From an uncultured delta proteobacterium (lineage in GTDB: Bacteria > Desulfobacterota > Binatia > DP-6): a stretch of DNA of 64,000 nucleotides. Made by a program: the position numbers and the translations under genes. The stretch spans positions 1,120,001 through 1,184,000 of the forward strand of contig CAWFFN010000009.1 in NCBI GenBank assembly GCA_963815115.1. Reading direction: 5' to 3'. Below are positions 1-64,000 of the stretch, one piece after another. The stretch's first letter is position 1, and each line of letters opens with the position of its first letter. The notes beneath the pieces are model-generated. The model was not told the DNA's origin. It was given only the letters and a program-made list of their open reading frames with translations, and ran no database searches.

Positions 1-1058
1 CCGGCTCTGCCCGGCGTGCCCTGGTGGTCGCCAGCGACGCCCGCCTCGCCGCGCCACGCACCGGCCTCGAGGCAGCGCTCGGAGACGGGGCGGCTTCGTT
101 CCTGGTGGGATCCGAGGACGTGGCCGTCGCGGTCGAGGCCACGCATGCAGTGGCCGACGAGCTCATCGACGTCTGGCGCGCGGAGGGCGACCCCTTCGTG
201 CACTCCTGGGAGGACCGCTTCGTCGTCGACCACGGCTATCGCGCGAACGTGCGCGAGGCGGTGCGCGGGCTGCTCCAGAAGGCCGGCCTCGCGCCGAAGG
301 ACTTCTCCACCCTGGTGCTCTACGGACCGGATGCCCGCGCCCACGGCACGGCCGTGCGCGACCTCGGGTTCGACGCCAAGGCGCAGGTGCAGGAGCCGCT
401 CTTCGGGAAGCTGGGCAACGCCGGTGCCGCGCTGGCTCCCCTGCTCCTCGCGGCGGCGCTGGAGCGGGCGAAGGCGGGGCAACGCCTCCTGCTCGTGGGC
501 TACGGCGACGGGGCCGACGCCATCGCGCTCTCCACCACGCCGCAGGTGGAGCGCCTGGAGGGACGTCGCGGCGTCTCCTGGCATCTCGCGCGCCGCGCCG
601 AGCTGCGCAGCTACGACCTCTACCTGCGGTTCCGCCAGCTCCTGGCGACCGAGCACGATCGCCGGGCCGGCGCCGGGCTCTCCGCGACGAAGCACTTTCG
701 CGACCGCGACGCGGACGTGAGCCTGATCGCGCAGCGCTGCCGTCGTTGCGGCCAGGCGCAGTTTCCCCACCAGCGCGTGTGCTTCACGTGCCACGCGAAG
801 GACGAGTTCGATCCGCTCCGCCTCTCGGATCGCATCGGGACGGTCAAGTCGTTCACCTTCGACAACTTCGCCGGCAGCCCCAATCCGCCCCTGGTCGCCG
901 GCATCATCGACGTCGACGGCGCGCGACTCTACCTGCAGATGACCGACGTCGACCCGAAGGAGGTGAAGCTCGGCATGCCGGTCGAGCTCACCTTCCGCAA
1001 GATTCACGAGGCTGGCGGCACGCCGAACTACTTCTGGAAGTCGACGCCGGTCCGGTAG
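1..1058 (+). CDS. HMG-CoA synthase-like protein fused to C-terminal Zn-ribbon/OB-fold (DUF35); 5' end outside window
   Basis: GDGAASFLVG, GNAGAA, YGDGADA (HMGS/FabH-like); CRRCG...CFTC Zn ribbon followed by OB-fold ending YFWK. Confidence 0.85.
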   Translation, partial: GSARRALVVASDARLAAPRTGLEAALGDGAASFLVGSEDVAVAVEATHAVADELIDVWRAEGDPFVHSWEDRFVVDHGYRANVREAVRGLLQKAGLAPKDFSTLVLYGPDARAHGTAVRDLGFDAKAQVQEPLFGKLGNAGAALAPLLLAAALERAKAGQRLLLVGYGDGADAIALSTTPQVERLEGRRGVSWHLARRAELRSYDLYLRFRQLLATEHDRRAGAGLSATKHFRDRDADVSLIAQRCRRCGQAQFPHQRVCFTCHAKDEFDPLRLSDRIGTVKSFTFDNFAGSPNPPLVAGIIDVDGARLYLQMTDVDPKEVKLGMPVELTFRKIHEAGGTPNYFWKSTPVR

Positions 1059-1133
1059 GGGCCGACGTGGGAGACGCGGTCGCCGTCGAAGGCGACCATG
1101 TACTCGTTCCAGCGATTGCGGGGCATAGGCGCC

Positions 1134-1174
1134 CCCTTTTCGCGAGAGGTGACGGAAAAGGACTTATCGGAAAC
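1134..1174 (-). repeat. dif-like direct repeat, copy 1
   Basis: 31-bp CCCTTTTCGCGAGAGGTGACGGAAAAGGACT identical to 3516-3546; minus strand reads GTTTCCGATAA-GTCCTT-TTCCGTCACCT. Confidence 0.7.
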
Positions 1175-1316
1175 GGAGCACCAGCCCGGGCGACACGCCG
1201 GCCGCCCTGGCGACGTCGCGAATCGACGTCGCCGCGACCCCGCGTTCCGCGAACCGCCGCAGCGCGGTCTCGCGGAGGCGGGCGGCGGCCGTGAGATCGG
1301 ACGACCCTCTTGCCAT
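1164..1316 (-). pseudogene. TetR-family regulator, HTH only, truncated
   Basis: RLRETALRRFAERGVAATSIRDVARAAGVSPGLV, then a stop inside the dif-like repeat. Confidence 0.8.
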
Positions 1317-1346
1317 ACGATCGTATCGTTGACTATACGATCGTAT
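1315..1346. promoter_or_regulatory. Tandem palindromic operators, probably TetR
   Basis: ATACGATCGTAT at 1315-1326 and 1335-1346, between the divergent tetR and oxidoreductase genes. Confidence 0.7.
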
Positions 1347-1371
1347 CGTCAGCGGCACTGGAGGCGTCATC

Positions 1372-2373
1372 ATGCCCGATCCCACGCAGCGGAGCGTTCT
1401 GGTCATCGGCGCGCAGGGCTTCCTCGGCAGCTTCCTCGCCACGGCCTTTTCGCGCCACGGCTGGCGGGTCACGCGCGGCGGCCGACGCCCGGAGCCGGCC
1501 GGCGACTTCCGGCTCGTCGACCTCGATCGCCCCGACACGATTCGCAACGCCTGCACCGAGGTCGACCTCGTGCTGAGCACGGTGCGCCATCCCGGCCTCA
1601 CCGCGGAGCGCGCGGTCCTCGACGCCGGGCCGACGCTCTTGAACCTCGACGACCTGCCGGCGACGCCCCGCGCCCGCCTGAAGCACGACATATCGCAGCC
1701 GGCGGGCCTCGTCGTCGATCGCTCCGGCCTCTACGGCGTCGCGATGCTGGCGCTCAGCGAGCTGCTCGCGCAACATCCCGACGCGGACACCGTCGACTAC
1801 GGCTTCCTCGCCTCGATCGCCGAGGCCGCCGGGCCGAGCGGCCGGGCGATCGTGCATCGGCTGCTCGCCGGGTCGGGACGGCATCGCACCACCGCCGTCC
1901 GACTGCCGCCGCCCTTCGGCGCGTGCCGCGCGATCGTGGCGGGGCCCGACGGCGAGAGCCTCGCGCGCGACGTCGCCGGCGCACGCGCGGTGCGCGTGCT
2001 GGTGTCGTTCAGACCCGGCATCGTCAATCGCGTCATGCTGGGGCTGAACGCGATCGGCCTGGCATCCCGCCTGCCGCTCGGCGCGTTCACGTTCTCGCGG
2101 ACCGCACCACCGGCCGAGCCGAGCCGGCAGCCGACCTGTCACTGGGTGAGCGTCCGGCGCGGCGCGAAGGTCGTGGCGTCGCGTTGCCTGGTCGGGGCCG
2201 GCGACTACCGGAGCAGCGTCGCCACGACGCTCGCCTTCGCCGACGCACTGGTGGCCCGCCCGCACGCGGCGCCCGTGCGGCGCGGTGTGTTCGGCGTCGA
2301 CGAGCTGCTGTCGTTCGCGCAGATGGAGCCGGCGCTCCACGCGTCCGGCATCGAGACGGGAGCGCTCGGATGA
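1372..2373 (+). CDS. NAD(P)-dependent oxidoreductase (epimerase/saccharopine dehydrogenase-like)
   Basis: N-terminal VLVIGAQGFLG Rossmann motif; GGAGG RBS. Confidence 0.75.
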   Translation: MPDPTQRSVLVIGAQGFLGSFLATAFSRHGWRVTRGGRRPEPAGDFRLVDLDRPDTIRNACTEVDLVLSTVRHPGLTAERAVLDAGPTLLNLDDLPATPRARLKHDISQPAGLVVDRSGLYGVAMLALSELLAQHPDADTVDYGFLASIAEAAGPSGRAIVHRLLAGSGRHRTTAVRLPPPFGACRAIVAGPDGESLARDVAGARAVRVLVSFRPGIVNRVMLGLNAIGLASRLPLGAFTFSRTAPPAEPSRQPTCHWVSVRRGAKVVASRCLVGAGDYRSSVATTLAFADALVARPHAAPVRRGVFGVDELLSFAQMEPALHASGIETGALG

Positions 2374-2555
2374 TGACGACGGATCTCACCATGCTCGCGC
2401 CGCTACGGCGGTGCTCGCCGCCCTGCTGATCCTGCCCTACGGTCTCGTGATGTGGGCGACGTGGCCCCTGGGCGACATCCTCGGCAATCGAGCGGGCCGG
2501 CGGCCGGCCCTGCCGCCGTGGGCCGAGCGCGCCCGGCGCGTGCCGCGTGCCCACG
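2370..2555 (+). pseudogene. MAPEG-family membrane protein fragment
   Basis: MTTDLTMLA, then after a frameshift LLILPYGLV...GNR...LPPWAERARR..AH; similarity is lost after that. Confidence 0.5.
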
Positions 2556-2627
2556 TCCGGTCCGGAGTTCGGAAGGCCTCGTCGCTTCCCGCCGGGGGAC
2601 GCGGCGTGCTACACCCGCGCAGCCGTC

Positions 2628-3353
2628 ATGGGAGCGCCTGGCAGCGATCGCATCCATGTCCGCAACACGGAGCCGCGCGACTTCGTCCAGATCGGTGAAC
2701 TGTGCGCGTGCGTCTACCCGAACGAGAAACCCTGGATGCCCGAGCAGCTCGCGTCGCACCGGCGGAGGTTCCCGGAAGGACAGTTCGTCGCGCTCGACTG
2801 GGAGACGGACCGGGTGGTCGGCATGTCTGCCAGCCTCATCGTGCGCTGGGAGTGCTACGACGACTTCGACAACTGGGAGGACTTCACCGCCGACGGCATG
2901 TTCACCAACCACGACCCCGTCCACGGCCGCACGATGTACGGGGCGGAGGTGCTCGTCGATCCGACGCTCCAGGGCCACGGCATCGGCGGCAAGCTCTATG
3001 CCGCACGCCGCCTACTGATCGACCGGCTCGGTCTTCCGCGCATCCGCGGCGGAGCCCGCCTGCGGAGCTACCACCGCTATGCCCGCGGGCTGTCGGCGGC
3101 GGAATACGTCGTCAAGGTGGTCCACGGGGAGATCGACGACCAGACCCTCAGCTTCCAGCTCCACGAAGGCTTCCACGTGCTGGCGGTGGTGCCGCACTAC
3201 CTGAGCGAGGATCCCGAGACGCTCGGCTATGCCGCCCTCATCGAGTGGCTCAACCCGACGGTGGTCGAGCCGCACCACGTCGCGGGTCGGCCGACGCGGT
3301 TCTTGCACCAGGACGTCGCGGCGCAGCAGCTGCGGGGTGGATCGCCGAGATAG
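2628..3353 (+). CDS. GNAT N-acetyltransferase
   Basis: FPEGQFVA, YGAEVLVDPTLQGHGIGGKLYAAR, DQTLSFQL, IEWLNP. Confidence 0.85.
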   Translation: MGAPGSDRIHVRNTEPRDFVQIGELCACVYPNEKPWMPEQLASHRRRFPEGQFVALDWETDRVVGMSASLIVRWECYDDFDNWEDFTADGMFTNHDPVHGRTMYGAEVLVDPTLQGHGIGGKLYAARRLLIDRLGLPRIRGGARLRSYHRYARGLSAAEYVVKVVHGEIDDQTLSFQLHEGFHVLAVVPHYLSEDPETLGYAALIEWLNPTVVEPHHVAGRPTRFLHQDVAAQQLRGGSPR

Positions 3354-3515
3354 GCGCGCCGTGGCCGGCGTCGCCGCGTCCTGTCGGGAGCCGCTACGCC
3401 GGCTTCGTCGCCACGAGGATCGCCCGCCGCTCGCTGAACCACAGCTTCCGCCCGCCCCAGCCGTACTTGTGATCGATCGGTCGCGGACATAGGCGCCATG
3501 AACGCACCATGAACG

Positions 3516-3556
3516 CCCTTTTCGCGAGAGGTGACGGAAAAGGACTCATCCGACGT
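3516..3556 (-). repeat. dif-like direct repeat, copy 2
   Basis: Same 31-bp core as 1134-1164; minus strand reads ACGTCGGATGA-GTCCTT-TTCCGTCACCT. Confidence 0.7.
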
Positions 3557-3635
3557 ATCCCCGCTCCGAAGGGACGGAACGCGCGGCAGCCGCGTTCTCG
3601 GGCCACGGTTCCCGAGGTCCCGCGCCCACAAATGC

Positions 3636-3667
3636 GCGAGCGCGCGGGCCGAAGCCCACGCGCTCGT
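3636..3667 (-). terminator. GC-rich hairpin downstream of the 3706-4386 gene
   Basis: GCGAGCGCGCGGGC-CGAA-GCCCACGCGCTCGT stem-loop; no clear U-tract. Confidence 0.45.
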
Positions 3668-3705
3668 CTGACGCCGCCGACCTGATTGCGGTCACGCCAG
3701 CATCG

Positions 3706-4386
3706 TCATGGATTGCAGTGGACCGGGTCGCTGGAGAAGTCGGGGTTGAAGCAGAGCGGGCCGAGCTTCGTCGACGACTCGGGGAGGCTGATCATGGCGA
3801 GGGGACCGGCGTGGTGCTCGCCGTTGAACGGAGTCACCGTGGGTGCCGTCGCGCCGGGCTCGCACCCGTTGTCGAAGGGAACCTGCGGGTCGTTGAACCA
3901 GAATCCGACGTGGAAGGTGTTGGTCGGATCGAGCCCGACGACGGGGTCGAAGCCGAAGATCTGATCGACGAGGACCGTCTGGATGGTGGTCACGTTGCGG
4001 CCGTTGTTTCTCACCTCGAGATCCGACTGGTACCAGGCCAGGCCGAAGCTCTTGTTGCGGGCGATGAACGCGGGATCGATGGTGCCGTCGGCGAGGAACT
4101 TGCTGTGCTCAACGGTGAACATGTCGAAGGCGAGGCCCTGCTTGACGTTGCGAAGCTGGATGTCGAGCCGGTCGTTCAGCTTACCGCGCTTGACGGTGAC
4201 GCTGGCCGACGGCGGACGGGACGGATCGTCGGGGAAGGCGGCCAGGCAGCGGACGACTGCCGGATCGGCGAACAGGTTGAACTGCTTCTGGTCGACCTCC
4301 TGGGCGCTGCCCACCCGGGCGACGGCGATCGCCGCAACCACCGCGGCGCGGGCAAGCCACAGGCACTTCTCTGATCGGATGGTCAT
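3706..4386 (-). CDS. Secreted hypothetical protein
   Basis: GGAGGAG RBS, signal peptide ending GSA-QE, natural-looking sequence (FGLAWYQSD, FHVGFWFNDP, TPFNGEH). Confidence 0.75.
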   Translation of the reverse strand: MTIRSEKCLWLARAAVVAAIAVARVGSAQEVDQKQFNLFADPAVVRCLAAFPDDPSRPPSASVTVKRGKLNDRLDIQLRNVKQGLAFDMFTVEHSKFLADGTIDPAFIARNKSFGLAWYQSDLEVRNNGRNVTTIQTVLVDQIFGFDPVVGLDPTNTFHVGFWFNDPQVPFDNGCEPGATAPTVTPFNGEHHAGPLAMISLPESSTKLGPLCFNPDFSSDPVHCNP

Positions 4387-4516
4387 CTGCATCTCCTCCA
4401 GATTGCCGGGGGGTTTTAGGTCGGGGTCCGACCGGGACGGCAACCGTGTCATCGACCCTACGCACTACTCCGAAGGATGGATGCAGACGTCCAACTTCGG
4501 AGTAGAAGCGGCGCCG

Positions 4517-4960
4517 TCAGCGGTTCGGGGACGCCGACCAACGCCGCGCCACCGTGAGCGTTTCCCGGTTTCGGGTGCTCGGGTCGACGACCGTTCGGAT
4601 CGCCTGGAACCCGGCCTTCTCGGACGCCCGGAGCGAGCGGCGATTCCTCTCGTCGGGTCCCGCGACGCAGATATCCACCGTGCCCGTAGCGAAGACGACG
4701 TCGCGGGCGAAAGCCGAGATCACGCGGGGACCGAGCCCCCGTCCCACGAGATCGGGATCGCCGATGAAGAGATCGATGCCGGCCCCGTCGTCGATGCCGA
4801 TGGTGGCGGCGTAGTCGGGCCAGTCGCGCAGCAGGTACGTCTGGATCAGCCCGATCGGCCGCCCGTCGAGCAGGACGACGTAGTTGTGGCTCTTCGAGGT
4901 CTCGGCAAGCAGTGGCCGGTACTTAGCCTCGACGACCGCCAGCGTGGGTGCGGCATTGCC
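4517..4960 (-). pseudogene. GNAT acetyltransferase (AAC(6')-like), N-terminus lost
   Basis: PIGLIQTY, GIDLFIGDPDLVGRGLG, PDERNRRSLRASEKAGF. Confidence 0.65.
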
Positions 4961-5451
4961 GACGCCCGCGATGCCGCCCGGGCAGCATGCCAAGATGAAG
5001 GTCGCGTGTGTGTGCCACGACCCCTTGGTGCCCGAGCAACCGGGCTTCGTCTTCACCGACGATGGGGGACTGGGACAGGTGCATTGCGGGGTCCCCCTCG
5101 GCTACGCAGACGACGGGACCATAACCGCAGTCGTCCTCTGCGACAACTTCGTGGCACTCGGACTCTGACCCGCGCGTGCCTGTTTCTGCGTCGTCGTGAT
5201 CACGGGGTCGCCCGCGCCCGCACGGCCGCGGCGAGCGCGCCTGCATGATCCCGACCGCCGCGCACGCGCCACGCCCATGCCCGCGCACGCAGCCGGGCGC
5301 TGCGTGAACCGCGGTCCTCCAACACGTCCTTGTCCGCCGCCGGCATCCTGTGGGATAGGCGCTGGCGACGCCTCGGGTTCCGACCCGGACATCCACACGA
5401 GGAGGACGCGCGCGATGTCGAGGCACCAACTTACCGGACCAATCTCTGACC

Positions 5452-6156
5452 TCAGCCGGCCGGCGGGACGACGCGGCCACCACGGTGCTGGCGGTAGGTC
5501 TGGTCACGCCACTCGCGGAGCGGGGCCAGCGCCGGGTCGGCGCCGAAGGGGATGCCGAACATCCCGCGCATGCCCGCGTCGATCGAGAACAGCTCGTCGT
5601 CGGGGAGGCCGAGGATGGGGTTCAGCATCGCCGCCGTCGTGAGGTCGGCGCGCGTGAACTCGCCGCCGACGAGGTACGGCGCTTCGGCCACCGCCGCGGC
5701 CAGCTCCGGCAACACGGTGCGCAGCACGCGATCGGCGCGCGAGCCCTCGGCCTCGCTCCAGTGATACTTGGCGGCGAAGTGGTCGGCGAGCGGCTGGAGA
5801 TTCATCGCCTTGTAGCGGCCGATCATGACGAGGCGTCCGAGCGGCGCCAGCGTCTCGGTGGCGAGCAGCTCCCACGCTCGCACCTGTGCGCGCCGCCGCG
5901 CATCGCCGGGCACGAGACTGGGCGACGGATGTCGCGTCTCGAGCCAGTCCACCGCGGCGTCCGAATCGCCGATCACCTCGGCGTCGGCGATGAGGACCGG
6001 CGCCGTCGCCACGCCGGTCCGTCGCTTGTGATCCTCCTCGCCGGCGAGCGGGACGTACTGCGTGCGCCGGTAGGGCAGGCCCTTGAGCTCGAGGACCCAG
6101 CGCAGCCGCTCCGACCACGGCGAAGGGTAGAGCTCGATCAATTCGAGATCCGACAT
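5452..6156 (-). CDS. Glutathione S-transferase family protein
   Basis: SPWSERLRWVLELKGLPY, PVL..IGDSDA, YLVGGEFTRADL. Confidence 0.85.
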   Translation of the reverse strand: MSDLELIELYPSPWSERLRWVLELKGLPYRRTQYVPLAGEEDHKRRTGVATAPVLIADAEVIGDSDAAVDWLETRHPSPSLVPGDARRRAQVRAWELLATETLAPLGRLVMIGRYKAMNLQPLADHFAAKYHWSEAEGSRADRVLRTVLPELAAAVAEAPYLVGGEFTRADLTTAAMLNPILGLPDDELFSIDAGMRGMFGIPFGADPALAPLREWRDQTYRQHRGGRVVPPAG

Positions 6157-6304
6157 GGTGCCGAGAAGCTAGCGTCGCATCGCCGGGGCGGTCAATGGTC
6201 CGGCTACGAGGTCCTGGCGCTGTCGTGCGGCGGCGGCTCCAGCGCCGGCACCCCCCTTGTGTCTTGCATCGCGATAGTACCAACTACACTTGGGAGGAGC
6301 TCAC

Positions 6305-6655
6305 ATGCACCGACCGAAGGTATCGACCTTGGCTGCATTCATGCTCGCTTCAGGTGTGATGCTGGGAGCGTCGCGTGCCGATGCCGGCCCGCAACCGTAT
6401 GTCGGTGAGATCATGTTCGTCGGCTTCCAGTTCTGCCCGCAGGGATGGTTGCCGGCCGACGGCCGGGCCCTGAACATCTCTCAGAACGTTGCGCTCTTTT
6501 CACTGCTGGGGACGACGTACGGTGGCGACGGTATCACGACGTTCGAGCTGCCTGACCTGCGCGGACAGATCATGGATCCTGGAAAGGGGCCGGACCGCAA
6601 GCGCAAGATCACCGCCTGCATCGCCGTCGAGGGCATCTATCCTTCGAAGCCCTGA
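6305..6655 (+). CDS. Phage tail-collar-domain protein with signal peptide
   Basis: PYVGEI..FCPQGWLPADGRALNISQNVALFSLLGTTYGGDGITTFELPDLRG...CIAVEGIYP; GGAGGAG RBS. Confidence 0.85.
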   Translation: MHRPKVSTLAAFMLASGVMLGASRADAGPQPYVGEIMFVGFQFCPQGWLPADGRALNISQNVALFSLLGTTYGGDGITTFELPDLRGQIMDPGKGPDRKRKITACIAVEGIYPSKP

Positions 6656-6827
6656 ATAGTGGCTCACCTGCCGACGGCGGCGGGCGTAGCCGCTCGTTGG
6701 CACGCGGGAAGCGGCCCCCCGAGGACGTTCAGCGTCGCGGGATGGTTCCTCGCGAAGCAGTTCCCCTGACCTTGCCCCGGAAGATAGAAGACGTCGGCGG
6801 CGTTGCGACCGACAGGCCCACCACAGC

Positions 6828-7748
6828 GTGGCTTCCACACAAGACTATCCAAGTAGACCGGTTCGTCTGATCGAGCCCTTCGGGGCTGGCGGCGGACCTG
6901 ATCTGATAGCCCGCGCCCTCGCGCAAAAGCTCTCTGAGTTGTGGAGCCAAGCTGTGACGGTGGAAAACATCCCCGGTGCGGGAGCCACGGCGGGCCCTGC
7001 GCAGGTCGCGAAGTCGCTAGCCGACGGTTACACGTTGCTCGTGAGCACCAGCGCGCAGGCATACAGCGCGACCCTCTCGAAGAATCTCCCCTATGACCCG
7101 TTGAAGGATTTCATCCCGATCGGTTCGCTCACGAGCCAGCCCTACGTGCTCGTCGCAGGCAAGCCGGCTGGTGTCACCACCGTCGCCGAGCTCATCAAAG
7201 CGGCGAAGGCAAAGCCGGGTGAGCTCGAGTTTGGTTCCTCCGGTATCGGTACCGGTACGCATTTGGGGCTCGAGAAATTCAATCTCGCGGGGGGCATAAG
7301 GGCGGTCCACGTGCCGCCCCGACCGAGAGACGCGATCGCAGACATCATCGATGGTACGGTCACAGGCCGCACCGCTTACATGCTGGCACCCATCGCTCTT
7401 GCCCTGCCGCAAATCCACGACGGCAAACTCCTTGCGCTAGGTGTGAGCAGCGCGCGGCGCTCATCCTTGCTACCGGAGGTGCTTACGATCGAGGAGGCGG
7501 GCGTCGCCGGATTCGACTTCCCGATTTGGTATGGCGTATGGGCGACCGCGGGCACGCCGGCGCCGGTACTCGACAAGCTTTCGAAGGACATCCTGCGTGC
7601 GCTGGCGGTGCCGGAGCTGCGCGACTGGCTCGCGAAGCACGGAGGCGAGCCCATGAACATGACCCAGGTCGAGTTCGCGCGCTTCGTGCTGCGCGAGAGT
7701 GAAAGCGCGGCGCAGATCATCAGGGCCGCTGGGATCAAGGTCCAGTAG
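6828..7748 (+). CDS. Bug/TctC tripartite tricarboxylate transporter substrate-binding protein; signal peptide not evident
   Basis: DYPSRPVRLIEPFGAGGGPD, VENIPGAG, DGYTLL, FGSSGIGTGTHL. Confidence 0.85.
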   Translation: MASTQDYPSRPVRLIEPFGAGGGPDLIARALAQKLSELWSQAVTVENIPGAGATAGPAQVAKSLADGYTLLVSTSAQAYSATLSKNLPYDPLKDFIPIGSLTSQPYVLVAGKPAGVTTVAELIKAAKAKPGELEFGSSGIGTGTHLGLEKFNLAGGIRAVHVPPRPRDAIADIIDGTVTGRTAYMLAPIALALPQIHDGKLLALGVSSARRSSLLPEVLTIEEAGVAGFDFPIWYGVWATAGTPAPVLDKLSKDILRALAVPELRDWLAKHGGEPMNMTQVEFARFVLRESESAAQIIRAAGIKVQ

Positions 7749-8030
7749 CCGACGCGGGTTGGAGGGCACCGGCCGCTGAACCTGAACTGGGGTGTTACCC
7801 TGACGAGCGGCTTTCGCTCTCCTGCCGCCCGTGGCTACACGCATCAGGGAAACGGCCACACGGCGGATTCTCGCGCGACGACGCCCAGCCGCGACCTCCT
7901 GAATTGCTGAGCCGTAGAAAAGCTCCGGCCAACTTGGCTCGATCGCTGACGACATGGGACAGGGGTCGATGTCTATTGCCGGATGCGGACAGGGGTAGGA
8001 AGCGGGACGGCCAGTCGGGTGAGCCCTGGA

Positions 8031-8690
8031 TCACGCGGCTCTCGCCTTCATCTTGCTGGCTTTCCCCTCCGGCTGAACGCCGTCAACGAAGCCAATGTCG
8101 GCGCGGACGAGGGGCAGGAGGCGTGCGCCGTCGAGCCGCCGCCATCGCGCCTGCGCCATGTCGAGGAGCTTGTAAGCCATCAGGAGACCCTTCGTTCGCG
8201 AGCCCGCGCCCTTCGTCACGCGCTGGCGCAATCGGACCGTCGCGAAGGGCGACTCGATCACGTTCGACGTGCGGAGATGCTTCCAGTGCTCGGCGGGGAA
8301 GTCGAAGAACGTCAGCAGCACATCGGCGTCCTTCTCCAGGGTCTCGACGGCTTTCGGGTACTTCGGGCCGTACTCGGCAGCGAACCGCGTGATTGCCTCG
8401 CGCGCCTGCGCAGGGGTCTCGGCGTACATCACCTCACGGAGCGCGGCCTTCACGCGCGGCTGGAGCCGCTTCGGGAGCTTGTCGAGAATGTTGCCGAGCT
8501 TGTGGAACCAGTCGCGCTGCTCGCGGGTCTTCGGCCACACGTCGCGCACGGCGGCCCAGAAGCCGAGCGCCCCGTCGCCCACGGCGACGACGGGCGGGCG
8601 CATCCCCCGACGTTTCAGGTCGCGGAGCACGGTCTTCCAGCTCTCGGCGCTCTCGCGATAACCGTCCTCGACCGTGATCAGCTCTTTCGT
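8031..8690 (-). mobile_element. IS256-family (mutator) transposase, C-terminal fragment
   Basis: GYRESAESW, GDGALGFWAA, QRDWFHK, FFDFPAEHWKHLRTSNVIESPFATVRLR; N-terminal half missing. Confidence 0.85.
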
Positions 8691-8818
8691 TCCGAGCGCC
8701 GGTCGTCCGGAGTGGCGCTTCTCACGACTACCGGATCCATGTTGGCGCGCGACATTGTCAGCCTAACTGCGAGCAGCCCTGCGGTCGCGGGCGCCGGTCG
8801 GCTGCAGCCGAGATGTGG

Positions 8819-10381
8819 TCAGATCGCTCGTCCCGTGCCCTCCCAGTAGCGGTCGCGCAGCAGGCGCTTCATCAGCTTGCCGGTGGGTGCGCGCGGGAGC
8901 TGCTCCTCGAAGTCGATCGAGCGCGGCACCTTGTAGCCGGCGAGGTGCCGGCGAACGTGGGCCATCAGCTCCTCGGCCAGGGCCTCCGACGGCGCGCGGC
9001 CGGGCACGAGCTCGACGGCGGCCTTCACCTCCTCGCCGAACTCCTCGTTCGGCACGCCGAAGACGGCCGCGTCGGCCACCGCCGGGTGCGTGACCAGCAC
9101 GCTCTCGATCTCGGCCGGGTAGATGTTGACGCCGCCCGAGATGATCATGTCGATCTTCCGATCGCTCAGGAAGAGATGGCCGTCCTCGTCGAGATAGCCG
9201 ACGTCGCCGAGCGTGCCGACGCCGGGCTCGCGGTGCGCTGCCTGCGTCTTCTGGGGATCCTTGTGATAGTGGAAGTCGGCGCCCGATCGGTTCCTGAAGT
9301 AGATCTGGCCGGTCTCGTTCGGCGCGGCGAGCGTGCCGTCGTCCTTCACGATGAAGAGCTCGACCATCGGCGTTGCACGACCGACGCTGCCGGGCTTGCG
9401 CAACCATTCCTCGCCGCTGATCACCGTCAGGAACCCGCCCTCCGTCCCGCCGTAGTACTCCGTGATCCTCGGTCCCCACCAGGCGAGCATCTGCCGCTTC
9501 ACCTCGGGCGGGCAGGGGGCCGCGCCGTGCACCGCGGCCACCAGCGAGTCGCCGCGGAACGCGGCCCGCGCCTCGTCGGGAAGCTTCAGCATGCGGATGA
9601 ACTGCGTCGGCACGAGGTGGAGGTTCGTCACCCCGTGGCGGTCGATGAGCTCGAGCGTCTCCGCCGGATCGAAGCGGTGCCGCATGACCACCGTCTGACC
9701 CACACCGAGGGGCAGCATGGAGAACGCCCACTGCGCGCTGTGGTAGCCAGGTCCGCAGAGCAGCGCCACGCCTTCGGTCGGAAGGCCGAGGAGCGCGAGC
9801 CACATCTGTGTCAGGGTTGCCATGAAGCCCGGATCGGCTCCCTGGGGCAGGAGCGAGCTGCGCACGCCCTTCGGAAAGCCGGTGGTGCCCGACGTGTAGA
9901 ACATCGGACCGCCCGCCTGCTGATCGGGCGGCTCGTCAGGAGAACCCGACGCGAGCAGCGCCTCGTAGGAGTCGAAGCCTCGAGGCGGATCGTCCGTCAG
10001 CGCCACCCGCAGCCGGCACCGTGCGCTCTCGGGGGATTGCAGGGCTTCGGTCGCGACCGGCAGGAAGCGGTCGTCCACGATCAGGGCCACGGCGTCGGAG
10101 TTGTCGAGCACGTAGGCGAGCTCGCGCGCCACCCAGTGCCAGTTGACCGGCACCACGAAGAGACCGGCGTGCAGCCCGGCCGACATGACCTCGAAGTACT
10201 CGCGGCGGTTCCCGGAGAGGAGCGCGACGGTGTCGCCCGCGCGCAGACCGGTGCCCCGCAGCGCGTCGATCAGGCGGTTCGTGCGCTCCTGGAGAGCGTC
10301 CCAGGTCGTCGTGCCGGTCTCGTCGATCAGCGCCGGGGCCCCCGGCTTTCGCTCCGCGGTCCCGGCCAGGAGGCGCGCCAT
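8819..10381 (-). CDS. Acyl-CoA synthetase (AMP-binding)
   Basis: YTSGTTGFPKG, EYYGGTE, LGDVGYLDEDG, IISGGVNIYPAEIE, PTGK. Confidence 0.95.
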   Translation of the reverse strand: MARLLAGTAERKPGAPALIDETGTTTWDALQERTNRLIDALRGTGLRAGDTVALLSGNRREYFEVMSAGLHAGLFVVPVNWHWVARELAYVLDNSDAVALIVDDRFLPVATEALQSPESARCRLRVALTDDPPRGFDSYEALLASGSPDEPPDQQAGGPMFYTSGTTGFPKGVRSSLLPQGADPGFMATLTQMWLALLGLPTEGVALLCGPGYHSAQWAFSMLPLGVGQTVVMRHRFDPAETLELIDRHGVTNLHLVPTQFIRMLKLPDEARAAFRGDSLVAAVHGAAPCPPEVKRQMLAWWGPRITEYYGGTEGGFLTVISGEEWLRKPGSVGRATPMVELFIVKDDGTLAAPNETGQIYFRNRSGADFHYHKDPQKTQAAHREPGVGTLGDVGYLDEDGHLFLSDRKIDMIISGGVNIYPAEIESVLVTHPAVADAAVFGVPNEEFGEEVKAAVELVPGRAPSEALAEELMAHVRRHLAGYKVPRSIDFEEQLPRAPTGKLMKRLLRDRYWEGTGRAI

Positions 10382-10469
10382 GCCCCGGACCTATCGTCGA
10401 ACCCGATCGGTGGTCAACGCCCTCGCGGAGCTTGCAGTTTCTCCGCCCGAGCCGTAGCCTCCGACGACC

Positions 10470-11627
10470 ATGAAGCACGACGCCATCCGGGACAAGATCG
10501 CCATCGTCGGCATGGGCTGCTCGAAGTTCGGCGAGAACTGGGACAAGGATCCGCAGGACATGATCGTCGAGGCGGCGTACGAAGCCTACGCCGACGCCGG
10601 CCTCGAGGATCCGCAGCGCCAGATCGAGGCCGTCTTCTGCGGCGCCCAGTACCCGTCGAAGGGCACCGCCGAGGTCGCCGACGCGCTCAAGCTCTACGAC
10701 CGCCCGGTGAGCATGGTCGTCAACTACTGCGCCACCGGCACCGACGCCTTCCGCTACGGCGTGTTCGCGGTCGCGTGCGGCATGTACGACACCGTGCTCG
10801 TGGTCGGCTTCGACAAGCCGAAGGATCGCGGGGTCTCGGGCCCCAGCGTCGCCGTGACCGGCGTCCGCGGCCTGCCCGCCACGCCCGCCGGCTGGTTCTC
10901 GCTCTGTGCGGCGCAGTACTTCCAGACCTACGGCGCGGGACGCGAGGACCTGGCCCGCATCGCCGTGAAGAACCACCACAACGGCACGCTCGCGCCGAAG
11001 TCGATGCTGAAGCGCGAGATCACCGTCGACGACGTGCTGAACGCGCGCATCATCTCCTGGCCCTTCGGGCTGTACGACTGCGCGGCCCAGTCGGACGGCG
11101 CCGCCGCGGCGATCATCACGCGTCGCGAGCTGGCGAAGGGGTTCCGCGACGACTTCGTGCTGGTGCGCGGCATCGGGATCGCGCTGTCACCCAACCCGCA
11201 GGAGGATCCGAGCTTCGACTTCCTGCGTTGGAAGGCGAGCGAGATGGCCGCCAGGCAGGTGTACGCGCAGGCCGGCATCACCGACCCGCGCAAGGAGATA
11301 CACGTCGCCCAGGTGCACGACTGCTTCACGCTGACCGAGCTGCTGGCGTACGAGGACCTCGGCTTCTGCGACAAGGGCGCCGCCAAGGAGCACATCGCGA
11401 GCGGGACGTTCGCGCTCGACGGCGAGCTGCCGGTGAACACCGACGGCGGGCTCAAGACGTTCGGCCATCCCACCGGAGCGACCGGCGTGCGCATGATCTA
11501 CGAGAACTACAAGCAGCTCCAGGGCAAGGCCGAGAAGCGCCAGGTGAAGAACGCGACGGTCGGGCTGAGCCACAACATCGGGGGCGCCCCCCAGGCCTGC
11601 GGCATCTGCATCGTCGCGATGCCGTAA
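10470..11627 (+). CDS. Thiolase (SCP2-type acetyl-CoA acetyltransferase)
   Basis: NYCATG, SDGAAA, VHDCFT, VNTDGGLK.FGHPTGATG, HNIGG. Confidence 0.92.
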   Translation: MKHDAIRDKIAIVGMGCSKFGENWDKDPQDMIVEAAYEAYADAGLEDPQRQIEAVFCGAQYPSKGTAEVADALKLYDRPVSMVVNYCATGTDAFRYGVFAVACGMYDTVLVVGFDKPKDRGVSGPSVAVTGVRGLPATPAGWFSLCAAQYFQTYGAGREDLARIAVKNHHNGTLAPKSMLKREITVDDVLNARIISWPFGLYDCAAQSDGAAAAIITRRELAKGFRDDFVLVRGIGIALSPNPQEDPSFDFLRWKASEMAARQVYAQAGITDPRKEIHVAQVHDCFTLTELLAYEDLGFCDKGAAKEHIASGTFALDGELPVNTDGGLKTFGHPTGATGVRMIYENYKQLQGKAEKRQVKNATVGLSHNIGGAPQACGICIVAMP

Positions 11628-11662
11628 CGACGTACCGGGCGACACGAGCACCTCGGCCCTCG

Positions 11663-12346
11663 ATGGTGAATCCGGTCCTGGAGCGTCTGTACCGGGAGAA
11701 CGAGGTCGTGCATCGCAACGGACGGCGCATGCGCGTCGTCCCGCCCGGGATCCTGCCGCAGCGCGGCGAGTACCTCTTCCGGCTGGTGCGCGAGCGGCGG
11801 CCGGTGACCACCCTCGAGACCGGATTTGCCTACGGCCTGTCCACGCTCTTCATCGCCGAGGCGCTGCGCCAGAACGGCCGGGGCGGGCACATCGTCATCG
11901 ACCCCAACGAGCGAACCCGTTTCGACGGGCTGGGCCTGGCGCACGTCGAGGAGGCGAACCTCGGCCCCTGGGTGACCTTCCACGACGAGCCGTCCGAGGT
12001 GCGCCTGCCGAAGCTGGTCGAGCAGGGAGTCCGGCTGGACCTGGCTTTCGTGGACGGCCATCATCTCTTCGACTACGTCGTGACGGACTGCCTCTTCATC
12101 GGTCGAATGCTGCGCAAGGGCGGCCTGCTGGTGATGGACGACACCAATCTCCCGGGTGTGGCCCGGGCGTGCGACTTCTTCGCGGCCAACCGGCCCGATT
12201 TCGAGGAGCTCACGGACGCATCGCGTCCCGGACTGCTGCGGCGACTCGTCGAAGGGACGATTCCGCCGCCTCCCAAGCTGTTCCGCTTGTTCCGCCGCAT
12301 CGCGGATCCGGATCCACGCGATTGGGATAGCTTCGTCCCGTTTTGA
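11663..12346 (+). CDS. Class I SAM-dependent methyltransferase (Methyltransf_24-like)
   Basis: TLETGFAYGLSTL, DLAFVDGHHLFD, GGLLVMDD. Confidence 0.85.
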   Translation: MVNPVLERLYRENEVVHRNGRRMRVVPPGILPQRGEYLFRLVRERRPVTTLETGFAYGLSTLFIAEALRQNGRGGHIVIDPNERTRFDGLGLAHVEEANLGPWVTFHDEPSEVRLPKLVEQGVRLDLAFVDGHHLFDYVVTDCLFIGRMLRKGGLLVMDDTNLPGVARACDFFAANRPDFEELTDASRPGLLRRLVEGTIPPPPKLFRLFRRIADPDPRDWDSFVPF

Positions 12347-12459
12347 ACGACCAGGAGGGAACTCCGGCGATTGCCCGACCGGCCGCCCGGGCGTTGCGCG
12401 CGAGCGCGGTCGCCTCACGGGATGGCGCTTCAGCCGACACGCTCGGCTCCGGCCTCGGC

Positions 12460-13776
12460 ATGCTGGAGACGACGTGGACGCTGGCGTGGCCCGCGATCCT
12501 CTCGTTCTCCCTCGAGTCCATCGTGTCGCTGTGCGACCTGCTGATGGTCGGCCACCTGGGACCGGCCTCGGTCGCCGCCGTGGGTGTCGGCGTGCAGATA
12601 CTGAACGCGCTCAACACGACGCTCTTCGCCATCGGCACCGGGACGATGGCAATCGTCGCGCGGCACGTCGGGGCCGCGGAACGCCGGCCGGCCGAGGAGA
12701 CGCTACGGCAGTCGATCGTGGCAGCCGGCCTGAGCTCGGCGCTTCTCGCCCTTCCGATCGCGGTCTTCGCGCGGCCGCTGATCGGGGTGTTTCGCGTCGA
12801 GCCCGCCGTCGTCGAGGAGACGGTGCGCTTCCTGCGGGTGGTGCTGGCGTCGGTGCCGGCCGTTGGCGTGGTCTTCGTGATCGCCGCCAGCCTGCGCGCC
12901 GCCGGCGACACGCGCACACCGCTCGCCGTCGGCGTCGTGGTGAGCGTGCTGAACGTCGTCCTCGGGTTCATCCTGATCTTCGGGCGGCTCGGCCTCCCGG
13001 CGCTGGGGGTGCGAGGCGCCGGGGCGGCGACGGCGATCGCCTTCACCGTGGGCGCGTTCCTCGGCCTCGCGCTGCTCGCCCGCGGGCATCTCCGCCTCGT
13101 CGTGCGCTGGCCGGGGTTCCGGTTCCACGGCGCCGTGGTGCGCCGGGTGCTCCGCGTGGGGTATCCCGCCGCGCTCGAGCAGCTCCTGATGCAGCTCGGG
13201 TTCTTCACCTACGTGATCTTCGTCGCTCGCTACGGCACCGGTCCGGTGGCGGCGTACTTCATCAGCGCGCGCGTCCTGGCGCTGTCGTTCCTTCCCGGAC
13301 TCGGCTTCGCCGCGGCGGCCGGGGCACTGGTCGGCCAGTACCTTGGGGCGGGCCGGCCCGACGAGGCCGAGCGCAGCGGCTGGGCGGCACAGCGCCTCGC
13401 GCTCGTCATGATGTCCGCCGCCGGCGCCTTGATCTTCGTCGCGGCGGCGCCCATCGCCGGCCTCTTCGTCGACGATCCCCACGTGATCGAGGATGCGGCG
13501 TCGTTCATCCGCGTCCTGGCGGTCTGCCAGCCGCTCATGGCGGTCGATTTCGTGATGGGCGGTGCGCTGCGCGGCGCCGGCGACACCCGCTTCCCGCTGC
13601 TCACCGCCATCGTCGCCTTCTGGGTGTGCCGCCTGGGAGCGGCGTGGCTGGTGACGCACGTCCTCGGGCTCGATCTCTTCTGGCTGTGGCGCGTCGTCAT
13701 CCTCGACTTCGCGGCACGCGCATCGCTCAAGGCGTGGCGGTTCCGCGCCGGGACGTGGCGGCATGCGCGCGTGTAG
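12460..13776 (+). CDS. MATE family efflux transporter
   Basis: LAWPAIL, DLLMVGHLG, LRAAGDTRTPL, GALRGAGDT; multiple TM helices. Confidence 0.92.
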   Translation: MLETTWTLAWPAILSFSLESIVSLCDLLMVGHLGPASVAAVGVGVQILNALNTTLFAIGTGTMAIVARHVGAAERRPAEETLRQSIVAAGLSSALLALPIAVFARPLIGVFRVEPAVVEETVRFLRVVLASVPAVGVVFVIAASLRAAGDTRTPLAVGVVVSVLNVVLGFILIFGRLGLPALGVRGAGAATAIAFTVGAFLGLALLARGHLRLVVRWPGFRFHGAVVRRVLRVGYPAALEQLLMQLGFFTYVIFVARYGTGPVAAYFISARVLALSFLPGLGFAAAAGALVGQYLGAGRPDEAERSGWAAQRLALVMMSAAGALIFVAAAPIAGLFVDDPHVIEDAASFIRVLAVCQPLMAVDFVMGGALRGAGDTRFPLLTAIVAFWVCRLGAAWLVTHVLGLDLFWLWRVVILDFAARASLKAWRFRAGTWRHARV

Positions 13777-13815
13777 AAAGCCCACCCGAGACTTCGTCTC
13801 GGGGCGGTCTCCTGG
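13773..13815. repeat. Single-hairpin remnant of the 304-bp element terminus
   Basis: GTAGAAAGCCCACCCGAGAC-TTC-GTCTCGGGGCG overlapping the MATE stop codon. Confidence 0.75.
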
Positions 13816-13848
13816 CGCGACACCACCGGGGCTTGCTAGGGTCGGTGC

Positions 13849-14556
13849 ATGACGCTCGATCTCCGGCGCGCGCTCGACCTCACCACGTCCTTTGCGGCCA
13901 CGGTGGCGCGTCTCGGAACCGGCATGGCGGTGGCGGGAGCGGGGAAACGTCCCGCCGAGCCGCTCGCGCTGTACGAGTTCGAGGCCTGTCCCTTCTGCCG
14001 CAAGGTGCGCGAGGCATTGTCGGTCCTCGACCTCGACGCGATGGTCTATCCCTGCCCGAAGGGCGGTCCGCGCTACCGCGAGGAGGTGAAGCGGCGAGGC
14101 GGCAAGGCGCAGTTCCCCTATCTCGTCGACCCCAACACGGGGCAGGCGATGTACGAGTCGACCGACATCGTGCGCTACCTGTGCACGACGTACGGCGACG
14201 GCACCGTGCCGTGGGCGCTCGGCCTCGGCCCGGTGACCGACGCGACGGCGATGCTCGCCTCGACGTGGCGGATCGGGCGGGGACAGGCCTACCGGCGTGC
14301 CCGCGTCCCCGAGCAGCCGCTCGAGCTGTGGAGCTTCGAGGCGTCGCCCTTCTCCCGCCTGGTGCGCGAGGAGCTCTGCTGCCTCGAGCTGCCCTACCGC
14401 CTCCACAACGTCGCCAAGGGCAGTGCCAAGCGCGAGGCGTTCGTCGCCCGCTCGGGCAAGATGATGGTGCCGTACCTGCTCGATCCGAACACGGGCACGG
14501 CCATGTTCGAGTCGGCCGACATCGTGCGCTATCTCGACACGACCTACGCGATGTAG
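13849..14556 (+). CDS. Tandem GST-N/glutaredoxin-like protein
   Basis: Two repeats: LYEFEACPFCRKVRE..PYLVDPNTG.MYES and LWSFEASPFSRLVRE..PYLLDPNTG.MFES. Confidence 0.85.
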   Translation: MTLDLRRALDLTTSFAATVARLGTGMAVAGAGKRPAEPLALYEFEACPFCRKVREALSVLDLDAMVYPCPKGGPRYREEVKRRGGKAQFPYLVDPNTGQAMYESTDIVRYLCTTYGDGTVPWALGLGPVTDATAMLASTWRIGRGQAYRRARVPEQPLELWSFEASPFSRLVREELCCLELPYRLHNVAKGSAKREAFVARSGKMMVPYLLDPNTGTAMFESADIVRYLDTTYAM

Positions 14557-14834
14557 CGCACTGCTAGGTACACGACCGCTGAGACGCGATTCCATTGTCA
14601 GAGTGTGCCAGGGTGCGCTTCAATCCATTCCGTCACAGCGTGAGAAGGAGCGCGAAGTACCCGACCTGCCAACGCTCTCGCGCTCGCGTACTAGCTGCCA
14701 AGTCATCTGGGCTCGGATCGTGCTGTCCTCGTGACATTCGCCTCACTGAACCCCAAGCATATTGCCACCACATCTAAGCTAAGATATTAGCGGTACGCGC
14801 CTCAACGTGCGCAGATCCTAGAAAGGAGACGGCC

Positions 14835-15464
14835 ATGGCGTTTACCGTTGATAGTGTCCCCGTATCCCAAGCGCAATTTGACGCACAGGCCAAGTTTATC
14901 CTCTACACGAGCGCAACCGTGGCTGCAGGAGACGTGACCGGCTTTACGACTGACACCCTCCTGCAGGCGTGGCTGGCGAGTTTGGGAGGACGGTATGTGG
15001 CGGACTACCAGGAGTTACAGGGTCTTCGCGCCCGCGCTCTTTCATCGACAGCGAACGACGATCTCGTCTGTGAGGTTCACCGATTCGAAGTGACTGATGC
15101 CATACAGAGATGCTATAGGGCCCTGGGCCGGCATGGAAAATCGGCGTCCGACATCGCGACGCTTCTTGGCAACTACGACCCCGTGCTTGGTCCCCCTGGG
15201 AACACGGCATGGCTCTACAACCAGCCGAACTACAAGGGCCGCTGCGTCTCCCTGAGCGGAGGCTGGGCGTATCCAAACCTGAACCATTTTGATTTCGAGG
15301 ACAAGGCATCGGCGGTCGTTGTAAGCACGGCTACTATTTTGTTTGAGGATCGGAACTATAACAAGAATAACCCAAACGCGAAATGGGTGATCCTCTTCAA
15401 TCCCCCCGCGGTCCCGGACCTGGGGGACTTCAACAACAAGGCGTCTTCGGCGATCGTGCTTTGA
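14835..15464 (+). CDS. Hypothetical protein with C-terminal beta/gamma-crystallin domain
   Basis: LYNQPNYKG...FEDKASAV..LFEDRNY...FNNKASSA Greek-key motifs; AAAGGAG RBS. Confidence 0.75.
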   Translation: MAFTVDSVPVSQAQFDAQAKFILYTSATVAAGDVTGFTTDTLLQAWLASLGGRYVADYQELQGLRARALSSTANDDLVCEVHRFEVTDAIQRCYRALGRHGKSASDIATLLGNYDPVLGPPGNTAWLYNQPNYKGRCVSLSGGWAYPNLNHFDFEDKASAVVVSTATILFEDRNYNKNNPNAKWVILFNPPAVPDLGDFNNKASSAIVL

Positions 15465-15487
15465 GGCACGGAGATGTCTAGGGCAAG

Positions 15488-17546
15488 TTGAGTCTCGCTA
15501 TCGAAGTCAGGCGGCGCGCGGTTCGTGCGAAACAAAGGCAGCACGGCGGCCGGGAGAAGCTGTGCGAGGCCGGTGTCACGCGGCGGTCCTTTGTGGGTTG
15601 CTTGCGAAGTGCTCCTGGGCGGCTGCTCATTGCCCTGGGTTTCGTGGCGCTCCTTCCTTGGAACGGAGCTTCGACGCCTGGACAGATCGGCTACGTCGCG
15701 AACGGAGAGGGATCGATCTCGGTGTTCGATTCGGAGACAGACGAGGTGGTGAAGACGATCCCGATCCCGGTTGATGGCCCGTTCGCCAACCTATCGCTAC
15801 TGCTCTCGCCGCAGGACAGACGTTTGTTCGTGCTGGTCAAGGAGAGCAGCGCGCTGGAGGGTCGGCCAGGGAACGAACGGCGGTCCGTCTCTTTGATCGA
15901 CACGGCATCGCACCGCGTGATCGTCACGACAACCATAGGACCCGGAGGATCGCCTTTGGCGCTGGCGATCGGCGACCTCGAGGACCTTCACTTGAGTGGC
16001 GATGGTACGCGATTGTACGTAGCCATCCCAATCGCCTCGGGGCAGCCCGGAGGGCTTGAGGGTTTGTTGTTGGGTTTGGATCCGACTGACTTACACGTCT
16101 TGTCGTCGATCCCCGTCGCGTTTCCCGGCTTGGGTCCGGGTCTGCTCTTTCAGCCAACCTTGGCGGCAAATCGCGGGCGGCTCTACTCGGTGACTCCCGA
16201 GGGCAGTGTTGCGGTCGAGGATGCAGCCACGGGCGCCCTCGTGGCAGACATCCCCCTCCCTCCAGAGATCACCCAGCCGGTAGGAGCGCTCTCCGTGGAG
16301 GGTTTGGTACTCTCGCCTTCTCAGGCGCATCTCGCTGTCCGCGATGCCCTGGTGGATCTTGAAGCCAACCGCCTCATGGGGCGGGTCTCCGATGGTTCCC
16401 CGGATGAACCACTCCTGGCGCGTTTCTCGGCGGACAGCGCGACCTTCTTTTCACTGATAGGCGGGCTCTCGTTCCAAGGCTGCGGCCGTGGGGATGATCC
16501 GGTGGCTCTCACTCTTGCCGCGATCGATGTCGCGAGCTTCAAAGCTATCGCGCGAGTATCTCTCGGTGAGGCCCAGCCTGGTATCTCGGCCACATCGTCG
16601 CCGGTTGGTAGTCGCCTTGCAGTCGTGGTCAGGCGGTGCACGACGGCTCCGCAGGAATTGGTCGTCGTCGACGTGCCAGACCGAAGGGTGACGCGGCCCG
16701 TACGAGAGGCGACCGGCCCGACGGCCGACATATCCGAGATCGCACAGAGCCCGGACGGAAGCCGGATGGTCTTCGTCGAGACGTCGCCGGTGCTGCACCG
16801 TCGGAATGGAAAGGTCCAGCCAACATTGCAGTCCGATCTGCTGGACGTTGATGTGGAGCATGGCGTCCTGGACCGTAGCGTCGACCTCGGTGACTTCACG
16901 CCGTCGACGTTGGGCCAGGGCATGGGAGCGCGCCCTGGAGTCTTTACGAGTGATGGTCAAAAGCTCTATCTGATCGGCCAACGCGGCCTCTTGGGAGCGA
17001 CACAGGTCAAGAGCCTATCGTCGACTCGCGGCCTTGGCAGGGTCTCGGGCGGAGGCCTGAGGCCTCAGCAGATCCCTTCTCGGCGATCCGTGCACCAATG
17101 CGGAAGGATGCTTCTGTCGGACCGACACAGACTGCGACGACGGGAACCCGTGCACCGTCGATTCCTGCGAGGAGGAGCGCCGGTGCCTGAACGTGCCGAG
17201 CCCGTGCATCACTGGCATCGAATGCCTCGCAGGGAACGAGCGCGTCGTCTCCTGTCTCACTGCGGCCCAGCGGCGTCGTTCGGTTCGAGTGCAAGAGCGC
17301 CTGAGGGTAGCCGACGCGGCCGTTCACGGCGGCGATGGCGATCGTGCCCGAGGCATCCTCGCTGAAACGGAAGGCGAGGTGAAGCGGCTCCTGGCGATCG
17401 CGATAAAACGCACGAACGTCGATTCGGCGGTGAACCGGAACGAGCTCGAGTGCAATGTCATCCTCTTTCAGCGGCAGCTGCTCATTCTCCAGCGCCTGCG
17501 TAAGGTTAGGCAAAATCTCGCGGAGTGTCAGCAGTCCGGACCATGA
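15488..17546 (+). CDS. Secreted YVTN/YncE beta-propeller protein with C-terminal Cys-rich motif and helical tail (frameshifted ~17000-17080; start uncertain)
   Basis: YVANGEGSISVFD, VSLIDTASHRV, LSGDGTRLYVA, FTSDGQKLY; another frame gives CRTDTDCDDGNPCTVDSC and ends overlapping the next ATG. Confidence 0.65.
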
Positions 17547-18700
17547 GAGGAATAGCCGCCGGTGTCGCCGTCACGATGGCAATTACCATGGTGGTCGAGC
17601 GGGCGACCGCGGCATCCTTGGCGACGCAGCTCGATGATCTCCTGACGCATAAGGGATTCCAGCAGGTCGATACGATCGTCCCCACACTGGTCCGGACGGT
17701 GGCGCGAAGCGCCGACTTCCCGATCGCCGCGACCGGTCCGGACTTCGCCTACGAGTACCGTCCCGAAACTGGCACCTTCGAGCGAAGCGCGCGACCGTTC
17801 AACCCAGTCCTCATCGAGGTACCCCAGACCCTGGGTCTGCATGTTCTCCAGATTGGGATATCGATGCTGTGGAGCGGTTTCAATCGGCAGGACGGTGGAC
17901 TTCTCAGGAACACGAAAGCGGGGTTTACGTTCACCGGAACGACGCCGGAGAACGAAACCGTTCCCATTCCCGGCAACTTGACCTTCAACGACTTCCGTAT
18001 CGAGGATTTCGTTTTCTCCGGGGTCGTGACCTACGGGATCACCGAGCGATGGGACGTCGGGCTGGTCGTGCCGGCCGTGCTCACGACGTTGAAAGCGCAA
18101 GGTCGAAGCACGGTACGCATCGCTGGAGAGAACCTTCTGGTCACGCTCGACCGCTTCGATATCGACGATTCGAAGCTCGGGGTCGGAGATGTGCTTCTTC
18201 GAACGAAGTACGCGCTCGACCCGCTCTGGGGTATCACGTTCGCCCCCGTCTTCGTCTTGCGTCTTCCCACCGGGAATCCGAACAACTTCCAGGGTATCGG
18301 TGACACGACGCTCACGCCGGGGGTCGCGGCAATGCACTCCGGGGAGAGAGTGGGATTCTACGCGGACGCTGGATTCGAGTTCGATGCTGACGACCTCAGT
18401 CGAAGTGCGTTTCGATACGGCATGGCGCTGTCCGTTCGTATCCTCAAGTATGCGTCGATCATCGCCGAACTCACGGGTAAATCGACGGTGAGCGACGATA
18501 CATTCTCTGTTCGACTTGCAGGGACGTCCAGGGAGCTGCCAGCGAGTATACTAAGGAGCGACATCGTCAGCGGTGCCGTGAGCGTCAAGGCGCGGGTGCT
18601 ACCAGGCTGCGTGGCCTACGCGGGCGCGCTGTTCCCCCTCACGAAGGACGGCGTCACCACACCGGTGACCCCCTTGGCTGGTCTAGAGTTCCACTTCTAG
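17543..18700 (+). CDS. Outer-membrane beta-barrel ('transporter'/Phenol_MetA_deg-like), paralog 1
   Basis: Signal peptide; YEYRPETGTFERS, GVGDVLLRTKY, PTGNPNNFQGIGD; C-terminal GLEFHF. Confidence 0.75.
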   Translation: MRGIAAGVAVTMAITMVVERATAASLATQLDDLLTHKGFQQVDTIVPTLVRTVARSADFPIAATGPDFAYEYRPETGTFERSARPFNPVLIEVPQTLGLHVLQIGISMLWSGFNRQDGGLLRNTKAGFTFTGTTPENETVPIPGNLTFNDFRIEDFVFSGVVTYGITERWDVGLVVPAVLTTLKAQGRSTVRIAGENLLVTLDRFDIDDSKLGVGDVLLRTKYALDPLWGITFAPVFVLRLPTGNPNNFQGIGDTTLTPGVAAMHSGERVGFYADAGFEFDADDLSRSAFRYGMALSVRILKYASIIAELTGKSTVSDDTFSVRLAGTSRELPASILRSDIVSGAVSVKARVLPGCVAYAGALFPLTKDGVTTPVTPLAGLEFHF

Positions 18701-18722
18701 GTCCGTCGACCATTCACGCGCC

Positions 18723-20129
18723 ATGCTCTTCCACCGGGCGCCCTTCCTCTGGCTCCTCCTCGCCACCTTCGTCGGGTACTGGTGGCTGCTGCGCACCCAG
18801 CGGGCGCGCAACCTGCTCCTGCTGCTCGCCAGCGTCGTGTTCTACGCGAACTGGAATCCCTGGCTCGTGCCGCTGGTCGCGGGCACGGCGATCTTCGACT
18901 ACCGGATGGCCCTGGCCATCGAGGATGCGCGCGACGAGATCACCCGCCGGCGCCGCCTCGTCGCCGCGGTCGCCGTCCCGCTCGGCTTGCTCGCCTACTT
19001 CAAGTACACGAATTTTCTGATCGCCCAGGCGTGGCTGCCGTTGCGCATGCTCGGCCTGCAGGCGCCGCCGCCCGTGTTCGACATCGTGCTGCCGCTCGGC
19101 ATCTCGTTCTACACCTTCGAGACGATCGCCTACGTGGTCGACGTCTACCGGCGGCGGATTCCCGCGGAGCGCAATGCGGTCGACTACACGGTGTTCCTGC
19201 TCTTCTTCCCCCACCTGATCGCCGGGCCGATCGTGCGCGCGGATCAGTTCCTTCCCCAGGTGCGGCGGGCGCGGCGGCTCGACTGGGGCCGCGTCGAGCT
19301 CGGGGCACGGCTCTTCGTGTTCGGGATGCTCAAGAAGGCGGTGGTCGCCGATCAGCTGGCGGTGCTCGTCGATCCGGTCTTCGCGCATCCGGAGTCGTAT
19401 GCCACGAGCACGATCTGGACCGGCGTCGTGTGCTACGCCGTCCAGATCTACTGCGATTTCTCGGGCTACTCCGACATGGCGATCGGGGGCGCCCACATCC
19501 TCGGCATCAAGCTGCCCGTCAACTTCCGGATGCCGTACTTCGCGGCGAACCCGGCGGAGTTCTGGCGCCGCTGGCACATCACGCTGTCGACGTGGCTGCG
19601 CGACTACCTCTACATTCCGCTCGGCGGCAACCGTCACGGCACCGCGGCCACCCACCGCAACCTGCTCCTCACCATGCTGCTGGGCGGGCTGTGGCACGGA
19701 GCCGCGTGGACGTTCGTGATCTGGGGCGCCTATCACGGCGTCCTGCTGATCCTGCACCGCGCGATCCCGTGGCCCGCGTGGACGGGACGTGCGGCGCTGC
19801 GCCCCGCGCGGGTCGCGCTCATGTTCCTCCTCGTCTGCGTGGGATGGGTCTTCTTCCGCGCGGAGAGCCTCACGGGGGCGGGGACGATCCTCGGGCGCAT
19901 GGCGGTCCCGACGGCGGGGATCGAGCTCACGCCACAGGTCGCCGCCCTCGTGGTCGCGCTCCTCGGGATCGTCTTCGTGGCGCACCTGGTCGGCACGTTC
20001 GCCGACGTGCCGCGGCTCGTGCGCCTCCTGCCGGCGCCCGTGCTCGGGACGGCGCTCGCCGGCGGCTTCCTGCTCGCCCGGCTGCTGGCTCCCGACACGG
20101 GAGGCGCCTTCATCTACTTCCAGTTCTGA
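18723..20129 (+). CDS. MBOAT O-acyltransferase (AlgI/DltB-like)
   Basis: LPLGISFYTF, FPHLIAGPIVR, QIYCDFSGYSD, EFWRRWHITLS.WLRDYLYIPLGGNR, GLWHGA, FIYFQF. Confidence 0.95.
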   Translation: MLFHRAPFLWLLLATFVGYWWLLRTQRARNLLLLLASVVFYANWNPWLVPLVAGTAIFDYRMALAIEDARDEITRRRRLVAAVAVPLGLLAYFKYTNFLIAQAWLPLRMLGLQAPPPVFDIVLPLGISFYTFETIAYVVDVYRRRIPAERNAVDYTVFLLFFPHLIAGPIVRADQFLPQVRRARRLDWGRVELGARLFVFGMLKKAVVADQLAVLVDPVFAHPESYATSTIWTGVVCYAVQIYCDFSGYSDMAIGGAHILGIKLPVNFRMPYFAANPAEFWRRWHITLSTWLRDYLYIPLGGNRHGTAATHRNLLLTMLLGGLWHGAAWTFVIWGAYHGVLLILHRAIPWPAWTGRAALRPARVALMFLLVCVGWVFFRAESLTGAGTILGRMAVPTAGIELTPQVAALVVALLGIVFVAHLVGTFADVPRLVRLLPAPVLGTALAGGFLLARLLAPDTGGAFIYFQF

Positions 20130-20288
20130 GATGTTGCCGGGTGTTGGCCCTCGATCACGGCTCGCACGCAAAGGCGGCGCGACCGCGGCACGGAGACGGG
20201 GGTGAGCGACCGGGGGCGGAAGCGCTTGCATTCTCGTGCGGGTGAGTGTGTCTGACCCCGAGGGGAAACCCAGCGCGAGGAGAAGGCA

Positions 20289-21056
20289 GTGGGAGGCTCT
20301 TTCTTGAAGACCAAGGTGCCGTCCGCACCGGGTTTCATCCCGATCCGGAGCGGGCGCCTGCAGAGGAAGTGCGACTGCGGCCAGCATGGATGTGGCGCGG
20401 GCGCGAAGTTCGCGGCGTGCCAGGGAAGGCGCGCGGCGGAGGCCGCGCCCGCCCAGGCCATGGGCGCCCGCTTTGCTCACGACTTCAGCGGCGTCCGCGT
20501 CTACAGCGGTCAGAGCCCGTGCTCCCCCGACTGGTACGGCGACTCGAAGCCGGAGATGGACGAGACCACCGGGAAGGTAACGGGGAAGGTCAAGGTGACG
20601 TACAACGACGCCGCGATCAAGAGCCCCTGTGTCAAGGATTGCATCCAGAAACACGAAGCGGTGCACGTCAAACAGCTCACGCCGGTGGTGCAGGAGATCC
20701 ACAAGTGCGAGGTTGCGGCGAAGGGCGACCCCAAGAAGCAAGAGAAATGCGACCTTCTCTTCTTCGAGAAGATCACCAAGGCCCCCCTCAACGCGATGGA
20801 GTGCGAAGCGTATCAGGTCAGCAAGGCCTGCCTCGCCCGGAAGCTGGCGGACAAGACCTGCTCCAAGGAGCCCCACCGCAAGGCCGTCGAGCAGCACCTG
20901 AAGCAGGAGGAATGCGAGCTGGCCGATCGCAAGTGCAGCGGGTCGAGGTCCTCCAAGGCGAAGGCGGAGATATCCCCGGAACAGGAGACCATGCCTACCG
21001 CGCTGGCACAGCGCGAACAGGACTCCGAACCGGCCGACGCCGGCGAGCCCGCCTGA
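20289..21056 (+). CDS. Protein with degenerate DUF4157/eCIS-core-like N-terminus and Cys/Lys-rich C-terminal domain
   Basis: LQRKCDCG...MGARFAHDFSGVRV; later HEAVH and ECEAY. Confidence 0.6.
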   Translation: MGGSFLKTKVPSAPGFIPIRSGRLQRKCDCGQHGCGAGAKFAACQGRRAAEAAPAQAMGARFAHDFSGVRVYSGQSPCSPDWYGDSKPEMDETTGKVTGKVKVTYNDAAIKSPCVKDCIQKHEAVHVKQLTPVVQEIHKCEVAAKGDPKKQEKCDLLFFEKITKAPLNAMECEAYQVSKACLARKLADKTCSKEPHRKAVEQHLKQEECELADRKCSGSRSSKAKAEISPEQETMPTALAQREQDSEPADAGEPA

Positions 21057-21159
21057 CGGACGTGCCCCTGCCCTGGCCCCGCGGACCTGGCGTTTTTCTT
21101 TGACCGGCGGATCGCGGACGTGCTAGCGCCACACCGTTGCCGCCAGATCGGAGGGCCCG

Positions 21160-21948
21160 ATGCACGTCACCGTCCGCGTGGTCCTGGCGCTTCTTCCCCT
21201 CCTCGCCGGGGCGCAGACCGGTCTCGCCAAGTGCGACCCGACGACCGAACCCGACCGCGGCGACGTCGCCAGCGCACGAACCGCAGTCGCGACGGCGTGC
21301 GAGTGCGCCGGCGCCGTGTCTCACCGCGGCTACGTGACCTGCGCCGCCGAGGAGGCCAAGGCCGCGCTGGTGAACAAGGGCTGCGCCGGTGTCGTCAAGC
21401 GCTGCGCCTCCAGGTCGACGTGCGGCAAGCCCGGCTTCGTTGCGTGCTGCCGGACCCGTAGCTCGGGCAAGACCTCGTGTTCGCTGAAGCGGAGCGCGGC
21501 TCGCTGTGTCCCCCCGAAGGGAGGCGGCGCGTGCGCGTCATCGGTGCCGAGCTGCTGCGACGCGTGCGGCGCCGGCGGCTGCAACGCGACCACCACCACG
21601 ACCTCGTCGACCTCGACGACGAGCAACCCCGCTCCGCCCGCCTGCGGTCTCGACGCGGGTGGCACCTGCGGAGGCCTCTGCCCGTCGCTGACCGACGATT
21701 GCGTCCAGGATTCCGTCACGGGAGCGTGCGGCTGTGTCCCGGGGGCGTGCCGGGCGATCGGTGGCATCGGATCGTGTGGGGGGACCTGCCCGGCGCCGGC
21801 AATCTGTACCCTCTTTCCGGTTGCCGGGGGCTGCACGTGCATCATCCCCTGCGAGGGAAGTGGCGCTCCTCCCTGCTCCCCCCCGTGTTCGCCCGGTCAG
21901 GGATGTGTCTTCAACCCGTCCACGGCCGCGTGCGTCTGCGCTCCGTGA
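21160..21948 (+). CDS. Secreted Cys-rich protein with Thr-rich linker
   Basis: Signal peptide, CECAGAVSHRGYVTC..CASRSTCGKPG, TTTTTSSTSTT, CGGxCP repeats. Confidence 0.8.
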   Translation: MHVTVRVVLALLPLLAGAQTGLAKCDPTTEPDRGDVASARTAVATACECAGAVSHRGYVTCAAEEAKAALVNKGCAGVVKRCASRSTCGKPGFVACCRTRSSGKTSCSLKRSAARCVPPKGGGACASSVPSCCDACGAGGCNATTTTTSSTSTTSNPAPPACGLDAGGTCGGLCPSLTDDCVQDSVTGACGCVPGACRAIGGIGSCGGTCPAPAICTLFPVAGGCTCIIPCEGSGAPPCSPPCSPGQGCVFNPSTAACVCAP

Positions 21949-21970
21949 CGGCTCTGGCAGGAGCGACACG

Positions 21971-23101
21971 GTGCCACGTCCGCGTCCCGATCCGGCCCGC
22001 GCGCGCCGCGTGCTTGCCATGGCGGGCGTCGTCATCGTCACGGGACAGCTGGCGGCGGGACTGGCTCTCGACGCGGCCCCGCCGTCGGTTCGCTTCGCGG
22101 AGGGTGCCAGGGTGCTGGCGCGTGCGCGTGCGGTCGGCGACGCCCCGTATGTTCTCCTGCTCGGAAGCTCCCGGTTCTGGAAGATCGACCTCGACGACGC
22201 CAGGGCTGCCCTTCTCGAGACCGTAGGGACCGGAGCCCCCCGGGTCGTCCAGGGTGCCGTCCTGGGCGGCGACGCCGTCGTCGCCGACTACCTGCTCGAG
22301 CGAATCCTCGCCGAGGGAAGCCGCCCGGCGCTGATCGTGACCGAGATCAGCCCGGAGACCATCGGACACCCCTCGAACTGGATCGCCGGCGATGCCATCC
22401 GCTTCTTCACCTGGAGGGACGTCCTGGCGTGGGCACCGGAGATCGTCGCGCGCGGCAAGCCGGGAGAGGTGATGACCGCGCGCTTCGCGCCGATCGACGT
22501 GTACCGCCGCGAGCTGCTCACCTGGATCGTGGGCCGCCCGCCGCCGTATCTCTCGGTCGCATCACCCGGGATGGACGATGCCTCACCCCCGGACGAGCCC
22601 CGTCCGACGGATGGCCAGGTCGAGCCGGCGCCCGCCGTCCCGAACTCGACCGCACCGGACGGCGACCGCCGGCAGCCCAACGCGGCCACGCTGTCGGGGC
22701 TGCGCCAGACGCGTGGATGGCTGCGTCACTACCGGCTCGGCGGTGAGGCGCGGGCGCTGGAGCGCTTCCTGGCTCGCAGTCGGGCCGCGGGCATCCCCGT
22801 CGTGCTCGTGGGCGTGCCGGTGTCGAGCTGGGTGCGCGCGCTCTACACTCCCGAAGTCGAGCAGGTGTTTCGCGACTACATGGACCGCCTGAGCTCTGGC
22901 GGTGACACGGAGTTCGTCGACTGGCGGGCCCGCTTCGCGGATCGCTTCTTCGCCGATCACCACCACCTCAATGCCCGCGGCGGGAGCCTCTTCGCACGCA
23001 TGCTGGCCGGCGAGGTGCTGGCGCGGCACGTGCGGGAGATGACGGGGCGTGACCACCCCGACGCCGCGCCGACGCCGCGCGGGACCGCGTCGCCGGGCTG
23101 A
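21971..23101 (+). CDS. SGNH-like protein (DltD/AlgJ/DUF1574-type), probable MBOAT partner
   Basis: N-terminal TM, VLLLGSSRF, FADHHHLNARGG. Confidence 0.7.
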   Translation: MPRPRPDPARARRVLAMAGVVIVTGQLAAGLALDAAPPSVRFAEGARVLARARAVGDAPYVLLLGSSRFWKIDLDDARAALLETVGTGAPRVVQGAVLGGDAVVADYLLERILAEGSRPALIVTEISPETIGHPSNWIAGDAIRFFTWRDVLAWAPEIVARGKPGEVMTARFAPIDVYRRELLTWIVGRPPPYLSVASPGMDDASPPDEPRPTDGQVEPAPAVPNSTAPDGDRRQPNAATLSGLRQTRGWLRHYRLGGEARALERFLARSRAAGIPVVLVGVPVSSWVRALYTPEVEQVFRDYMDRLSSGGDTEFVDWRARFADRFFADHHHLNARGGSLFARMLAGEVLARHVREMTGRDHPDAAPTPRGTASPG

Positions 23102-23206
23102 CGCCGCGACGTCCGGCTGCACGTGAATCAGGATGTCCGGGGCATTGACACTTCCGGAGGAAACCACTGGCAGGGGTCGTGCAGGACCTCGACCGCGGCG
23201 CGGCCA

Positions 23207-25982
23207 CTATTTCGGTGACTTCCTGCGTGCTCTGGTGACTGCCGTCGGACACTGCTCGCGTCGCACGTTCCCGAAGTGGTCGGTCACTTCGACGCAGACG
23301 CCCACCTGGATATCCGGGTGGTTCTTCAGGTACCGCTTGCCATTCTGATTGGTACCGAGCTGAGCACGAACGTCGGCGTTGCGCTGGCCGACATCCGGAA
23401 GAACCTTGCCTTTGTCGAATCGCGCCTTTCCCGGCTTGGTTACCTGAGGCCCCGCGGCACACCCGGGTGTGCAGCCACCGACGTTGACCTGGCTTCCGAT
23501 GGCCTGGTTGCTGGTAGCCTGGCCGCCGGGAGCAAGATAGCCCACGGCTGAACACCTGGCCGGCTGATCACCAGTGGTGTTGTTGAGCATGCAGAGCACG
23601 TCGATCTTCCCCGCTCCGCCCACGACCTGTGCGTCGCCAAAGCACGCCTGGCATGCGCCGCTTACGCACTTCCCCTGAGGGGGATCGCAGCTCGCATCGA
23701 TGCAACCCGTGCCATCGTCCTCTGGGTGCCCCGTAGGGCAATTCGGGCTGAACCCGGTGCAGGCGCTTTCCTTCTGACACGATTGCGGCGTAGCACCGCA
23801 ACGAGTGCCCGGATCCACGTACTGATCCGCGGCACAGTCAGGACTCGCCCCGTCGCAATACTCGGCCTGGTCACATTCCCCGACCTGGGGTCGGCATACG
23901 AAGGTCGTCGGCTGGATCCTGGCTTTTGGACAGAGAGCGTCCTGGCCCGTGCACTGGGCTTGCTCCTCGCAGGCCCGCGGGGCCGGGCCACAGATCTCGG
24001 TGTTCGGCTTGAACCTGGGCGATGGGCATCCGTCGTGTGTCCCGTCGCAGTACTCGGGCACGTCACACACGCCGGCCGATGGGCGGCAAACGACACCCGC
24101 GAGCTTCGGCGTGGGAGTCGGGCACATCGGGCTCGAGCCGTTGCATACCGCGTCATTCGAACAGACGGCGCCGAACTGGCACACCGCCCCGCCCGCAACC
24201 AGCCGGCAATTTGCGTCGCAGCAAGAGCCGGACGCCCCATTGAGACCCGGACCGAGGTCGCATTGCTCTCCCCCCTGGATGATCTGGTCTCCGCAGACGG
24301 GGATCGTCGTGCTCGTCGTGGATGTGGCCGGGCCGGTGGTCGTCGTGGTCGTCGATTGGCGTGTCGTGGTCGTGCTACTGGACGTCGTTGTCGTGGTCGT
24401 GCTCGTCGACTGCGCTTTCGTCGTCGTGGTCGTGCTCGTGCTCGTCGTGGACGGGTGGGTCGTGACCGTCGTCGTGCTACTGGACGTCGTCGTCGTGGTC
24501 GAGGTGGTCGTGGTCGTGCCGATCGTCAGGGCCCCGGCCTTGCAAGCGCCGATGTCGGGAGCGCCGGCAACCGGACCGTTCGCCAGGGGCGAGGTTTGCA
24601 CGCATCCAAACGTCCCATCGTCGAGGCAGTGAAAGATGAGTATCCTCCACTTCACCAGCGTCGCTCGTACCCCACCAGTTGTGGGAAGCGACGACGGGGA
24701 CCGCTCCGGCGCCTTCGTTGTCCCGGAGGACAAATGGCCCTGCTTGCCCGCCGGGGCCCGTGTGGATGAGGTTGCTCTGCTGGATGTCGACGGCCGGGGC
24801 GTATGCGGCATCAACCAGCGTCCCGTCACTACTATCGTTGACGAGCGTCGACTGGCGGACCGTCGTGGTGCCAACGTAGTCCACATGGAGCGTAGGACCC
24901 TGGTTCGCGCTGACGCAGCTCCCACTGATTGAACTGCCGTATGTCTCGATACCCGCGCCGCCGTTCCCGGAGACCAGCAATCCGGTGAGCGTGGAGTTGC
25001 CGACGGAGACTCCGGCTCCCCCGTTGTCGGTGATCGTGCTTTGCTGCAGTGTCATATTTGCGCCACTGACTCCGACGCCGCCGTTTCCAGATATGGTGGC
25101 GTTCGAGATCAAGATAGGTGAAGAGCCACTGGGGGAAAGCCCGGTGCCGCCACCAGTGTTCCCCGTGATGTTGAGCTGCCCGAGAGTCGAACCGCCGTTG
25201 TTCGCCGTCACATACAAACCGCTGCCATTCAGTGCGTTGTTCGAGACGTCGAGTCCCGCGAGGTTCACGCGAGCGCTCGCGACATAGACGCCATAGGTAA
25301 GTGTGTTGTTCGAGACGTTGAGTCCCATGAGGTCCACGAGGCCGCCGTTGACGTAGATGCCATAGCTGCACGTGCTCGACATCACCGCGACGTTCTGCAT
25401 CCGAACGTTGCCGGTACCGGAACCGAAGTACACGGCGAAGGTTGGATTGCTCTTCTGCACCGTGACGTCTTTGAGGAATGGCGAGGAAGAGGCCGCGTCG
25501 ACGACGCCGCTCCCCCCCGTGTCCTTGGCGTACTCGATGACGCAGTACTCGAGGATCGCGCCGCCGCTGTAGGCGCTAGTCCCATCGAACGTGGCGTCCG
25601 GCGAGCTGTCCTCGAATCGAATGCCCAGCCAGTCGCCCGGAGCAGGGGTCGCGCTGTTCGAGGTGAAGCGGATTGGCGCATCGGCGGTGCCACGGGCGAC
25701 CAGGGTTCCGAACACGTCCAGGAGCTTGCTGCTCGCGAAACGCACCACGACGCCGGCCTCGATCGTCAGCGTCGGTGGAGGCTTTCCGGAGCAAAAGGTG
25801 GCGCCCCCGATGAACAGGCCGCTGGTCACCACGATCGGGCTGTCACCCTGATGCCAGGTCGTGTCGTCGCATATGGCACCACCGACGTTCAGCGCGACCG
25901 CTGCAACGGGACGCGAGAGGATCATGGCGACGACCAAGCAGCTCCAGATCCACCGAGCCGGCAAGGCCCCAGGAAATCTCAT
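23207..25982 (-). CDS. Large secreted protein: right-handed beta-helix, Thr-rich stalk, disintegrin-like Cys repeats (frameshift ~24640)
   Basis: LTIEAGVVVRF..GTADAPIRFTS..PGDWLGI, ISGNGG repeats, ASHNWWG; CGDQIIQGGEQCD..CCDANC, VCRPSAGVCDVPEYCDG. Confidence 0.8.
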
Positions 25983-26444
25983 CGCGAGGGGGGGTAACAC
26001 AGGAAGATGGGGCCTAGAAAGGGGATTTGCCCTTGACAGCCGTTGCGCTCCGGCAGGGGCGCAACGTATAAGGGAAGTGTGGAGGTCCCCGGGGCGTGGG
26101 GGAGCCGTGGTGCTGGCTGAAGGACAGCGGCTCGTCGCAGCCCGCCGATGTGGGGACGGGATCGTGATCGGGTGCCACGACTGCACGCCGGTGCCGGTGA
26201 GACGTTGCTGGAGAAGGTGCGCGGCTGCAAGGGTCTGCTCCGCCTGACGACGGGCTGCGCGCTCGCGCTCCGTCGCGGCGCCACGATCGCGAGGAGCGTC
26301 GCCGAGCTACGGAAGCCCTTGCGGAGCCTTGGAACGGCGTGGGAAGAGACGTGCGGTCCTCTCCAAGCACGATGTCGGCGAGTATTGCTCTGTGACCAGT
26401 CTCCGCGACGCGATCTACGCACATAGTTTCTTGGGGGGGTCGCG

Positions 26445-27926
26445 GTGAGCGACGTCTTCCTCAGCTACACGCGCGAGGATCTGACGCGGATCCAGCCGCT
26501 CATCGCGGCGCTGGGAGCCTCCGGGCTGACCGTGTGGTGGGATCGCACGATTCTCCCCGGGAAGCGGTTCGACGCGGTCATCGAAGAAGCCATCGACGGT
26601 GCTGCGTGCGTGATCGTGGTGTGGTCTCGACACTCGGTCGGTTCCGAGTGGGTCAAGCTCGAGGCTTCGGAAGGGATGCGACGCCGCGCGCTGGTTCCCG
26701 TCCTGGTGGACGACGTCGCGATCCCCTTCGAGTTCCGCCGTGTCCAGGCTGCCGACCTGATCCAATGGACCGGCGGCACCACCGAGCCCGAGTTCCGCAT
26801 GCTGCTCGACGCCGTCCGCGGCGTGTCGGCCTCGCACGCAGCCACGCGGGAAGGGCCACCGCCGGTGCCGTCCTGGACGCCGCCGCCCCCTCCTCCGCTG
26901 CCAGTTCACGTCACCAAGAAACGAGCACCGATCGCCGGGTGGCCCGTCGTGCTCGCGCTCGTCGTGGCTGTGGTGGCTACGGGCGTGCTCCTGCGCCTTC
27001 GCGAGACCGCGTCGCCGGTCGCACCCGGGCTCCGCGTGGTTGGCGTGATGGAGATCAAGTCGCAGGGCCACATCGAGCCCTGGATGTGCAACCTCACGCG
27101 CGACAAGCTCAACGCGACCCTCAGCAAATTCAGCAACCTGCAGGTCTACTCCCGCGAGAAGATCGACTTCCTCATGGAGAAGCGAGGCTTGAGCGAACTC
27201 GAGGCGGCGACGTCGCTCGGCATCCAGAAGATGGTCTCGGGCACCCTCTCCGGGATGGGGTCCCACCTCGCGCTCCAGGTGCACGTCGTGGACACGGGCA
27301 CCGGCGTCCTCGAGCAGGGGGGTGAAACGACGGGATCGGAGAACGAGCTCGAGGACATGCAGAACCGCGTTGCGCTCGAGGTCATCAAGGGACTTCACGT
27401 CGAGATTGCCGCCGGCGAACTGGAGCGCATCCTGGCGCTGCGCGGGAACGCCACCCCCCAGGACTACAAGCTTCTGGCCGACACGATGGGAGGGTTCGAC
27501 GGTGAAACCGCCGCACCTCCCAAGCCGTCGAAGGACTCGCCGCGTTCGGGTCTGTTCGACATTCACGTCAGCGAGGCATGGGCGGCCGGCGACGATCAGC
27601 AGGCCATTCGGGATGTCCTCGAGCGATATCGGCTCGCTGTCGAAGGCAGAAACCTGGAAACCCTTGCCTCCCTGCACGTCGCACTGACGGACCGCATGCG
27701 AGAGGCCCTCGTCCGCTACTTCGACAACGCCCAGGACATTCACGTCCGGTTCACGGGTATCGACGTCGTTGTCGAGCGAGACCAGGCACTCGCCACGTTC
27801 ACCCGGACCGACGAGTTCACGGACGCGCACACGGGGCGCCCTGTGCGCATGGAGCTCCGCGTGAGCAGCGTGATCGAACGGGTCGGCAACGAATGGAAGG
27901 TTCAAGGGCTCAAGTCGTCTGCTTGA
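26445..27926 (+). CDS. TIR domain, TM helix, TolB-N/CsgG-like domain, NTF2/SnoaL-like domain
   Basis: DVFLSY.RED, VWWD, VVWSRHSVGSEWVKLEA; hydrophobic helix; AIRDVLERYRLAVEGRN...NEWKV. Confidence 0.85.
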   Translation: MSDVFLSYTREDLTRIQPLIAALGASGLTVWWDRTILPGKRFDAVIEEAIDGAACVIVVWSRHSVGSEWVKLEASEGMRRRALVPVLVDDVAIPFEFRRVQAADLIQWTGGTTEPEFRMLLDAVRGVSASHAATREGPPPVPSWTPPPPPPLPVHVTKKRAPIAGWPVVLALVVAVVATGVLLRLRETASPVAPGLRVVGVMEIKSQGHIEPWMCNLTRDKLNATLSKFSNLQVYSREKIDFLMEKRGLSELEAATSLGIQKMVSGTLSGMGSHLALQVHVVDTGTGVLEQGGETTGSENELEDMQNRVALEVIKGLHVEIAAGELERILALRGNATPQDYKLLADTMGGFDGETAAPPKPSKDSPRSGLFDIHVSEAWAAGDDQQAIRDVLERYRLAVEGRNLETLASLHVALTDRMREALVRYFDNAQDIHVRFTGIDVVVERDQALATFTRTDEFTDAHTGRPVRMELRVSSVIERVGNEWKVQGLKSSA

Positions 27927-28035
27927 CGGGGCGGGTCTTCCCGCAGCAACCGAGAGCACCCGGCCTGGCCTTCATGGCCACCATTGCCAAGATGCCGAGG
28001 GAACGAGTACCGCTGGGTACCGCAGAAGAGCTAGC

Positions 28036-29340
28036 ATGAGAGGTCATTTCCAGTTCACCGGCGAAGGTTCGCTCCCCGATCCGGCGGCGTCTGTGGTGAG
28101 GCCGCTCACGGTTGCACTTGCGGCCGTCGTCCTCTTGTCCAGCCCTGGGCCGCTGTTGGCCCGGACGCTCGCGGACCAGCTTGCCCATTTCATCACCGAC
28201 AACTCGTTCTTCCTGCAGAACGGCATCGACTTCGACTCACTCACACCGACACTCGAGCGGATCGCGGTGCAAGGCACCAGCCTGCCCGCGACGGCGACCG
28301 TTCCGGACGTGACGTACGTCTATGATCCGGAACTCGGGATTCCGGTCCGCTCGAGTGGAGTTCCCGGCACGGTCTTCCTCGAAAGCGCCGAGACGGTCGG
28401 GCCGCACGCGCTGCTCCTCGGCATGGCGTACCAGCACGCCGACCTCGACCAGCTCGACGGCCAGGATGCGGCTTCGAACCTCGCCTTCACGAACAGCGTC
28501 CCGGCAACCAACACCATGACGGGACAACAGCTCCGGGTGAGGAACCGCTTCGAGTTCAGCCACTTCGCCATCCATCTCGACGACATCAGCTTCTCGGGAA
28601 CCTTTGGCCTGACGAAGGACTGGGACGTCAATGTCCTGCTCCCGCTCCTGCGGACCGAACTCGATGCCAGAGCGACGAGTCAGAATTTCACGGTGTACCC
28701 CCACGAGCGTCCCATCCCGGATCGTCCAGCCAGCCTCCAGCTCCAGGGCGACGCAGTCGGGATCGGAGATGTGCTTCTCCGCACCAAGTACCGGATCGCG
28801 AGGACTCGGCTGATCGATGTGGCAAGCGCCCTCGTGGTCCGCGTTCCGGCGGGCGAGGAGGAAAACTTTCAGGGGCTCGGGGACTGGACGGTGACGCCCC
28901 TCCTCATCCTCTCACACGGGGTCGGCCCCCACGACCTGCACGCCAATCTCGCCATGGAGCTGAACGCGGACAAGCTCGCGCGGAGCCGGGTGCGATACGG
29001 CCTTGGCGCGACGGTACGGATGAAGGACTGGCTTGCGGCCTTCGTCGATCTGATCGGAAGCTCAGGGATCGAGACGGATCGATTCACCGAAAGCGGTACC
29101 GCGCCGCCCGGATCGCGGTTCGCTGGCCCCTTTCAGACGTCCACAGCGACCGCCGCTCCCGACGGGTCCGTGCACGTGGTGACGACGGTCCCGCGAACGG
29201 ACGTTCTCGACCTCGCGGTGGGTCTGAAATTTGCCCTTGTTGGTCGCGCCACCGGATTCGTGAGTGCGATCGTCCCCCTCACCTCGGATGGTCTCCGGGC
29301 TCCGGTGGTGCCCGCCGGCGGTATCGAGTACCTCTTCTAG
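28036..29340 (+). CDS. Outer-membrane beta-barrel, paralog 2 (start may be ~28092)
   Basis: TYVYDPELGIPVRS, FLESAETVG, GIGDVLLRTKY, PAGEEENFQGLGD, C-terminal GIEYLF. Confidence 0.75.
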   Translation: MRGHFQFTGEGSLPDPAASVVRPLTVALAAVVLLSSPGPLLARTLADQLAHFITDNSFFLQNGIDFDSLTPTLERIAVQGTSLPATATVPDVTYVYDPELGIPVRSSGVPGTVFLESAETVGPHALLLGMAYQHADLDQLDGQDAASNLAFTNSVPATNTMTGQQLRVRNRFEFSHFAIHLDDISFSGTFGLTKDWDVNVLLPLLRTELDARATSQNFTVYPHERPIPDRPASLQLQGDAVGIGDVLLRTKYRIARTRLIDVASALVVRVPAGEEENFQGLGDWTVTPLLILSHGVGPHDLHANLAMELNADKLARSRVRYGLGATVRMKDWLAAFVDLIGSSGIETDRFTESGTAPPGSRFAGPFQTSTATAAPDGSVHVVTTVPRTDVLDLAVGLKFALVGRATGFVSAIVPLTSDGLRAPVVPAGGIEYLF

Positions 29341-29675
29341 TTCGAAGGCCGACGCCGCGCTGCTTGCAGGAGCGTCCCGACCGACGCTATCGCACCCGTC
29401 CAGGCAACCCTCCATGCGGCGTGCGACCAACAGCCACGAATTTCACGCGGCACCCGTCGGCCGGTACGTGAGCGGGAACGGCTGGGTGCTGTGGTGTACG
29501 GACGGTCGGCTCGGCCGCTCGCTGGCTGGGCCGGACGGATGCGGATGCTCTCGCACTGGAGAGCCCCGGTCGGCCACGAGGCCGGCTGAGAAGCGGCGCC
29601 CCGCCGGACGCGAGCTCGGCGAAGCCCCGATTCGCTTGCGCGCGCGCTCCCGCTCTGGGACGTTGCGGGTCGCCG

Positions 29676-30884
29676 ATGGCCGTCGCGTACACACCGGACT
29701 TCCCGCCGCCGCTGCACGATCCCGCATTTCATGCCGGCGATCCGTTTCCGGCCTTCCGCCGCCTGCGTGCCGAGTCTCCCGTGCACTGGCACGACACGCC
29801 GGGGTTCTGGGCCGTGACGCGTCACGAGGACGTGCTGGCGGTCTCGCGCGATCCGGCGACGTTCTGCTCGAGTCGCGGGGTGCTCATCAACGACATCGGG
29901 CGGCCGATGCTGCCGCGCGAGTCGATCATCTTCATCGATCCGCCGGAGCACGCGAAGTATCGCAAGCTGGTCCAGCCCGCGTTCAGCCCGGGACGCCTGC
30001 GCGCGCTCGAGGTTCACATCCGCGAGACCGCGCGCGCACTGCTCGGTCGGATGCTCCGCGAGCACGAGCCCGGCGAGGTCGTGGACTTCGTCGACGCGTT
30101 CTCGGTCCAGCTCCCGATGCTGGTCATCGCCGACATGCTCGGCGTGCCGGGCGAGGATCGGGCGCGCTTCCGGGACTGGTCGGACGCGATCATCGATGCC
30201 GCGACCCAGCAGACCCCCGAGAACATGCAGGGGTCGGTCGAGCTGCTGGGCTACTTCTCGTCGGTGGTCGCCGAGCGCCGCGAGCGGCCGGAAGACGACG
30301 TGATCTCGACGCTCGTCCATTCCAGGATCGACGGCGAGCAGCTCGACGAGTTCGACCTGCTGATGTTCTGCATGACGCTCCTGGTGGCCGGGAACGAGAC
30401 CACCAGGAACCTGCTGTCGCACGGCATGCTGGCGCTCGCGACCCATCCCGCCGAGCGCGAGCGGCTCGCCCGCGAGCCATCCCTGATCCCGGGAGCCGTC
30501 GAGGAGATGCTCCGCTGGGGCGCGCCGATCGGGAGCTTCATGCGCACCGCGACGCGCGACACCGTGCTGCGCGGCATGCAGATCCGCGAGGGCGACCGGC
30601 TGCTCATGCTCTACGCCTCGGCGAACCGTGACGAGCAGGTCTTCGGTCCGGACGCCGAGGAGTTCCGCTCCTCCCGCGACGCCAGCGGCCACGTCGCATT
30701 CGGTTACGGCGAGCACTTCTGCCTCGGCTCGGTGCTGGCCCGGATGGAGGGGCGCGTGGCGTTCGAGGAGCTTCTCGGGAGCCTCGCCAGCGTCGAGCTC
30801 GTGGGCCCCGTCGAGCGGCTCCGGTCGGTGAGCATCCGCGGCATCGTGCATCTTCCCCTGGCGCTGCGCGCCTTCCGGCACTGA
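29676..30884 (+). CDS. Cytochrome P450
   Basis: DPPEH, AGNETT, EEMLR, ANRD, FGYGEHFCLG. Confidence 0.95.
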   Translation: MAVAYTPDFPPPLHDPAFHAGDPFPAFRRLRAESPVHWHDTPGFWAVTRHEDVLAVSRDPATFCSSRGVLINDIGRPMLPRESIIFIDPPEHAKYRKLVQPAFSPGRLRALEVHIRETARALLGRMLREHEPGEVVDFVDAFSVQLPMLVIADMLGVPGEDRARFRDWSDAIIDAATQQTPENMQGSVELLGYFSSVVAERRERPEDDVISTLVHSRIDGEQLDEFDLLMFCMTLLVAGNETTRNLLSHGMLALATHPAERERLAREPSLIPGAVEEMLRWGAPIGSFMRTATRDTVLRGMQIREGDRLLMLYASANRDEQVFGPDAEEFRSSRDASGHVAFGYGEHFCLGSVLARMEGRVAFEELLGSLASVELVGPVERLRSVSIRGIVHLPLALRAFRH

Positions 30885-30886
30885 CG

Positions 30887-31462
30887 ATGGAGCGCGTCGT
30901 CGCCATGACCGGCATCGGTGGCCAGGGCATCCAGCTCATCGCCAAGGTCCTGGCCGAGGCGGGCATCCGCGAAGGCCGCCAGGTGATGATGTTCGGCATG
31001 TTCGGCGGCATGATCCGGGGCGGCTCGAGCGAGTCGACCGTCGTGCTCGCGGACGACGAGATCGTCTCGCCGCCCATCGTCCCCGAGATCTGGGCGGTCC
31101 TGGCGATGCATGGCGACGGGGTGGCGAAGCTGGCGCCCAAGGTGCTTCCCGGCGGCGTCCTGGTCCGGAACGCGACGATGGTGTCGCCGCCGTCGGGCTG
31201 GGCGGCCGTGCGCGACGTCGCGATCCCGGCCACCGATCTCGCCAAGTCGATGGGCCAGCCGCTCGGAGCGGGGATGATCGCGCTCGGTGCGCTGGTGGCG
31301 GCCACCGGCATCGTCGCGCCGCCGTCCCTCGTCGACGCGCTCGCCGGCGTCCTGCCCCCGCACCGCCGGAAGCACATCGCCGCCAACCGCGAGTGTCTCG
31401 AGCGCGGAGCGGCCTGGGTCGAGGAGCAGGGCGCGCCGCGCGCCGCCGGCGCGTGGAGCTAG
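30887..31462 (+). CDS. 2-oxoacid:acceptor oxidoreductase gamma subunit
   Basis: TGIGGQGIQL, GGMIRGGSS, IPAT. Confidence 0.88.
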   Translation: MERVVAMTGIGGQGIQLIAKVLAEAGIREGRQVMMFGMFGGMIRGGSSESTVVLADDEIVSPPIVPEIWAVLAMHGDGVAKLAPKVLPGGVLVRNATMVSPPSGWAAVRDVAIPATDLAKSMGQPLGAGMIALGALVAATGIVAPPSLVDALAGVLPPHRRKHIAANRECLERGAAWVEEQGAPRAAGAWS

Positions 31463-32235
31463 CCGGCTCCGGCCCCGGCGACGCGACGGCAGACCAGCAG
31501 GATCTCCCCGACGTTCGCCGGATCGATCATGCCCGGCGTGAGAGCGAGCGGACGCTGCAGGCGAAGCCCGAGAGGCATCAGGAAGGCGTTGTACCAGCGC
31601 ATCGCCTGCTCGCGGCGGTGCTCGAGTGCCCAGGCCGCGAGCCGGAGCAGCAATCGACTCTTCGGCTCCATGCCGAAGGTCGCGCTGCGCTCGAGAACGA
31701 GGTCGTTGGCGCGCAGCATGTCCAGGAGCGCGCCCGGCTCGTAGCGGCGCACGTGTCCCACCAGGTCGTCGAACGGGCTCCATCGCTCCGGATCGAGCGG
31801 CACGGCGAACACGATCGTCGCGCCCGCTCGCGTCACGCGGCGGAGCTCGCGCAGGATCTGCCGATCGTCGTCCACGTGCTCGACGATGTCGAAGGCGCAT
31901 GCCAGATCGAAGACGCCATCACGAAAGGGCAGCGCGGTGGTGTCGGACTGCATGGGCAAGCCCCCGCGCGCGCCGAGCTGCGCCAGCGCCTCGCGGCTGA
32001 TGTCGACGAAGCAGGTTCCGGTGATGGGAAGCCGGGGACGGAGCCCGGGGCCGAGCTCGAGGCGAGCCGCCGCGCGTTCGGCCAGCCCCGAGAGCAGGGG
32101 CCAGGTGTTGAAGCGCTCGGGGGGGACGATCGTCGTCTCGGACCACAGCGCCCCGTAGAATCGCCGGTTGGCGGCGAGGCTGGACGCTTGCGCATTGCGA
32201 TGGCCGGCTCGCACGGCCGCGACGCTAGCAGCCAC
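31459..32235 (-). CDS. Class I SAM-dependent methyltransferase (start uncertain)
   Basis: LELGPG, VDIS, LPFRDGVFDL..FDIVEHVDDD, GHVRRY. Confidence 0.8.
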   Translation of the reverse strand: MAASVAAVRAGHRNAQASSLAANRRFYGALWSETTIVPPERFNTWPLLSGLAERAAARLELGPGLRPRLPITGTCFVDISREALAQLGARGGLPMQSDTTALPFRDGVFDLACAFDIVEHVDDDRQILRELRRVTRAGATIVFAVPLDPERWSPFDDLVGHVRRYEPGALLDMLRANDLVLERSATFGMEPKSRLLLRLAAWALEHRREQAMRWYNAFLMPLGLRLQRPLALTPGMIDPANVGEILLVCRRVAGAGAG

Positions 32236-32317
32236 GAGAATACTTACAATCCGCTCTTGCCCATTCGCCCGTCTGCCGACAACATGTCCCGGCAGGCATC
32301 TGCCTGGAGCGCTACGG

Positions 32318-33133
32318 ATGGTGCACGCGATTCCCTGGACGCGGCCGCTTCTGGCGGCGACGAGCTCGGCGCTGGCCGCCGCGTTGCTCGCTCGTACCGA
32401 CGGAGAGAACGTGCCGCTGTGGCTGGTGAGCGCACTCGGGCTGGCCACCGTCGCCACGTTCGGCTCGGGCCTCGTCTTCATGCGATCGGGACTGTTCGGG
32501 CGTCCGATTCTCGGGGCCGATCCGACCCGCAGCGACGACCGGCTGGCGCTGACGTTCGACGACGGGCCGCACCCGGTGCACACGCGCGCGGTCCTCGACC
32601 TGCTCGACGCGCGCGGCCACCGCGCCACCTTCTTCGTCATCGGCACCCGCGCCGCGCGCCACCCGGAGCTGCTCGCCGAGATCGTCCGGCGCGGTCACGC
32701 GCTGGGGAACCATACCTACGCGCACTCGTGGGCGACGGCCGCACTCTCCGTTCGCCGGCTGGTCGCCGATCTGCAGCGCGCGCAGGCGACGCTCCGGGCC
32801 GCCGGATGCGAGCCGCGCTGGTTCCGCCCGCCGATCGGCATCGTCTCGCCGCGCGTCAACGCGGCGGCGCGGCGCGCGGGCCTTCGCCTCGTCGGCTGGA
32901 CGGTGTCGGCGCGCGACGGTGTCGCGACGCGTCCCGCGCGTGCGCTCGGCCGCCTGCTGCGGGGTGCGCGTCCCGGGGCGATCCTCGCCCTGCACGACGC
33001 GGCCGAGCACGGCGATCGCGTGCCTGTGGCCCTGCTGGTCCTGCCGCGGCTGCTCGACGAGCTCGAGGCCCGCAAGCTGCGCTCGGTGACCATCGACGAG
33101 CTGCTCGCGCCGGCCGAGCGACGTCCGGCCTGA
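32318..33133 (+). CDS. Polysaccharide deacetylase (NodB-like), membrane-anchored
   Basis: LTFDDGP, ATFFVIG, GNHTYAH, FRPPIG, ILALHD. Confidence 0.92.
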
Positions 33134-33191
33134 TCCGCGGGCCCGGCGCGATTGTGCCACCCGCGCGGGCCGTGTTAACGCCGTAGTCGGG

Positions 33192-33431
33192 ATGCCCCGC
33201 CAGCCGGCCACCGTCACGATCGACGTCGAGCGCTGCAAGGGCTGCGTGCTCTGCGTCGACGTCTGCCCGCCGCACGTGCTGGTCATGACCGAGCACGAGG
33301 TGAATGGCATGGGCTACCGCTACCCGCTGCTGCTCGACGGCTGCACGGGCTGCGAGCTGTGCTTCCGCATCTGTCCCGACTTCTGCTTCGAGGTCTACCG
33401 CGGAGCGTCGGAGGAGGCCGCCGCGTCATGA
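33192..33431 (+). CDS. 2x[4Fe-4S] ferredoxin (oxidoreductase delta subunit)
   Basis: [12 protein letters not shown] and [13 protein letters not shown]. Confidence 0.92.
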
Positions 33432-34515
33432 GCGATCCGGGCGCCGCGAGCGCGCGCCGCGTGCTGATGGAGGGCAGCCACGCCATCGCCGAGGCGGCGA
33501 TCCAGGCGGGGTGCCGCTTCTACGCCGGCTACCCGATCACGCCGTCCACCGAGATCCTCGAGTACATGTCGTTCCGCCAGCCGCAGGTGGGCGGCGTGTG
33601 CGTCAATGCCGAGAGCGAGATCGAGGCCATCAACATGGTCTGGGGCGCCGCCGGCTGCGGCGTCCGCGCCATGATCGCGTCGACCGGACAGGGCATCAGC
33701 CTCATGCAGGAGTCGATGGCGGAGCTCTCGAACGCGCAGATCCCGTGCGTGGTCGTGAACATGATGCGCGGGCAGAGCGACTACTACCAGGCCACGCGGG
33801 GGGGGGACACGGCGACTACCGCCACCTCGTGCTGGCACCGCACACGGTTCAGGAAGCGGTGGATCTGATCGCGCTCGCCTTCCAGCTCGGCGACCGGTGG
33901 CGTACGCCGGTCGACGTCCTGGGCGACTTCGTGCTGGGGCACACGTCGGAGGCCGTGCAGTTCCGGACCATCGACGAGGCCGGCATCCCGCCCAAGGCGT
34001 GGGCCGCGACGGGCGCTCGCGGCCGGCGGGCGCACAACGTGACGCCGCTCGGCTCGCCCGAGAAGCTGCATCTCGAGCACGGTGCCCACTTCGCCGCGAT
34101 GAGCGAGAAATGCGCGCGCATGGCGGTGGAGAAGCGCTGCGAGACCGGCCTCCTCGAGGATGCCGATGTGGCGGTCGTCGCCTTCGGATCGCCGGCCCGG
34201 TTCGTCAAGTACGCCATCCGGCAGTGCCGTGCCCGGGGCCTCAAGGTCGGCTGGATACGGCCGGTGACCCTGTGGCCGTTCCCCGACGAGGTGGTCGCTG
34301 CGGCCGCCGAGCGCGTCCGCGCCGTCGCCGTGTTCGAGCAGAACGCCGGCCAGATGATCGACGACGTGCGCCTGGCGGTGCTGGGCCGCGCGCCCGTGGT
34401 CGCCATCGGCGGCATCAGCCACGACCATTCCGGCTTCGGGGTCGGACCGCTGCTCGAGCCGGCCAGCATCATCCGCCGGATCACCGACGTGTTCGAGGGA
34501 AGGGCCGCGGCATGA
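33428..34515 (+). CDS. 2-oxoacid:ferredoxin oxidoreductase alpha subunit (frameshift in G9 run 33798-33806)
   Basis: [56 protein letters not shown]. Confidence 0.88.
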
Positions 34516-35267
34516 CCACCGTCCCGCCGCTGAAGAAGGTGTCCGCGAAGCCGGACCTGCTGCTGTCGACCGAGCACTCGCTGTGCCCGGGGTGCGGCGA
34601 GCCGCTCGCGATGCGGACGATCCTCGAGCTGGTCGAGGAGCTCGGGCTGCGCGATCGCACGATCTGCGTCTGCGGCATCGGCTGCTACACGGCGTTCCCG
34701 GGCATCATCGACGTGGACGTGCTGCAGGCGTTGCACGGCCGCGCGCCGTCCGTGGCGACGGGTGCCAAGCGCGTCCTGCCCGACCGGTTCGTCTTCACCC
34801 TGCAGGGTGACGGCGACATGGTGAACGAGGGTCTCCAGGAGATCATCCATTGCGCCGCGCGTGGCGAGAAGTTCACGGCGGTGCTGCTCAACAACGGCGT
34901 CTTCGGCGAGACCGGCGGCCACATGACCGCCACCAGCGTCCTCGGCCAGCGCACCAAGACCACCATGGCGACCGGCCGCGTGGCGGAGCTGCACGGCTGG
35001 CCCATCAAGATCGCCGACCTGCTGGCACAGGTCGATGGCACCGCCTACGTGGCGCGCGGGGCGATGCACACGCCCGCGGCGATCAAGTGGACGAAGCAGT
35101 GCCTGCGCGACGCCTTCCGCGCGCAGCTCGACGGCAAGGGATTCTCGCTCGTCGAGATCCTCACCATGTGCCCGACCGACTGGTACGTGGAGCCGACCGA
35201 GACGCCCGAGTGGATCGAGCGCGAGTTCACGCCGACGTACCCGCTGCGCGTGCTCAAGGCGGTCTGA
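34512..35267 (+). CDS. 2-oxoacid:ferredoxin oxidoreductase beta subunit (TPP-binding)
   Basis: CPGCG, GIGC, HGRAP.VATG, QGDGD..NN. Confidence 0.92.
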   Translation: MTTVPPLKKVSAKPDLLLSTEHSLCPGCGEPLAMRTILELVEELGLRDRTICVCGIGCYTAFPGIIDVDVLQALHGRAPSVATGAKRVLPDRFVFTLQGDGDMVNEGLQEIIHCAARGEKFTAVLLNNGVFGETGGHMTATSVLGQRTKTTMATGRVAELHGWPIKIADLLAQVDGTAYVARGAMHTPAAIKWTKQCLRDAFRAQLDGKGFSLVEILTMCPTDWYVEPTETPEWIEREFTPTYPLRVLKAV

Positions 35268-35313
35268 GCCCGTGGCGAGCCGCGGGCGCGCGCGCGTCCC
35301 GGTGGCGGCCGAT

Positions 35314-35342
35314 TTGACCACCTGAGTGGTCAACGCTACGTT
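35314..35342 (+). promoter_or_regulatory. TA promoter with overlapping palindromic operator
   Basis: TTGACC-N17-TACGTT; palindrome TTGACCAC-CTGA-GTGGTCAA. Confidence 0.65.
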
Positions 35343-35348
35343 CGCCGC

Positions 35349-35612
35349 ATGAAGCGGCGGCGTCCGAGGACGGAGTCGAAAGCGATCGAACTCGGCGTGA
35401 GCGAGTTCAAAGCCCGTTGCCTCGCACTGCTCGAACAGGTGAGGAAGCGGGGCGACGAGCTGGTCGTCACGAAGCACGGGCGGCCGATCGCCCGGGTCGT
35501 GCCCGTACGCCAGCCCGGCGGACCGCTGCGGGGGAGCATGCGCGGGCTCATCGAGGTGCGTGGGGACATCGTGCACGTCGACTGGTCCGACGAATGGGAG
35601 GCGGCTCGGTGA
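35349..35612 (+). CDS. Phd/YefM antitoxin
   Basis: SEFKARCLALLEQV..LVVTKHGRPIARVVP. Confidence 0.92.
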   Translation: MKRRRPRTESKAIELGVSEFKARCLALLEQVRKRGDELVVTKHGRPIARVVPVRQPGGPLRGSMRGLIEVRGDIVHVDWSDEWEAAR

Positions 35613-36007
35613 GGCTGCTGCTCGACACCCACGTCCTCGTCTGGTGGCTCCTGGGCGAGGGAGCCCTCGCGCCGGAACAGGAGGCGGCGCTGGAATCTGC
35701 GGAGACCGGCGGGGAAGTCCTCGGCCTCGCGGCCGTCAGCCTGTGGGAGATCGCAAAGCTCTGCGAGCGTCAGCGGCTGGTTCTCGCCACGACGCCGGAC
35801 GCATTCCTCGAGCGCATCGAGACCGACGGGCGGATCGCGGTGCTCCCGTTGGACGGCCGCGTAGCGCTCGAGAGCACCAGGCTCGGGTCGCGGTTCCATC
35901 GCGATCCCGCCGATCAGCTCATCGCCGCCACCGCACGGGTGCACGGGCTGCGGCTGGTCACGGCCGACGAGCACATCCGGGCGTCGGGCGCGGTGGCCGT
36001 GCTCTGA
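35609..36007 (+). CDS. vapC: PIN-domain VapC toxin
   Basis: LLLDTHVLVW, SLWEI, HRDPADQLIAATA, LVTAD; GTGA overlap with antitoxin. Confidence 0.9.
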   Translation: MRLLLDTHVLVWWLLGEGALAPEQEAALESAETGGEVLGLAAVSLWEIAKLCERQRLVLATTPDAFLERIETDGRIAVLPLDGRVALESTRLGSRFHRDPADQLIAATARVHGLRLVTADEHIRASGAVAVL

Positions 36008-36088
36008 CGTCGCTCGTCGCGGTGGCGTCCTTCACGCCGGCCTTCGGGGGCTTGCCAGGGCGCCCCGTCGAGGCGAAGATACGGCGAA

Positions 36089-37132
36089 ATGGAGCCGCCG
36101 CTTCGTCACCGCGGAACCAGCGCCAACCCCGCGAACCGGTTCGAGACCCTGCACCTGGAAGCGGACGAGGCGACCGACGGCAGCGCGCCCACCATCTACT
36201 ACCGTGATGCCAGCCGCAGCGTGCTGGCGGAGAACGACAGCCCCGACGTCGGGTTCCGATTCAGCCTGAACCCGTACCGCGGCTGCGAGCACGGCTGTGC
36301 CTACTGCTACGCGCGCCCCAGCCACGAGTACCTCGGCTTCAGCGCCGGACTCGACTTCGAGCGCCGCATCATGGTCAAGGACGACGCCCCGGCGCTGCTC
36401 CGGCGCGCGCTCTCGTCACCGCGCTGGGAGCCGCAGGTCGTGGCGCTGTCGGGCAACACGGATTGCTACCAGCCGGTGGAGCGCCGCCTCGGCCTCACCC
36501 GTCGCTGCCTCGAGGTCTTCGCCGAGTTTCGCAATCCGGTGGGCGTCGTGACCAAGTCGGCGCTGGTGGCGCGCGACGCCGACCTGCTCGCCGAGCTGTC
36601 GCGCCACGGCGCCGCCCACGTCTGCTGCTCGGTGACCACGCTCGACGCCGACCTGGCGCGGCGCATGGAGCCGCGAGCGGCGCAGCCGGAGAAACGCCTC
36701 GAGGCGATCGCGACGCTGGCTGCCGCCGGCGTGCCGGTGGCGGTGCTGATCGGTCCGGTGATCCCGGGCCTGAACGATGCAGAGATCCCGCGCATCCTCG
36801 CCGCGGCAGCGGGCGCGGGCGCCACCAGCGCCGCCTGGGTTCTCCTGCGCCTGCCGAAGCCGATCGATTCGCTGTTCGTCGGCTGGCTCGACGATCAGTT
36901 TCCCGAGCGCAAGGAGCGCATCCTCCACCGCATCGAGGACACGCGCGGCGGGCGTCGCAGCGACTCCACCTTCGGCCGCCGAAAGCGCGGGCAGGGCGAG
37001 TACGCGGCGCAGATCGCGGCGCTGTTCGACGCCGCCGCGCGCAAGCACGGCCTCCATCGGCCGCTGCCGCCGCTCAGCGCGGCCGCGTTCCGCCGGCCGC
37101 CGGCCGCGGGCGATCAGCTGCGGTTGCTCTAG
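36089..37132 (+). CDS. PA0069/Rv2578c-family radical SAM protein
   Basis: SLNPYRGCEHGCAYCYARPSHEYLG, GNTDCYQP. Confidence 0.9.
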   Translation: MEPPLRHRGTSANPANRFETLHLEADEATDGSAPTIYYRDASRSVLAENDSPDVGFRFSLNPYRGCEHGCAYCYARPSHEYLGFSAGLDFERRIMVKDDAPALLRRALSSPRWEPQVVALSGNTDCYQPVERRLGLTRRCLEVFAEFRNPVGVVTKSALVARDADLLAELSRHGAAHVCCSVTTLDADLARRMEPRAAQPEKRLEAIATLAAAGVPVAVLIGPVIPGLNDAEIPRILAAAAGAGATSAAWVLLRLPKPIDSLFVGWLDDQFPERKERILHRIEDTRGGRRSDSTFGRRKRGQGEYAAQIAALFDAAARKHGLHRPLPPLSAAAFRRPPAAGDQLRLL

Positions 37133-37180
37133 ACGCGAGCGCGCTTGACAGCGCCGCGCCGGCCCGTGTTGAAGACGCCC

Positions 37181-37609
37181 ATGCGGTTGCTTCGCCCCGT
37201 GCTCCTCGTCCTCCTCGTCCTCGTCGTCGCTGGTGGCTGCGGCATGCGGAAGAAGGAGAAGCACGTCCAGACCGTCGAGAACAATCTCATCGCGGCGGGC
37301 TTCAGGACCGTGCTCGCCGATACGGCCGACAAGCGTACCCAGCTGCGCGGGTTGCCGTCGCGCCGGCTGACCGAGAAGGAGCGCGACGGCAAGCGCTACT
37401 ACTGGTACGCCGACGCCGACGGCTGCGGCTGCGCCTACGTCGGCGGCGAGAAGGCGTATCGCCGCTACGATGCCCTCGCCCAGGAGGGCGACATACGCGC
37501 GAGCGACAAGGCCGACGCGAAGATGCTGCGCAACGTCGAGGCGGTCGAGGACACGCCCGGTGACGCGTGGTTCTGGCAGGACGTGGCTCCCGAATTCTTC
37601 CCGCGATGA
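37181..37609 (+). CDS. Lipoprotein, hypothetical
   Basis: Lipobox-like AGG-C; L.AAGF, YWYAD..CGCAYVG. Confidence 0.75.
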   Translation: MRLLRPVLLVLLVLVVAGGCGMRKKEKHVQTVENNLIAAGFRTVLADTADKRTQLRGLPSRRLTEKERDGKRYYWYADADGCGCAYVGGEKAYRRYDALAQEGDIRASDKADAKMLRNVEAVEDTPGDAWFWQDVAPEFFPR

Positions 37610-38770
37610 ACCTGTCGTACACCCCCGACGAGGAGCGCTTCCGCGCCGAGCTGCGCGCCTGGCTCGAAGCGAACCCGCCGGGGCCGGAGCCGGAGCGGCT
37701 CGACGAGTGGGTCGCCTACGGCAAGGCCTGGCAGCGGAAGCTCTACGAGGCCGGCTGGTGCGGCATCGCGTGGCCGCGCCGAGTACGGCGGCCGCGGCGC
37801 GTCGCTGATCGAGCAGATCATCTTCCAGGAGGAGATGGCGCGCGCCCAGGCGCCGCTGCTGATCAACCTGGCCGGCCTGACCATGGGCGGACCGGTGCTG
37901 ATCGCGCACGGCACCGAGGAGCAGAAGCGCCGCCACCTCCAGCGCATCCTCGCGGCCGACGAGATCTGGTGCCAGGGCTTCTCCGAGCCCAACGCCGGCT
38001 CCGATCTGGCGGCGCTGCGCACGCGCGCCGTCCTCGACGGCGACCACTTCGTCGTGAACGGCCAGAAGGTGTGGACGAGCTTCGCGCGCTACGCCGACTG
38101 GTGCATGGTGCTGGTGCGCACCGATCCCGACGCGCCGAAGCACAAGGGCATCACCTTCCTCCTGGTCGACATGCACAGCCCCGGGGTCGGCGTGCGCCCG
38201 CTCAGGCAGATCAGCGGCGACGAGGACTTCAACGAGGTGTTCTTCGAGGACGTGCGCGTGCCGCGGGCGAACGTGGTCGGGGAGATCAACGGCGGCTGGG
38301 AGATCGCCATCACGTGTCTCATGCACGAGCGCCAGACGCTCACCTTCAGCCGCCAGCTGCAGTCGGCGTGGCGCTGAACGACATGCTGGCGCTGGCGCGC
38401 GAGACGCGGTACCGTCCGCACGACCCGCTCGCGCGACAGGCGCTCGCAGGCGCCGTCGTCGACTCGCACGCCATGCGCTACACGGCCTACCGCAACCTGA
38501 CCCGCGCGCTGCGCGGCGGGGTGCCCGGGCCGGAGGGCTCGATCGAGAAGCTCTTCTGGAGCGAGATGTACCAGCGCATGCTGGAAGCGGCGATCGGCCT
38601 GCTCGGACCCGTACGGCATCCTGCTGAAAGGCTCCGCCCACGCCGTCGACGAGGGACGCTGGCCACATCTGTTCCTGTACTCGCGCGGTCGGACGATCGC
38701 CGCGGGCACCTCGGAGATGCAGCGCAACATCATCGCCGAGCGCGTCCTGCGGCTCCCCCGCGGAAGCTGA
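37606..38770 (+). CDS. Acyl-CoA dehydrogenase (frameshifts ~37780, ~38368, ~38610)
   Basis: WCQGFSEPNAGSDLA, VNGQKVWTS, FNEVFFEDV, TIAAGTSEMQRNIIAERVL, spread over three frames. Confidence 0.85.
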
Positions 38771-38877
38771 CCCCGGACCCGCCGGCGCAGCGGACGGGTT
38801 GCGCCTGAAGGGGCCGGTGCAGTACGCATGCTGCAGCGGGCGACGGCGGCATGCTGGAGAACCGGCCCGAGAGCGCC

Positions 38878-38893
38878 CGGCACGCGAGTTGCT
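38878..38893 (+). promoter_or_regulatory. Sigma54 (-24/-12) promoter
   Basis: CGGCACGCGAGTTGCT matches YGGCACG-N4-TTGCW, 19 bp upstream of the kinase ATG. Confidence 0.7.
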
Positions 38894-38911
38894 CGTGACG
38901 AGGACAGGCGA

Positions 38912-40171
38912 ATGGCCTTCATCGGATTCGTCATCGCGCTGATGTTCTTCTGGCACTTCAAGAAGCGGCTGGGTTCTTCCCGGCGCGGGAACCTCGACTC
39001 GTGGTCGCGCCACGGCCACGAGCCCCGGCTGCACTGGCACAACGACTGGAAGCAGCAGTGGGCGGAGTGGAACCGGCACTGGGCCGAGCAGGCGCAGTGC
39101 TACGGCGACAAGCACGCCGACTGGCATCGCAAGTGGGCTGCCAAGATGGAACGCCACGCCGAGCGTGATCGCCGGCGCGAGGAGCGCAGGGCGGAGCGCC
39201 GCAACGGCGGTCACGATCCCGAGCAGCCGACGACCGAGGAACACATCCTGGCACGCGCCCGCCGCCAGGCGGCGGCGGAGACCGGCTTCTACGTGCATCT
39301 CACCACCTACACCGGCGTGATCGCGCTGCTCGCCCTGATCAACCTGATGACCACCTGGTATCCCTGGTTCCTGTGGCCGGCGCTCGGGTGGGGCTTCGGG
39401 CTGTTCTCGCACTGGATGGGCGTCTTCGGGTCGCGCGCCCTGAAGGCGCGCTACTTCGATCCCGCGGTGGAGCGCGAGCTGCAGCGCGAGAAGGTCGTCA
39501 TGCAGACCGAGAAGCAGGCGAGCCTGGGAGAGCTGTCGTCGACCATCGCGCACGAGATCCGCAACCCCATCGCCGCAGCCAAGAGCCTGGTCCAGCAGAT
39601 GGGCGAGGACCCGCAGTCGGTGGAGAACGTCGAGTACGCCAAGGTCGCGCTCGACGAGCTCGACCGCGTCGAGCGGCGCATCGCGCACCTCCTCAGGTTC
39701 GCCAAGGAAGAGGACTACGTCCTGGCGCCGGCCAACCTCGCCGCCGTGGTCGACTCGGCGCTCACCCAGATGCGCAGCAAGCTCGACGCCGCGCGGGTGG
39801 CCGCGGTGCGCAACTACATCGCCGGGCCGACGGTCGTGGTCGACGCGGAGAAGCTGAAGCAGGTGTTCGCGAACGTGCTCGACAACGCCATCGATGCCTT
39901 CGACGGCGTCCCGGAGAACCGCCGCATCGAGCTGTTCATCGAGAACGGCGGCAACGACGCCGTGGTCCGCATCCGCGACAACGGCAGCGGCATTCCCGCG
40001 GAGAAGCTCGGACGCATTTTCAACCCCTTCTTCACCACCAAGGAGAAGGGCACGGGGCTGGGCATGGCGATCTCGAAGAAGATCGTCGAGGCCCACGCCG
40101 GCACCATGGACGCGGCCAGCGAGGTGGGTCGGGGGACGGAGTTCGTCGTCAGCCTCCCGCTGCCGAGGTGA
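38912..40171 (+). CDS. Sensor histidine kinase with 2TM domain
   Basis: GFYVHL..Y.GV..INL..YPWFLWPALGWGFGL..H (2TM); IAHEIRNP, NVLDNA, DNGSG, PFFTTK, GTGLG. Confidence 0.92.
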   Translation: MAFIGFVIALMFFWHFKKRLGSSRRGNLDSWSRHGHEPRLHWHNDWKQQWAEWNRHWAEQAQCYGDKHADWHRKWAAKMERHAERDRRREERRAERRNGGHDPEQPTTEEHILARARRQAAAETGFYVHLTTYTGVIALLALINLMTTWYPWFLWPALGWGFGLFSHWMGVFGSRALKARYFDPAVERELQREKVVMQTEKQASLGELSSTIAHEIRNPIAAAKSLVQQMGEDPQSVENVEYAKVALDELDRVERRIAHLLRFAKEEDYVLAPANLAAVVDSALTQMRSKLDAARVAAVRNYIAGPTVVVDAEKLKQVFANVLDNAIDAFDGVPENRRIELFIENGGNDAVVRIRDNGSGIPAEKLGRIFNPFFTTKEKGTGLGMAISKKIVEAHAGTMDAASEVGRGTEFVVSLPLPR

Positions 40172-40175
40172 CGGC

Positions 40176-41573
40176 ATGATCGGACGCATCCTCATCGTCG
40201 ACGACGAGAAGGCGCTCCTCCTGGCGCTGCGCGGCCTGCTCTCGAGGGAGGGCTACCAGGTCGAGACGGCGACCAGCGGCGAGGAGGCGATCCGCCGCAT
40301 CGAGACCGGCATCTTCCACCTCGTGGTCACCGATCTCAGCATGAACGGGGTCAGCGGGATGGACGTCCTCGAGCGCGCCCGCGCCCTCGATCCCGACCTC
40401 GCCGTGATCATGATCACGGCCCACGGCTCGGAGAAGGCGGCCGTGCAGGCGATGAAGCTGGGCGCATCCGACTACATCCCGAAGCCGTTCGACAACGACG
40501 AGCTGCGGGTCGTCGTGCGCCGGGTGATGGAAGGCGTGCTCCTGCGCCGCGACCATCGCCGGCTCCTCGAGCAGGTGCACGGGACCTACAGCTTCGAGCG
40601 CATCGTCGGCACCAGCCCCTCGATGCACCGGCTCTTCGAGACCATCGACCGCATCGCCGACACCGACGTGACGGTGCTCATCCGGGGCGAGAGCGGGACC
40701 GGGAAGGAGCTGGTGGCCAACGCGCTGCACTACCGCGGCCCGCGCCGCGCGAAGCCGCTGGTGAAGACCAACTGCGCCGCGCTGTCGCGCGAGCTGGTCG
40801 AGAGCGAGCTCTTCGGGCACGAGCGCGGCGCCTTCACGGGCGCGATCGCGCGCCGGGAAGGGAAGTTCGAGGCGGCCGACGGCGGCACGCTGCTGCTCGA
40901 CGAGTGCGGCGACATGCCGCTCGAGACGCAGGCGAAGCTGCTGCGCGCCCTGCAGGAGAAGGAGTTCGAGCGGGTGGGCGGCAATCAGCCCATCCGGGTC
41001 GACGTGCGCGTCCTCGCCGCCACCAACCAGGACCTCGAGGCGGCGGTGCGCGCGGGGCGATTCCGCGAGGACCTCTACTACCGCCTGCGCGTCATCGAGC
41101 TGGTGATCCCGCCCCTGGCGGAGCGGCGCGAGGACATCCCGCTCCTGATCGATCACCTGTTGAAGGACGCGGCCGGGCGCTTCGGGCGCGAGGTGAAGCC
41201 GCTCACCGCGGACGCGCTGCGTGCCTGCGTCGCCCACGAGTGGAAGGGCAACGTGCGTGAGCTCAGATCGGCGGTCGAGCAGGCGCTGCTGCTCGCGCCC
41301 GGCCCGGAGATCACGCCCGCCGACCTCTTCGGCGCCGCCGTTCCCGGCGACGGTGACGGCGCCGAGGCGATGCCGGCGCTCGCGTCGGGGCTGCCGTTCC
41401 GCGAGGCCAAGGAGCGCGTCGTCGAGGCGTTCGAGCGCGATTTCCTCGTCCAGGCGCTCAGGCGTCACGGCGGCAACATCACCAAGGCGGCGGAGGAGGT
41501 CGGCATGTACCGCCAGAACTTCCAGCAGAAAATGCGCGAGCTCGGCATCACGGCCGACGACGCCGCCCGCTAG
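40176..41573 (+). CDS. Sigma54-dependent response regulator (NtrC family)
   Basis: Receiver ILIVDD; GESGTGKE, ESELFGHERGAFTGA, FREDLYYRL, WKGNVREL; Fis HTH. Confidence 0.95.
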   Translation: MIGRILIVDDEKALLLALRGLLSREGYQVETATSGEEAIRRIETGIFHLVVTDLSMNGVSGMDVLERARALDPDLAVIMITAHGSEKAAVQAMKLGASDYIPKPFDNDELRVVVRRVMEGVLLRRDHRRLLEQVHGTYSFERIVGTSPSMHRLFETIDRIADTDVTVLIRGESGTGKELVANALHYRGPRRAKPLVKTNCAALSRELVESELFGHERGAFTGAIARREGKFEAADGGTLLLDECGDMPLETQAKLLRALQEKEFERVGGNQPIRVDVRVLAATNQDLEAAVRAGRFREDLYYRLRVIELVIPPLAERREDIPLLIDHLLKDAAGRFGREVKPLTADALRACVAHEWKGNVRELRSAVEQALLLAPGPEITPADLFGAAVPGDGDGAEAMPALASGLPFREAKERVVEAFERDFLVQALRRHGGNITKAAEEVGMYRQNFQQKMRELGITADDAAR

Positions 41574-41873
41574 GAGAGCGACCCGAGACTCCGTCTCGGG
41601 TCGGGATGGAGAGCGAGAATGAGACTTGATGAACAGTGCGGCCGTCGTGCCGCGGCCGGCGAAGCCGGCGCGGCAGACGTTTCGGAGCGCGATGCTGTCG
41701 ATGAGACGGCACGCTTGCAGGCGACGCAGGACGGGCTGGCCCAGAGCTTCGGGCGTGCCACGTTTTGCCGCGCCGGCTTTGCCGGCCGCGGCACGGCCTC
41801 CGCCCGATCCATCGAAGGCCACACCCTCGCCTCCGCTTTCGACCCGAGACGGAGTCTCGGGTCGCGCTCCTAG
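41570..41873. mobile_element. 304-bp MITE/REPIN-like element, copy A
   Basis: CTAG-bounded ~34-bp terminal inverted repeats containing GACCCGAGAC-NNN-GTCTCGGGTC; internal IR pair. Confidence 0.8.
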
Positions 41874-41896
41874 CCGCCGCGCACAGGAGGGTCACG

Positions 41897-42622
41897 ATGC
41901 AACTCTTCGCTCGACTGTCGAATCTCGTCCGCGGGCTGGCCTCGCGCTGGCTCGGCGTCCGCGAGACGCGCAACCCCGGCGCAGTCTACGAGACCGCCAT
42001 CCGGGAGCGCGTCGTGCAGTATGCGAAGCTGCGCGAGGCGGCGGCAGGCGTCATCTACCTGCGCGGCAAGCTCGAGCGCGAGCTCGCGCAGCGAACCGAC
42101 GAGCTCACCCGGGTGCGCGCGCAGCTCGACCTGGCGGTCGACCGCGACGACGACCCGGCCGCGCTCGCGCTGATCGCGCGCCGGGAAGGGCTCGGGGCCG
42201 ACGTCGAGCGGCTCGGCGCCGACCTCGGCGAGCTCACCGCGGAGGCGGACGCCGCCAAGCGCAACCTGGTGACCTTCCAGGACGAGATCGTGCGCCTGCG
42301 CGAGGAGCGCATCCGCATGCTGGCGCGGCTCGCCAACGCGAAGGCGCGCCTCAAGCTGCACGAGACGCTCTCCGGACTCTCGCCGGAGGCCGACATCCAG
42401 GCGCTGGAGACCGTCCGGGAGCACGTGAACCGGCTCGTCGCCGAGGTCGCGCTGGTTCGCGAGGGGGCAGATCCCGAGCTCGAGCGGCGGCTGGGAAGCA
42501 TCCGCGACGCGGAGGCGGCGGTGGCGGCGCGCGCGCAGCTCGAGGAGCTCAAGCGCACGCGGCGGGCCGCGCTCGTCCCGCTCGCGCCGGCGCCGGTTCC
42601 GCTCGCCGCTCCGGCGCGCTGA
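41897..42622 (+). CDS. pspA: PspA/IM30 family protein
   Basis: MQLFARLSNLVRG..E.RNP.AVYE.AI, long coiled coil, AALALI; AGGAGG RBS. Confidence 0.8.
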   Translation: MQLFARLSNLVRGLASRWLGVRETRNPGAVYETAIRERVVQYAKLREAAAGVIYLRGKLERELAQRTDELTRVRAQLDLAVDRDDDPAALALIARREGLGADVERLGADLGELTAEADAAKRNLVTFQDEIVRLREERIRMLARLANAKARLKLHETLSGLSPEADIQALETVREHVNRLVAEVALVREGADPELERRLGSIRDAEAAVAARAQLEELKRTRRAALVPLAPAPVPLAAPAR

Positions 42623-42708
42623 GGGGGGGCCCGCGGGCCGCGTTCGCGCGCGGGTGTTCCGCCAGCAGACGTTGTCGCTCGTGGTCGTCCGCGCTACGGT
42701 TTGCCGCG

Positions 42709-43299
42709 ATGACGCTCGCGGCGCCGCTGACCCGGCTTCCCGCCACGCAGGATGAGTTCGAGATGTGGTGCGCGAACCTCGACGGGTCCGAGATCGGGCG
42801 CTTCGAGTTCCTCTACGGCTGCGTCGTCGCAGAGCCGCCGGCGCACTGGCCGCACGGGAAACTCGACGCAGCGTTCGTGCATCGGCTGGCGTCCCGGGTC
42901 GAGGACCCCGGCCACGGCCTGGTGTTCGGGTCGAGCCAGGGCTTCGCGCTTCCGTCCGGCGACACCGTCGAGCCCGACGTGGCCGTCGTCCTGCGCGAGA
43001 CCTGGGACGCGGCGCCTCCGCCGACGCCCGGTCGCTTTCTCACCGTCGTTCCCGACCTGGTCGTCGAGGTGCTCTGCCCCTCCACCGCCGGGCGCGACCG
43101 GGGCCCGAAGCGTGACATCTACGAGCGGAACGGGGTGCGCGAGTACTGGCTGGTGGATCCCCGCCGGGGTGAGATCACCATCCTCGTCCGGGGCGTCGAT
43201 GGCCGGTTCGGTTCGGAGCACACGGTGGCCGGCGATGAGCCGGCGCGATCCACCCTGCTCGCCGGCTTCAGTGTCTGCCCGTCCGAGATCTTTCCGTAG
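42709..43299 (+). CDS. Uma2-family endonuclease
   Basis: EPDVAV, PDLVVEVL.PST..RD...K..IY..GVREYWLVDP. Confidence 0.9.
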   Translation: MTLAAPLTRLPATQDEFEMWCANLDGSEIGRFEFLYGCVVAEPPAHWPHGKLDAAFVHRLASRVEDPGHGLVFGSSQGFALPSGDTVEPDVAVVLRETWDAAPPPTPGRFLTVVPDLVVEVLCPSTAGRDRGPKRDIYERNGVREYWLVDPRRGEITILVRGVDGRFGSEHTVAGDEPARSTLLAGFSVCPSEIFP

Positions 43300-43317
43300 C
43301 TGCCCCGACGCAGGCCG

Positions 43318-43953
43318 TCAGAGATTCGTCCGGTAGTCCTCGGCGATCATCTGGTCGATCGCCTGCGCCAGCGGCTCGGTCGCCTCCTTCTCCGGAGCGA
43401 GCTTGGGCGCGAGCATGCGGCCGAACGACACCTGCACCGGCGCCCAGGTCTCCGGCTTCCACAGGCGCGCGCGCAGGAACGCCTTCGCGCAGTGGAAGAA
43501 GGACTCCTCGACCGTGACACGGATCGCGAGCAGCGCAGGCTTGCCGCGTGCCGGGAGGCGCTCGAGGACCGCCGGATCGCGCGTGAGTTCGGCCGTGCCG
43601 TTCACGCGGAGCGTCTCGCCTGTCCCGGGGATCATGAAGAGCACGCCGACGCGCGGGTTGGCGAGGATGTTCTGCAGGCCGAAGACGAGCTTGTTGCCGG
43701 TGCGGTCCGGGATGAGCAGGGTGCGGTCGTCGTCGACAGCCACGAAGCCCGGCTCGTCGCCCTTCGGCGACACGTCCGCGTGGCCCTCGTGATCTGACGT
43801 CGCGAGCACGAGGAAAGGCGACCGGGCGATGAACGCGCGCGCGTGCTCGTCGAGCGCGGTGCCGAGCTTGACCGCGACCGCCGGGCTCGACTCGCCCACG
43901 AGCGCGCGCAACTCCTCGACGGTACCGATGCGATGGGGATCGGGTGACGGCAT
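43318..43953 (-). CDS. Pyridoxamine 5'-phosphate oxidase-like FMN-binding protein (MSMEG_1061 type)
   Basis: DVSPKGD.PGFV, PDRTGN, ETLRVNG, FFHCAKA. Confidence 0.9.
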   Translation of the reverse strand: MPSPDPHRIGTVEELRALVGESSPAVAVKLGTALDEHARAFIARSPFLVLATSDHEGHADVSPKGDEPGFVAVDDDRTLLIPDRTGNKLVFGLQNILANPRVGVLFMIPGTGETLRVNGTAELTRDPAVLERLPARGKPALLAIRVTVEESFFHCAKAFLRARLWKPETWAPVQVSFGRMLAPKLAPEKEATEPLAQAIDQMIAEDYRTNL

Positions 43954-44028
43954 GGTACCCCTCATACCGCGGCCGGCGGGCGGGGTGAAAGCGCGCCGGC
44001 GACGATGTCGTCCGGGGTGTGCTCGCGG

Positions 44029-45501
44029 CTACCGCCGCGGCGCCGGCGTCGTCTCCGCCTCGAGCGCCACGATGCGCGGCTCGCCGTCGCGCCGGGCGAT
44101 CTGCCACGTCGCCACGCCCTGACGCCGCACCGGCCGCCCGCGCTGGTCGTGGGTGTTCAGCTGGAAGGACACCCGCACCGTCACCCGGTCACCGGCCGGC
44201 TTGGCCTCGACCTCGGGAGCCGGGGTGACCAGCGCGCCGCCGCCCAGCGGATCGACGTTCAGGACATCACCGGTCGGCACCGCCTCGGGCGCGAACAGCG
44301 CTCGGACCCCGTCGCGATCGCGCGCCTCGTAGGCGCGCCAGAAGCGGTCGACGAGCGCGAGCGCCTCGCTCGCCGAGGGCGGGGCCTCCACGGACTTGGC
44401 GCTCAGGGGCGCGGCCTCGGGCCCGGGGATGGCCGGCGGAGGTGACGCGACGGGAGGCGGCGGGGGCACGGTGGGTGCCGTCGTCGGTGGCGCCGGGGGC
44501 ACGGGTGCGGGCGGCGGCGGCGAGCGCCAGGGGCGGATCGCCAGGAGCGCCAGCGCGCTCGCCGCCGCGACGCCGGCCGCGGCGAACGCGATCCGGCGCC
44601 GGCCGGCCGCGACCTGCGGCGCGGCTTCGCCGGCCGGCTCGATCTCGATCGGCTCCGCCGGGGGCCGGGGCATCGGCGTCCCCTCCGGGCGATGGAGCGG
44701 GGCGTAGTCGGCCCACACGGTGTCGATCGTCGACCGGCCGATGGGGCGCTGTCCGTCCGCGAAGGCCGCCACCAGCGCGGCCTCGCAGAGGACGTTGATG
44801 ATCCGCGGGATGCCGCCGCTGAGCGCGGCCACGCGGGCCAGCGCCTCGGGGGTGAACAGGTCCAGGTCCTGCGCCTGTGCGTGCGCCAGCCGCGCGCGCA
44901 CGTAGGACGCGACCTCGTCTGGCGGCAGGGGTCCCAGCCGGGCCGTGACCGCGACCCGGGCGCGGAGCGTCGCGTGCGCGCGGGATGCGAGCCGGGCCTC
45001 CAGCTCGGGCTGACCGGCGAGGACGACCTGCAACGCCGGGCGCCCTTCGGGCCCGGCGAGGTCGAGGAGCGCGGGCACGGCATCGAGGGTCTCGTCCTTC
45101 AGAGCCTGCGCCTCGTCGAAGAAGACGACCGAGTTGCCGCCGGCGTACGTGTGCTCGCGCAGGAACTCCGACAGCCGCTCCAGCAGGGCGTCGCGCCCCC
45201 CGCCCTGGACGGGCACCCCGAACTCGAGGAGCAGGTGGTCCAAGATCTCCTCGAAGCCGACCGTCGGGTGCATGACGAGCACGGAGTGCACCTCGGCGGG
45301 CAGCGAATCGAGGAGCTGGCGGACCAGCGTCGTCTTGCCGGTACCCACCTCGCCGACCAGCACGAGCAGGCCCGCGCGCTCGAGGATGCCGGTGGTGAGC
45401 GCCTGCAGCGCCGCCTCCACCGAGGTGCCGTGGTGGAGGAAGCGCGGATCGGGCGTGATGCGGAAGGGCGCCTCGCCCAGGCCGAAGAACGCCCGGTACA
45501 T
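44029..45501 (-). CDS. ExeA/GspA-type AAA ATPase, TM, Pro-rich linker, NTF2-like domain
   Basis: MY..FFGL...PF.ITPDP, GEVGTGKTT, FDEAQ, LAGQPEL, GIPRIINVLC; C-terminal LVDRFWRAYEARD. Confidence 0.88.
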   Translation of the reverse strand: MYRAFFGLGEAPFRITPDPRFLHHGTSVEAALQALTTGILERAGLLVLVGEVGTGKTTLVRQLLDSLPAEVHSVLVMHPTVGFEEILDHLLLEFGVPVQGGGRDALLERLSEFLREHTYAGGNSVVFFDEAQALKDETLDAVPALLDLAGPEGRPALQVVLAGQPELEARLASRAHATLRARVAVTARLGPLPPDEVASYVRARLAHAQAQDLDLFTPEALARVAALSGGIPRIINVLCEAALVAAFADGQRPIGRSTIDTVWADYAPLHRPEGTPMPRPPAEPIEIEPAGEAAPQVAAGRRRIAFAAAGVAAASALALLAIRPWRSPPPPAPVPPAPPTTAPTVPPPPPVASPPPAIPGPEAAPLSAKSVEAPPSASEALALVDRFWRAYEARDRDGVRALFAPEAVPTGDVLNVDPLGGGALVTPAPEVEAKPAGDRVTVRVSFQLNTHDQRGRPVRRQGVATWQIARRDGEPRIVALEAETTPAPRR

Positions 45502-45511
45502 CCTCGCGCTG

Positions 45512-46729
45512 CTAGAAGGTGCCCTCGAGACCGATCGTCGGGATCACCGTGTTGTTGCGCAGCCCCTCGTCGTTGAGGGCGTAGATGCCGTTCGCGAACA
45601 GCATGAGCCCGCGCCAGACGTTGGCGCGCAGCCCGAAGGAGAAGTCGAAGAAGTCCTTGCGCCCGAGGTCGATGCCGAGCAGCGGCAGCCGCTGGGTTCC
45701 GGTCGGCGTGAGGTAGAGAAAGTTCGTCTCCCCGGCCGGGACCGGCCGGTCGAGCTGGCTGCGTCCCAGGAACGCGAACACGAAGCCGAGACGGGGGATG
45801 ACGTCGACGTCGAAGCCGGCGCCGTAGCGGGCCTGGCTCTCCGTGCTGGACTGGGTGTTGAAGTCCAGTGCCGCGTTGACGAACGGCTCCAGCCGCGACC
45901 AGAGCACCGTCGAGGCGTAGAACGCCGGGGTGATCCAGAAGTCCCCGGTGCCCTGGAAGTCGTCCACGCGTCCGGTGGGGAAGCGGAACTGGAGGCCGAA
46001 CGCCGAGCGGAACCAGTCCCACTGCGGCAGCTCGTACTTGAAGCGCATGAGGAGGTCGCCCGCGCCGAAGGCGTCGCCGCTCGAGCGCCCCGTGACCGGA
46101 GGGCCGGTGTCGGGAGCGAACACCCCGTCGGGACCGGCGGTCTGGACCTGCTGCCGCGTCACGCCGACGTTGAGCGAGGTGGCGATGAGCGGCAGGAGCA
46201 GGTTCACGTCGAGGTTGTCGAGGATGCCGTAGGTGAAGCTGAAGGCGGCGATGTTGCTGTGCAGCCCGAGGCGGTACTGGAGGCGGTCGGCGGTGAAGCC
46301 GACCAGGTTGCCGCTCGAGTCCACCGTGCGCAGCACGATGGGGTTCCGCCCCTGCAGGTTCTGGATGCTCTGGCCGTCGAAGTCGTTGAACTCGACGTAC
46401 TGGTAGCTGACGTTGATGTTGAACTTCCCCTGGCCGAGCGTGTCGGGCCGCTCGAGGAAGATCGGGCCCAGCGTGTCCGAGCTGCGCTCGAACACCTCGA
46501 GGGTGGGATTGTACCGGTAGGTGAAGCCGGCCGAGGCGGAGATGACCGGGAGGTTGTTGGCCACGGAGCTCGCGATCGAGTCCGCGAGCGCGTTGAAGGC
46601 CGAGCCGGGGTTGATGCCGACGGACTGGGACGCCTGCGCGAGGTCGTCGCGCAGCGAGCGCGCTTCTGCCGCCCGCGCGACGGCGAGAGCGAGGACGATG
46701 GTGAGAAAGGCACGCAGCAGATGGCTCAC
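45512..46729 (-). CDS. Outer-membrane beta-barrel, paralog 3
   Basis: Signal AEA-RSL; FTYRYNPTLEVFERS..LGPIFLERPDTLG, GAGDLLMRFKY, PTGRVDDFQGTGD, C-terminal GLEGTF. Confidence 0.78.
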   Translation of the reverse strand: MSHLLRAFLTIVLALAVARAAEARSLRDDLAQASQSVGINPGSAFNALADSIASSVANNLPVISASAGFTYRYNPTLEVFERSSDTLGPIFLERPDTLGQGKFNINVSYQYVEFNDFDGQSIQNLQGRNPIVLRTVDSSGNLVGFTADRLQYRLGLHSNIAAFSFTYGILDNLDVNLLLPLIATSLNVGVTRQQVQTAGPDGVFAPDTGPPVTGRSSGDAFGAGDLLMRFKYELPQWDWFRSAFGLQFRFPTGRVDDFQGTGDFWITPAFYASTVLWSRLEPFVNAALDFNTQSSTESQARYGAGFDVDVIPRLGFVFAFLGRSQLDRPVPAGETNFLYLTPTGTQRLPLLGIDLGRKDFFDFSFGLRANVWRGLMLFANGIYALNDEGLRNNTVIPTIGLEGTF

Positions 46730-46758
46730 GGAACCCCCCCCTTCGGCGCCCGACGGCG

Positions 46759-47865
46759 CTACCGCTGGAAGACCGAGAAGGTCCTCTGCAGGTTTTTCAC
46801 GTCGCGTTTAAGCGCTTTCGTGCCCGTGAGCAAGATGCGTCCGTTGCGCCGCAGCTCGCGGGCCGCGTCCGGCGTCAGGTCGCCGTGCCGGCGCCCGGCC
46901 GAGAGGCGGCCCAGGAAGTCCAGCACGTGCGCGGGCGCCGCCCGCACGTAGAGGAGCGCGACCCGGCCGCGCTGCTGTGCAATTGTGTCCACCGCGAGCC
47001 GGACGCCGCGGACCGGCCGCACCAGGCCCTGCGGCTGTCCGGCGTCCGGCGTGCGACCGGCCAGGACGCTGGCCGCGCCGTCGAGATCGGCGGCCACCGC
47101 GCCGAGGTCGTCGTCGAGACGGCTGCCGGTATCGCCGCCCACCTGCGCCTCGTCGGCCATGTAGGCGAGAAGGCGATCGACGCCGGCGCGCAGGTCGATC
47201 GCGTGCCGGTACGACGGGACGAGCGGGCTGCAGCCGCTCGGGTCGTCCACGGCGTCATGGGCGCAGGCGCCCGCGCGGCACCGGTCGACGGTGCACGGGT
47301 TCTGATCCTCGCTGCAGGCGGTCAGCTCGAAGGAGGCGGAGTCGCTGACGCAACCCTGTGCATCGGCACCGCGACCCGGCAGGCATTGCGTCTGCACGCA
47401 CTCGTTCGCGGTGGCACAGCGGTCGTCGACCGGGTCGTGGACGCAGGTGCCGCCGTCGCAGAAGTCGTCGGTGCAGGCGGCGCCGTCGTTGCAGTCGAGC
47501 GGGACCCCGGCGCACGTCCCGTCGCTGCAGCGATCGCCGATCGTGCAGGGGTCGTCATCGTCGCACGACTCGCCGCCTTCGTGCTCGCAGACGCCCAGGT
47601 CGCAGGTGTCGTTCGTGCAGGCGTCACCGTCGTCGCACTGGTCATTGTCCTCACAGGGGACGCAGCCGTCGAGTGCCACGTTCGTGCAGAGGCTGGTGCC
47701 CGGGTCACACGCGTCGTCAGTGCACTCGTTGCCGTCATCGCACACGACGAAGGATTCGGGCGAACCGGGCGTGCAGGTTTCCTGTGCCCGTGCCTGCCGG
47801 CCGAGGACGACTGCCGAGATCAGTGCCAAGATCAGCACGGGGAGGACCGTGCACCGCCGGATCAC
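46759..47865 (-). CDS. Secreted Cys-rich repeat protein (CDDGNxCTxDxC) with helical C-terminal domain
   Basis: Signal ARA-QE; CDDGNECTDDAC, CDDGDACTNDTC, CDDDDPCTIGDRC, CNDGAACTDDFC. Confidence 0.8.
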   Translation of the reverse strand: MIRRCTVLPVLILALISAVVLGRQARAQETCTPGSPESFVVCDDGNECTDDACDPGTSLCTNVALDGCVPCEDNDQCDDGDACTNDTCDLGVCEHEGGESCDDDDPCTIGDRCSDGTCAGVPLDCNDGAACTDDFCDGGTCVHDPVDDRCATANECVQTQCLPGRGADAQGCVSDSASFELTACSEDQNPCTVDRCRAGACAHDAVDDPSGCSPLVPSYRHAIDLRAGVDRLLAYMADEAQVGGDTGSRLDDDLGAVAADLDGAASVLAGRTPDAGQPQGLVRPVRGVRLAVDTIAQQRGRVALLYVRAAPAHVLDFLGRLSAGRRHGDLTPDAARELRRNGRILLTGTKALKRDVKNLQRTFSVFQR

Positions 47866-47996
47866 GCGCGAGACTATACCCAGGCCCGGTCGGGAGGACC
47901 ACGGCTTCCCCGAACCGCGTGGCCTTGGCAGGTGCGCGGGCCGCCGGCGGGGTCGCCGTTGCGGTGCGTGACGGCTTGGGGGAAGCTCGTCGAGGG

Positions 47997-49343
47997 ATGC
48001 CCCCGCTCCGGGCTGTCGCTGCATGCGCCGCGCTCCTCGCGGCGGGAGGGGCGTCGGCGATCGCCGTGCCCGTGCGACTCGCGCAGGTCGCGCCGTCGGA
48101 GGGCCGCGGCGACTCCGGGCTCCGGGCGACGCCCGAGGCGCCGAAGCTGAAGCTTCGGGTCGGCGAGACCCAGACGTTCGCGGTCGGGAGTCCCGCCGCG
48201 GACGCCCGGGTCCGCTGGACGCTCGACGGCCGGACCGCGGCGACCGGCGCCCAGTGGACCTGGGTTCCGGCGGCCCCCGACGTCGGCTCGCACGTCGTGT
48301 CGCTCGACGTCGGAGGCGACTCCGGCGGCGCGACCCGTCGCTGGCTCGTGCGCGTCATCCCTCCGCACCTGCCGCGCGTGGCCGCCGCCATTCCGGCGGC
48401 GGACAGCGTGTCGGTGAGCGTCGACCAGCCGGTGTCGCTGCGCTTCGACGTGCGTCCGAGCGCTCCGGGAGAGACGGTCACCGTCGCGTGGACCGTCGAC
48501 GGCGCGCCGGCGGGGGAGGGTGACACGCTACGCCGGAGCTGGAGCGAGCCGGTGAACGCCCGGGCCCGGGCCATCGCGACGAGCAGCCTCGGCACGGCCG
48601 TGGGGCGCGAGTGGCGCATCATGGTGCGGGCGGTGGTGACGACGACCACCACGACCAGCACCTCGACGTTGCCGGTCGCGCAGACGGCGAAGAACGCGCG
48701 AGAGACGGCGGCCGCGAACACGGAGCCGTCCGGGCGGGCGGGGCGCGAGACGGCCCCGGAGGAGACGGAGCTCGGCGAGTTCGCCCCGCCACCGCGCGCC
48801 GAGACCCCACATCCCGAGGAGGCTCCGTCGCGGCCGCCGCCCACCCTGGAAGCCGCGGCGGCGCCGCCGTCGACGGCCGCACCCCCGCCTCCTCCTCCGC
48901 CGCCACCTCCGCCACCGCCCCCGCCACCTCCGCCACCGACGTTCCCGCCTTCGACGGCGCCTCCGCCACCGCCACCCCCTCCCGCAGCGGCCCCCCGAAC
49001 CCCCGCAGCGCCGGCGTCCGGGGCGGAGGACGAGGTGCGCCGCCTGCTCGATCGCTATGCCGCGGCCTGGCACAACCACGACGTCGGCGAGCTGCGTCGG
49101 ATCGGGCAGGTGACGACCGACGGCCAGGCCGCCGACCTCGAGCGCTACTTCGCCAAGGTGGAGGAGCTCGACGTGGAGGTCCACGTGGTCGACATCCGTC
49201 CCGAAGGCGACGGGGCGACCGTTCGATTCACGCGGCGCGACCGCTTTCGCGATCCGTCGGGGCGCCTCGTGACGCAGGAGTCGCCGACCATAGAGAAGCG
49301 CCTGGTGCGCGGTCCCGACGGGCTCCGGTTCTCGGGGCGCTGA
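47997..49343 (+). CDS. Secreted protein: two Ig/PKD-like domains, Thr/Pro stalk, NTF2/SnoaL-like domain
   Basis: VRWTLDG and VAWTVDG; poly-Pro; VRRLLDRYAAAW...ATVRFTRRDRFRD. Confidence 0.75.
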   Translation: MPPLRAVAACAALLAAGGASAIAVPVRLAQVAPSEGRGDSGLRATPEAPKLKLRVGETQTFAVGSPAADARVRWTLDGRTAATGAQWTWVPAAPDVGSHVVSLDVGGDSGGATRRWLVRVIPPHLPRVAAAIPAADSVSVSVDQPVSLRFDVRPSAPGETVTVAWTVDGAPAGEGDTLRRSWSEPVNARARAIATSSLGTAVGREWRIMVRAVVTTTTTTSTSTLPVAQTAKNARETAAANTEPSGRAGRETAPEETELGEFAPPPRAETPHPEEAPSRPPPTLEAAAAPPSTAAPPPPPPPPPPPPPPPPPPPTFPPSTAPPPPPPPPAAAPRTPAAPASGAEDEVRRLLDRYAAAWHNHDVGELRRIGQVTTDGQAADLERYFAKVEELDVEVHVVDIRPEGDGATVRFTRRDRFRDPSGRLVTQESPTIEKRLVRGPDGLRFSGR

Positions 49344-49350
49344 GGACGAC

Positions 49351-51009
49351 TCAAGCCGGCGCGGCGCCGTCGAGCGCCGGACGCGCGCGCTCGATGACGG
49401 CCTCGCAGTCGATCCCCGCCGGCAAGGTCCCGAACGCCAACCCGCGGTCGCCCGCCAGCCGGGACGCGCAGAACGCCTCGGCGACGGGGCCCGGAGCGTG
49501 GCGCAGGAGCAGGGATCCCTGGAGGGCGAGCGCCAGCCGCTCGACCAGCCGCCGCGCCCGGCCCTCGATGGCGCTGAAGTCGTTCAGCTCCCGTCGCAGC
49601 TCGTCGACGAAGGCGTCGAGCCGGGGGTCGGCGCCGCCGGCGAGGCCCACCTCGGCGAAGAAGGCGTCCACCGCTTCCGGGCTCCGGCCCATCGCGCGCA
49701 GCACGTCGAGGCAGATGACGTTGCCCGAGCCCTCCCAGATCGAGTTGAGGGGCGCTTCGCGATAGAGCCGGGGCAGCATCGACTCCTCGACGTAGCCGTT
49801 GCCGCCGAGGCACTCGAGGGCCTCGGCCACGAGAGGCGGCTGGCGCTTGCAGACCCAGTACTTGACGACCGCGGTGGCGAGCCGCGCGAACCGCTTCGCG
49901 TGCTCGTCGCGCGTACCGTCGTCGTAGGCGCGCGCGAGGCGCATCATGGTCGTCGTGGCGGCTTCCGACTCGATGCAGAGGTCGGCGAGCACGTTCTGCA
50001 TCAGAGGGTGCTCGACGAGCCGCTTGCCGAAGGCACGGCGGTGGGCGGCGTGGTGCGTCGCCTGGGCGACTGCCTGTCGCATCCCCGACGCGGAGCCGAT
50101 GACGCAGTCGAGCCGGGTATGGGTCACCATCTCGATGATGGTGGGCACGCCGCGTCCGTCCTCGCCGACCATGCGGGCCCAGGCGCCCTCGAACTCGACC
50201 TCGCTGGACGCGTTCGAGCGGTTGCCGAGCTTGTCCTTGAGACGCTGGATGCGGAAGCGGTTGCGCGTGCCGTCGGGCCGCCAGCGCGGCAGGAGGAAGC
50301 AGGACACGCCGCGCTCGGTCTGCGCCAGGACGAGGAAGGCGTCGCACATCGGTGCCGAGCAGAACCACTTGTGTCCGGTCACCTCGTACTCGGCGCCAGG
50401 CCCGCCCCGGGCGAGCGGCCGCGCCCGGGTGGTGTTGGCGCGCACGTCGGAGCCGCCCTGCTTCTCGGTCATCGCCATGCCGAGGAGCGCGCCGGTCTTC
50501 TCCGCCGCGGGCCGCACCCGCGCGTCGTAGCGATTCGACACGATGCGCGGCTCCCACTCCGCCGCCAGCTCCGGCTGGACGCGCAGCGCGGGCACGGCCG
50601 AGTAGGTCATCGAGATCGGACAGCCGTGACCCGCCTCGGCCTGGGAGAGGACGAAGAAGAGCGCCGCGCGGGCGGCGTGCGCGCCGGGGCGCGGATCACG
50701 CCACGGCAACGCGTGCAGCTCGTGGTGGATGGAGAGGCGCAGCAGCTCGTGCCACGCGGGGTGGAACTCGACCTCGTCGATCCGGTTCCCGAACCGGTCG
50801 TGGGTCCGGAGGATCGGGGGATTGACGTTCGCGAGCCGCCCCCAGGCGAGGGCGTCGCTGCCCGCCTCGACGCCGAGTCGCTGCGCCCGCTCCCGGGCCC
50901 ATCCGGCGCCCTCGCGCTCGAGTGCTTCACCGAGGCAGCGATCGGTCGAGAACAGGTCGTAGCCCTCGAGCGGCGGCGGCTGGTTCAGCACCTCGTGCGT
51001 CGGCGGCAT
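49351..51009 (-). CDS. aidB: AidB-like acyl-CoA dehydrogenase
   Basis: THEVLNQPPPL, VEFHPAWH, GCPISMT, MTEKQGGSDV, RLKDKLGNRSNASSEVEF, NSIWEGSGNV. Confidence 0.88.
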   Translation of the reverse strand: MPPTHEVLNQPPPLEGYDLFSTDRCLGEALEREGAGWARERAQRLGVEAGSDALAWGRLANVNPPILRTHDRFGNRIDEVEFHPAWHELLRLSIHHELHALPWRDPRPGAHAARAALFFVLSQAEAGHGCPISMTYSAVPALRVQPELAAEWEPRIVSNRYDARVRPAAEKTGALLGMAMTEKQGGSDVRANTTRARPLARGGPGAEYEVTGHKWFCSAPMCDAFLVLAQTERGVSCFLLPRWRPDGTRNRFRIQRLKDKLGNRSNASSEVEFEGAWARMVGEDGRGVPTIIEMVTHTRLDCVIGSASGMRQAVAQATHHAAHRRAFGKRLVEHPLMQNVLADLCIESEAATTTMMRLARAYDDGTRDEHAKRFARLATAVVKYWVCKRQPPLVAEALECLGGNGYVEESMLPRLYREAPLNSIWEGSGNVICLDVLRAMGRSPEAVDAFFAEVGLAGGADPRLDAFVDELRRELNDFSAIEGRARRLVERLALALQGSLLLRHAPGPVAEAFCASRLAGDRGLAFGTLPAGIDCEAVIERARPALDGAAPA

Positions 51010-51123
51010 TGGCGGAGAGTAGCAAGACGCCGCCGGGGCCGGAAATCGGGGCCCGAAAACACGGCGGGCTCCCGGACGTGTCCGGGAGCCCGCCTCGATC
51101 ATGTCGATCCGAGCGTCGCCGCC

Positions 51124-51990
51124 TCAGGGAGCGGCCGGGGGACACGCCGTGGCGCAGTCCCTGAAGCCTTGCCGGCAGGCGGTGAGACCGGGCTTGGCGG
51201 CCTCGCGGGCGCTGTCGCGGCACTGGAAGGCCACGTCGAGCGCCTGCATGATGCAGGTCGGATCACCGTTGCAGAGCGCGACGGCGGCCTGCTTGTCGGC
51301 CCGGCACTGCGCCACCGCCTGATCGAGCGCGTCCTCGATGGGCTGCCGGCAGTCCTCGCGATCGGCGCGGCAGGCCTCGACGCAGTCGTGATCCTTGTTG
51401 CGGCAGCTGTCCTTGGCGAACTGGTAGTCCTCGCGGCACGTCGCGCCGCACGCGTGGTTGTCCTGGGCGGCGTCATGCCGGCACTGCTTCGTGTCGTCCA
51501 CCGGACCGGCGCCCTCGGGGCAGGCCTGCACGCACGGCCGGAAGCCCTGGACGCCCGAGTCCTCGTCGCCCTTGCGGCAGGCGTCGAGGGCGTCCTTGGT
51601 GCTCTTGCGCACCCCCACCCGGCAGTTGAATCCGTCGAGCTGGGCGTTGTCGATGCAGGTGTCCCGGGCGTCGGGATCGTCCGGGTAGATGGTCTTGCAG
51701 TTGCCGATCGCCGTACTCATGGTGGCGTTGCACGCCTTGATGGCGTCCGCGAAGCCGGTGGCGTCGACGCACTCCGCACGCAGCTCGCGGCAGGCCTCGA
51801 CGCAGCCGTGGTCCTTGTCGATGCAGGCGTCCTTCGCGACCTGGAAATCTTCTTTACAGTCGGCCTTGCACTCCTTGTAATTCCCCGCGGCTGCCCTGAT
51901 GCACTGGCCAACCTGGCCGGCCAGTGCGTTGGCGGCCAGCCCGGCGACGAGCGTCGCGCTCAGCGCCAGGCGAAGCAGTGTACGGCTCAT
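51124..51990 (-). CDS. Secreted Cys-rich helical repeat protein (internal duplication)
   Basis: Signal ALA-GQ; KDACIDKDHGCVEACR and KDSCRNKDHDCVEACR. Confidence 0.8.
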   Translation of the reverse strand: MSRTLLRLALSATLVAGLAANALAGQVGQCIRAAAGNYKECKADCKEDFQVAKDACIDKDHGCVEACRELRAECVDATGFADAIKACNATMSTAIGNCKTIYPDDPDARDTCIDNAQLDGFNCRVGVRKSTKDALDACRKGDEDSGVQGFRPCVQACPEGAGPVDDTKQCRHDAAQDNHACGATCREDYQFAKDSCRNKDHDCVEACRADREDCRQPIEDALDQAVAQCRADKQAAVALCNGDPTCIMQALDVAFQCRDSAREAAKPGLTACRQGFRDCATACPPAAP

Positions 51991-52136
51991 GACGACCTCC
52001 CCCTTGTCTGATGATCCGTTGGTGGACGTTCACCGCATACCGTGACCCCCGCAGGCTGACAAGTGAAAATCACCGCCGCGCGGTGTCGTCGTGCACACCT
52101 TGCCGGCGGCCATGGCGGAAGCGTAGAACGCCGCGC

Positions 52137-53288
52137 ATGCGCCTCGAGCCGTTCCGTATCGCCGTGCCCGATGCCGTGCTCCGGGATCTCGGGGAGCGGC
52201 TGGCGCGCACGCGATTTCCCGACGAGATCGCGGATTCCGGCTGGACCTACGGGACGGATCTCGCATTCCTGCGCGACCTCGTGGCCCATTGGTACGAGCG
52301 CTACGACTGGCGCGCGGCCGAGGCTGCGCTGAACCGCTTCCCGCAGTTCCGCGCCGAGGTCGGCGGACTCGGCATCCACTTCATCCACGCGCGCGGCGCC
52401 GGTCCCCGGCCGTTCCCGCTCGTGATCACGCACGGCTGGCCGGGCTCGGTCGCCGAGTTCAGCAAGATCATCGGACCGCTCAGCGATCCGGCACGTCACG
52501 GCGGCGACCCGGCCGACGCCTTCGACGTGATCGCGCCGTCGATGCCGGGCTACGGCTTCTCCGATCACGCCCGCACCCCCGGCATGGACGCCGAGCGCAT
52601 CGCCGCGCTGTGGGCGGAGCTGATGCGCGGTCTGGGCTACGCGCGCTTCGGCGCCCAGGGCGGCGACTGGGGTGCGATGGTGAGCACGTACCTCGGTGCG
52701 AACCACGGAGACGCCGTCGCGGGAATCCACCTGAACATGGTGGTGGCGTTCCCGCCCGACCCGGCGAACCCGCTCGACGGCCTGAACCAGGACGAGGTCG
52801 TCGACATGATCCCGATGCAGGACTGGCTGCGCGAGGAGACCGGCTACCAGCGCATCCAGGGCACCAAGCCGCAGACGCTGGGCTACGCGCTGAACGACTC
52901 CCCCGCCGGGCTGTGCGCCTGGATCGTCGAGAAGTTCCGCACCTGGAGCGACTGCGACGGCGACGTCGAGCGGCGTTTCACGAAGGACGAGCTGCTCACC
53001 AACGTGATGCTCTACTGGGTCACGCAGACGGCGACGTCCTCGGCGCGCCTGTACTACGAGATGATGCACGCTGGGAAGTTCCCGCCGCAGTCCTTCCGGG
53101 TGAACGTTCCGACCGGGTGCGCGATCTTCCCGAAGGAGATCCTGAAGCCGCCTCGGGCGTGGGTCGAGCGCCTCTACAACGTGACGCGCTGGACGCGCTT
53201 CGAGCGCGGCGGGCACTTCGCCGCCATGGAGGAGCCGGCGGCGCTGGTCGACGACATCCGCGCCTTCTTCCGGCCGCTGCGCGGCTGA
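52137..53288 (+). CDS. Epoxide hydrolase (EHN + alpha/beta hydrolase)
   Basis: HGWPGS, PSMPGYGFS, QGGDWG, TKPQTL..DSPAGL, GGHFAAME. Confidence 0.95.
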   Translation: MRLEPFRIAVPDAVLRDLGERLARTRFPDEIADSGWTYGTDLAFLRDLVAHWYERYDWRAAEAALNRFPQFRAEVGGLGIHFIHARGAGPRPFPLVITHGWPGSVAEFSKIIGPLSDPARHGGDPADAFDVIAPSMPGYGFSDHARTPGMDAERIAALWAELMRGLGYARFGAQGGDWGAMVSTYLGANHGDAVAGIHLNMVVAFPPDPANPLDGLNQDEVVDMIPMQDWLREETGYQRIQGTKPQTLGYALNDSPAGLCAWIVEKFRTWSDCDGDVERRFTKDELLTNVMLYWVTQTATSSARLYYEMMHAGKFPPQSFRVNVPTGCAIFPKEILKPPRAWVERLYNVTRWTRFERGGHFAAMEEPAALVDDIRAFFRPLRG

Positions 53289-53295
53289 GTCGTCC

Positions 53296-54594
53296 GTGCC
53301 GCGCTTCGCCCGCCACGCGGTCTGCTCGCCGCTCACCCTGGCGTCGGAGATCGGGCTCGAGGTCCTGCGCGACGGCGGGAACGCCGCCGATTCGGCGATC
53401 GCCACCAACCTCGCGCTCGCGGTCGCCTATCCGCACATGTGCGGCGTGGGCGGCGATCTGCTCGCCATGGTCTGGGTCGACGGCGAGCTCGCCGGCCTCA
53501 ACTCGAGCGGGCGCCTGCCGGCCGCGACGCCGCCGCTCGCGGGCGACGTTCCACTCCGCGGGGTGGGCTCGGCGACGGTCCCCGGCGCGCCGGCCGGCTG
53601 GACCGCGCTCGCGCAGCGCTTCGCGACGCGCTCGCTGAACGACCTGGCGCAGCCGGCGATCCGGCTGGCACGCGACGGGGTCGCGCGCTCTCCCGGGCTG
53701 ACGCGGCTGACGGCGTGGTCCTCCGCCCTGCTCCGCAACGACCCGGAGGCGAGCCGCATCTTCCTGGCCGACGGGGTGCTCCGGCAGCCCGAGCTGGCGA
53801 AAACGCTCGCGGCGCTCGACGACTTCTACCAGGGTCCCGTGGCGCGCGCCGCCCCGGCGCCGTTCTCGGCGGCGGACTTCGCGTCGCACCAGGCCGAGTG
53901 GGTGGCCCCCCTGCGCGCGCCCTTCGCCGGCACCGAGGTGTGCGAGATGCCGCCCAACAGCCGCGGTCACCTGGTGCTGGACGCCATCCGACGCCTGGAG
54001 CCGCTCGACGGCCTCGGCGCCGACGATCCCGAGCTGCACGCCCGCCTCGTCCGCGCGCTGTGCGCGGCCGTGTTCGGCGGCGACACCATCTACCTCTGCG
54101 TCGTCGACGGGGACGGCATGGCCGTGAGCCTGAACCAGAGCCTGTTCATGGCGTTCGGCAGCGGGGTGGTCGTCCCCGGCACCGGCGTCCTGCTCCACAA
54201 CCGCGGCGCGTATCACACGGCCGCGACCTACCGCCCGGGCGCGCGCCCGATTCACACGCTGTCTCCGGCGATGGCGCTGGCGGAGGGGCGGCCGCGGCTC
54301 GTGTTCGGGACCATGGGCGGCGACGCGCAGGTGCAGATCCACCTGCAGCTCCTGGCGCGCATCCTCGTCGCCGGCCAGCCGGTGGACGACGCCCTCGCCG
54401 CGCCGCGCTGGACGTTCGACCGGACGACGCTGCTGGTCGAGGACGGCCTCGTCCTCGATCCGCCGCCCGGCATGACCGCGGATCGCCTCGCGGTGCCGGA
54501 GCTCGCCGGGCACGCCCACGCGATCCGCGTGCTCCCCGGCGGCCTCGAAGCGGGGTGCGACCCGCGCTCCGACGGCGTGGCCGTCGGTGACTAG
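53296..54594 (+). CDS. ggt: Gamma-glutamyltransferase family protein
   Basis: GGNAAD, PHMCGVGGD, DTIYL (Thr nucleophile), FGSG..LHNRG, HTLSP, GTMGGDAQ. Confidence 0.88.
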   Translation: MPRFARHAVCSPLTLASEIGLEVLRDGGNAADSAIATNLALAVAYPHMCGVGGDLLAMVWVDGELAGLNSSGRLPAATPPLAGDVPLRGVGSATVPGAPAGWTALAQRFATRSLNDLAQPAIRLARDGVARSPGLTRLTAWSSALLRNDPEASRIFLADGVLRQPELAKTLAALDDFYQGPVARAAPAPFSAADFASHQAEWVAPLRAPFAGTEVCEMPPNSRGHLVLDAIRRLEPLDGLGADDPELHARLVRALCAAVFGGDTIYLCVVDGDGMAVSLNQSLFMAFGSGVVVPGTGVLLHNRGAYHTAATYRPGARPIHTLSPAMALAEGRPRLVFGTMGGDAQVQIHLQLLARILVAGQPVDDALAAPRWTFDRTTLLVEDGLVLDPPPGMTADRLAVPELAGHAHAIRVLPGGLEAGCDPRSDGVAVGD

Positions 54595-54727
54595 GCGAGC
54601 GACCCGAGACTTCGTCTCGGGCCGGGACGGAGGGCGAGAATGAGACTTCATGAACGGTGCGGACGTCGTGCCGCGGCCGGCGTAGCCGGCGCGGCAAACG
54701 TTCCGAAGTGCGCTGGAGCTGAGAACC
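54591..54727. mobile_element. Left half of the 304-bp element, copy B
   Basis: CTAGGCGAGCGACCCGAGACTTCGTCTCGGG...CGTGCCGCGGCCGGCGTAGCCGGCGCGGCAAAC. Confidence 0.75.
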
Positions 54728-54787
54728 GCCGCGGCTTCGCGCTTCGCAGGTTGACTCGACTCCCGGGGCCGCGGAAGCTCGCCCGCC

Positions 54788-55735
54788 ATGGCGACGCATC
54801 CGATCCGATTCGGCATCCAGACCGGACAGCAGACCGTGGAGTGGCCCCAGATGCTCGACCTGTGGCGCAAGGCCGACGCCTGGGGATTCGACTCGCTCTG
54901 GAACTTCGATCACTTCTACGCCATCTTCGTGCCGCCGGAGCAGCCCTGTCTCGAGGGCTGGACGACGCTCGCCGCGCTGGCGCAGGCGACGACCCGCGCG
55001 CGGGTGGGGACGCTGGTCAGCGGCAACACCTACCGCCATCCGTGCGTGACGGCGAAGATGGCGGCCACGGTCGACCACATCAGCGGCGGTCGCCTGAACC
55101 TCGGCATCGGCGCGGGCTGGTTCGAGCTCGAGCACCGGAGCTTCGGTATCGACTTCAAGACCGTGCCCGCGCGCCTGGCGGCGCTCGACGAGGCATGCCG
55201 GATCATCCGCGGGATGCTCACCGACGAGCGCACGACGGTCGAGGGGAAGCACTACACCGTGCGCGAGGCGATGGGGAATCCCAAGCCGCTCCAGCGGCCC
55301 CACCCGCCGATCCTCATCGGCGGCACGGGCGAGCGCGTGCTGCTCAAGCTGGTCGCCCGGCATGCCGACATGTGGAACGCCAGCGCGAGCGCCCCGCGCA
55401 TGCGCGAGCTCATCGACCTCATCCAGCGGCACGGCGACACGGTCGGCCGCGACGCCGATCGGATCGAGAAGACGGTGATGATGCCGCTCTGCTATCGTGC
55501 CCCCGCGGAGCGGCAGCAGTTCATGTGCCAGCTGATCGGCTCGATGCGGCAGACGACGCCGGAGGAAGCGCGCGGACAGATCATGATCGGCGACAAGCAG
55601 GAGTGCCTCGATTGCGTCGAGCGCTACGTCTCGGCGGGCGTGACCCACTTCATCTTCATGATCTTCGCACCCTACATGCTGGACGAGATCCAGGCCTTCG
55701 CCGAGGAGGTCATCCCCGCGGTGCGGGCGGCCTGA
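54788..55735 (+). CDS. LLM-class F420-dependent oxidoreductase
   Basis: FDSLWNFDHF, EGWTTLAALA, YRHP..AKMAATVDHISGGR..LGIGAGW, PPILIGG.GE. Confidence 0.9.
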   Translation: MATHPIRFGIQTGQQTVEWPQMLDLWRKADAWGFDSLWNFDHFYAIFVPPEQPCLEGWTTLAALAQATTRARVGTLVSGNTYRHPCVTAKMAATVDHISGGRLNLGIGAGWFELEHRSFGIDFKTVPARLAALDEACRIIRGMLTDERTTVEGKHYTVREAMGNPKPLQRPHPPILIGGTGERVLLKLVARHADMWNASASAPRMRELIDLIQRHGDTVGRDADRIEKTVMMPLCYRAPAERQQFMCQLIGSMRQTTPEEARGQIMIGDKQECLDCVERYVSAGVTHFIFMIFAPYMLDEIQAFAEEVIPAVRAA

Positions 55736-55776
55736 CCGGCCGACGCGGCGCGCGTTGCCCGGGCGAGCCACCTCGG

Positions 55777-56080
55777 CTAGGAAAGCGACCCGAGACTCCG
55801 TCTCGGGTCGAGACGGAGGGCGAGGATGGACTGCATGAACAATGCGAACGTCGTGCCGCGGCCGGCGTAGCCGGCGCGGCAAAGGTTCCGGAGTGCGACT
55901 CTGGAGCTGAGAACGGCATGCGTGTGGGCCGGCCAGCACGGATTGGGACGGAGCCTTGGGCATGCCACGGTTTGCCGCGCCGGCTTTGCCGGCCGCGGCA
56001 CGGCGTCCGCTCGATTCGCCGAACGCCACACGCTCGCCTCCGCTTTCGACCCGAGACGAAGTCTCGGGTCGACCTCCTAG
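55777..56080. mobile_element. 304-bp MITE/REPIN-like element, copy C
   Basis: Same length and architecture as 41570-41873; CTAG at both ends. Confidence 0.8.
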
Positions 56081-56089
56081 GCGGGGTCC

Positions 56090-57305
56090 GTGCGAATCCG
56101 CCCGTGGCTCTCCCGTGCCGCCCTGGCGTGCGTCTGGCTCGGCGTTCCGCTGCTGGCGATCGAGCTCTTCGCCCCGCGGGTCGTCCAGCGGAGCGACTGC
56201 GGCCCGGAGCAGGCCCCGCTCTGGCGACCCGACGCGACCGTCGGCTGGGCCCTCATACCCAACGCCGAGCGCGACGCCGCGGTCTGCGACGGCAGCCGTC
56301 AGATCGCCCGACACCGGGTACTGATCAACGCCGCGGGATATCGCGACCGCGATCGCACCTACGTGCCGGACGGGCGCGCGCCGCGCGTCGTCGTCCTGGG
56401 AGACTCGTTCACCGAGGCGCTCCAGGTCGCGCTCCCCGAGACGTTCACGCAACGCCTGGAGGCGACGCTCGGCGTCGACGTCATGAACCTCGGCGTCTCC
56501 GGCTACTCGACCGACAACGAGCTGCGGCTCTTTCGCGCCAGGGCGGCGGGCTACCAGCCGGACGTCGTGCTGCTCCTCTTCTTCGTCGGCAACGACGTGC
56601 TGGAGAATGGCGCCATGCTCTACCTGAAAAACCCGCACGGCCTGCCACCGAAACCCTGGCTCGACACTTCCGGTGCCTCGCCGGACCTGGCACGGTGCCT
56701 GGCCGTCGACCGGGCAGCGGCCAACGTCGCCGATCGGACCCCCACGGCGCTGTGGGAGTCTTCGCGCGTCGTGCGTTTCGGGCTCGCGACGGGGGTCGAT
56801 TGGGCGCTCGGCCGCCTGTGCGAGACGGCGACCGGCCCGTCGCTCGACCCCGGCGTGCCCGAGCTGCTCGGCGTCTACGGGCCGCCCGCCACGCCAGCCT
56901 GGGAGGAGGGGTGGACGAACACCGAGGCGTTGCTGCTCGAGCTGCGGGACGCAGTGCATGGCGCGGGCGCCACGCTCGCCGTCGCGCTGGCGCCGGCGGG
57001 GTACGAGTATGCGCCGGAGATGCGCCGACTCGAAGGGCTCCTGTCCCCGTCTCGCAGGGGTGCCCTCGACTACGCGTATCCGTACAAGCGGCTGGGCGCG
57101 CTCCTCGATGCGGCCCAGGTGCCATGGCTCTCGCTGGAGCCGGTGCTGCGTGCGCACTACGCCACGACGGGGCGCTCCGGGTGCTACGCGTGGGACGGGC
57201 ACTGGAATCCGGAGGGGCACGCGATCGTGGCGGCCGCGCTGGAGCCGTTCCTCCGATCGCTCATGCGCACGCCCGCCACCGGCGACGAGCGCGGCCGCGG
57301 GTTGA
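56090..57305 (+). CDS. SGNH/GDSL hydrolase-like protein (true stop uncertain)
   Basis: INAAGYRD, VVLGDSFTEA, NLGVSGY, FFVGND, DGHWNPEGH. Confidence 0.8.
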
Positions 57306-57338
57306 CAGCTCGCCGCTACCTGAGGAGATCCTCTCGGC

Positions 57339-57506
57339 GTGCCACGTCCTCCTCAGCCGTCGATCGTCCGGGAGCTCTGGGACTTCTTGCGGGTGCGCAA
57401 GAAGTGGTGGCTCGGACCCATCGTGCTCGTCCTGGTGCTGTTCGGTGCGCTCGTCGTGCTCACCCAGGGCTCCGCGGTCGCGCCGTTCATCTACACGATC
57501 TTCTGA
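57339..57506 (+). CDS. DUF5989/SxtK-like small membrane protein
   Basis: GAGGAG RBS; ELWDFLRVRKKWWLGPI...GSAVAPFIYTIF (not in the ORF track, 55 aa). Confidence 0.85.
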   Translation: MPRPPQPSIVRELWDFLRVRKKWWLGPIVLVLVLFGALVVLTQGSAVAPFIYTIF

Positions 57507-57919
57507 TGACCCCGTCGCCGGCATCGCCCGCGCGCGACGCGCGCGAGCTGCGTCGGTTCGGCCTCACGGTCGGGGGAATGTTCCTGCTCCTCGGGCTGGT
57601 GAGCCGCTGGCGCGGACATACCGTGCCCCCCCTCGTCCTCGGGGCGGCGGGAGTCCTGCTGGTGGTGCCGGGCTTGCTGACCCCTCGGCTCCTCGCGCCC
57701 GTCGAACGCGGCTGGATGCGTTTCGCCGCGGTGATGGGACACGTGAACACGCGGATCATCCTGACCGTGCTCTACTACCTCGTGATCACTCCCGTCGGGT
57801 TCGTCCGCCGGTGGATGGGAGACCCGCTCGACCGCGCCATGCGCGACGGACGGCCTTCGGTGTGGGTACGGCGGCCTCCGGGAGCCACCGATCCGGCCCG
57901 ATACCGGCAGCAGTTCTGA
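57506..57919 (+). CDS. SxtJ-family membrane protein
   Basis: ELRRFGL, WMRFA..MG.VNTRIIL..YYLVITPVG, DPL, QQF; TGATG overlap. Confidence 0.85.
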   Translation: MTPSPASPARDARELRRFGLTVGGMFLLLGLVSRWRGHTVPPLVLGAAGVLLVVPGLLTPRLLAPVERGWMRFAAVMGHVNTRIILTVLYYLVITPVGFVRRWMGDPLDRAMRDGRPSVWVRRPPGATDPARYRQQF

Positions 57920-59745
57920 TGGCCCGCATCCTGGGCGTCTCCGCCTTCTACCACGACTCGGCGGCCTGCCTCGTGCGCGACGGCGAGATCGTCGCCGCGG
58001 CGCAGGAGGAGCGCTTCACCCGCAAGAAGCACGACGCCGGATTCCCGCGCCACGCCGTCGCGTACTGCCTCGAGGCGGCCGGACTCACGCGTCGCCGATC
58101 TCGACTACGTCGGCTTCTACGACAAGCCCCTGCTCAAGTTCGAGCGCCTGCTCGAGCAGTATCTCGGCGTGGCGCCTCGCGGGCTGGCGCAGTTCATCAC
58201 GGCGATGCCGGTGTGGCTGCGCGACAAGCTCTTCACCCGGCGGCTGATCCTGAGCGAGCTGGAGGGATTCGAAGGCGAGGTCCTCTTCACGCGAGCACCA
58301 CGAGTCGCACGCCGCGAGCGCGTTCTTCCCGTCTCCGTTCGAGGAGGCGGCCGTGCTCACGATGGACGGGGTCGGCGAGTGGGCGACCTCCTCGTACGGC
58401 GTCGGGAGCGGCAAGGACCTGCGCCTGCTCGCCGAGCTGCACTACCCGCACTCGCTCGGCCTGCTCTACTCGGCGTTCACCTACTACACCGGCTTCAAGG
58501 TCAACTCCGGCGAGTACAAGGTGATGGGCCTCGCGCCCTACGGAGAGCCGCGCTACGCCGAGCGCATCCTCGATCGCCTGGTCGAGCTGCGCGACGACGG
58601 GTCGTTCAAGCTCGACATGCGCTACTTCGACTACCTGCGCGGGCTCACCATGACCAACGGCGCCTTCGACGAGCTGTTCGGCGGGCCGCCGCGGCGGCCC
58701 GAGTCGCCACTCACCCAGCGCGAGATGGACCTCGCCGCCTCGGTGCAGCAGGTGACCGAGGAGATCATGCTGCGGATGGCGCGCCACGTGCACCGCGAGA
58801 CCGGCATGAAGAACCTCTGCCTCGCCGGCGGCGTCGCGCTCAACTGCGTCGGCAACGGGCGCCTGCTGCGCGAAGGGCCCTTCGAGCGCCTGTGGATCCA
58901 GCCCGCCGCCGGCGACGCCGGCGGCGCCGTCGGCGTCGCGCTCGCCGTTCACCACATCGTGCTGGGCGGTGACCGTCGCGTGCCGTCCGAGGGTGACGCG
59001 ATGCACGGCTCGTACCTGGGTCCCGCCTTCACCGACGATGCCATCGAAGACGTGCTGCGCTCCGTCGGCGCGGTCTACGAGCGCCTGCCCGAGCCCGCGC
59101 TCCTCGACCGCACGGCCGCTCTGCTGGCGGACGAGCGGGTCGTCGGCTGGTTCCAGGGTCGGATGGAGTTCGGCCCGCGGGCGCTCGGCGCGCGCAGCAT
59201 CCTGGGCGATCCGCGCTCGCCCCGCATGCAGTCGGTGATGAACCTGAAGATCAAGTTCCGCGAGAGCTTCCGGCCCTTCGCCCCGAGCATCCTGCGCGAG
59301 CACGTGGCGCAGTGGTTCGACCTCGACGTCGACTCTCCCTACATGCTCCTGGTCGCCCCGGTGCGAGAGGACGCACCGCATCCCGATGACTGCCGAGCAG
59401 GAGCGGCTCTTCGGCATCGAGAAGCTGAACGTGCCGCGCTCGACGATCCCCGCCGTCACGCACGTCGACTACTCGGCGCGCATCCAGACGGTGCACCGCG
59501 AGACCAATCCGCTCTACCACGCGCTGCTCGAGCGCTTTCACGCGCTCACCGGCTGCCCGCTCCTGGTCAACACCAGCTTCAACGTGCGCGGCGAGCCCAT
59601 CGTGTGCGCGCCCGAGGACGCGTGGCGCTGCTTCATGCGGACCGAGATGGATCATCTGGTGATGGGATCGTACGTCCTCGACAAGGCGAAGCAGGCGCCG
59701 CTCGCCGACGACGGCTCGTGGCGGCGGCAGTACGATCTCGACTGA
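57919..59745 (+). CDS. NodU/CmcH/SxtI-family carbamoyltransferase (frameshifts ~58090, ~58290, ~59375)
   Basis: ILGVSAFYHDSAA, AQEERFTRKKHD, DGVGEW, GEYKVMGLAPYG, AGGVALNC, EFGPRALG.RS, NTSFNVRGEPIV. Confidence 0.9.
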
Positions 59746-59763
59746 GACGGCGCGAGCGGATCG

Positions 59764-60165
59764 TCACCGTCCCGGCGCCTGTCGTCTTCGCCGACGCTCG
59801 GAGACGCGGATCCGGCCGCCGCGGCGGAAGGCGCTGGGCGTAAGGCCCGTCCAGCGCTGGAAGGCGCGCGTGAAATGCGCGGCGTCGGAGTAGCCGAGCA
59901 GGAGCGCGACGTCGCGGATCTTCCGATCCGGGTCGCTCAGCATCTTCCGGGCCGCTTCGAAGCGCATCTGCTGGACGACACGCGCGTAGGTCAGGCCGGC
60001 TCGATGCAGTCGGCGCTGGAGCGTGCGGGCGCTCGTCCGAACCGAGTCGGCGACGCGGTGAACGTCGAGAGGACCGCTCGTGAGCAGCCCGCCGACGACC
60101 TGCCGCACGCGACGATGGAAGTCGCCGGCGGCGGCGTCACCCGGTGGTGGATCTGCACGTCCCAT
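59764..60165 (-). CDS. AraC-family HTH protein (short, C-terminal domain only)
   Basis: SARTLQRRL, VALLLGYSDAAHFTRAFQRWTGLTPSAFR. Confidence 0.75.
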   Translation of the reverse strand: MGRADPPPGDAAAGDFHRRVRQVVGGLLTSGPLDVHRVADSVRTSARTLQRRLHRAGLTYARVVQQMRFEAARKMLSDPDRKIRDVALLLGYSDAAHFTRAFQRWTGLTPSAFRRGGRIRVSERRRRRQAPGR

Positions 60166-60408
60166 CTGGCTACGCTGCGGGGGCCCCCCTGGCCCCGAGT
60201 GGATCGTGCACCTCTCCGGCGTCGCTGTCTTGCCATTCCGTGCCGCGCCCAACGCCTGGCGCGGGTCGCGGGCCCTGACGCCGTTGCCGTCATTGGCGGA
60301 AAATGGCAAGACGTCTCGCCTTGCGGCGGCTATGGGTGCGGGGCGCATGACGCGCTGCCACCGGACCGCCAGGAGCACCACGCTGGACGTCCGGGCAGGA
60401 GGCGAGAG

Positions 60409-60774
60409 ATGACGAAGGCGAGGACGTTCCTTGCGCTCTGCACCGCAGCGGGAATCGCGACGGCGTGCGCGACCCAGAAGCAGGTCCTCGACACCAGACA
60501 GGACGGCGCCGTCCAGACGGCTCTCCAGCGCGGCCGGTTCGATCTGAACTGTCCGGCAGCCACCGCCACCGTGCTGTCGCGGGACTACATCCAGCCCGCC
60601 ATCCAGGGTCCGTGGGTGAGCGGCCTGCAGCGGGTCGAGTACACGGTCGGCGTCGCCGGCTGCAACCAGCGCACGACGTACGTCGTCATGTGCCAGGTCG
60701 GCACCCAGACCTGCTTTGCAGCGAATCCCGAGGGTCGCTTCCAATCCAATTCAGAGGGTCGCTTCCAGCGATAG
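60409..60774 (+). CDS. Lipoprotein, hypothetical
   Basis: AGGAGG RBS; IATA-C lipobox; RGRFDLNCP, EYTVGVAGC. Confidence 0.75.
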   Translation: MTKARTFLALCTAAGIATACATQKQVLDTRQDGAVQTALQRGRFDLNCPAATATVLSRDYIQPAIQGPWVSGLQRVEYTVGVAGCNQRTTYVVMCQVGTQTCFAANPEGRFQSNSEGRFQR

Positions 60775-60802
60775 CGGGCGGCGATCGGGCCGGGGAACCG
60801 CC

Positions 60803-61690
60803 GTGAGCGATCGTCTGCCGGGGTCGTTGCTCCTCCTCGTCTTCGCGCTTCTCCTCCTTCCCGCGGTCGTAGCCGCGGCGACCTTGATGCTCGCGTGCAA
60901 CGATCCCTGTCTGGCGGCCGCACGGGGCACGCATCGGCAGTGCGTCTCGAGCGCGACCGGAGCGTTCCAGGACGCCGTCGACGGCTGTCTCGAACGCGAC
61001 CACGAGTGCGTCGACGCGTGCCGCTCCCAGCGCCAGGACTGCCGCGACGGCACGGGAAGCGGCGCCGCGCTCGCCGCCTGCGATGAGGCGCTCGAGACCG
61101 CCACGCAGGGGTGCCGGGACCGCTTCCCGCTCACGCCGAAGGAGTCGAGGCACCGGCGGGCAAAGTGCATCGACAAGGCCCAGATCGCCAACTTCCGCTG
61201 CAGCAACGAGGTCCATCGGCGCTTCCGGCAGGCGCTGCGGGCCTGCCGGCAGGGGTTCAGGCAGTGCACCGACGCGTGCGGCCCGGGCGGCCCGCCGGGC
61301 GGCACGGCGGCCTGTAGGGATCAGGGCAAGGCGGCGCGCGGCTCGGTGCTCGCCGACTGCAAGCTGACCTTCCAGGTGACCTCGAGCGGATGCATCAACA
61401 AGGACGTCACGTGCGTCCAGGACTGCGGGGACGCCCGCGTCACCTGCGAGGCCCCGACGCGGTCCATTCTCGGGGCGGCGCTCACTGCCTGTACCGCGGA
61501 CGAGGGCGTCGCGGTGGCCGCGTGTCGCGTCGCGAATTCCGCGGGCAGCGCGGCGCTGGACTCGTGCATCACCGCCGCCCAGGCGAATGCGGCCGTCTGT
61601 CGCGATGCCGCCGCCGACGCCGCCGCGCCGGGGCTCGCTGCCTGCGTCCAGCCCTACGTCGCCTGCGTCAGGGCGTGCCCGCCATCGTAG
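60803..61690 (+). CDS. Secreted Cys-rich helical repeat protein, homolog of 51124-51990
   Basis: GCLERDHECVDACR and GCINKDVTCVQDCG; CIDKAQ; C-terminal CVRACPP. Confidence 0.8.
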   Translation: MSDRLPGSLLLLVFALLLLPAVVAAATLMLACNDPCLAAARGTHRQCVSSATGAFQDAVDGCLERDHECVDACRSQRQDCRDGTGSGAALAACDEALETATQGCRDRFPLTPKESRHRRAKCIDKAQIANFRCSNEVHRRFRQALRACRQGFRQCTDACGPGGPPGGTAACRDQGKAARGSVLADCKLTFQVTSSGCINKDVTCVQDCGDARVTCEAPTRSILGAALTACTADEGVAVAACRVANSAGSAALDSCITAAQANAAVCRDAAADAAAPGLAACVQPYVACVRACPPS

Positions 61691-61823
61691 CCGGCAAAAG
61701 GCATGGCAACTTCAATGCCCGTGAACGTGTCGCTCCAGGCCTACGCGAACGCCGTGAAGCCCGACTTCGCCTGCGACTGGCTGCTGCGCTTCCAGATCCA
61801 GTTCCTCTTCCCCAAGTAGAACG

Positions 61824-62660
61824 ATGATGCGCTCGAGCTACACGATGGTAGTCGCGGGTCTGGCGCTCCTCGTCGCCGCGTCGACGGGCTTCGCCGCCGA
61901 GGACGAGCCCGCACCGGGATGGCAGTTCGAGGTCATGCCGTACGCCTGGATTCCGGGAACCTTCGGCACGGTCCAGGTGAAGGGGCGCACCGCCCACGTG
62001 GACAGCACGCTCGGCGACGTCTTGACCCTGCTGTGGCACGGCGATGCGTTCACGGTTGGCGGCTACTTCGGCGCGCGCTACGATCGCTGGAGCTTCTTCA
62101 CGGACGCCTACGGCGGCTTCCTGAACGAGAGCGTGAGCGAGACCATCCCGACCAGGTTCTGCACCCTGCGTGCCGGCGCGACGCTGAAGCTGAGGCCCGC
62201 GATCGTCGACTTCGCCTTCGGCTACGAGCTCGGGCGGTGGTCGATGTCGGAGCGGCAGCGGCCGATCTCGCTCGGCGTCTACCTGGGGACGCGCTACCTC
62301 CACGTCGGCCAGGAGCTCGATACCTCGGTGGCGGTGGTGAACGGCCGGAGCCGCGCCGCCAGCGTCTCCGACGTCGTCAACTCGGCGGACCCCATCATCG
62401 GGGTGCGCTGGGAGGTCCCGGTGCTGGACAGCCTGTCGCTCGACTTCCGCGGCGACATCGGCGGCCTCCCGGCCGACTCGAAGCTCACCTGGGGGATCGT
62501 CGGCGACGTGCGCTACTGGCTCGGCTGGCAGCCGTTCGGCGCCCGGACCTGGCTCGAGGCCGGCTACCGCGTCGTCGCATACCAGCGCGACTTCGGCGGT
62601 GGCAACGACCTCAACCTCCAGCTCCGGGGCCCGCTCCTGGCGATGGGCTTCGGGTTCTGA
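61824..62660 (+). CDS. Outer-membrane beta-barrel protein (different family from the three paralogs)
   Basis: Signal peptide; WQFEVMPYAW, DPIIGVR, GDIGG, AGYR, GPLLAMGFGF. Confidence 0.75.
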   Translation: MMRSSYTMVVAGLALLVAASTGFAAEDEPAPGWQFEVMPYAWIPGTFGTVQVKGRTAHVDSTLGDVLTLLWHGDAFTVGGYFGARYDRWSFFTDAYGGFLNESVSETIPTRFCTLRAGATLKLRPAIVDFAFGYELGRWSMSERQRPISLGVYLGTRYLHVGQELDTSVAVVNGRSRAASVSDVVNSADPIIGVRWEVPVLDSLSLDFRGDIGGLPADSKLTWGIVGDVRYWLGWQPFGARTWLEAGYRVVAYQRDFGGGNDLNLQLRGPLLAMGFGF

Positions 62661-62667
62661 TCCGCCG

Positions 62668-64000
62668 TCACTCCGGCGCGCCGACGCGGGTCTCGTCGAC
62701 GAAGCGCTCGGTGGCGGAGTCGATCTCGCGGCCGCGCCGTCCTGCCGCCTGGTGCACGTAGAGCGCGCCGCGCTCGACGCGCTCGCGCGGCGCCGGCGGC
62801 ATGGAGATCTCGTACTCGACGGGCAGCGCATGATCGGCGATCTGGAGCTTCGGATCGTAGACGCTGCCGAACTTGAACAGCATCTTCACGAAGTTCGTCT
62901 GTCCCTTCGCGAGCAGCTTGGCGACCTTCTTGGTGGCGCCCCAGACCTGCCCCATCCCGAGGTGCTTGCGGTTCAGCACCGCCTGGGTCGCGACCAGCTC
63001 CTGATAGAACTCCGCCAGCGGCAGGGTCGTCGGCAGGACGGCATGCTGGATGTCGAAGAGGCGATAGTCACGGGAGGTGAGCCGGCGCGACTCGGTGAGC
63101 CACGTCTCGGTCCCCGGATAGGGCGTGTTCACGGAGATGTTCACCACCTCGGGGATCTCGCTGCACCAGTCGCGGACGACGCGGAAGCGCTCGCGGTCCC
63201 AGCTCGGGTCGGCGATGATGTTGATGGCGACGTTGACCCCGATCGTCCGTGCGAACTCGAGCGCCTCGAAGTTCTTGGAGAAGCTCACCCGCTTGCGGAA
63301 CTTGCGCAGCCCTTCCTCGTCGATCGCCTCGATGCCGAGGAACATGATCTTGAGGCCGAGCCCGGCCCAGAACTTGAAGACCTCCTTGTTGCGCAGCAGG
63401 ACGTCGCCGCGCGTCTCCACGTAGTAGCGCTTCTTGATGCCCCGGCGCGCGATCGCCTCGCCGATCGCCATGCTGTGCTCGGCCTGGATGAACGCGACAT
63501 CGTCCAGGATGAACAGGCCTGGCTCGCGGATGGCGGCGACCTCCTCGACGGCTCGCTCGGGCGTCTTCACGCGATAGCTGCGACCGTAGAAGGTCCACGC
63601 GCTGCAGAACGTGCAATCCCACGGACAGCCGCGGCTGAACTCGATGGAGGCGCACGGGTCGAGCTGCCCGATGAAGTACTTGCGGCGATGGCGCACGAGG
63701 TCGCGCGCCGGCAGCACGTCGTCGAGATGTCCGACGAAGGTCGGCGCGGGCCCCTGCGCGTCGAGCGTGACCGCGCCGGGCACGCGTCCGACCGCGGCCC
63801 GGTCGTGCGCGACGGCATCGAGCAGCGCAGCGATCGGCGGCTCGCCCTCGCCGCGCAGGCAGCAGTCGATCGCGCCGCCGGCGTGCTGCAGGACCTCCTG
63901 GGCGGTGAACGAGACGCTGTGGCCGCCCACGAACACGAACGCACGCGGCAGCCGGGATCGCGTCTCCCTCGCGAGATCGATGATCTCCGGCACGTTGGCG
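62668..64000 (-). CDS. hpnR: Hopanoid C-3 methylase (B12-dependent radical SAM); 5' end outside window
   Basis: VGGHSVSF, RRKYFIG.LDPCASIEFSRGCPWDCTFCSAWTFYGRSYR, ETRGDVLLRN, DYRLFDIQHAVLPT. Confidence 0.85.
   Translation of the reverse strand, partial: ANVPEIIDLARETRSRLPRAFVFVGGHSVSFTAQEVLQHAGGAIDCCLRGEGEPPIAALLDAVAHDRAAVGRVPGAVTLDAQGPAPTFVGHLDDVLPARDLVRHRRKYFIGQLDPCASIEFSRGCPWDCTFCSAWTFYGRSYRVKTPERAVEEVAAIREPGLFILDDVAFIQAEHSMAIGEAIARRGIKKRYYVETRGDVLLRNKEVFKFWAGLGLKIMFLGIEAIDEEGLRKFRKRVSFSKNFEALEFARTIGVNVAINIIADPSWDRERFRVVRDWCSEIPEVVNISVNTPYPGTETWLTESRRLTSRDYRLFDIQHAVLPTTLPLAEFYQELVATQAVLNRKHLGMGQVWGATKKVAKLLAKGQTNFVKMLFKFGSVYDPKLQIADHALPVEYEISMPPAPRERVERGALYVHQAAGRRGREIDSATERFVDETRVGAPE

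Follow-up and report, generated by a model that had tools for sequence, protein, structure and literature searches.

Do outer-membrane barrels that recur beside cysteine-rich secreted proteins and proteins tipped with an NTF2-like domain form a dedicated trans-envelope system, and if so, what might they carry across the envelope? The question is raised by three loci (Table 1) within a window of 64,000 nucleotides, by which we mean the whole stretch of genomic DNA analysed from an uncultured delta proteobacterium. A first-pass annotation of the window had offered two mechanisms, in which the barrel is either a translocon for the Cys-rich protein or a receptor whose signal passes by way of the NTF2 domain to TIR and AAA outputs. 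The receptor relay fits better, because the NTF2 module carries swappable signalling heads (TIR, CHAT, Pkinase, Guanylate_cyc, AAA_22) and because the pair of barrel and NTF2 protein recurs without a Cys-rich gene; the cargo translocon is the weaker of the two. If it is true, the pair would represent an undescribed route for signals across the cell envelope.

Table 1. Features of the three loci, in window coordinates.
Feature	Position	Strand	Support
Locus 1 upstream gene, part 1: secreted YVTN-type beta-propeller	15488-17365	+	TIGR02276 beta_rpt_yvtn 4.4e-7
Locus 1 upstream gene, part 2: Cys-rich knot (CDDGNPCT) and helical tail	17061-17546	+	Dicty_CTDC 7.8e-6
Barrel 1 (P0001, 391 aa), FapF/COG4313-like outer-membrane barrel	17525/17543-18700	+	family profile 603 bits
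Locus 2 divergent secreted protein: right-handed beta-helix, Thr-rich linker, three disintegrin-like Cys-rich repeats	23207-26186	-	
P0007 (493 aa): TIR, TM, LpoB/TolB-N-like domain, linker, NTF2-like domain	26445-27926	+	
Barrel 2 (P0002, 434 aa)	28036-29340	+	family profile 682 bits
P0008 (490 aa): ExeA/GspA-like AAA ATPase, TM, Pro-rich linker, NTF2-like domain	44029-45501	-	
Barrel 3 (P0003, 405 aa), the one modelled	45512-46729	-	AF2 and Foldseek
Secreted Cys-rich protein (Dicty_CTDC-like repeats) with C-terminal helical tail	46759-47865	-	Dicty_CTDC 1.9e-7
Signal peptide, two Ig-like domains, long Pro-rich linker, NTF2-like domain	47997-49343	+	

The barrels and their family

The three barrels are present as open reading frames where they had been placed, and their pairwise BLASTP identities of 30%, 28% and 29% (E 9e-52, 1e-24 and 1e-30, respectively) mark them, at the level of sequence, as true paralogs. 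All five of the motifs listed in the first-pass annotation proved invariant in a three-way alignment: Y78-x-P80-x6-R87-S88, E98-x3-T102-x-G104, G219-x-G221-D222-x-L224-x-R226-x-K228-Y229, P248-x-G250-x4-F255-Q256-G257-x-G259-D260 and G386-x-E388-x2-F391. A profile built from the three barrels retrieves 2406 representative proteins at E<=1e-3 and matches FapF at 1.6e-4, while PF13557 (Phenol_MetA_deg) matches 49 of 81 aligned barrel homologs (best 1.6e-13). The AF2 model of barrel 3 (pLDDT 94.7, pTM 0.88) has as its top Foldseek matches FapF (5o65, 3.3e-14) and a COG4313 channel (4rl8, 4.1e-10). On account of these Pfam and Foldseek matches, the barrels are not orphans but belong, as divergent members, to the COG4313/Phenol_MetA_deg-FapF group, whose outer-membrane barrels are plugged and 12-stranded. 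The earlier remark that no named system has this layout thus stands for the layout, of which no prior description was found in the literature searched, but not for the barrel. FapF exports polypeptides in the unfolded state under the control of a periplasmic domain, and COG4313 proteins are putative channels linked to hydrophobic-molecule uptake; neither acts as a signal transducer, which counts against a signalling role for the present barrels.

Linkage of barrel and NTF2-like domain

NTF2-like C-termini had been assigned to three proteins of the window, and profile searches bear this out for each. In P0007, which carries TIR_2 (1.1e-21) and a TM segment read from sequence, SnoaL_3 lies above its cutoff (8.6e-6, 26.5 bits against 22), and a model of residues 184-493 (pLDDT 86.8) matches LpoB (4q6l, 7e-7) and the NTF2-like structure 3cnx (1.3e-6) in Foldseek; its gene and barrel 2 share a strand, the gene lying 110 bp upstream. 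P0008, which begins 10 bp past the barrel 3 stop, matches AAA_22 (2.6e-23) and TIGR03015 (195.9 bits, under the 324.5 cutoff), its NTF2-like end being found by our NTF2 profile (5.1e-33) with sub-threshold Pfam matches. The third protein (47997-49343), encoded divergently from the Cys-rich gene of locus 3, matches BiPBP_C (2.2e-5) and the NTF2 profile (2.4e-41), with DUF4440 and SnoaL_2 sub-threshold. The arrangement around P0008 is orthologous in two outside loci, L029 and L030, where orthologs of the third protein are present as well.

Across the 6.9-Mb source genome, in which the family profile finds nine barrels, none of the six best NTF2-profile matches (E 4e-49 to 2e-19) is more than 3.1 kb from a barrel, and matches away from barrels are only weaker (1.6e-9 and poorer). 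Four of the nine barrels, window barrel 1 included, have no NTF2 neighbour. The pairing is strongly enriched in this genome and is not chance co-location. It is found in other genomes from both directions. Starting from barrels, an NTF2-profile match occurs in 14 of 48 loci, nearly always in a flanking gene, and is absent from the remaining 34; the heads of the 15 NTF2 proteins are AAA_22 (2), Guanylate_cyc (3), Pkinase (3), Ig/PKD only (3), DUF2255 (1) and none (3), and other flanking genes encode TIR_2 (2 loci), AAA_22 or Pkinase. Starting from the NTF2 domain alone, a barrel occurs in 22 of 60 metagenome loci, and in five of the eight with at least 1.5 kb on both flanks; many contigs are short, neighbour genes were called by a simple GC3 heuristic, and these loci (L059-L118), being chosen by their NTF2 domain, are unusable for estimating the share of partnered barrels. 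Here the 31 NTF2 proteins bear a cyclase (13), kinase and cyclase (4), kinase (4), CHAT (4) or no head (6), and some such receptors on long contigs have no barrel and adjoin Metallophos, GAF or PD40 genes instead.

The pair recurs in many soil bacteria without being obligate. The robust unit is a barrel with a single-pass inner-membrane protein ending in a periplasmic LpoB/TolB-N-like plus NTF2-like module, which keeps 30-40% identity across TIR, CHAT, kinase and cyclase proteins. The predicted cytoplasmic head, an enzyme of signalling or of cell death, varies among TIR, CHAT, Ser/Thr kinase, class III cyclase and ExeA-like AAA.

The Cys-rich partner

Each barrel does have a Cys-rich neighbour, with Dicty_CTDC matches in 17061-17546 and 46759-48024 and Disintegrin matches in 23210-24640, but two of these three genes are frameshifted in the assembly. 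At locus 1, what had been described as a single gene (15488-17546) is not one open frame: the frame shifts between 17071 and 17076, a break covered by no short-read contig, leaving the final ~95 codons of the propeller part out of frame and the Cys-rich part in another frame, which offers no start codon ahead of 17193; the end of this part overlaps the barrel 1 start. An intact paralog of 669 aa (G000:C7:1121818-1123827) precedes another barrel of the same genome, and its tail matches that of locus 1 (phmmer 1.1e-8); the NTF2 profile finds no NTF2 gene at locus 1 and one at the C7 locus. At locus 2, a Beta_helix ORF (24477-26186, minus strand, 4.1e-16) and Disintegrin (PF00200) matches in three stretches (23210-24640, minus strand, 1.4e-17) run together only if the frame is changed by 1 base near position 24641. 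An indel in the assembly probably explains the break, because a short-read contig there (run X1, depth 3.5) has exactly one letter fewer. The locus 3 gene is 29 bp upstream of barrel 3, its frame open to 48024 and its signal peptide beginning at GTG 47865, and has an ortholog in the same position in L029 (51% identity, tail included).

The similarity proposed for the helical tails is not supported: the best BLASTP E is 0.13, the hhalign probability is at most 1.2%, and the three tail types have no homology detectable by either. The source genome encodes about 285 Cys-rich ORFs, four of which abut a barrel within 50 bp. In the 48 outside loci, Cys-rich non-haem ORFs number 15 in 374 kb within 5 kb of a barrel vs 5 in 258 kb further out, an excess of about 2-fold in which several ORFs are probably spurious frames. 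Large proteins combining propeller, Cys-rich region and tail (51% identity) lie beside CHAT-type loci in the source genome and in L043, and L031 encodes an NHL, Disintegrin and Dicty_CTDC protein. Judging from the genes compared, the Cys-rich partner recurs only in the source lineage, the pair recurring elsewhere without it.

A proposed signalling module

We consider it an even call that the barrel and the NTF2 protein together form a module for signalling across the envelope, comparable with FecA-FecR by analogy and not by homology. The inner-membrane partner would place an LpoB/TolB-N-like alpha/beta domain, a linker and the NTF2-like domain in the periplasm, the first of these sometimes being swapped for a long proline-rich spacer, and would carry an interchangeable cytoplasmic head (TIR or ExeA-like AAA in the window, CHAT elsewhere in the source genome, Ser/Thr kinase or class III cyclase in other bacteria). 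The tethered NTF2 tip could reach the barrel at its plug or its periplasmic face and report the barrel's state, whether ligand passage, occupancy or a perturbed surface partner, and this report would switch the head, probably through a changed oligomeric state. The source lineage would add a third component, a large secreted beta-propeller or beta-helix protein with a Cys-rich region (disintegrin, Dicty_CTDC or DUF4215) and helical tail, which may be a ligand-binding partner held or sensed by the barrel. The direction of signalling and the nature of the signal are likewise conjectural. Heads of the ExeA-like type are familiar from the assembly of secretins rather than from signalling, and so count against this proposal.

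Complex prediction, another check that the first-pass annotation had suggested, hints at docking of the tip. Barrel 2 with the P0007 NTF2 domain gave ipSAE values of 0.60, 0.37 and 0.43 (median 0.43) against 0.00 for the best of three controls, with at least 71% contact agreement and partner pLDDT of at least 82; no interface was returned. Among solved complexes 116 of 157 reached the pass mark, as did 2 of 215 mismatched pairs, and scores of 0.60 or less were given by only 18 of the 157 and by both passing mismatches, counts that apply only roughly here since we supplied our own alignments. The score amounts to weak support, in a range that by the tool's rating is more often wrong than right absent a strong prior.

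Alternative readings

The linkage might instead run through a shared ligand without docking, the barrel being a COG4313-type uptake channel for hydrophobic molecules and the NTF2-like domain a periplasmic sensor of the same compound. The NTF2-like fold typically forms a hydrophobic pocket. Those structures nearest to the present domain are small-molecule enzymes or binders (the putative dehydratase 3cnx, LinA and ketosteroid-isomerase-like proteins), but the domain is similar as well to one that serves oligomerisation, the CaMKII hub. Some family barrels adjoin RPE65 carotenoid-oxygenase-like genes and hydrolases, as befits a plain uptake channel and the role ascribed to COG4313; in the window, however, catabolic genes for a common substrate were not found with the pair, TIR and CHAT heads would be unusual outputs of nutrient sensing, and contact is favoured by the complex score, which is weak but clean against its controls. 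We regard this reading as doubtful.

Rather unlikely is secretion or anchoring, in which the barrel would be a FapF-like polypeptide conduit or autotransporter-like anchor for the Cys-rich protein, whose helical tail engages the pore, while NTF2-tipped accessory proteins, acting from the inner membrane, gate the barrel or supply its energy, the clearest candidate being the ExeA-like ATPase, whose Pro-rich spacer is TonB-like. FapF, which gave the best match in structure, is indeed an exporter under periplasmic control, but fap-like genes are absent from the window in a Pfam search. L029 and L030 keep the tight order of Cys-rich gene, barrel and ATPase seen at locus 3, Cys-rich gene and barrel start overlap at locus 1 and its C7 paralog, and the four abutting ORFs and the propeller and NHL proteins described above accord with such cargo; set against these are the wide recurrence of the pair without a Cys-rich gene, the density only about 2-fold higher near barrels and the unrelated tails. 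Disulfide-rich folded domains and propellers of ~1000 aa would, from what is understood of autotransporters, be poor substrates for a 12-stranded pore, and a kinase, cyclase, TIR or CHAT head is an enzyme of signalling or an effector rather than a motor for secretion.

That there is no system, only three copies of a barrel family that has expanded in a large soil-bacterium genome with many secreted and signalling proteins, as its nine barrels, hundreds of Cys-rich ORFs and locus 1 with its broken neighbour and missing NTF2 gene could suggest, is very improbable, being contradicted by the in-genome linkage of the six best NTF2 matches and by its recurrence in unrelated assemblies in both the forward and reverse tests.

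Also in favour of the signalling module, an ECF-sigma-like gene and a gene of ~299 aa precede the CHAT-NTF2 gene and its barrel in both the source genome and L043.

The Barrel Family and Its Fold

In a window of roughly 70% G+C, where raw ORF lists are crowded, codon-position G+C sets three barrel ORFs apart, designated P0001, P0002 and P0003 for barrels 1, 2 and 3. The first-pass annotation had taken them to be paralogs, and pairwise BLASTP agrees, with 30, 28 and 29% identity over nearly the full length (E 9e-52, 1e-24 and 1e-30, respectively); the short motifs listed in that annotation are all invariant across the three-barrel alignment. A family profile search recovers nine barrel copies and one fragment from the source genome (G000), and among 1.84 billion the three-barrel profile retrieves 2406 representative proteins (E<=1e-3), of which 525 reach E<=1e-30.

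Features of the barrel loci and NTF2-tipped proteins in the source genome
Feature	Position	Strand	Basis or relation
Barrel 1, P0001	17525-18700	+	codon-position G+C, BLASTP
Barrel 2, P0002	28036-29340	+	codon-position G+C, BLASTP
Barrel 3, P0003	45512-46729	-	codon-position G+C, BLASTP
YVTN beta-propeller part, locus 1	15488-17365		other frame from Cys-rich part
Cys-rich and helical-tail part, locus 1	17061-17546
Cys-rich gene, locus 3	46759-47865	-
TIR-NTF2 (P0007)	26445-27926	+	~110-113 bp 5' of barrel 2
ExeA-NTF2 (P0008)	44029-45501	-	10 bp 3' of barrel 3
Ig-NTF2	47997-49343	+	1.3 kb from barrel 3
CHAT-NTF2	contig C5		117 bp 5' of a barrel
NTF2 protein, 261 aa	C7 locus
NTF2 protein, 503 aa	a C12 locus

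None of the three window barrels matches a Pfam or NCBIfam model, Pfam giving nothing even at E<=10; PF13557 (Phenol_MetA_deg) is among the models without a match. Among 81 aligned homologs, 49 match PF13557 (best 1.6e-13), 15 match DUF3187 and one gives a marginal match to the Autotransporter model (0.031). When the PDB is searched with the barrel family profile, chains of FapF are the only sequence-profile match (1.6e-4). The AlphaFold model of P0003 (pLDDT 94.7, pTM 0.88) likewise finds FapF first in Foldseek (5o65, 5o67 and 5o68; E 3.3e-14 to 1e-11, TM(target) 0.63-0.68) and also the COG4313 channel Pput2725 (4rl8_C; E 4.1e-10, TM(target) 0.68), with far weaker matches to FadL, OmpG and omptins. 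The DSSP string of this predicted model contains about 12-14 long strands, and its N-terminus has only two short helices after the signal peptide (26-35 and 43-58). The top Foldseek structures and the profile search both point to a fold of the FapF type, in FapF itself a plugged barrel of 12 strands. As direct scans of the window copies gave nothing, their assignment follows from the Pfam matches of homologs and from the fold, by which they are divergent relatives within the known FapF/COG4313 structural group and not members of the PF13557 model.

A Periplasmic Module with Exchangeable Heads

The proteins encoded beside the barrels were examined with a profile built from four NTF2-like C-termini and run on all six frames of the 6.9-Mb genome. 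The TIR protein of locus 2, P0007, whose NTF2 domain spans residues 378-493, matches SnoaL_3 (26.5 bits against a cutoff of 22), and with it the NTF2-like superfamily. The corresponding domains of P0008, the AAA protein of locus 3, and of the Ig protein at the same locus are sub-threshold in Pfam yet matched by the family profile, and many homologs of the NTF2 proteins match SnoaL_3, DUF4440 or CaMKII_AD. At its other end P0007 matches TIR_2 with 78 bits (cutoff 28) and, over residues 3-80, the TIR models of PADLOC; these PADLOC matches are at the level of the TIR domain, with no known defence system matched. The Glu within a W-V-K-L-E context in P0007 is a candidate for the catalytic TIR residue.

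The region following the transmembrane segment, ~300 residues, is 30-40% identical across TIR, CHAT, kinase and cyclase proteins. Its model (pLDDT 86.8) comprises two domains joined by a disordered linker, the first resembling in Foldseek the LpoB C-terminal domain (4q6l, 7.4e-7), the TolB N-terminal domain and PelC, and the second NTF2-like structures (3cnx, 1.3e-6; 4gb5; 3soy) and CaMKII hubs. An ESM Atlas search of the module gave low scores only (0.80), pointing toward TolB_N, FlgO and LpoB, a lead later backed by Foldseek. The NTF2 domain of P0008, like that of the Ig protein, follows a spacer that is rich in proline and tens of residues long. Judged by eye from the positive residues before the single hydrophobic segment, the heads are predicted to be cytoplasmic and the NTF2 tip periplasmic.

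The head of P0008 matches AAA_22 (2.6e-23) and, over residues 1-265, TIGR03015 (8.7e-58) with 195.9 bits, under the 324.5-bit cutoff. ExeA/GspA-ExeB is an inner-membrane ATPase that helps to assemble the type II secretin, and TIGR03015 describes the XrtA/PEP-CTERM-associated ATPase. P0008 resembles ExeA/GspA as a predicted single-pass protein whose periplasmic C-terminal domain would be directed at an outer-membrane channel, but it carries a Pro-rich spacer and NTF2 domain where ExeA has a periplasmic peptidoglycan-binding domain. An equivalog of TIGR03015 or ExeA was considered for P0008 and rejected on the score below cutoff and the NTF2-like, not peptidoglycan-binding, C-terminus. No secretin gene was found at the three loci or their immediate flanks in a scan of 13-35.6 and 43.3-51.1 kb.

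Linkage of Barrel and NTF2 Genes

In the source genome each of the six best matches to the NTF2 profile (4e-49 to 2e-19) is found no more than 3.1 kb from a barrel, and the remaining matches, away from barrels, are weaker only. Four of the nine barrels have no NTF2 neighbour, such that the pairing is frequent and not obligate. Some NTF2 receptors, in turn, have no barrel nearby, and some other barrels of the family adjoin hydrolase genes. The association was followed in both directions. Forward, 48 barrel loci were taken from other genomes (Binatia, "Deltaproteobacteria" MAGs, Gammaproteobacteria MAGs, Methylomirabilota, Vicinamibacterales, Nitrospirota and others), and 14 of them contain an NTF2-profile match, almost always in the gene abutting the barrel; the heads are Guanylate_cyc (3), Pkinase (3), AAA_22 (2), DUF2255 (1), Ig/PKD only (3) or unrecognised (3). 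Further barrel-flanking genes encode TIR_2 (two Vicinamibacterales loci), AAA_22 and Pkinase domains. In reverse, 60 metagenome loci were fetched by the NTF2 domain alone, with a 5-sequence alignment as query. The barrel profile matches 22 of these, on contigs mostly of 1-5 kb, and the rate by flanks of at least 1.5 kb is 5/8 with both sides present, 11/30 with one and 6/20 with neither; the NTF2 domain itself was not re-detected in two of the 60. The usual layout places the NTF2 gene against the barrel on its upstream side, or divergent from it, and the heads of 31 such proteins are cyclase (13), kinase plus cyclase (4), kinase (4), CHAT (4) or none (6). Neighbour genes in fetched loci were called by a simple codon-position heuristic, many of the contigs being short. 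In a FastTree phylogeny of 65 barrels the NTF2-linked copies fall in several clades, those numbered L059 and above having been chosen by NTF2 and hence being non-independent. In the sample of the window's own phylum the module was found in only 7 of 121 genomes, G000 included, a frequency uninformative for linkage.

Other neighbours recur beside members of the barrel family. Among Nitrospirota (L045-L057) a divergent barrel clade is flanked by a ~357-aa FGE-sulfatase-domain protein and by ~1200-aa proteins that begin with a caspase (Peptidase_C14) and end in an FGE-sulfatase domain; one locus instead has a protein with nSTAND1, DUF4062 and a terminal FGE-sulfatase domain. A different sensor domain of extracytoplasmic type, with death-type heads, thus adjoins the same barrel family. 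In three loci (L019, L021 and L041) a gene one or two places away from the barrel encodes an FHA domain fused to multihaem cytochrome c domains, those of L019 and L021 with 9 CxxCH motifs, and these may be another type of single-pass signalling partner. A barrel sub-clade (L024, L032) has an RPE65 carotenoid-oxygenase-like gene 5' and a secreted collagen-triple-helix protein 3', and the C5:1291652 barrel (G000:C5:1290712-1292821; L122) also has a collagen-like gene.

A Candidate Trans-Envelope Signalling Device

A constant extracytoplasmic module combined with exchangeable enzyme heads is what marks a sensor module, and tight linkage to one barrel family, reproduced in both directions, speaks for a role of the barrel in sensing. 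We therefore favour, on evidence that is computational throughout and with about evenly balanced confidence, a reading in which barrel and NTF2 protein form a trans-envelope signalling device. The NTF2 tip, carried on its LpoB-like stalk or Pro-rich tether, would touch the periplasmic face or plug of the barrel; passage of a ligand, displacement of the plug or a pull on a surface partner would change the barrel, and through this change the NTF2 tips would cluster differently, with a resulting effect on how active the heads are. Oligomerisation is generally required by TIR, CHAT, kinase and cyclase heads.

Complex prediction paired residues 42-434 of barrel 2 with the NTF2 domain of P0007, from alignments of 81 and 17 rows, respectively. 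The three runs gave ipSAE 0.60, 0.37 and 0.43 (median 0.43), with contact agreement of at least 71% and partner pLDDT of at least 82, while the best of three controls reached 0.00; the prediction's own grading is "weak support". In calibration, 116 of 157 solved complexes passed its mark, as did 2 of 215 mismatched pairs, counts that are approximate given the custom alignments used here; only 18 of the solved complexes scored ipSAE <=0.60, and so did the two mismatched pairs that passed. A pass at this level is useful only given a good prior; the genomic prior is good, and we thus count the prediction as a modest increment. The first-pass annotation had proposed such modelling of barrel and partner, and what it yields is this graded result for one pair. 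An alternative is a relay via a shared ligand, with no protein contact; the prediction, though weak, speaks for contact, and we regard such a relay as doubtful.

The Cys-Rich Third Gene and Its Frame Breaks

The gene upstream of barrel 1, previously read as a single gene at 15488-17546, proves to occupy two frames with a shift between 17071 and 17076; contig C7 holds an intact 669-aa paralog ahead of another barrel. The disintegrin-like protein was correctly recognised (PF00200, 1.4e-17, three stretches) and is the C-terminal portion of a Beta_helix protein, with a one-base frame change between the two. A contig from one short-read run (depth 3.5) has exactly one letter fewer at 24641, the required joining point of these two frames, so the break there is probably an assembly indel. 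The assembly thus carries apparent indel errors at 24641, perhaps at 17071-17076, and in a split NTF2 copy on C5, and the read mismatch at 24641 suggests that single frame changes in these genes are assembly indels rather than pseudogenes. The split copy (G000:C5:1376415-1376742), matched in two frames, is among the weaker off-barrel matches, and the CHAT-NTF2 gene of L043 (L043:7478-9887) is also split by a frame change.

L029 encodes, at the corresponding position, an ortholog that is 51% identical to the locus 3 Cys-rich protein and includes the tail, and L030 has the same four-gene layout as locus 3. At the C5 CHAT locus an ECF-sigma-like gene, a 299-aa gene, CHAT-NTF2 and the barrel form an apparent operon, which is divergent from a 1341-aa Cys-rich protein with PPC, FG-GAP propeller and DUF4215 domains and a helical tail; L043 repeats this gene content and order, the large protein being 51% identical. 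L031 encodes an NHL propeller, Disintegrin and Dicty_CTDC protein, and one C12 barrel has a trypsin, PPC and Cys-rich protein 3'. On C12 (G000:C12:111552-119995; L123) a 1962-aa DUF11-repeat protein with a Cys-rich C-terminus is followed by two tandem, more divergent barrels. The ECF-sigma-like gene (207 aa; Sigma70_r2 and r4_2 sub-threshold only, E 1e-4, at C5 and L043) and the ~299-aa gene, without a Pfam match, at G000:C5:650837-652397 (L125:837-2397) and L043:5720-7457 are reminiscent of a sigma/anti-sigma pair; no ECF sigma factor was found at the three window loci.

In the 48 loci, the 374 kb of sequence lying within 5 kb of the barrel contain 15 non-haem Cys-rich ORFs and the 258 kb beyond contain 5; among the 15, several are probably spurious off-frame calls in genomes of lower G+C. 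Haem-binding proteins inflate the Cys-rich count, the "Cys-rich" neighbours in L019, L021 and L041 being the FHA and multihaem cytochromes. A triad of Cys-rich and partner genes with the barrel accordingly holds in the source genome and its nearest relatives and fades elsewhere, and of the two neighbourhood enrichments to be expected from the first-pass annotation, that of NTF2 stood in both directions whereas that of Cys-rich genes is weak beyond the lineage. Homology of the helical tails was rejected on comparison of the three types (locus 1/C7; locus 3/L029/L030; C5/L043): the best BLASTP E is 0.13, hhalign gives 0.03-1.2%, and a MAFFT alignment has a loose common pattern only.

Comparison with Known Barrels and Secretion Systems

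FapF is the outer-membrane transporter of Pseudomonas functional amyloid (PDB 5o65), which, according to the structural study, passes unfolded amyloid subunits out through a plugged 12-stranded pore under periplasmic control; the plug is governed by a periplasmic region, conserved PTG motifs are noted, and the barrel is called autotransporter-like (PMC5557850). The window barrels are likewise predicted to be plugged, with ~12 strands and helical N-terminal periplasmic elements, and share a P-T-G type motif with FapF. They differ in that sequence identity is only 10-12%, that the P0003 model, a monomer prediction, shows only the two short helices where FapF has a long, trimeric N-terminal coiled coil, and that their partner is an inner-membrane NTF2-tipped protein rather than an amyloid subunit; no component of a fap operon (FapA-E, with the FapD C39 peptidase) was matched among the 24 window proteins near the barrels that were scanned with Pfam. 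COG4313 channels such as Pput2725 and SphA are implicated in letting hydrophobic molecules in (PMC4493636). Compared with the COG4313/PF13557 group, the window barrels are ~100 residues longer, have a ~80-residue N-terminal region carrying the conserved Y-x-P-x6-R-S motif, and are set among signalling genes instead of aromatic or lipid catabolism. The position of a candidate cargo gene directly 5' of the barrel gene recalls the two-partner systems of type V secretion, but the candidate cargo in the window is disulfide-rich, and none of the window proteins scanned, the three barrels included, has a Pfam match to POTRA, Omp85, TPS domain or Autotransporter.

These likenesses bear on a FapF-like system that would export or anchor the Cys-rich protein and in which the NTF2 proteins would be accessory. 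The fold and the candidate cargo gene speak for it; the fading of the Cys-rich association beyond the nearest relatives, set beside an NTF2 linkage seen in both directions, speaks against it, and we judge it unlikely.

For the trans-envelope signalling reading the relevant comparison is FecA-FecR-FecI, in which cell-surface signalling proceeds through a TonB-dependent transducer. The proposed route is similar, from an outer-membrane barrel to the periplasmic domain of a single-pass inner-membrane protein and on to a cytoplasmic output, although no component is homologous. The window barrel would have ~12 strands versus 22 and lacks the TonB box and signalling domain, its partner carries LpoB-like and NTF2-like domains instead of those of FecR, and the output enzymes (TIR, CHAT, kinase, cyclase, AAA) belong to the same polypeptide as the transducer; Pfam gives no match to TonB_dep_Rec, Plug, STN or FecR among the window proteins scanned. 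By analogy, the nearest known design in function would be FecA-FecR-FecI, and the nearest barrels in structure FapF and COG4313.

A more specific and decidedly improbable form of the two-membrane receptor would be an envelope surveillance or immunity device, with Cys-rich bait, NTF2 sensor and TIR or CHAT death heads, and with kinase or cyclase heads elsewhere. A large integrin- or disintegrin-like Cys-rich protein would sit at or pass through the FapF-like barrel, bait facing outward; a phage, predator, bacteriocin or ligand would disturb the bait or plug, and the tethered NTF2 tip would sense this. The NTF2 domains would then cluster in the manner of CaMKII hubs and switch on the TIR NADase or CHAT protease, leading to cell death or arrest, while in other lineages kinase or cyclase heads would be switched on for signalling. 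If true, bacteria would have a pattern-recognition receptor that spans both membranes and combines parts hitherto unlinked. At the other extreme, with linkage found from both sides, it is scarcely credible that there is no system at all.

Significance and Further Observations in the Window

A link between this barrel family and an NTF2-tipped receptor was not found in the openly accessible literature searched. By term, "outer membrane" and beta-barrel proteins are absent from the main text of two comparative-genomics papers on TIR, caspase and STAND conflict systems (PMC7159879, PMC8195603), and the main text of a third has "outer membrane" once, regarding lipoproteins, and "barrel" nowhere (PMC10907252). 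What is known is the barrel fold and the individual domains; their combination for trans-envelope signalling appears to be undescribed. Few designs for signalling across the outer membrane are known in Gram-negatives, and these include TonB-dependent transducers with FecR-type partners and the Rcs/Cpx lipoprotein sensors. The barrel-NTF2 pair would add a further design, a small barrel of FapF/COG4313 type with a portable LpoB-like/NTF2 module fused to at least five kinds of head, the death-associated TIR and CHAT among them. The barrel family is large (2406 representative clusters) and common in soil metagenomes, with no Pfam model catching members of the window type. Two large sets of "hypothetical" proteins acquire a testable function from the finding. 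The pair also suggests how information from beyond the outer membrane might reach proteins with extracytoplasmic tips, be they receptor kinases, cyclases, TIR proteins or CHAT proteases.

Three further features of the window are recorded here. G+C falls to 62-67% at 14001-18000 and 24001-30000, compared with ~70% in the rest of the window and the genome's contigs, and GC3 in the genes of loci 1 and 2 is 0.66-0.84 compared with about 0.9; these two loci may be a more recent acquisition. Between them, 18723-23101 encodes an MBOAT acyltransferase (7e-30) and a protein that matches DUF1574 below threshold, a pair that we take to be reminiscent of polysaccharide O-acylation genes. Just 5' of locus 1, a 209-aa ORF (14835-15464) has weak, sub-cutoff matches to beta/gamma-crystallin and Inhibitor_I36 (E 3e-3).
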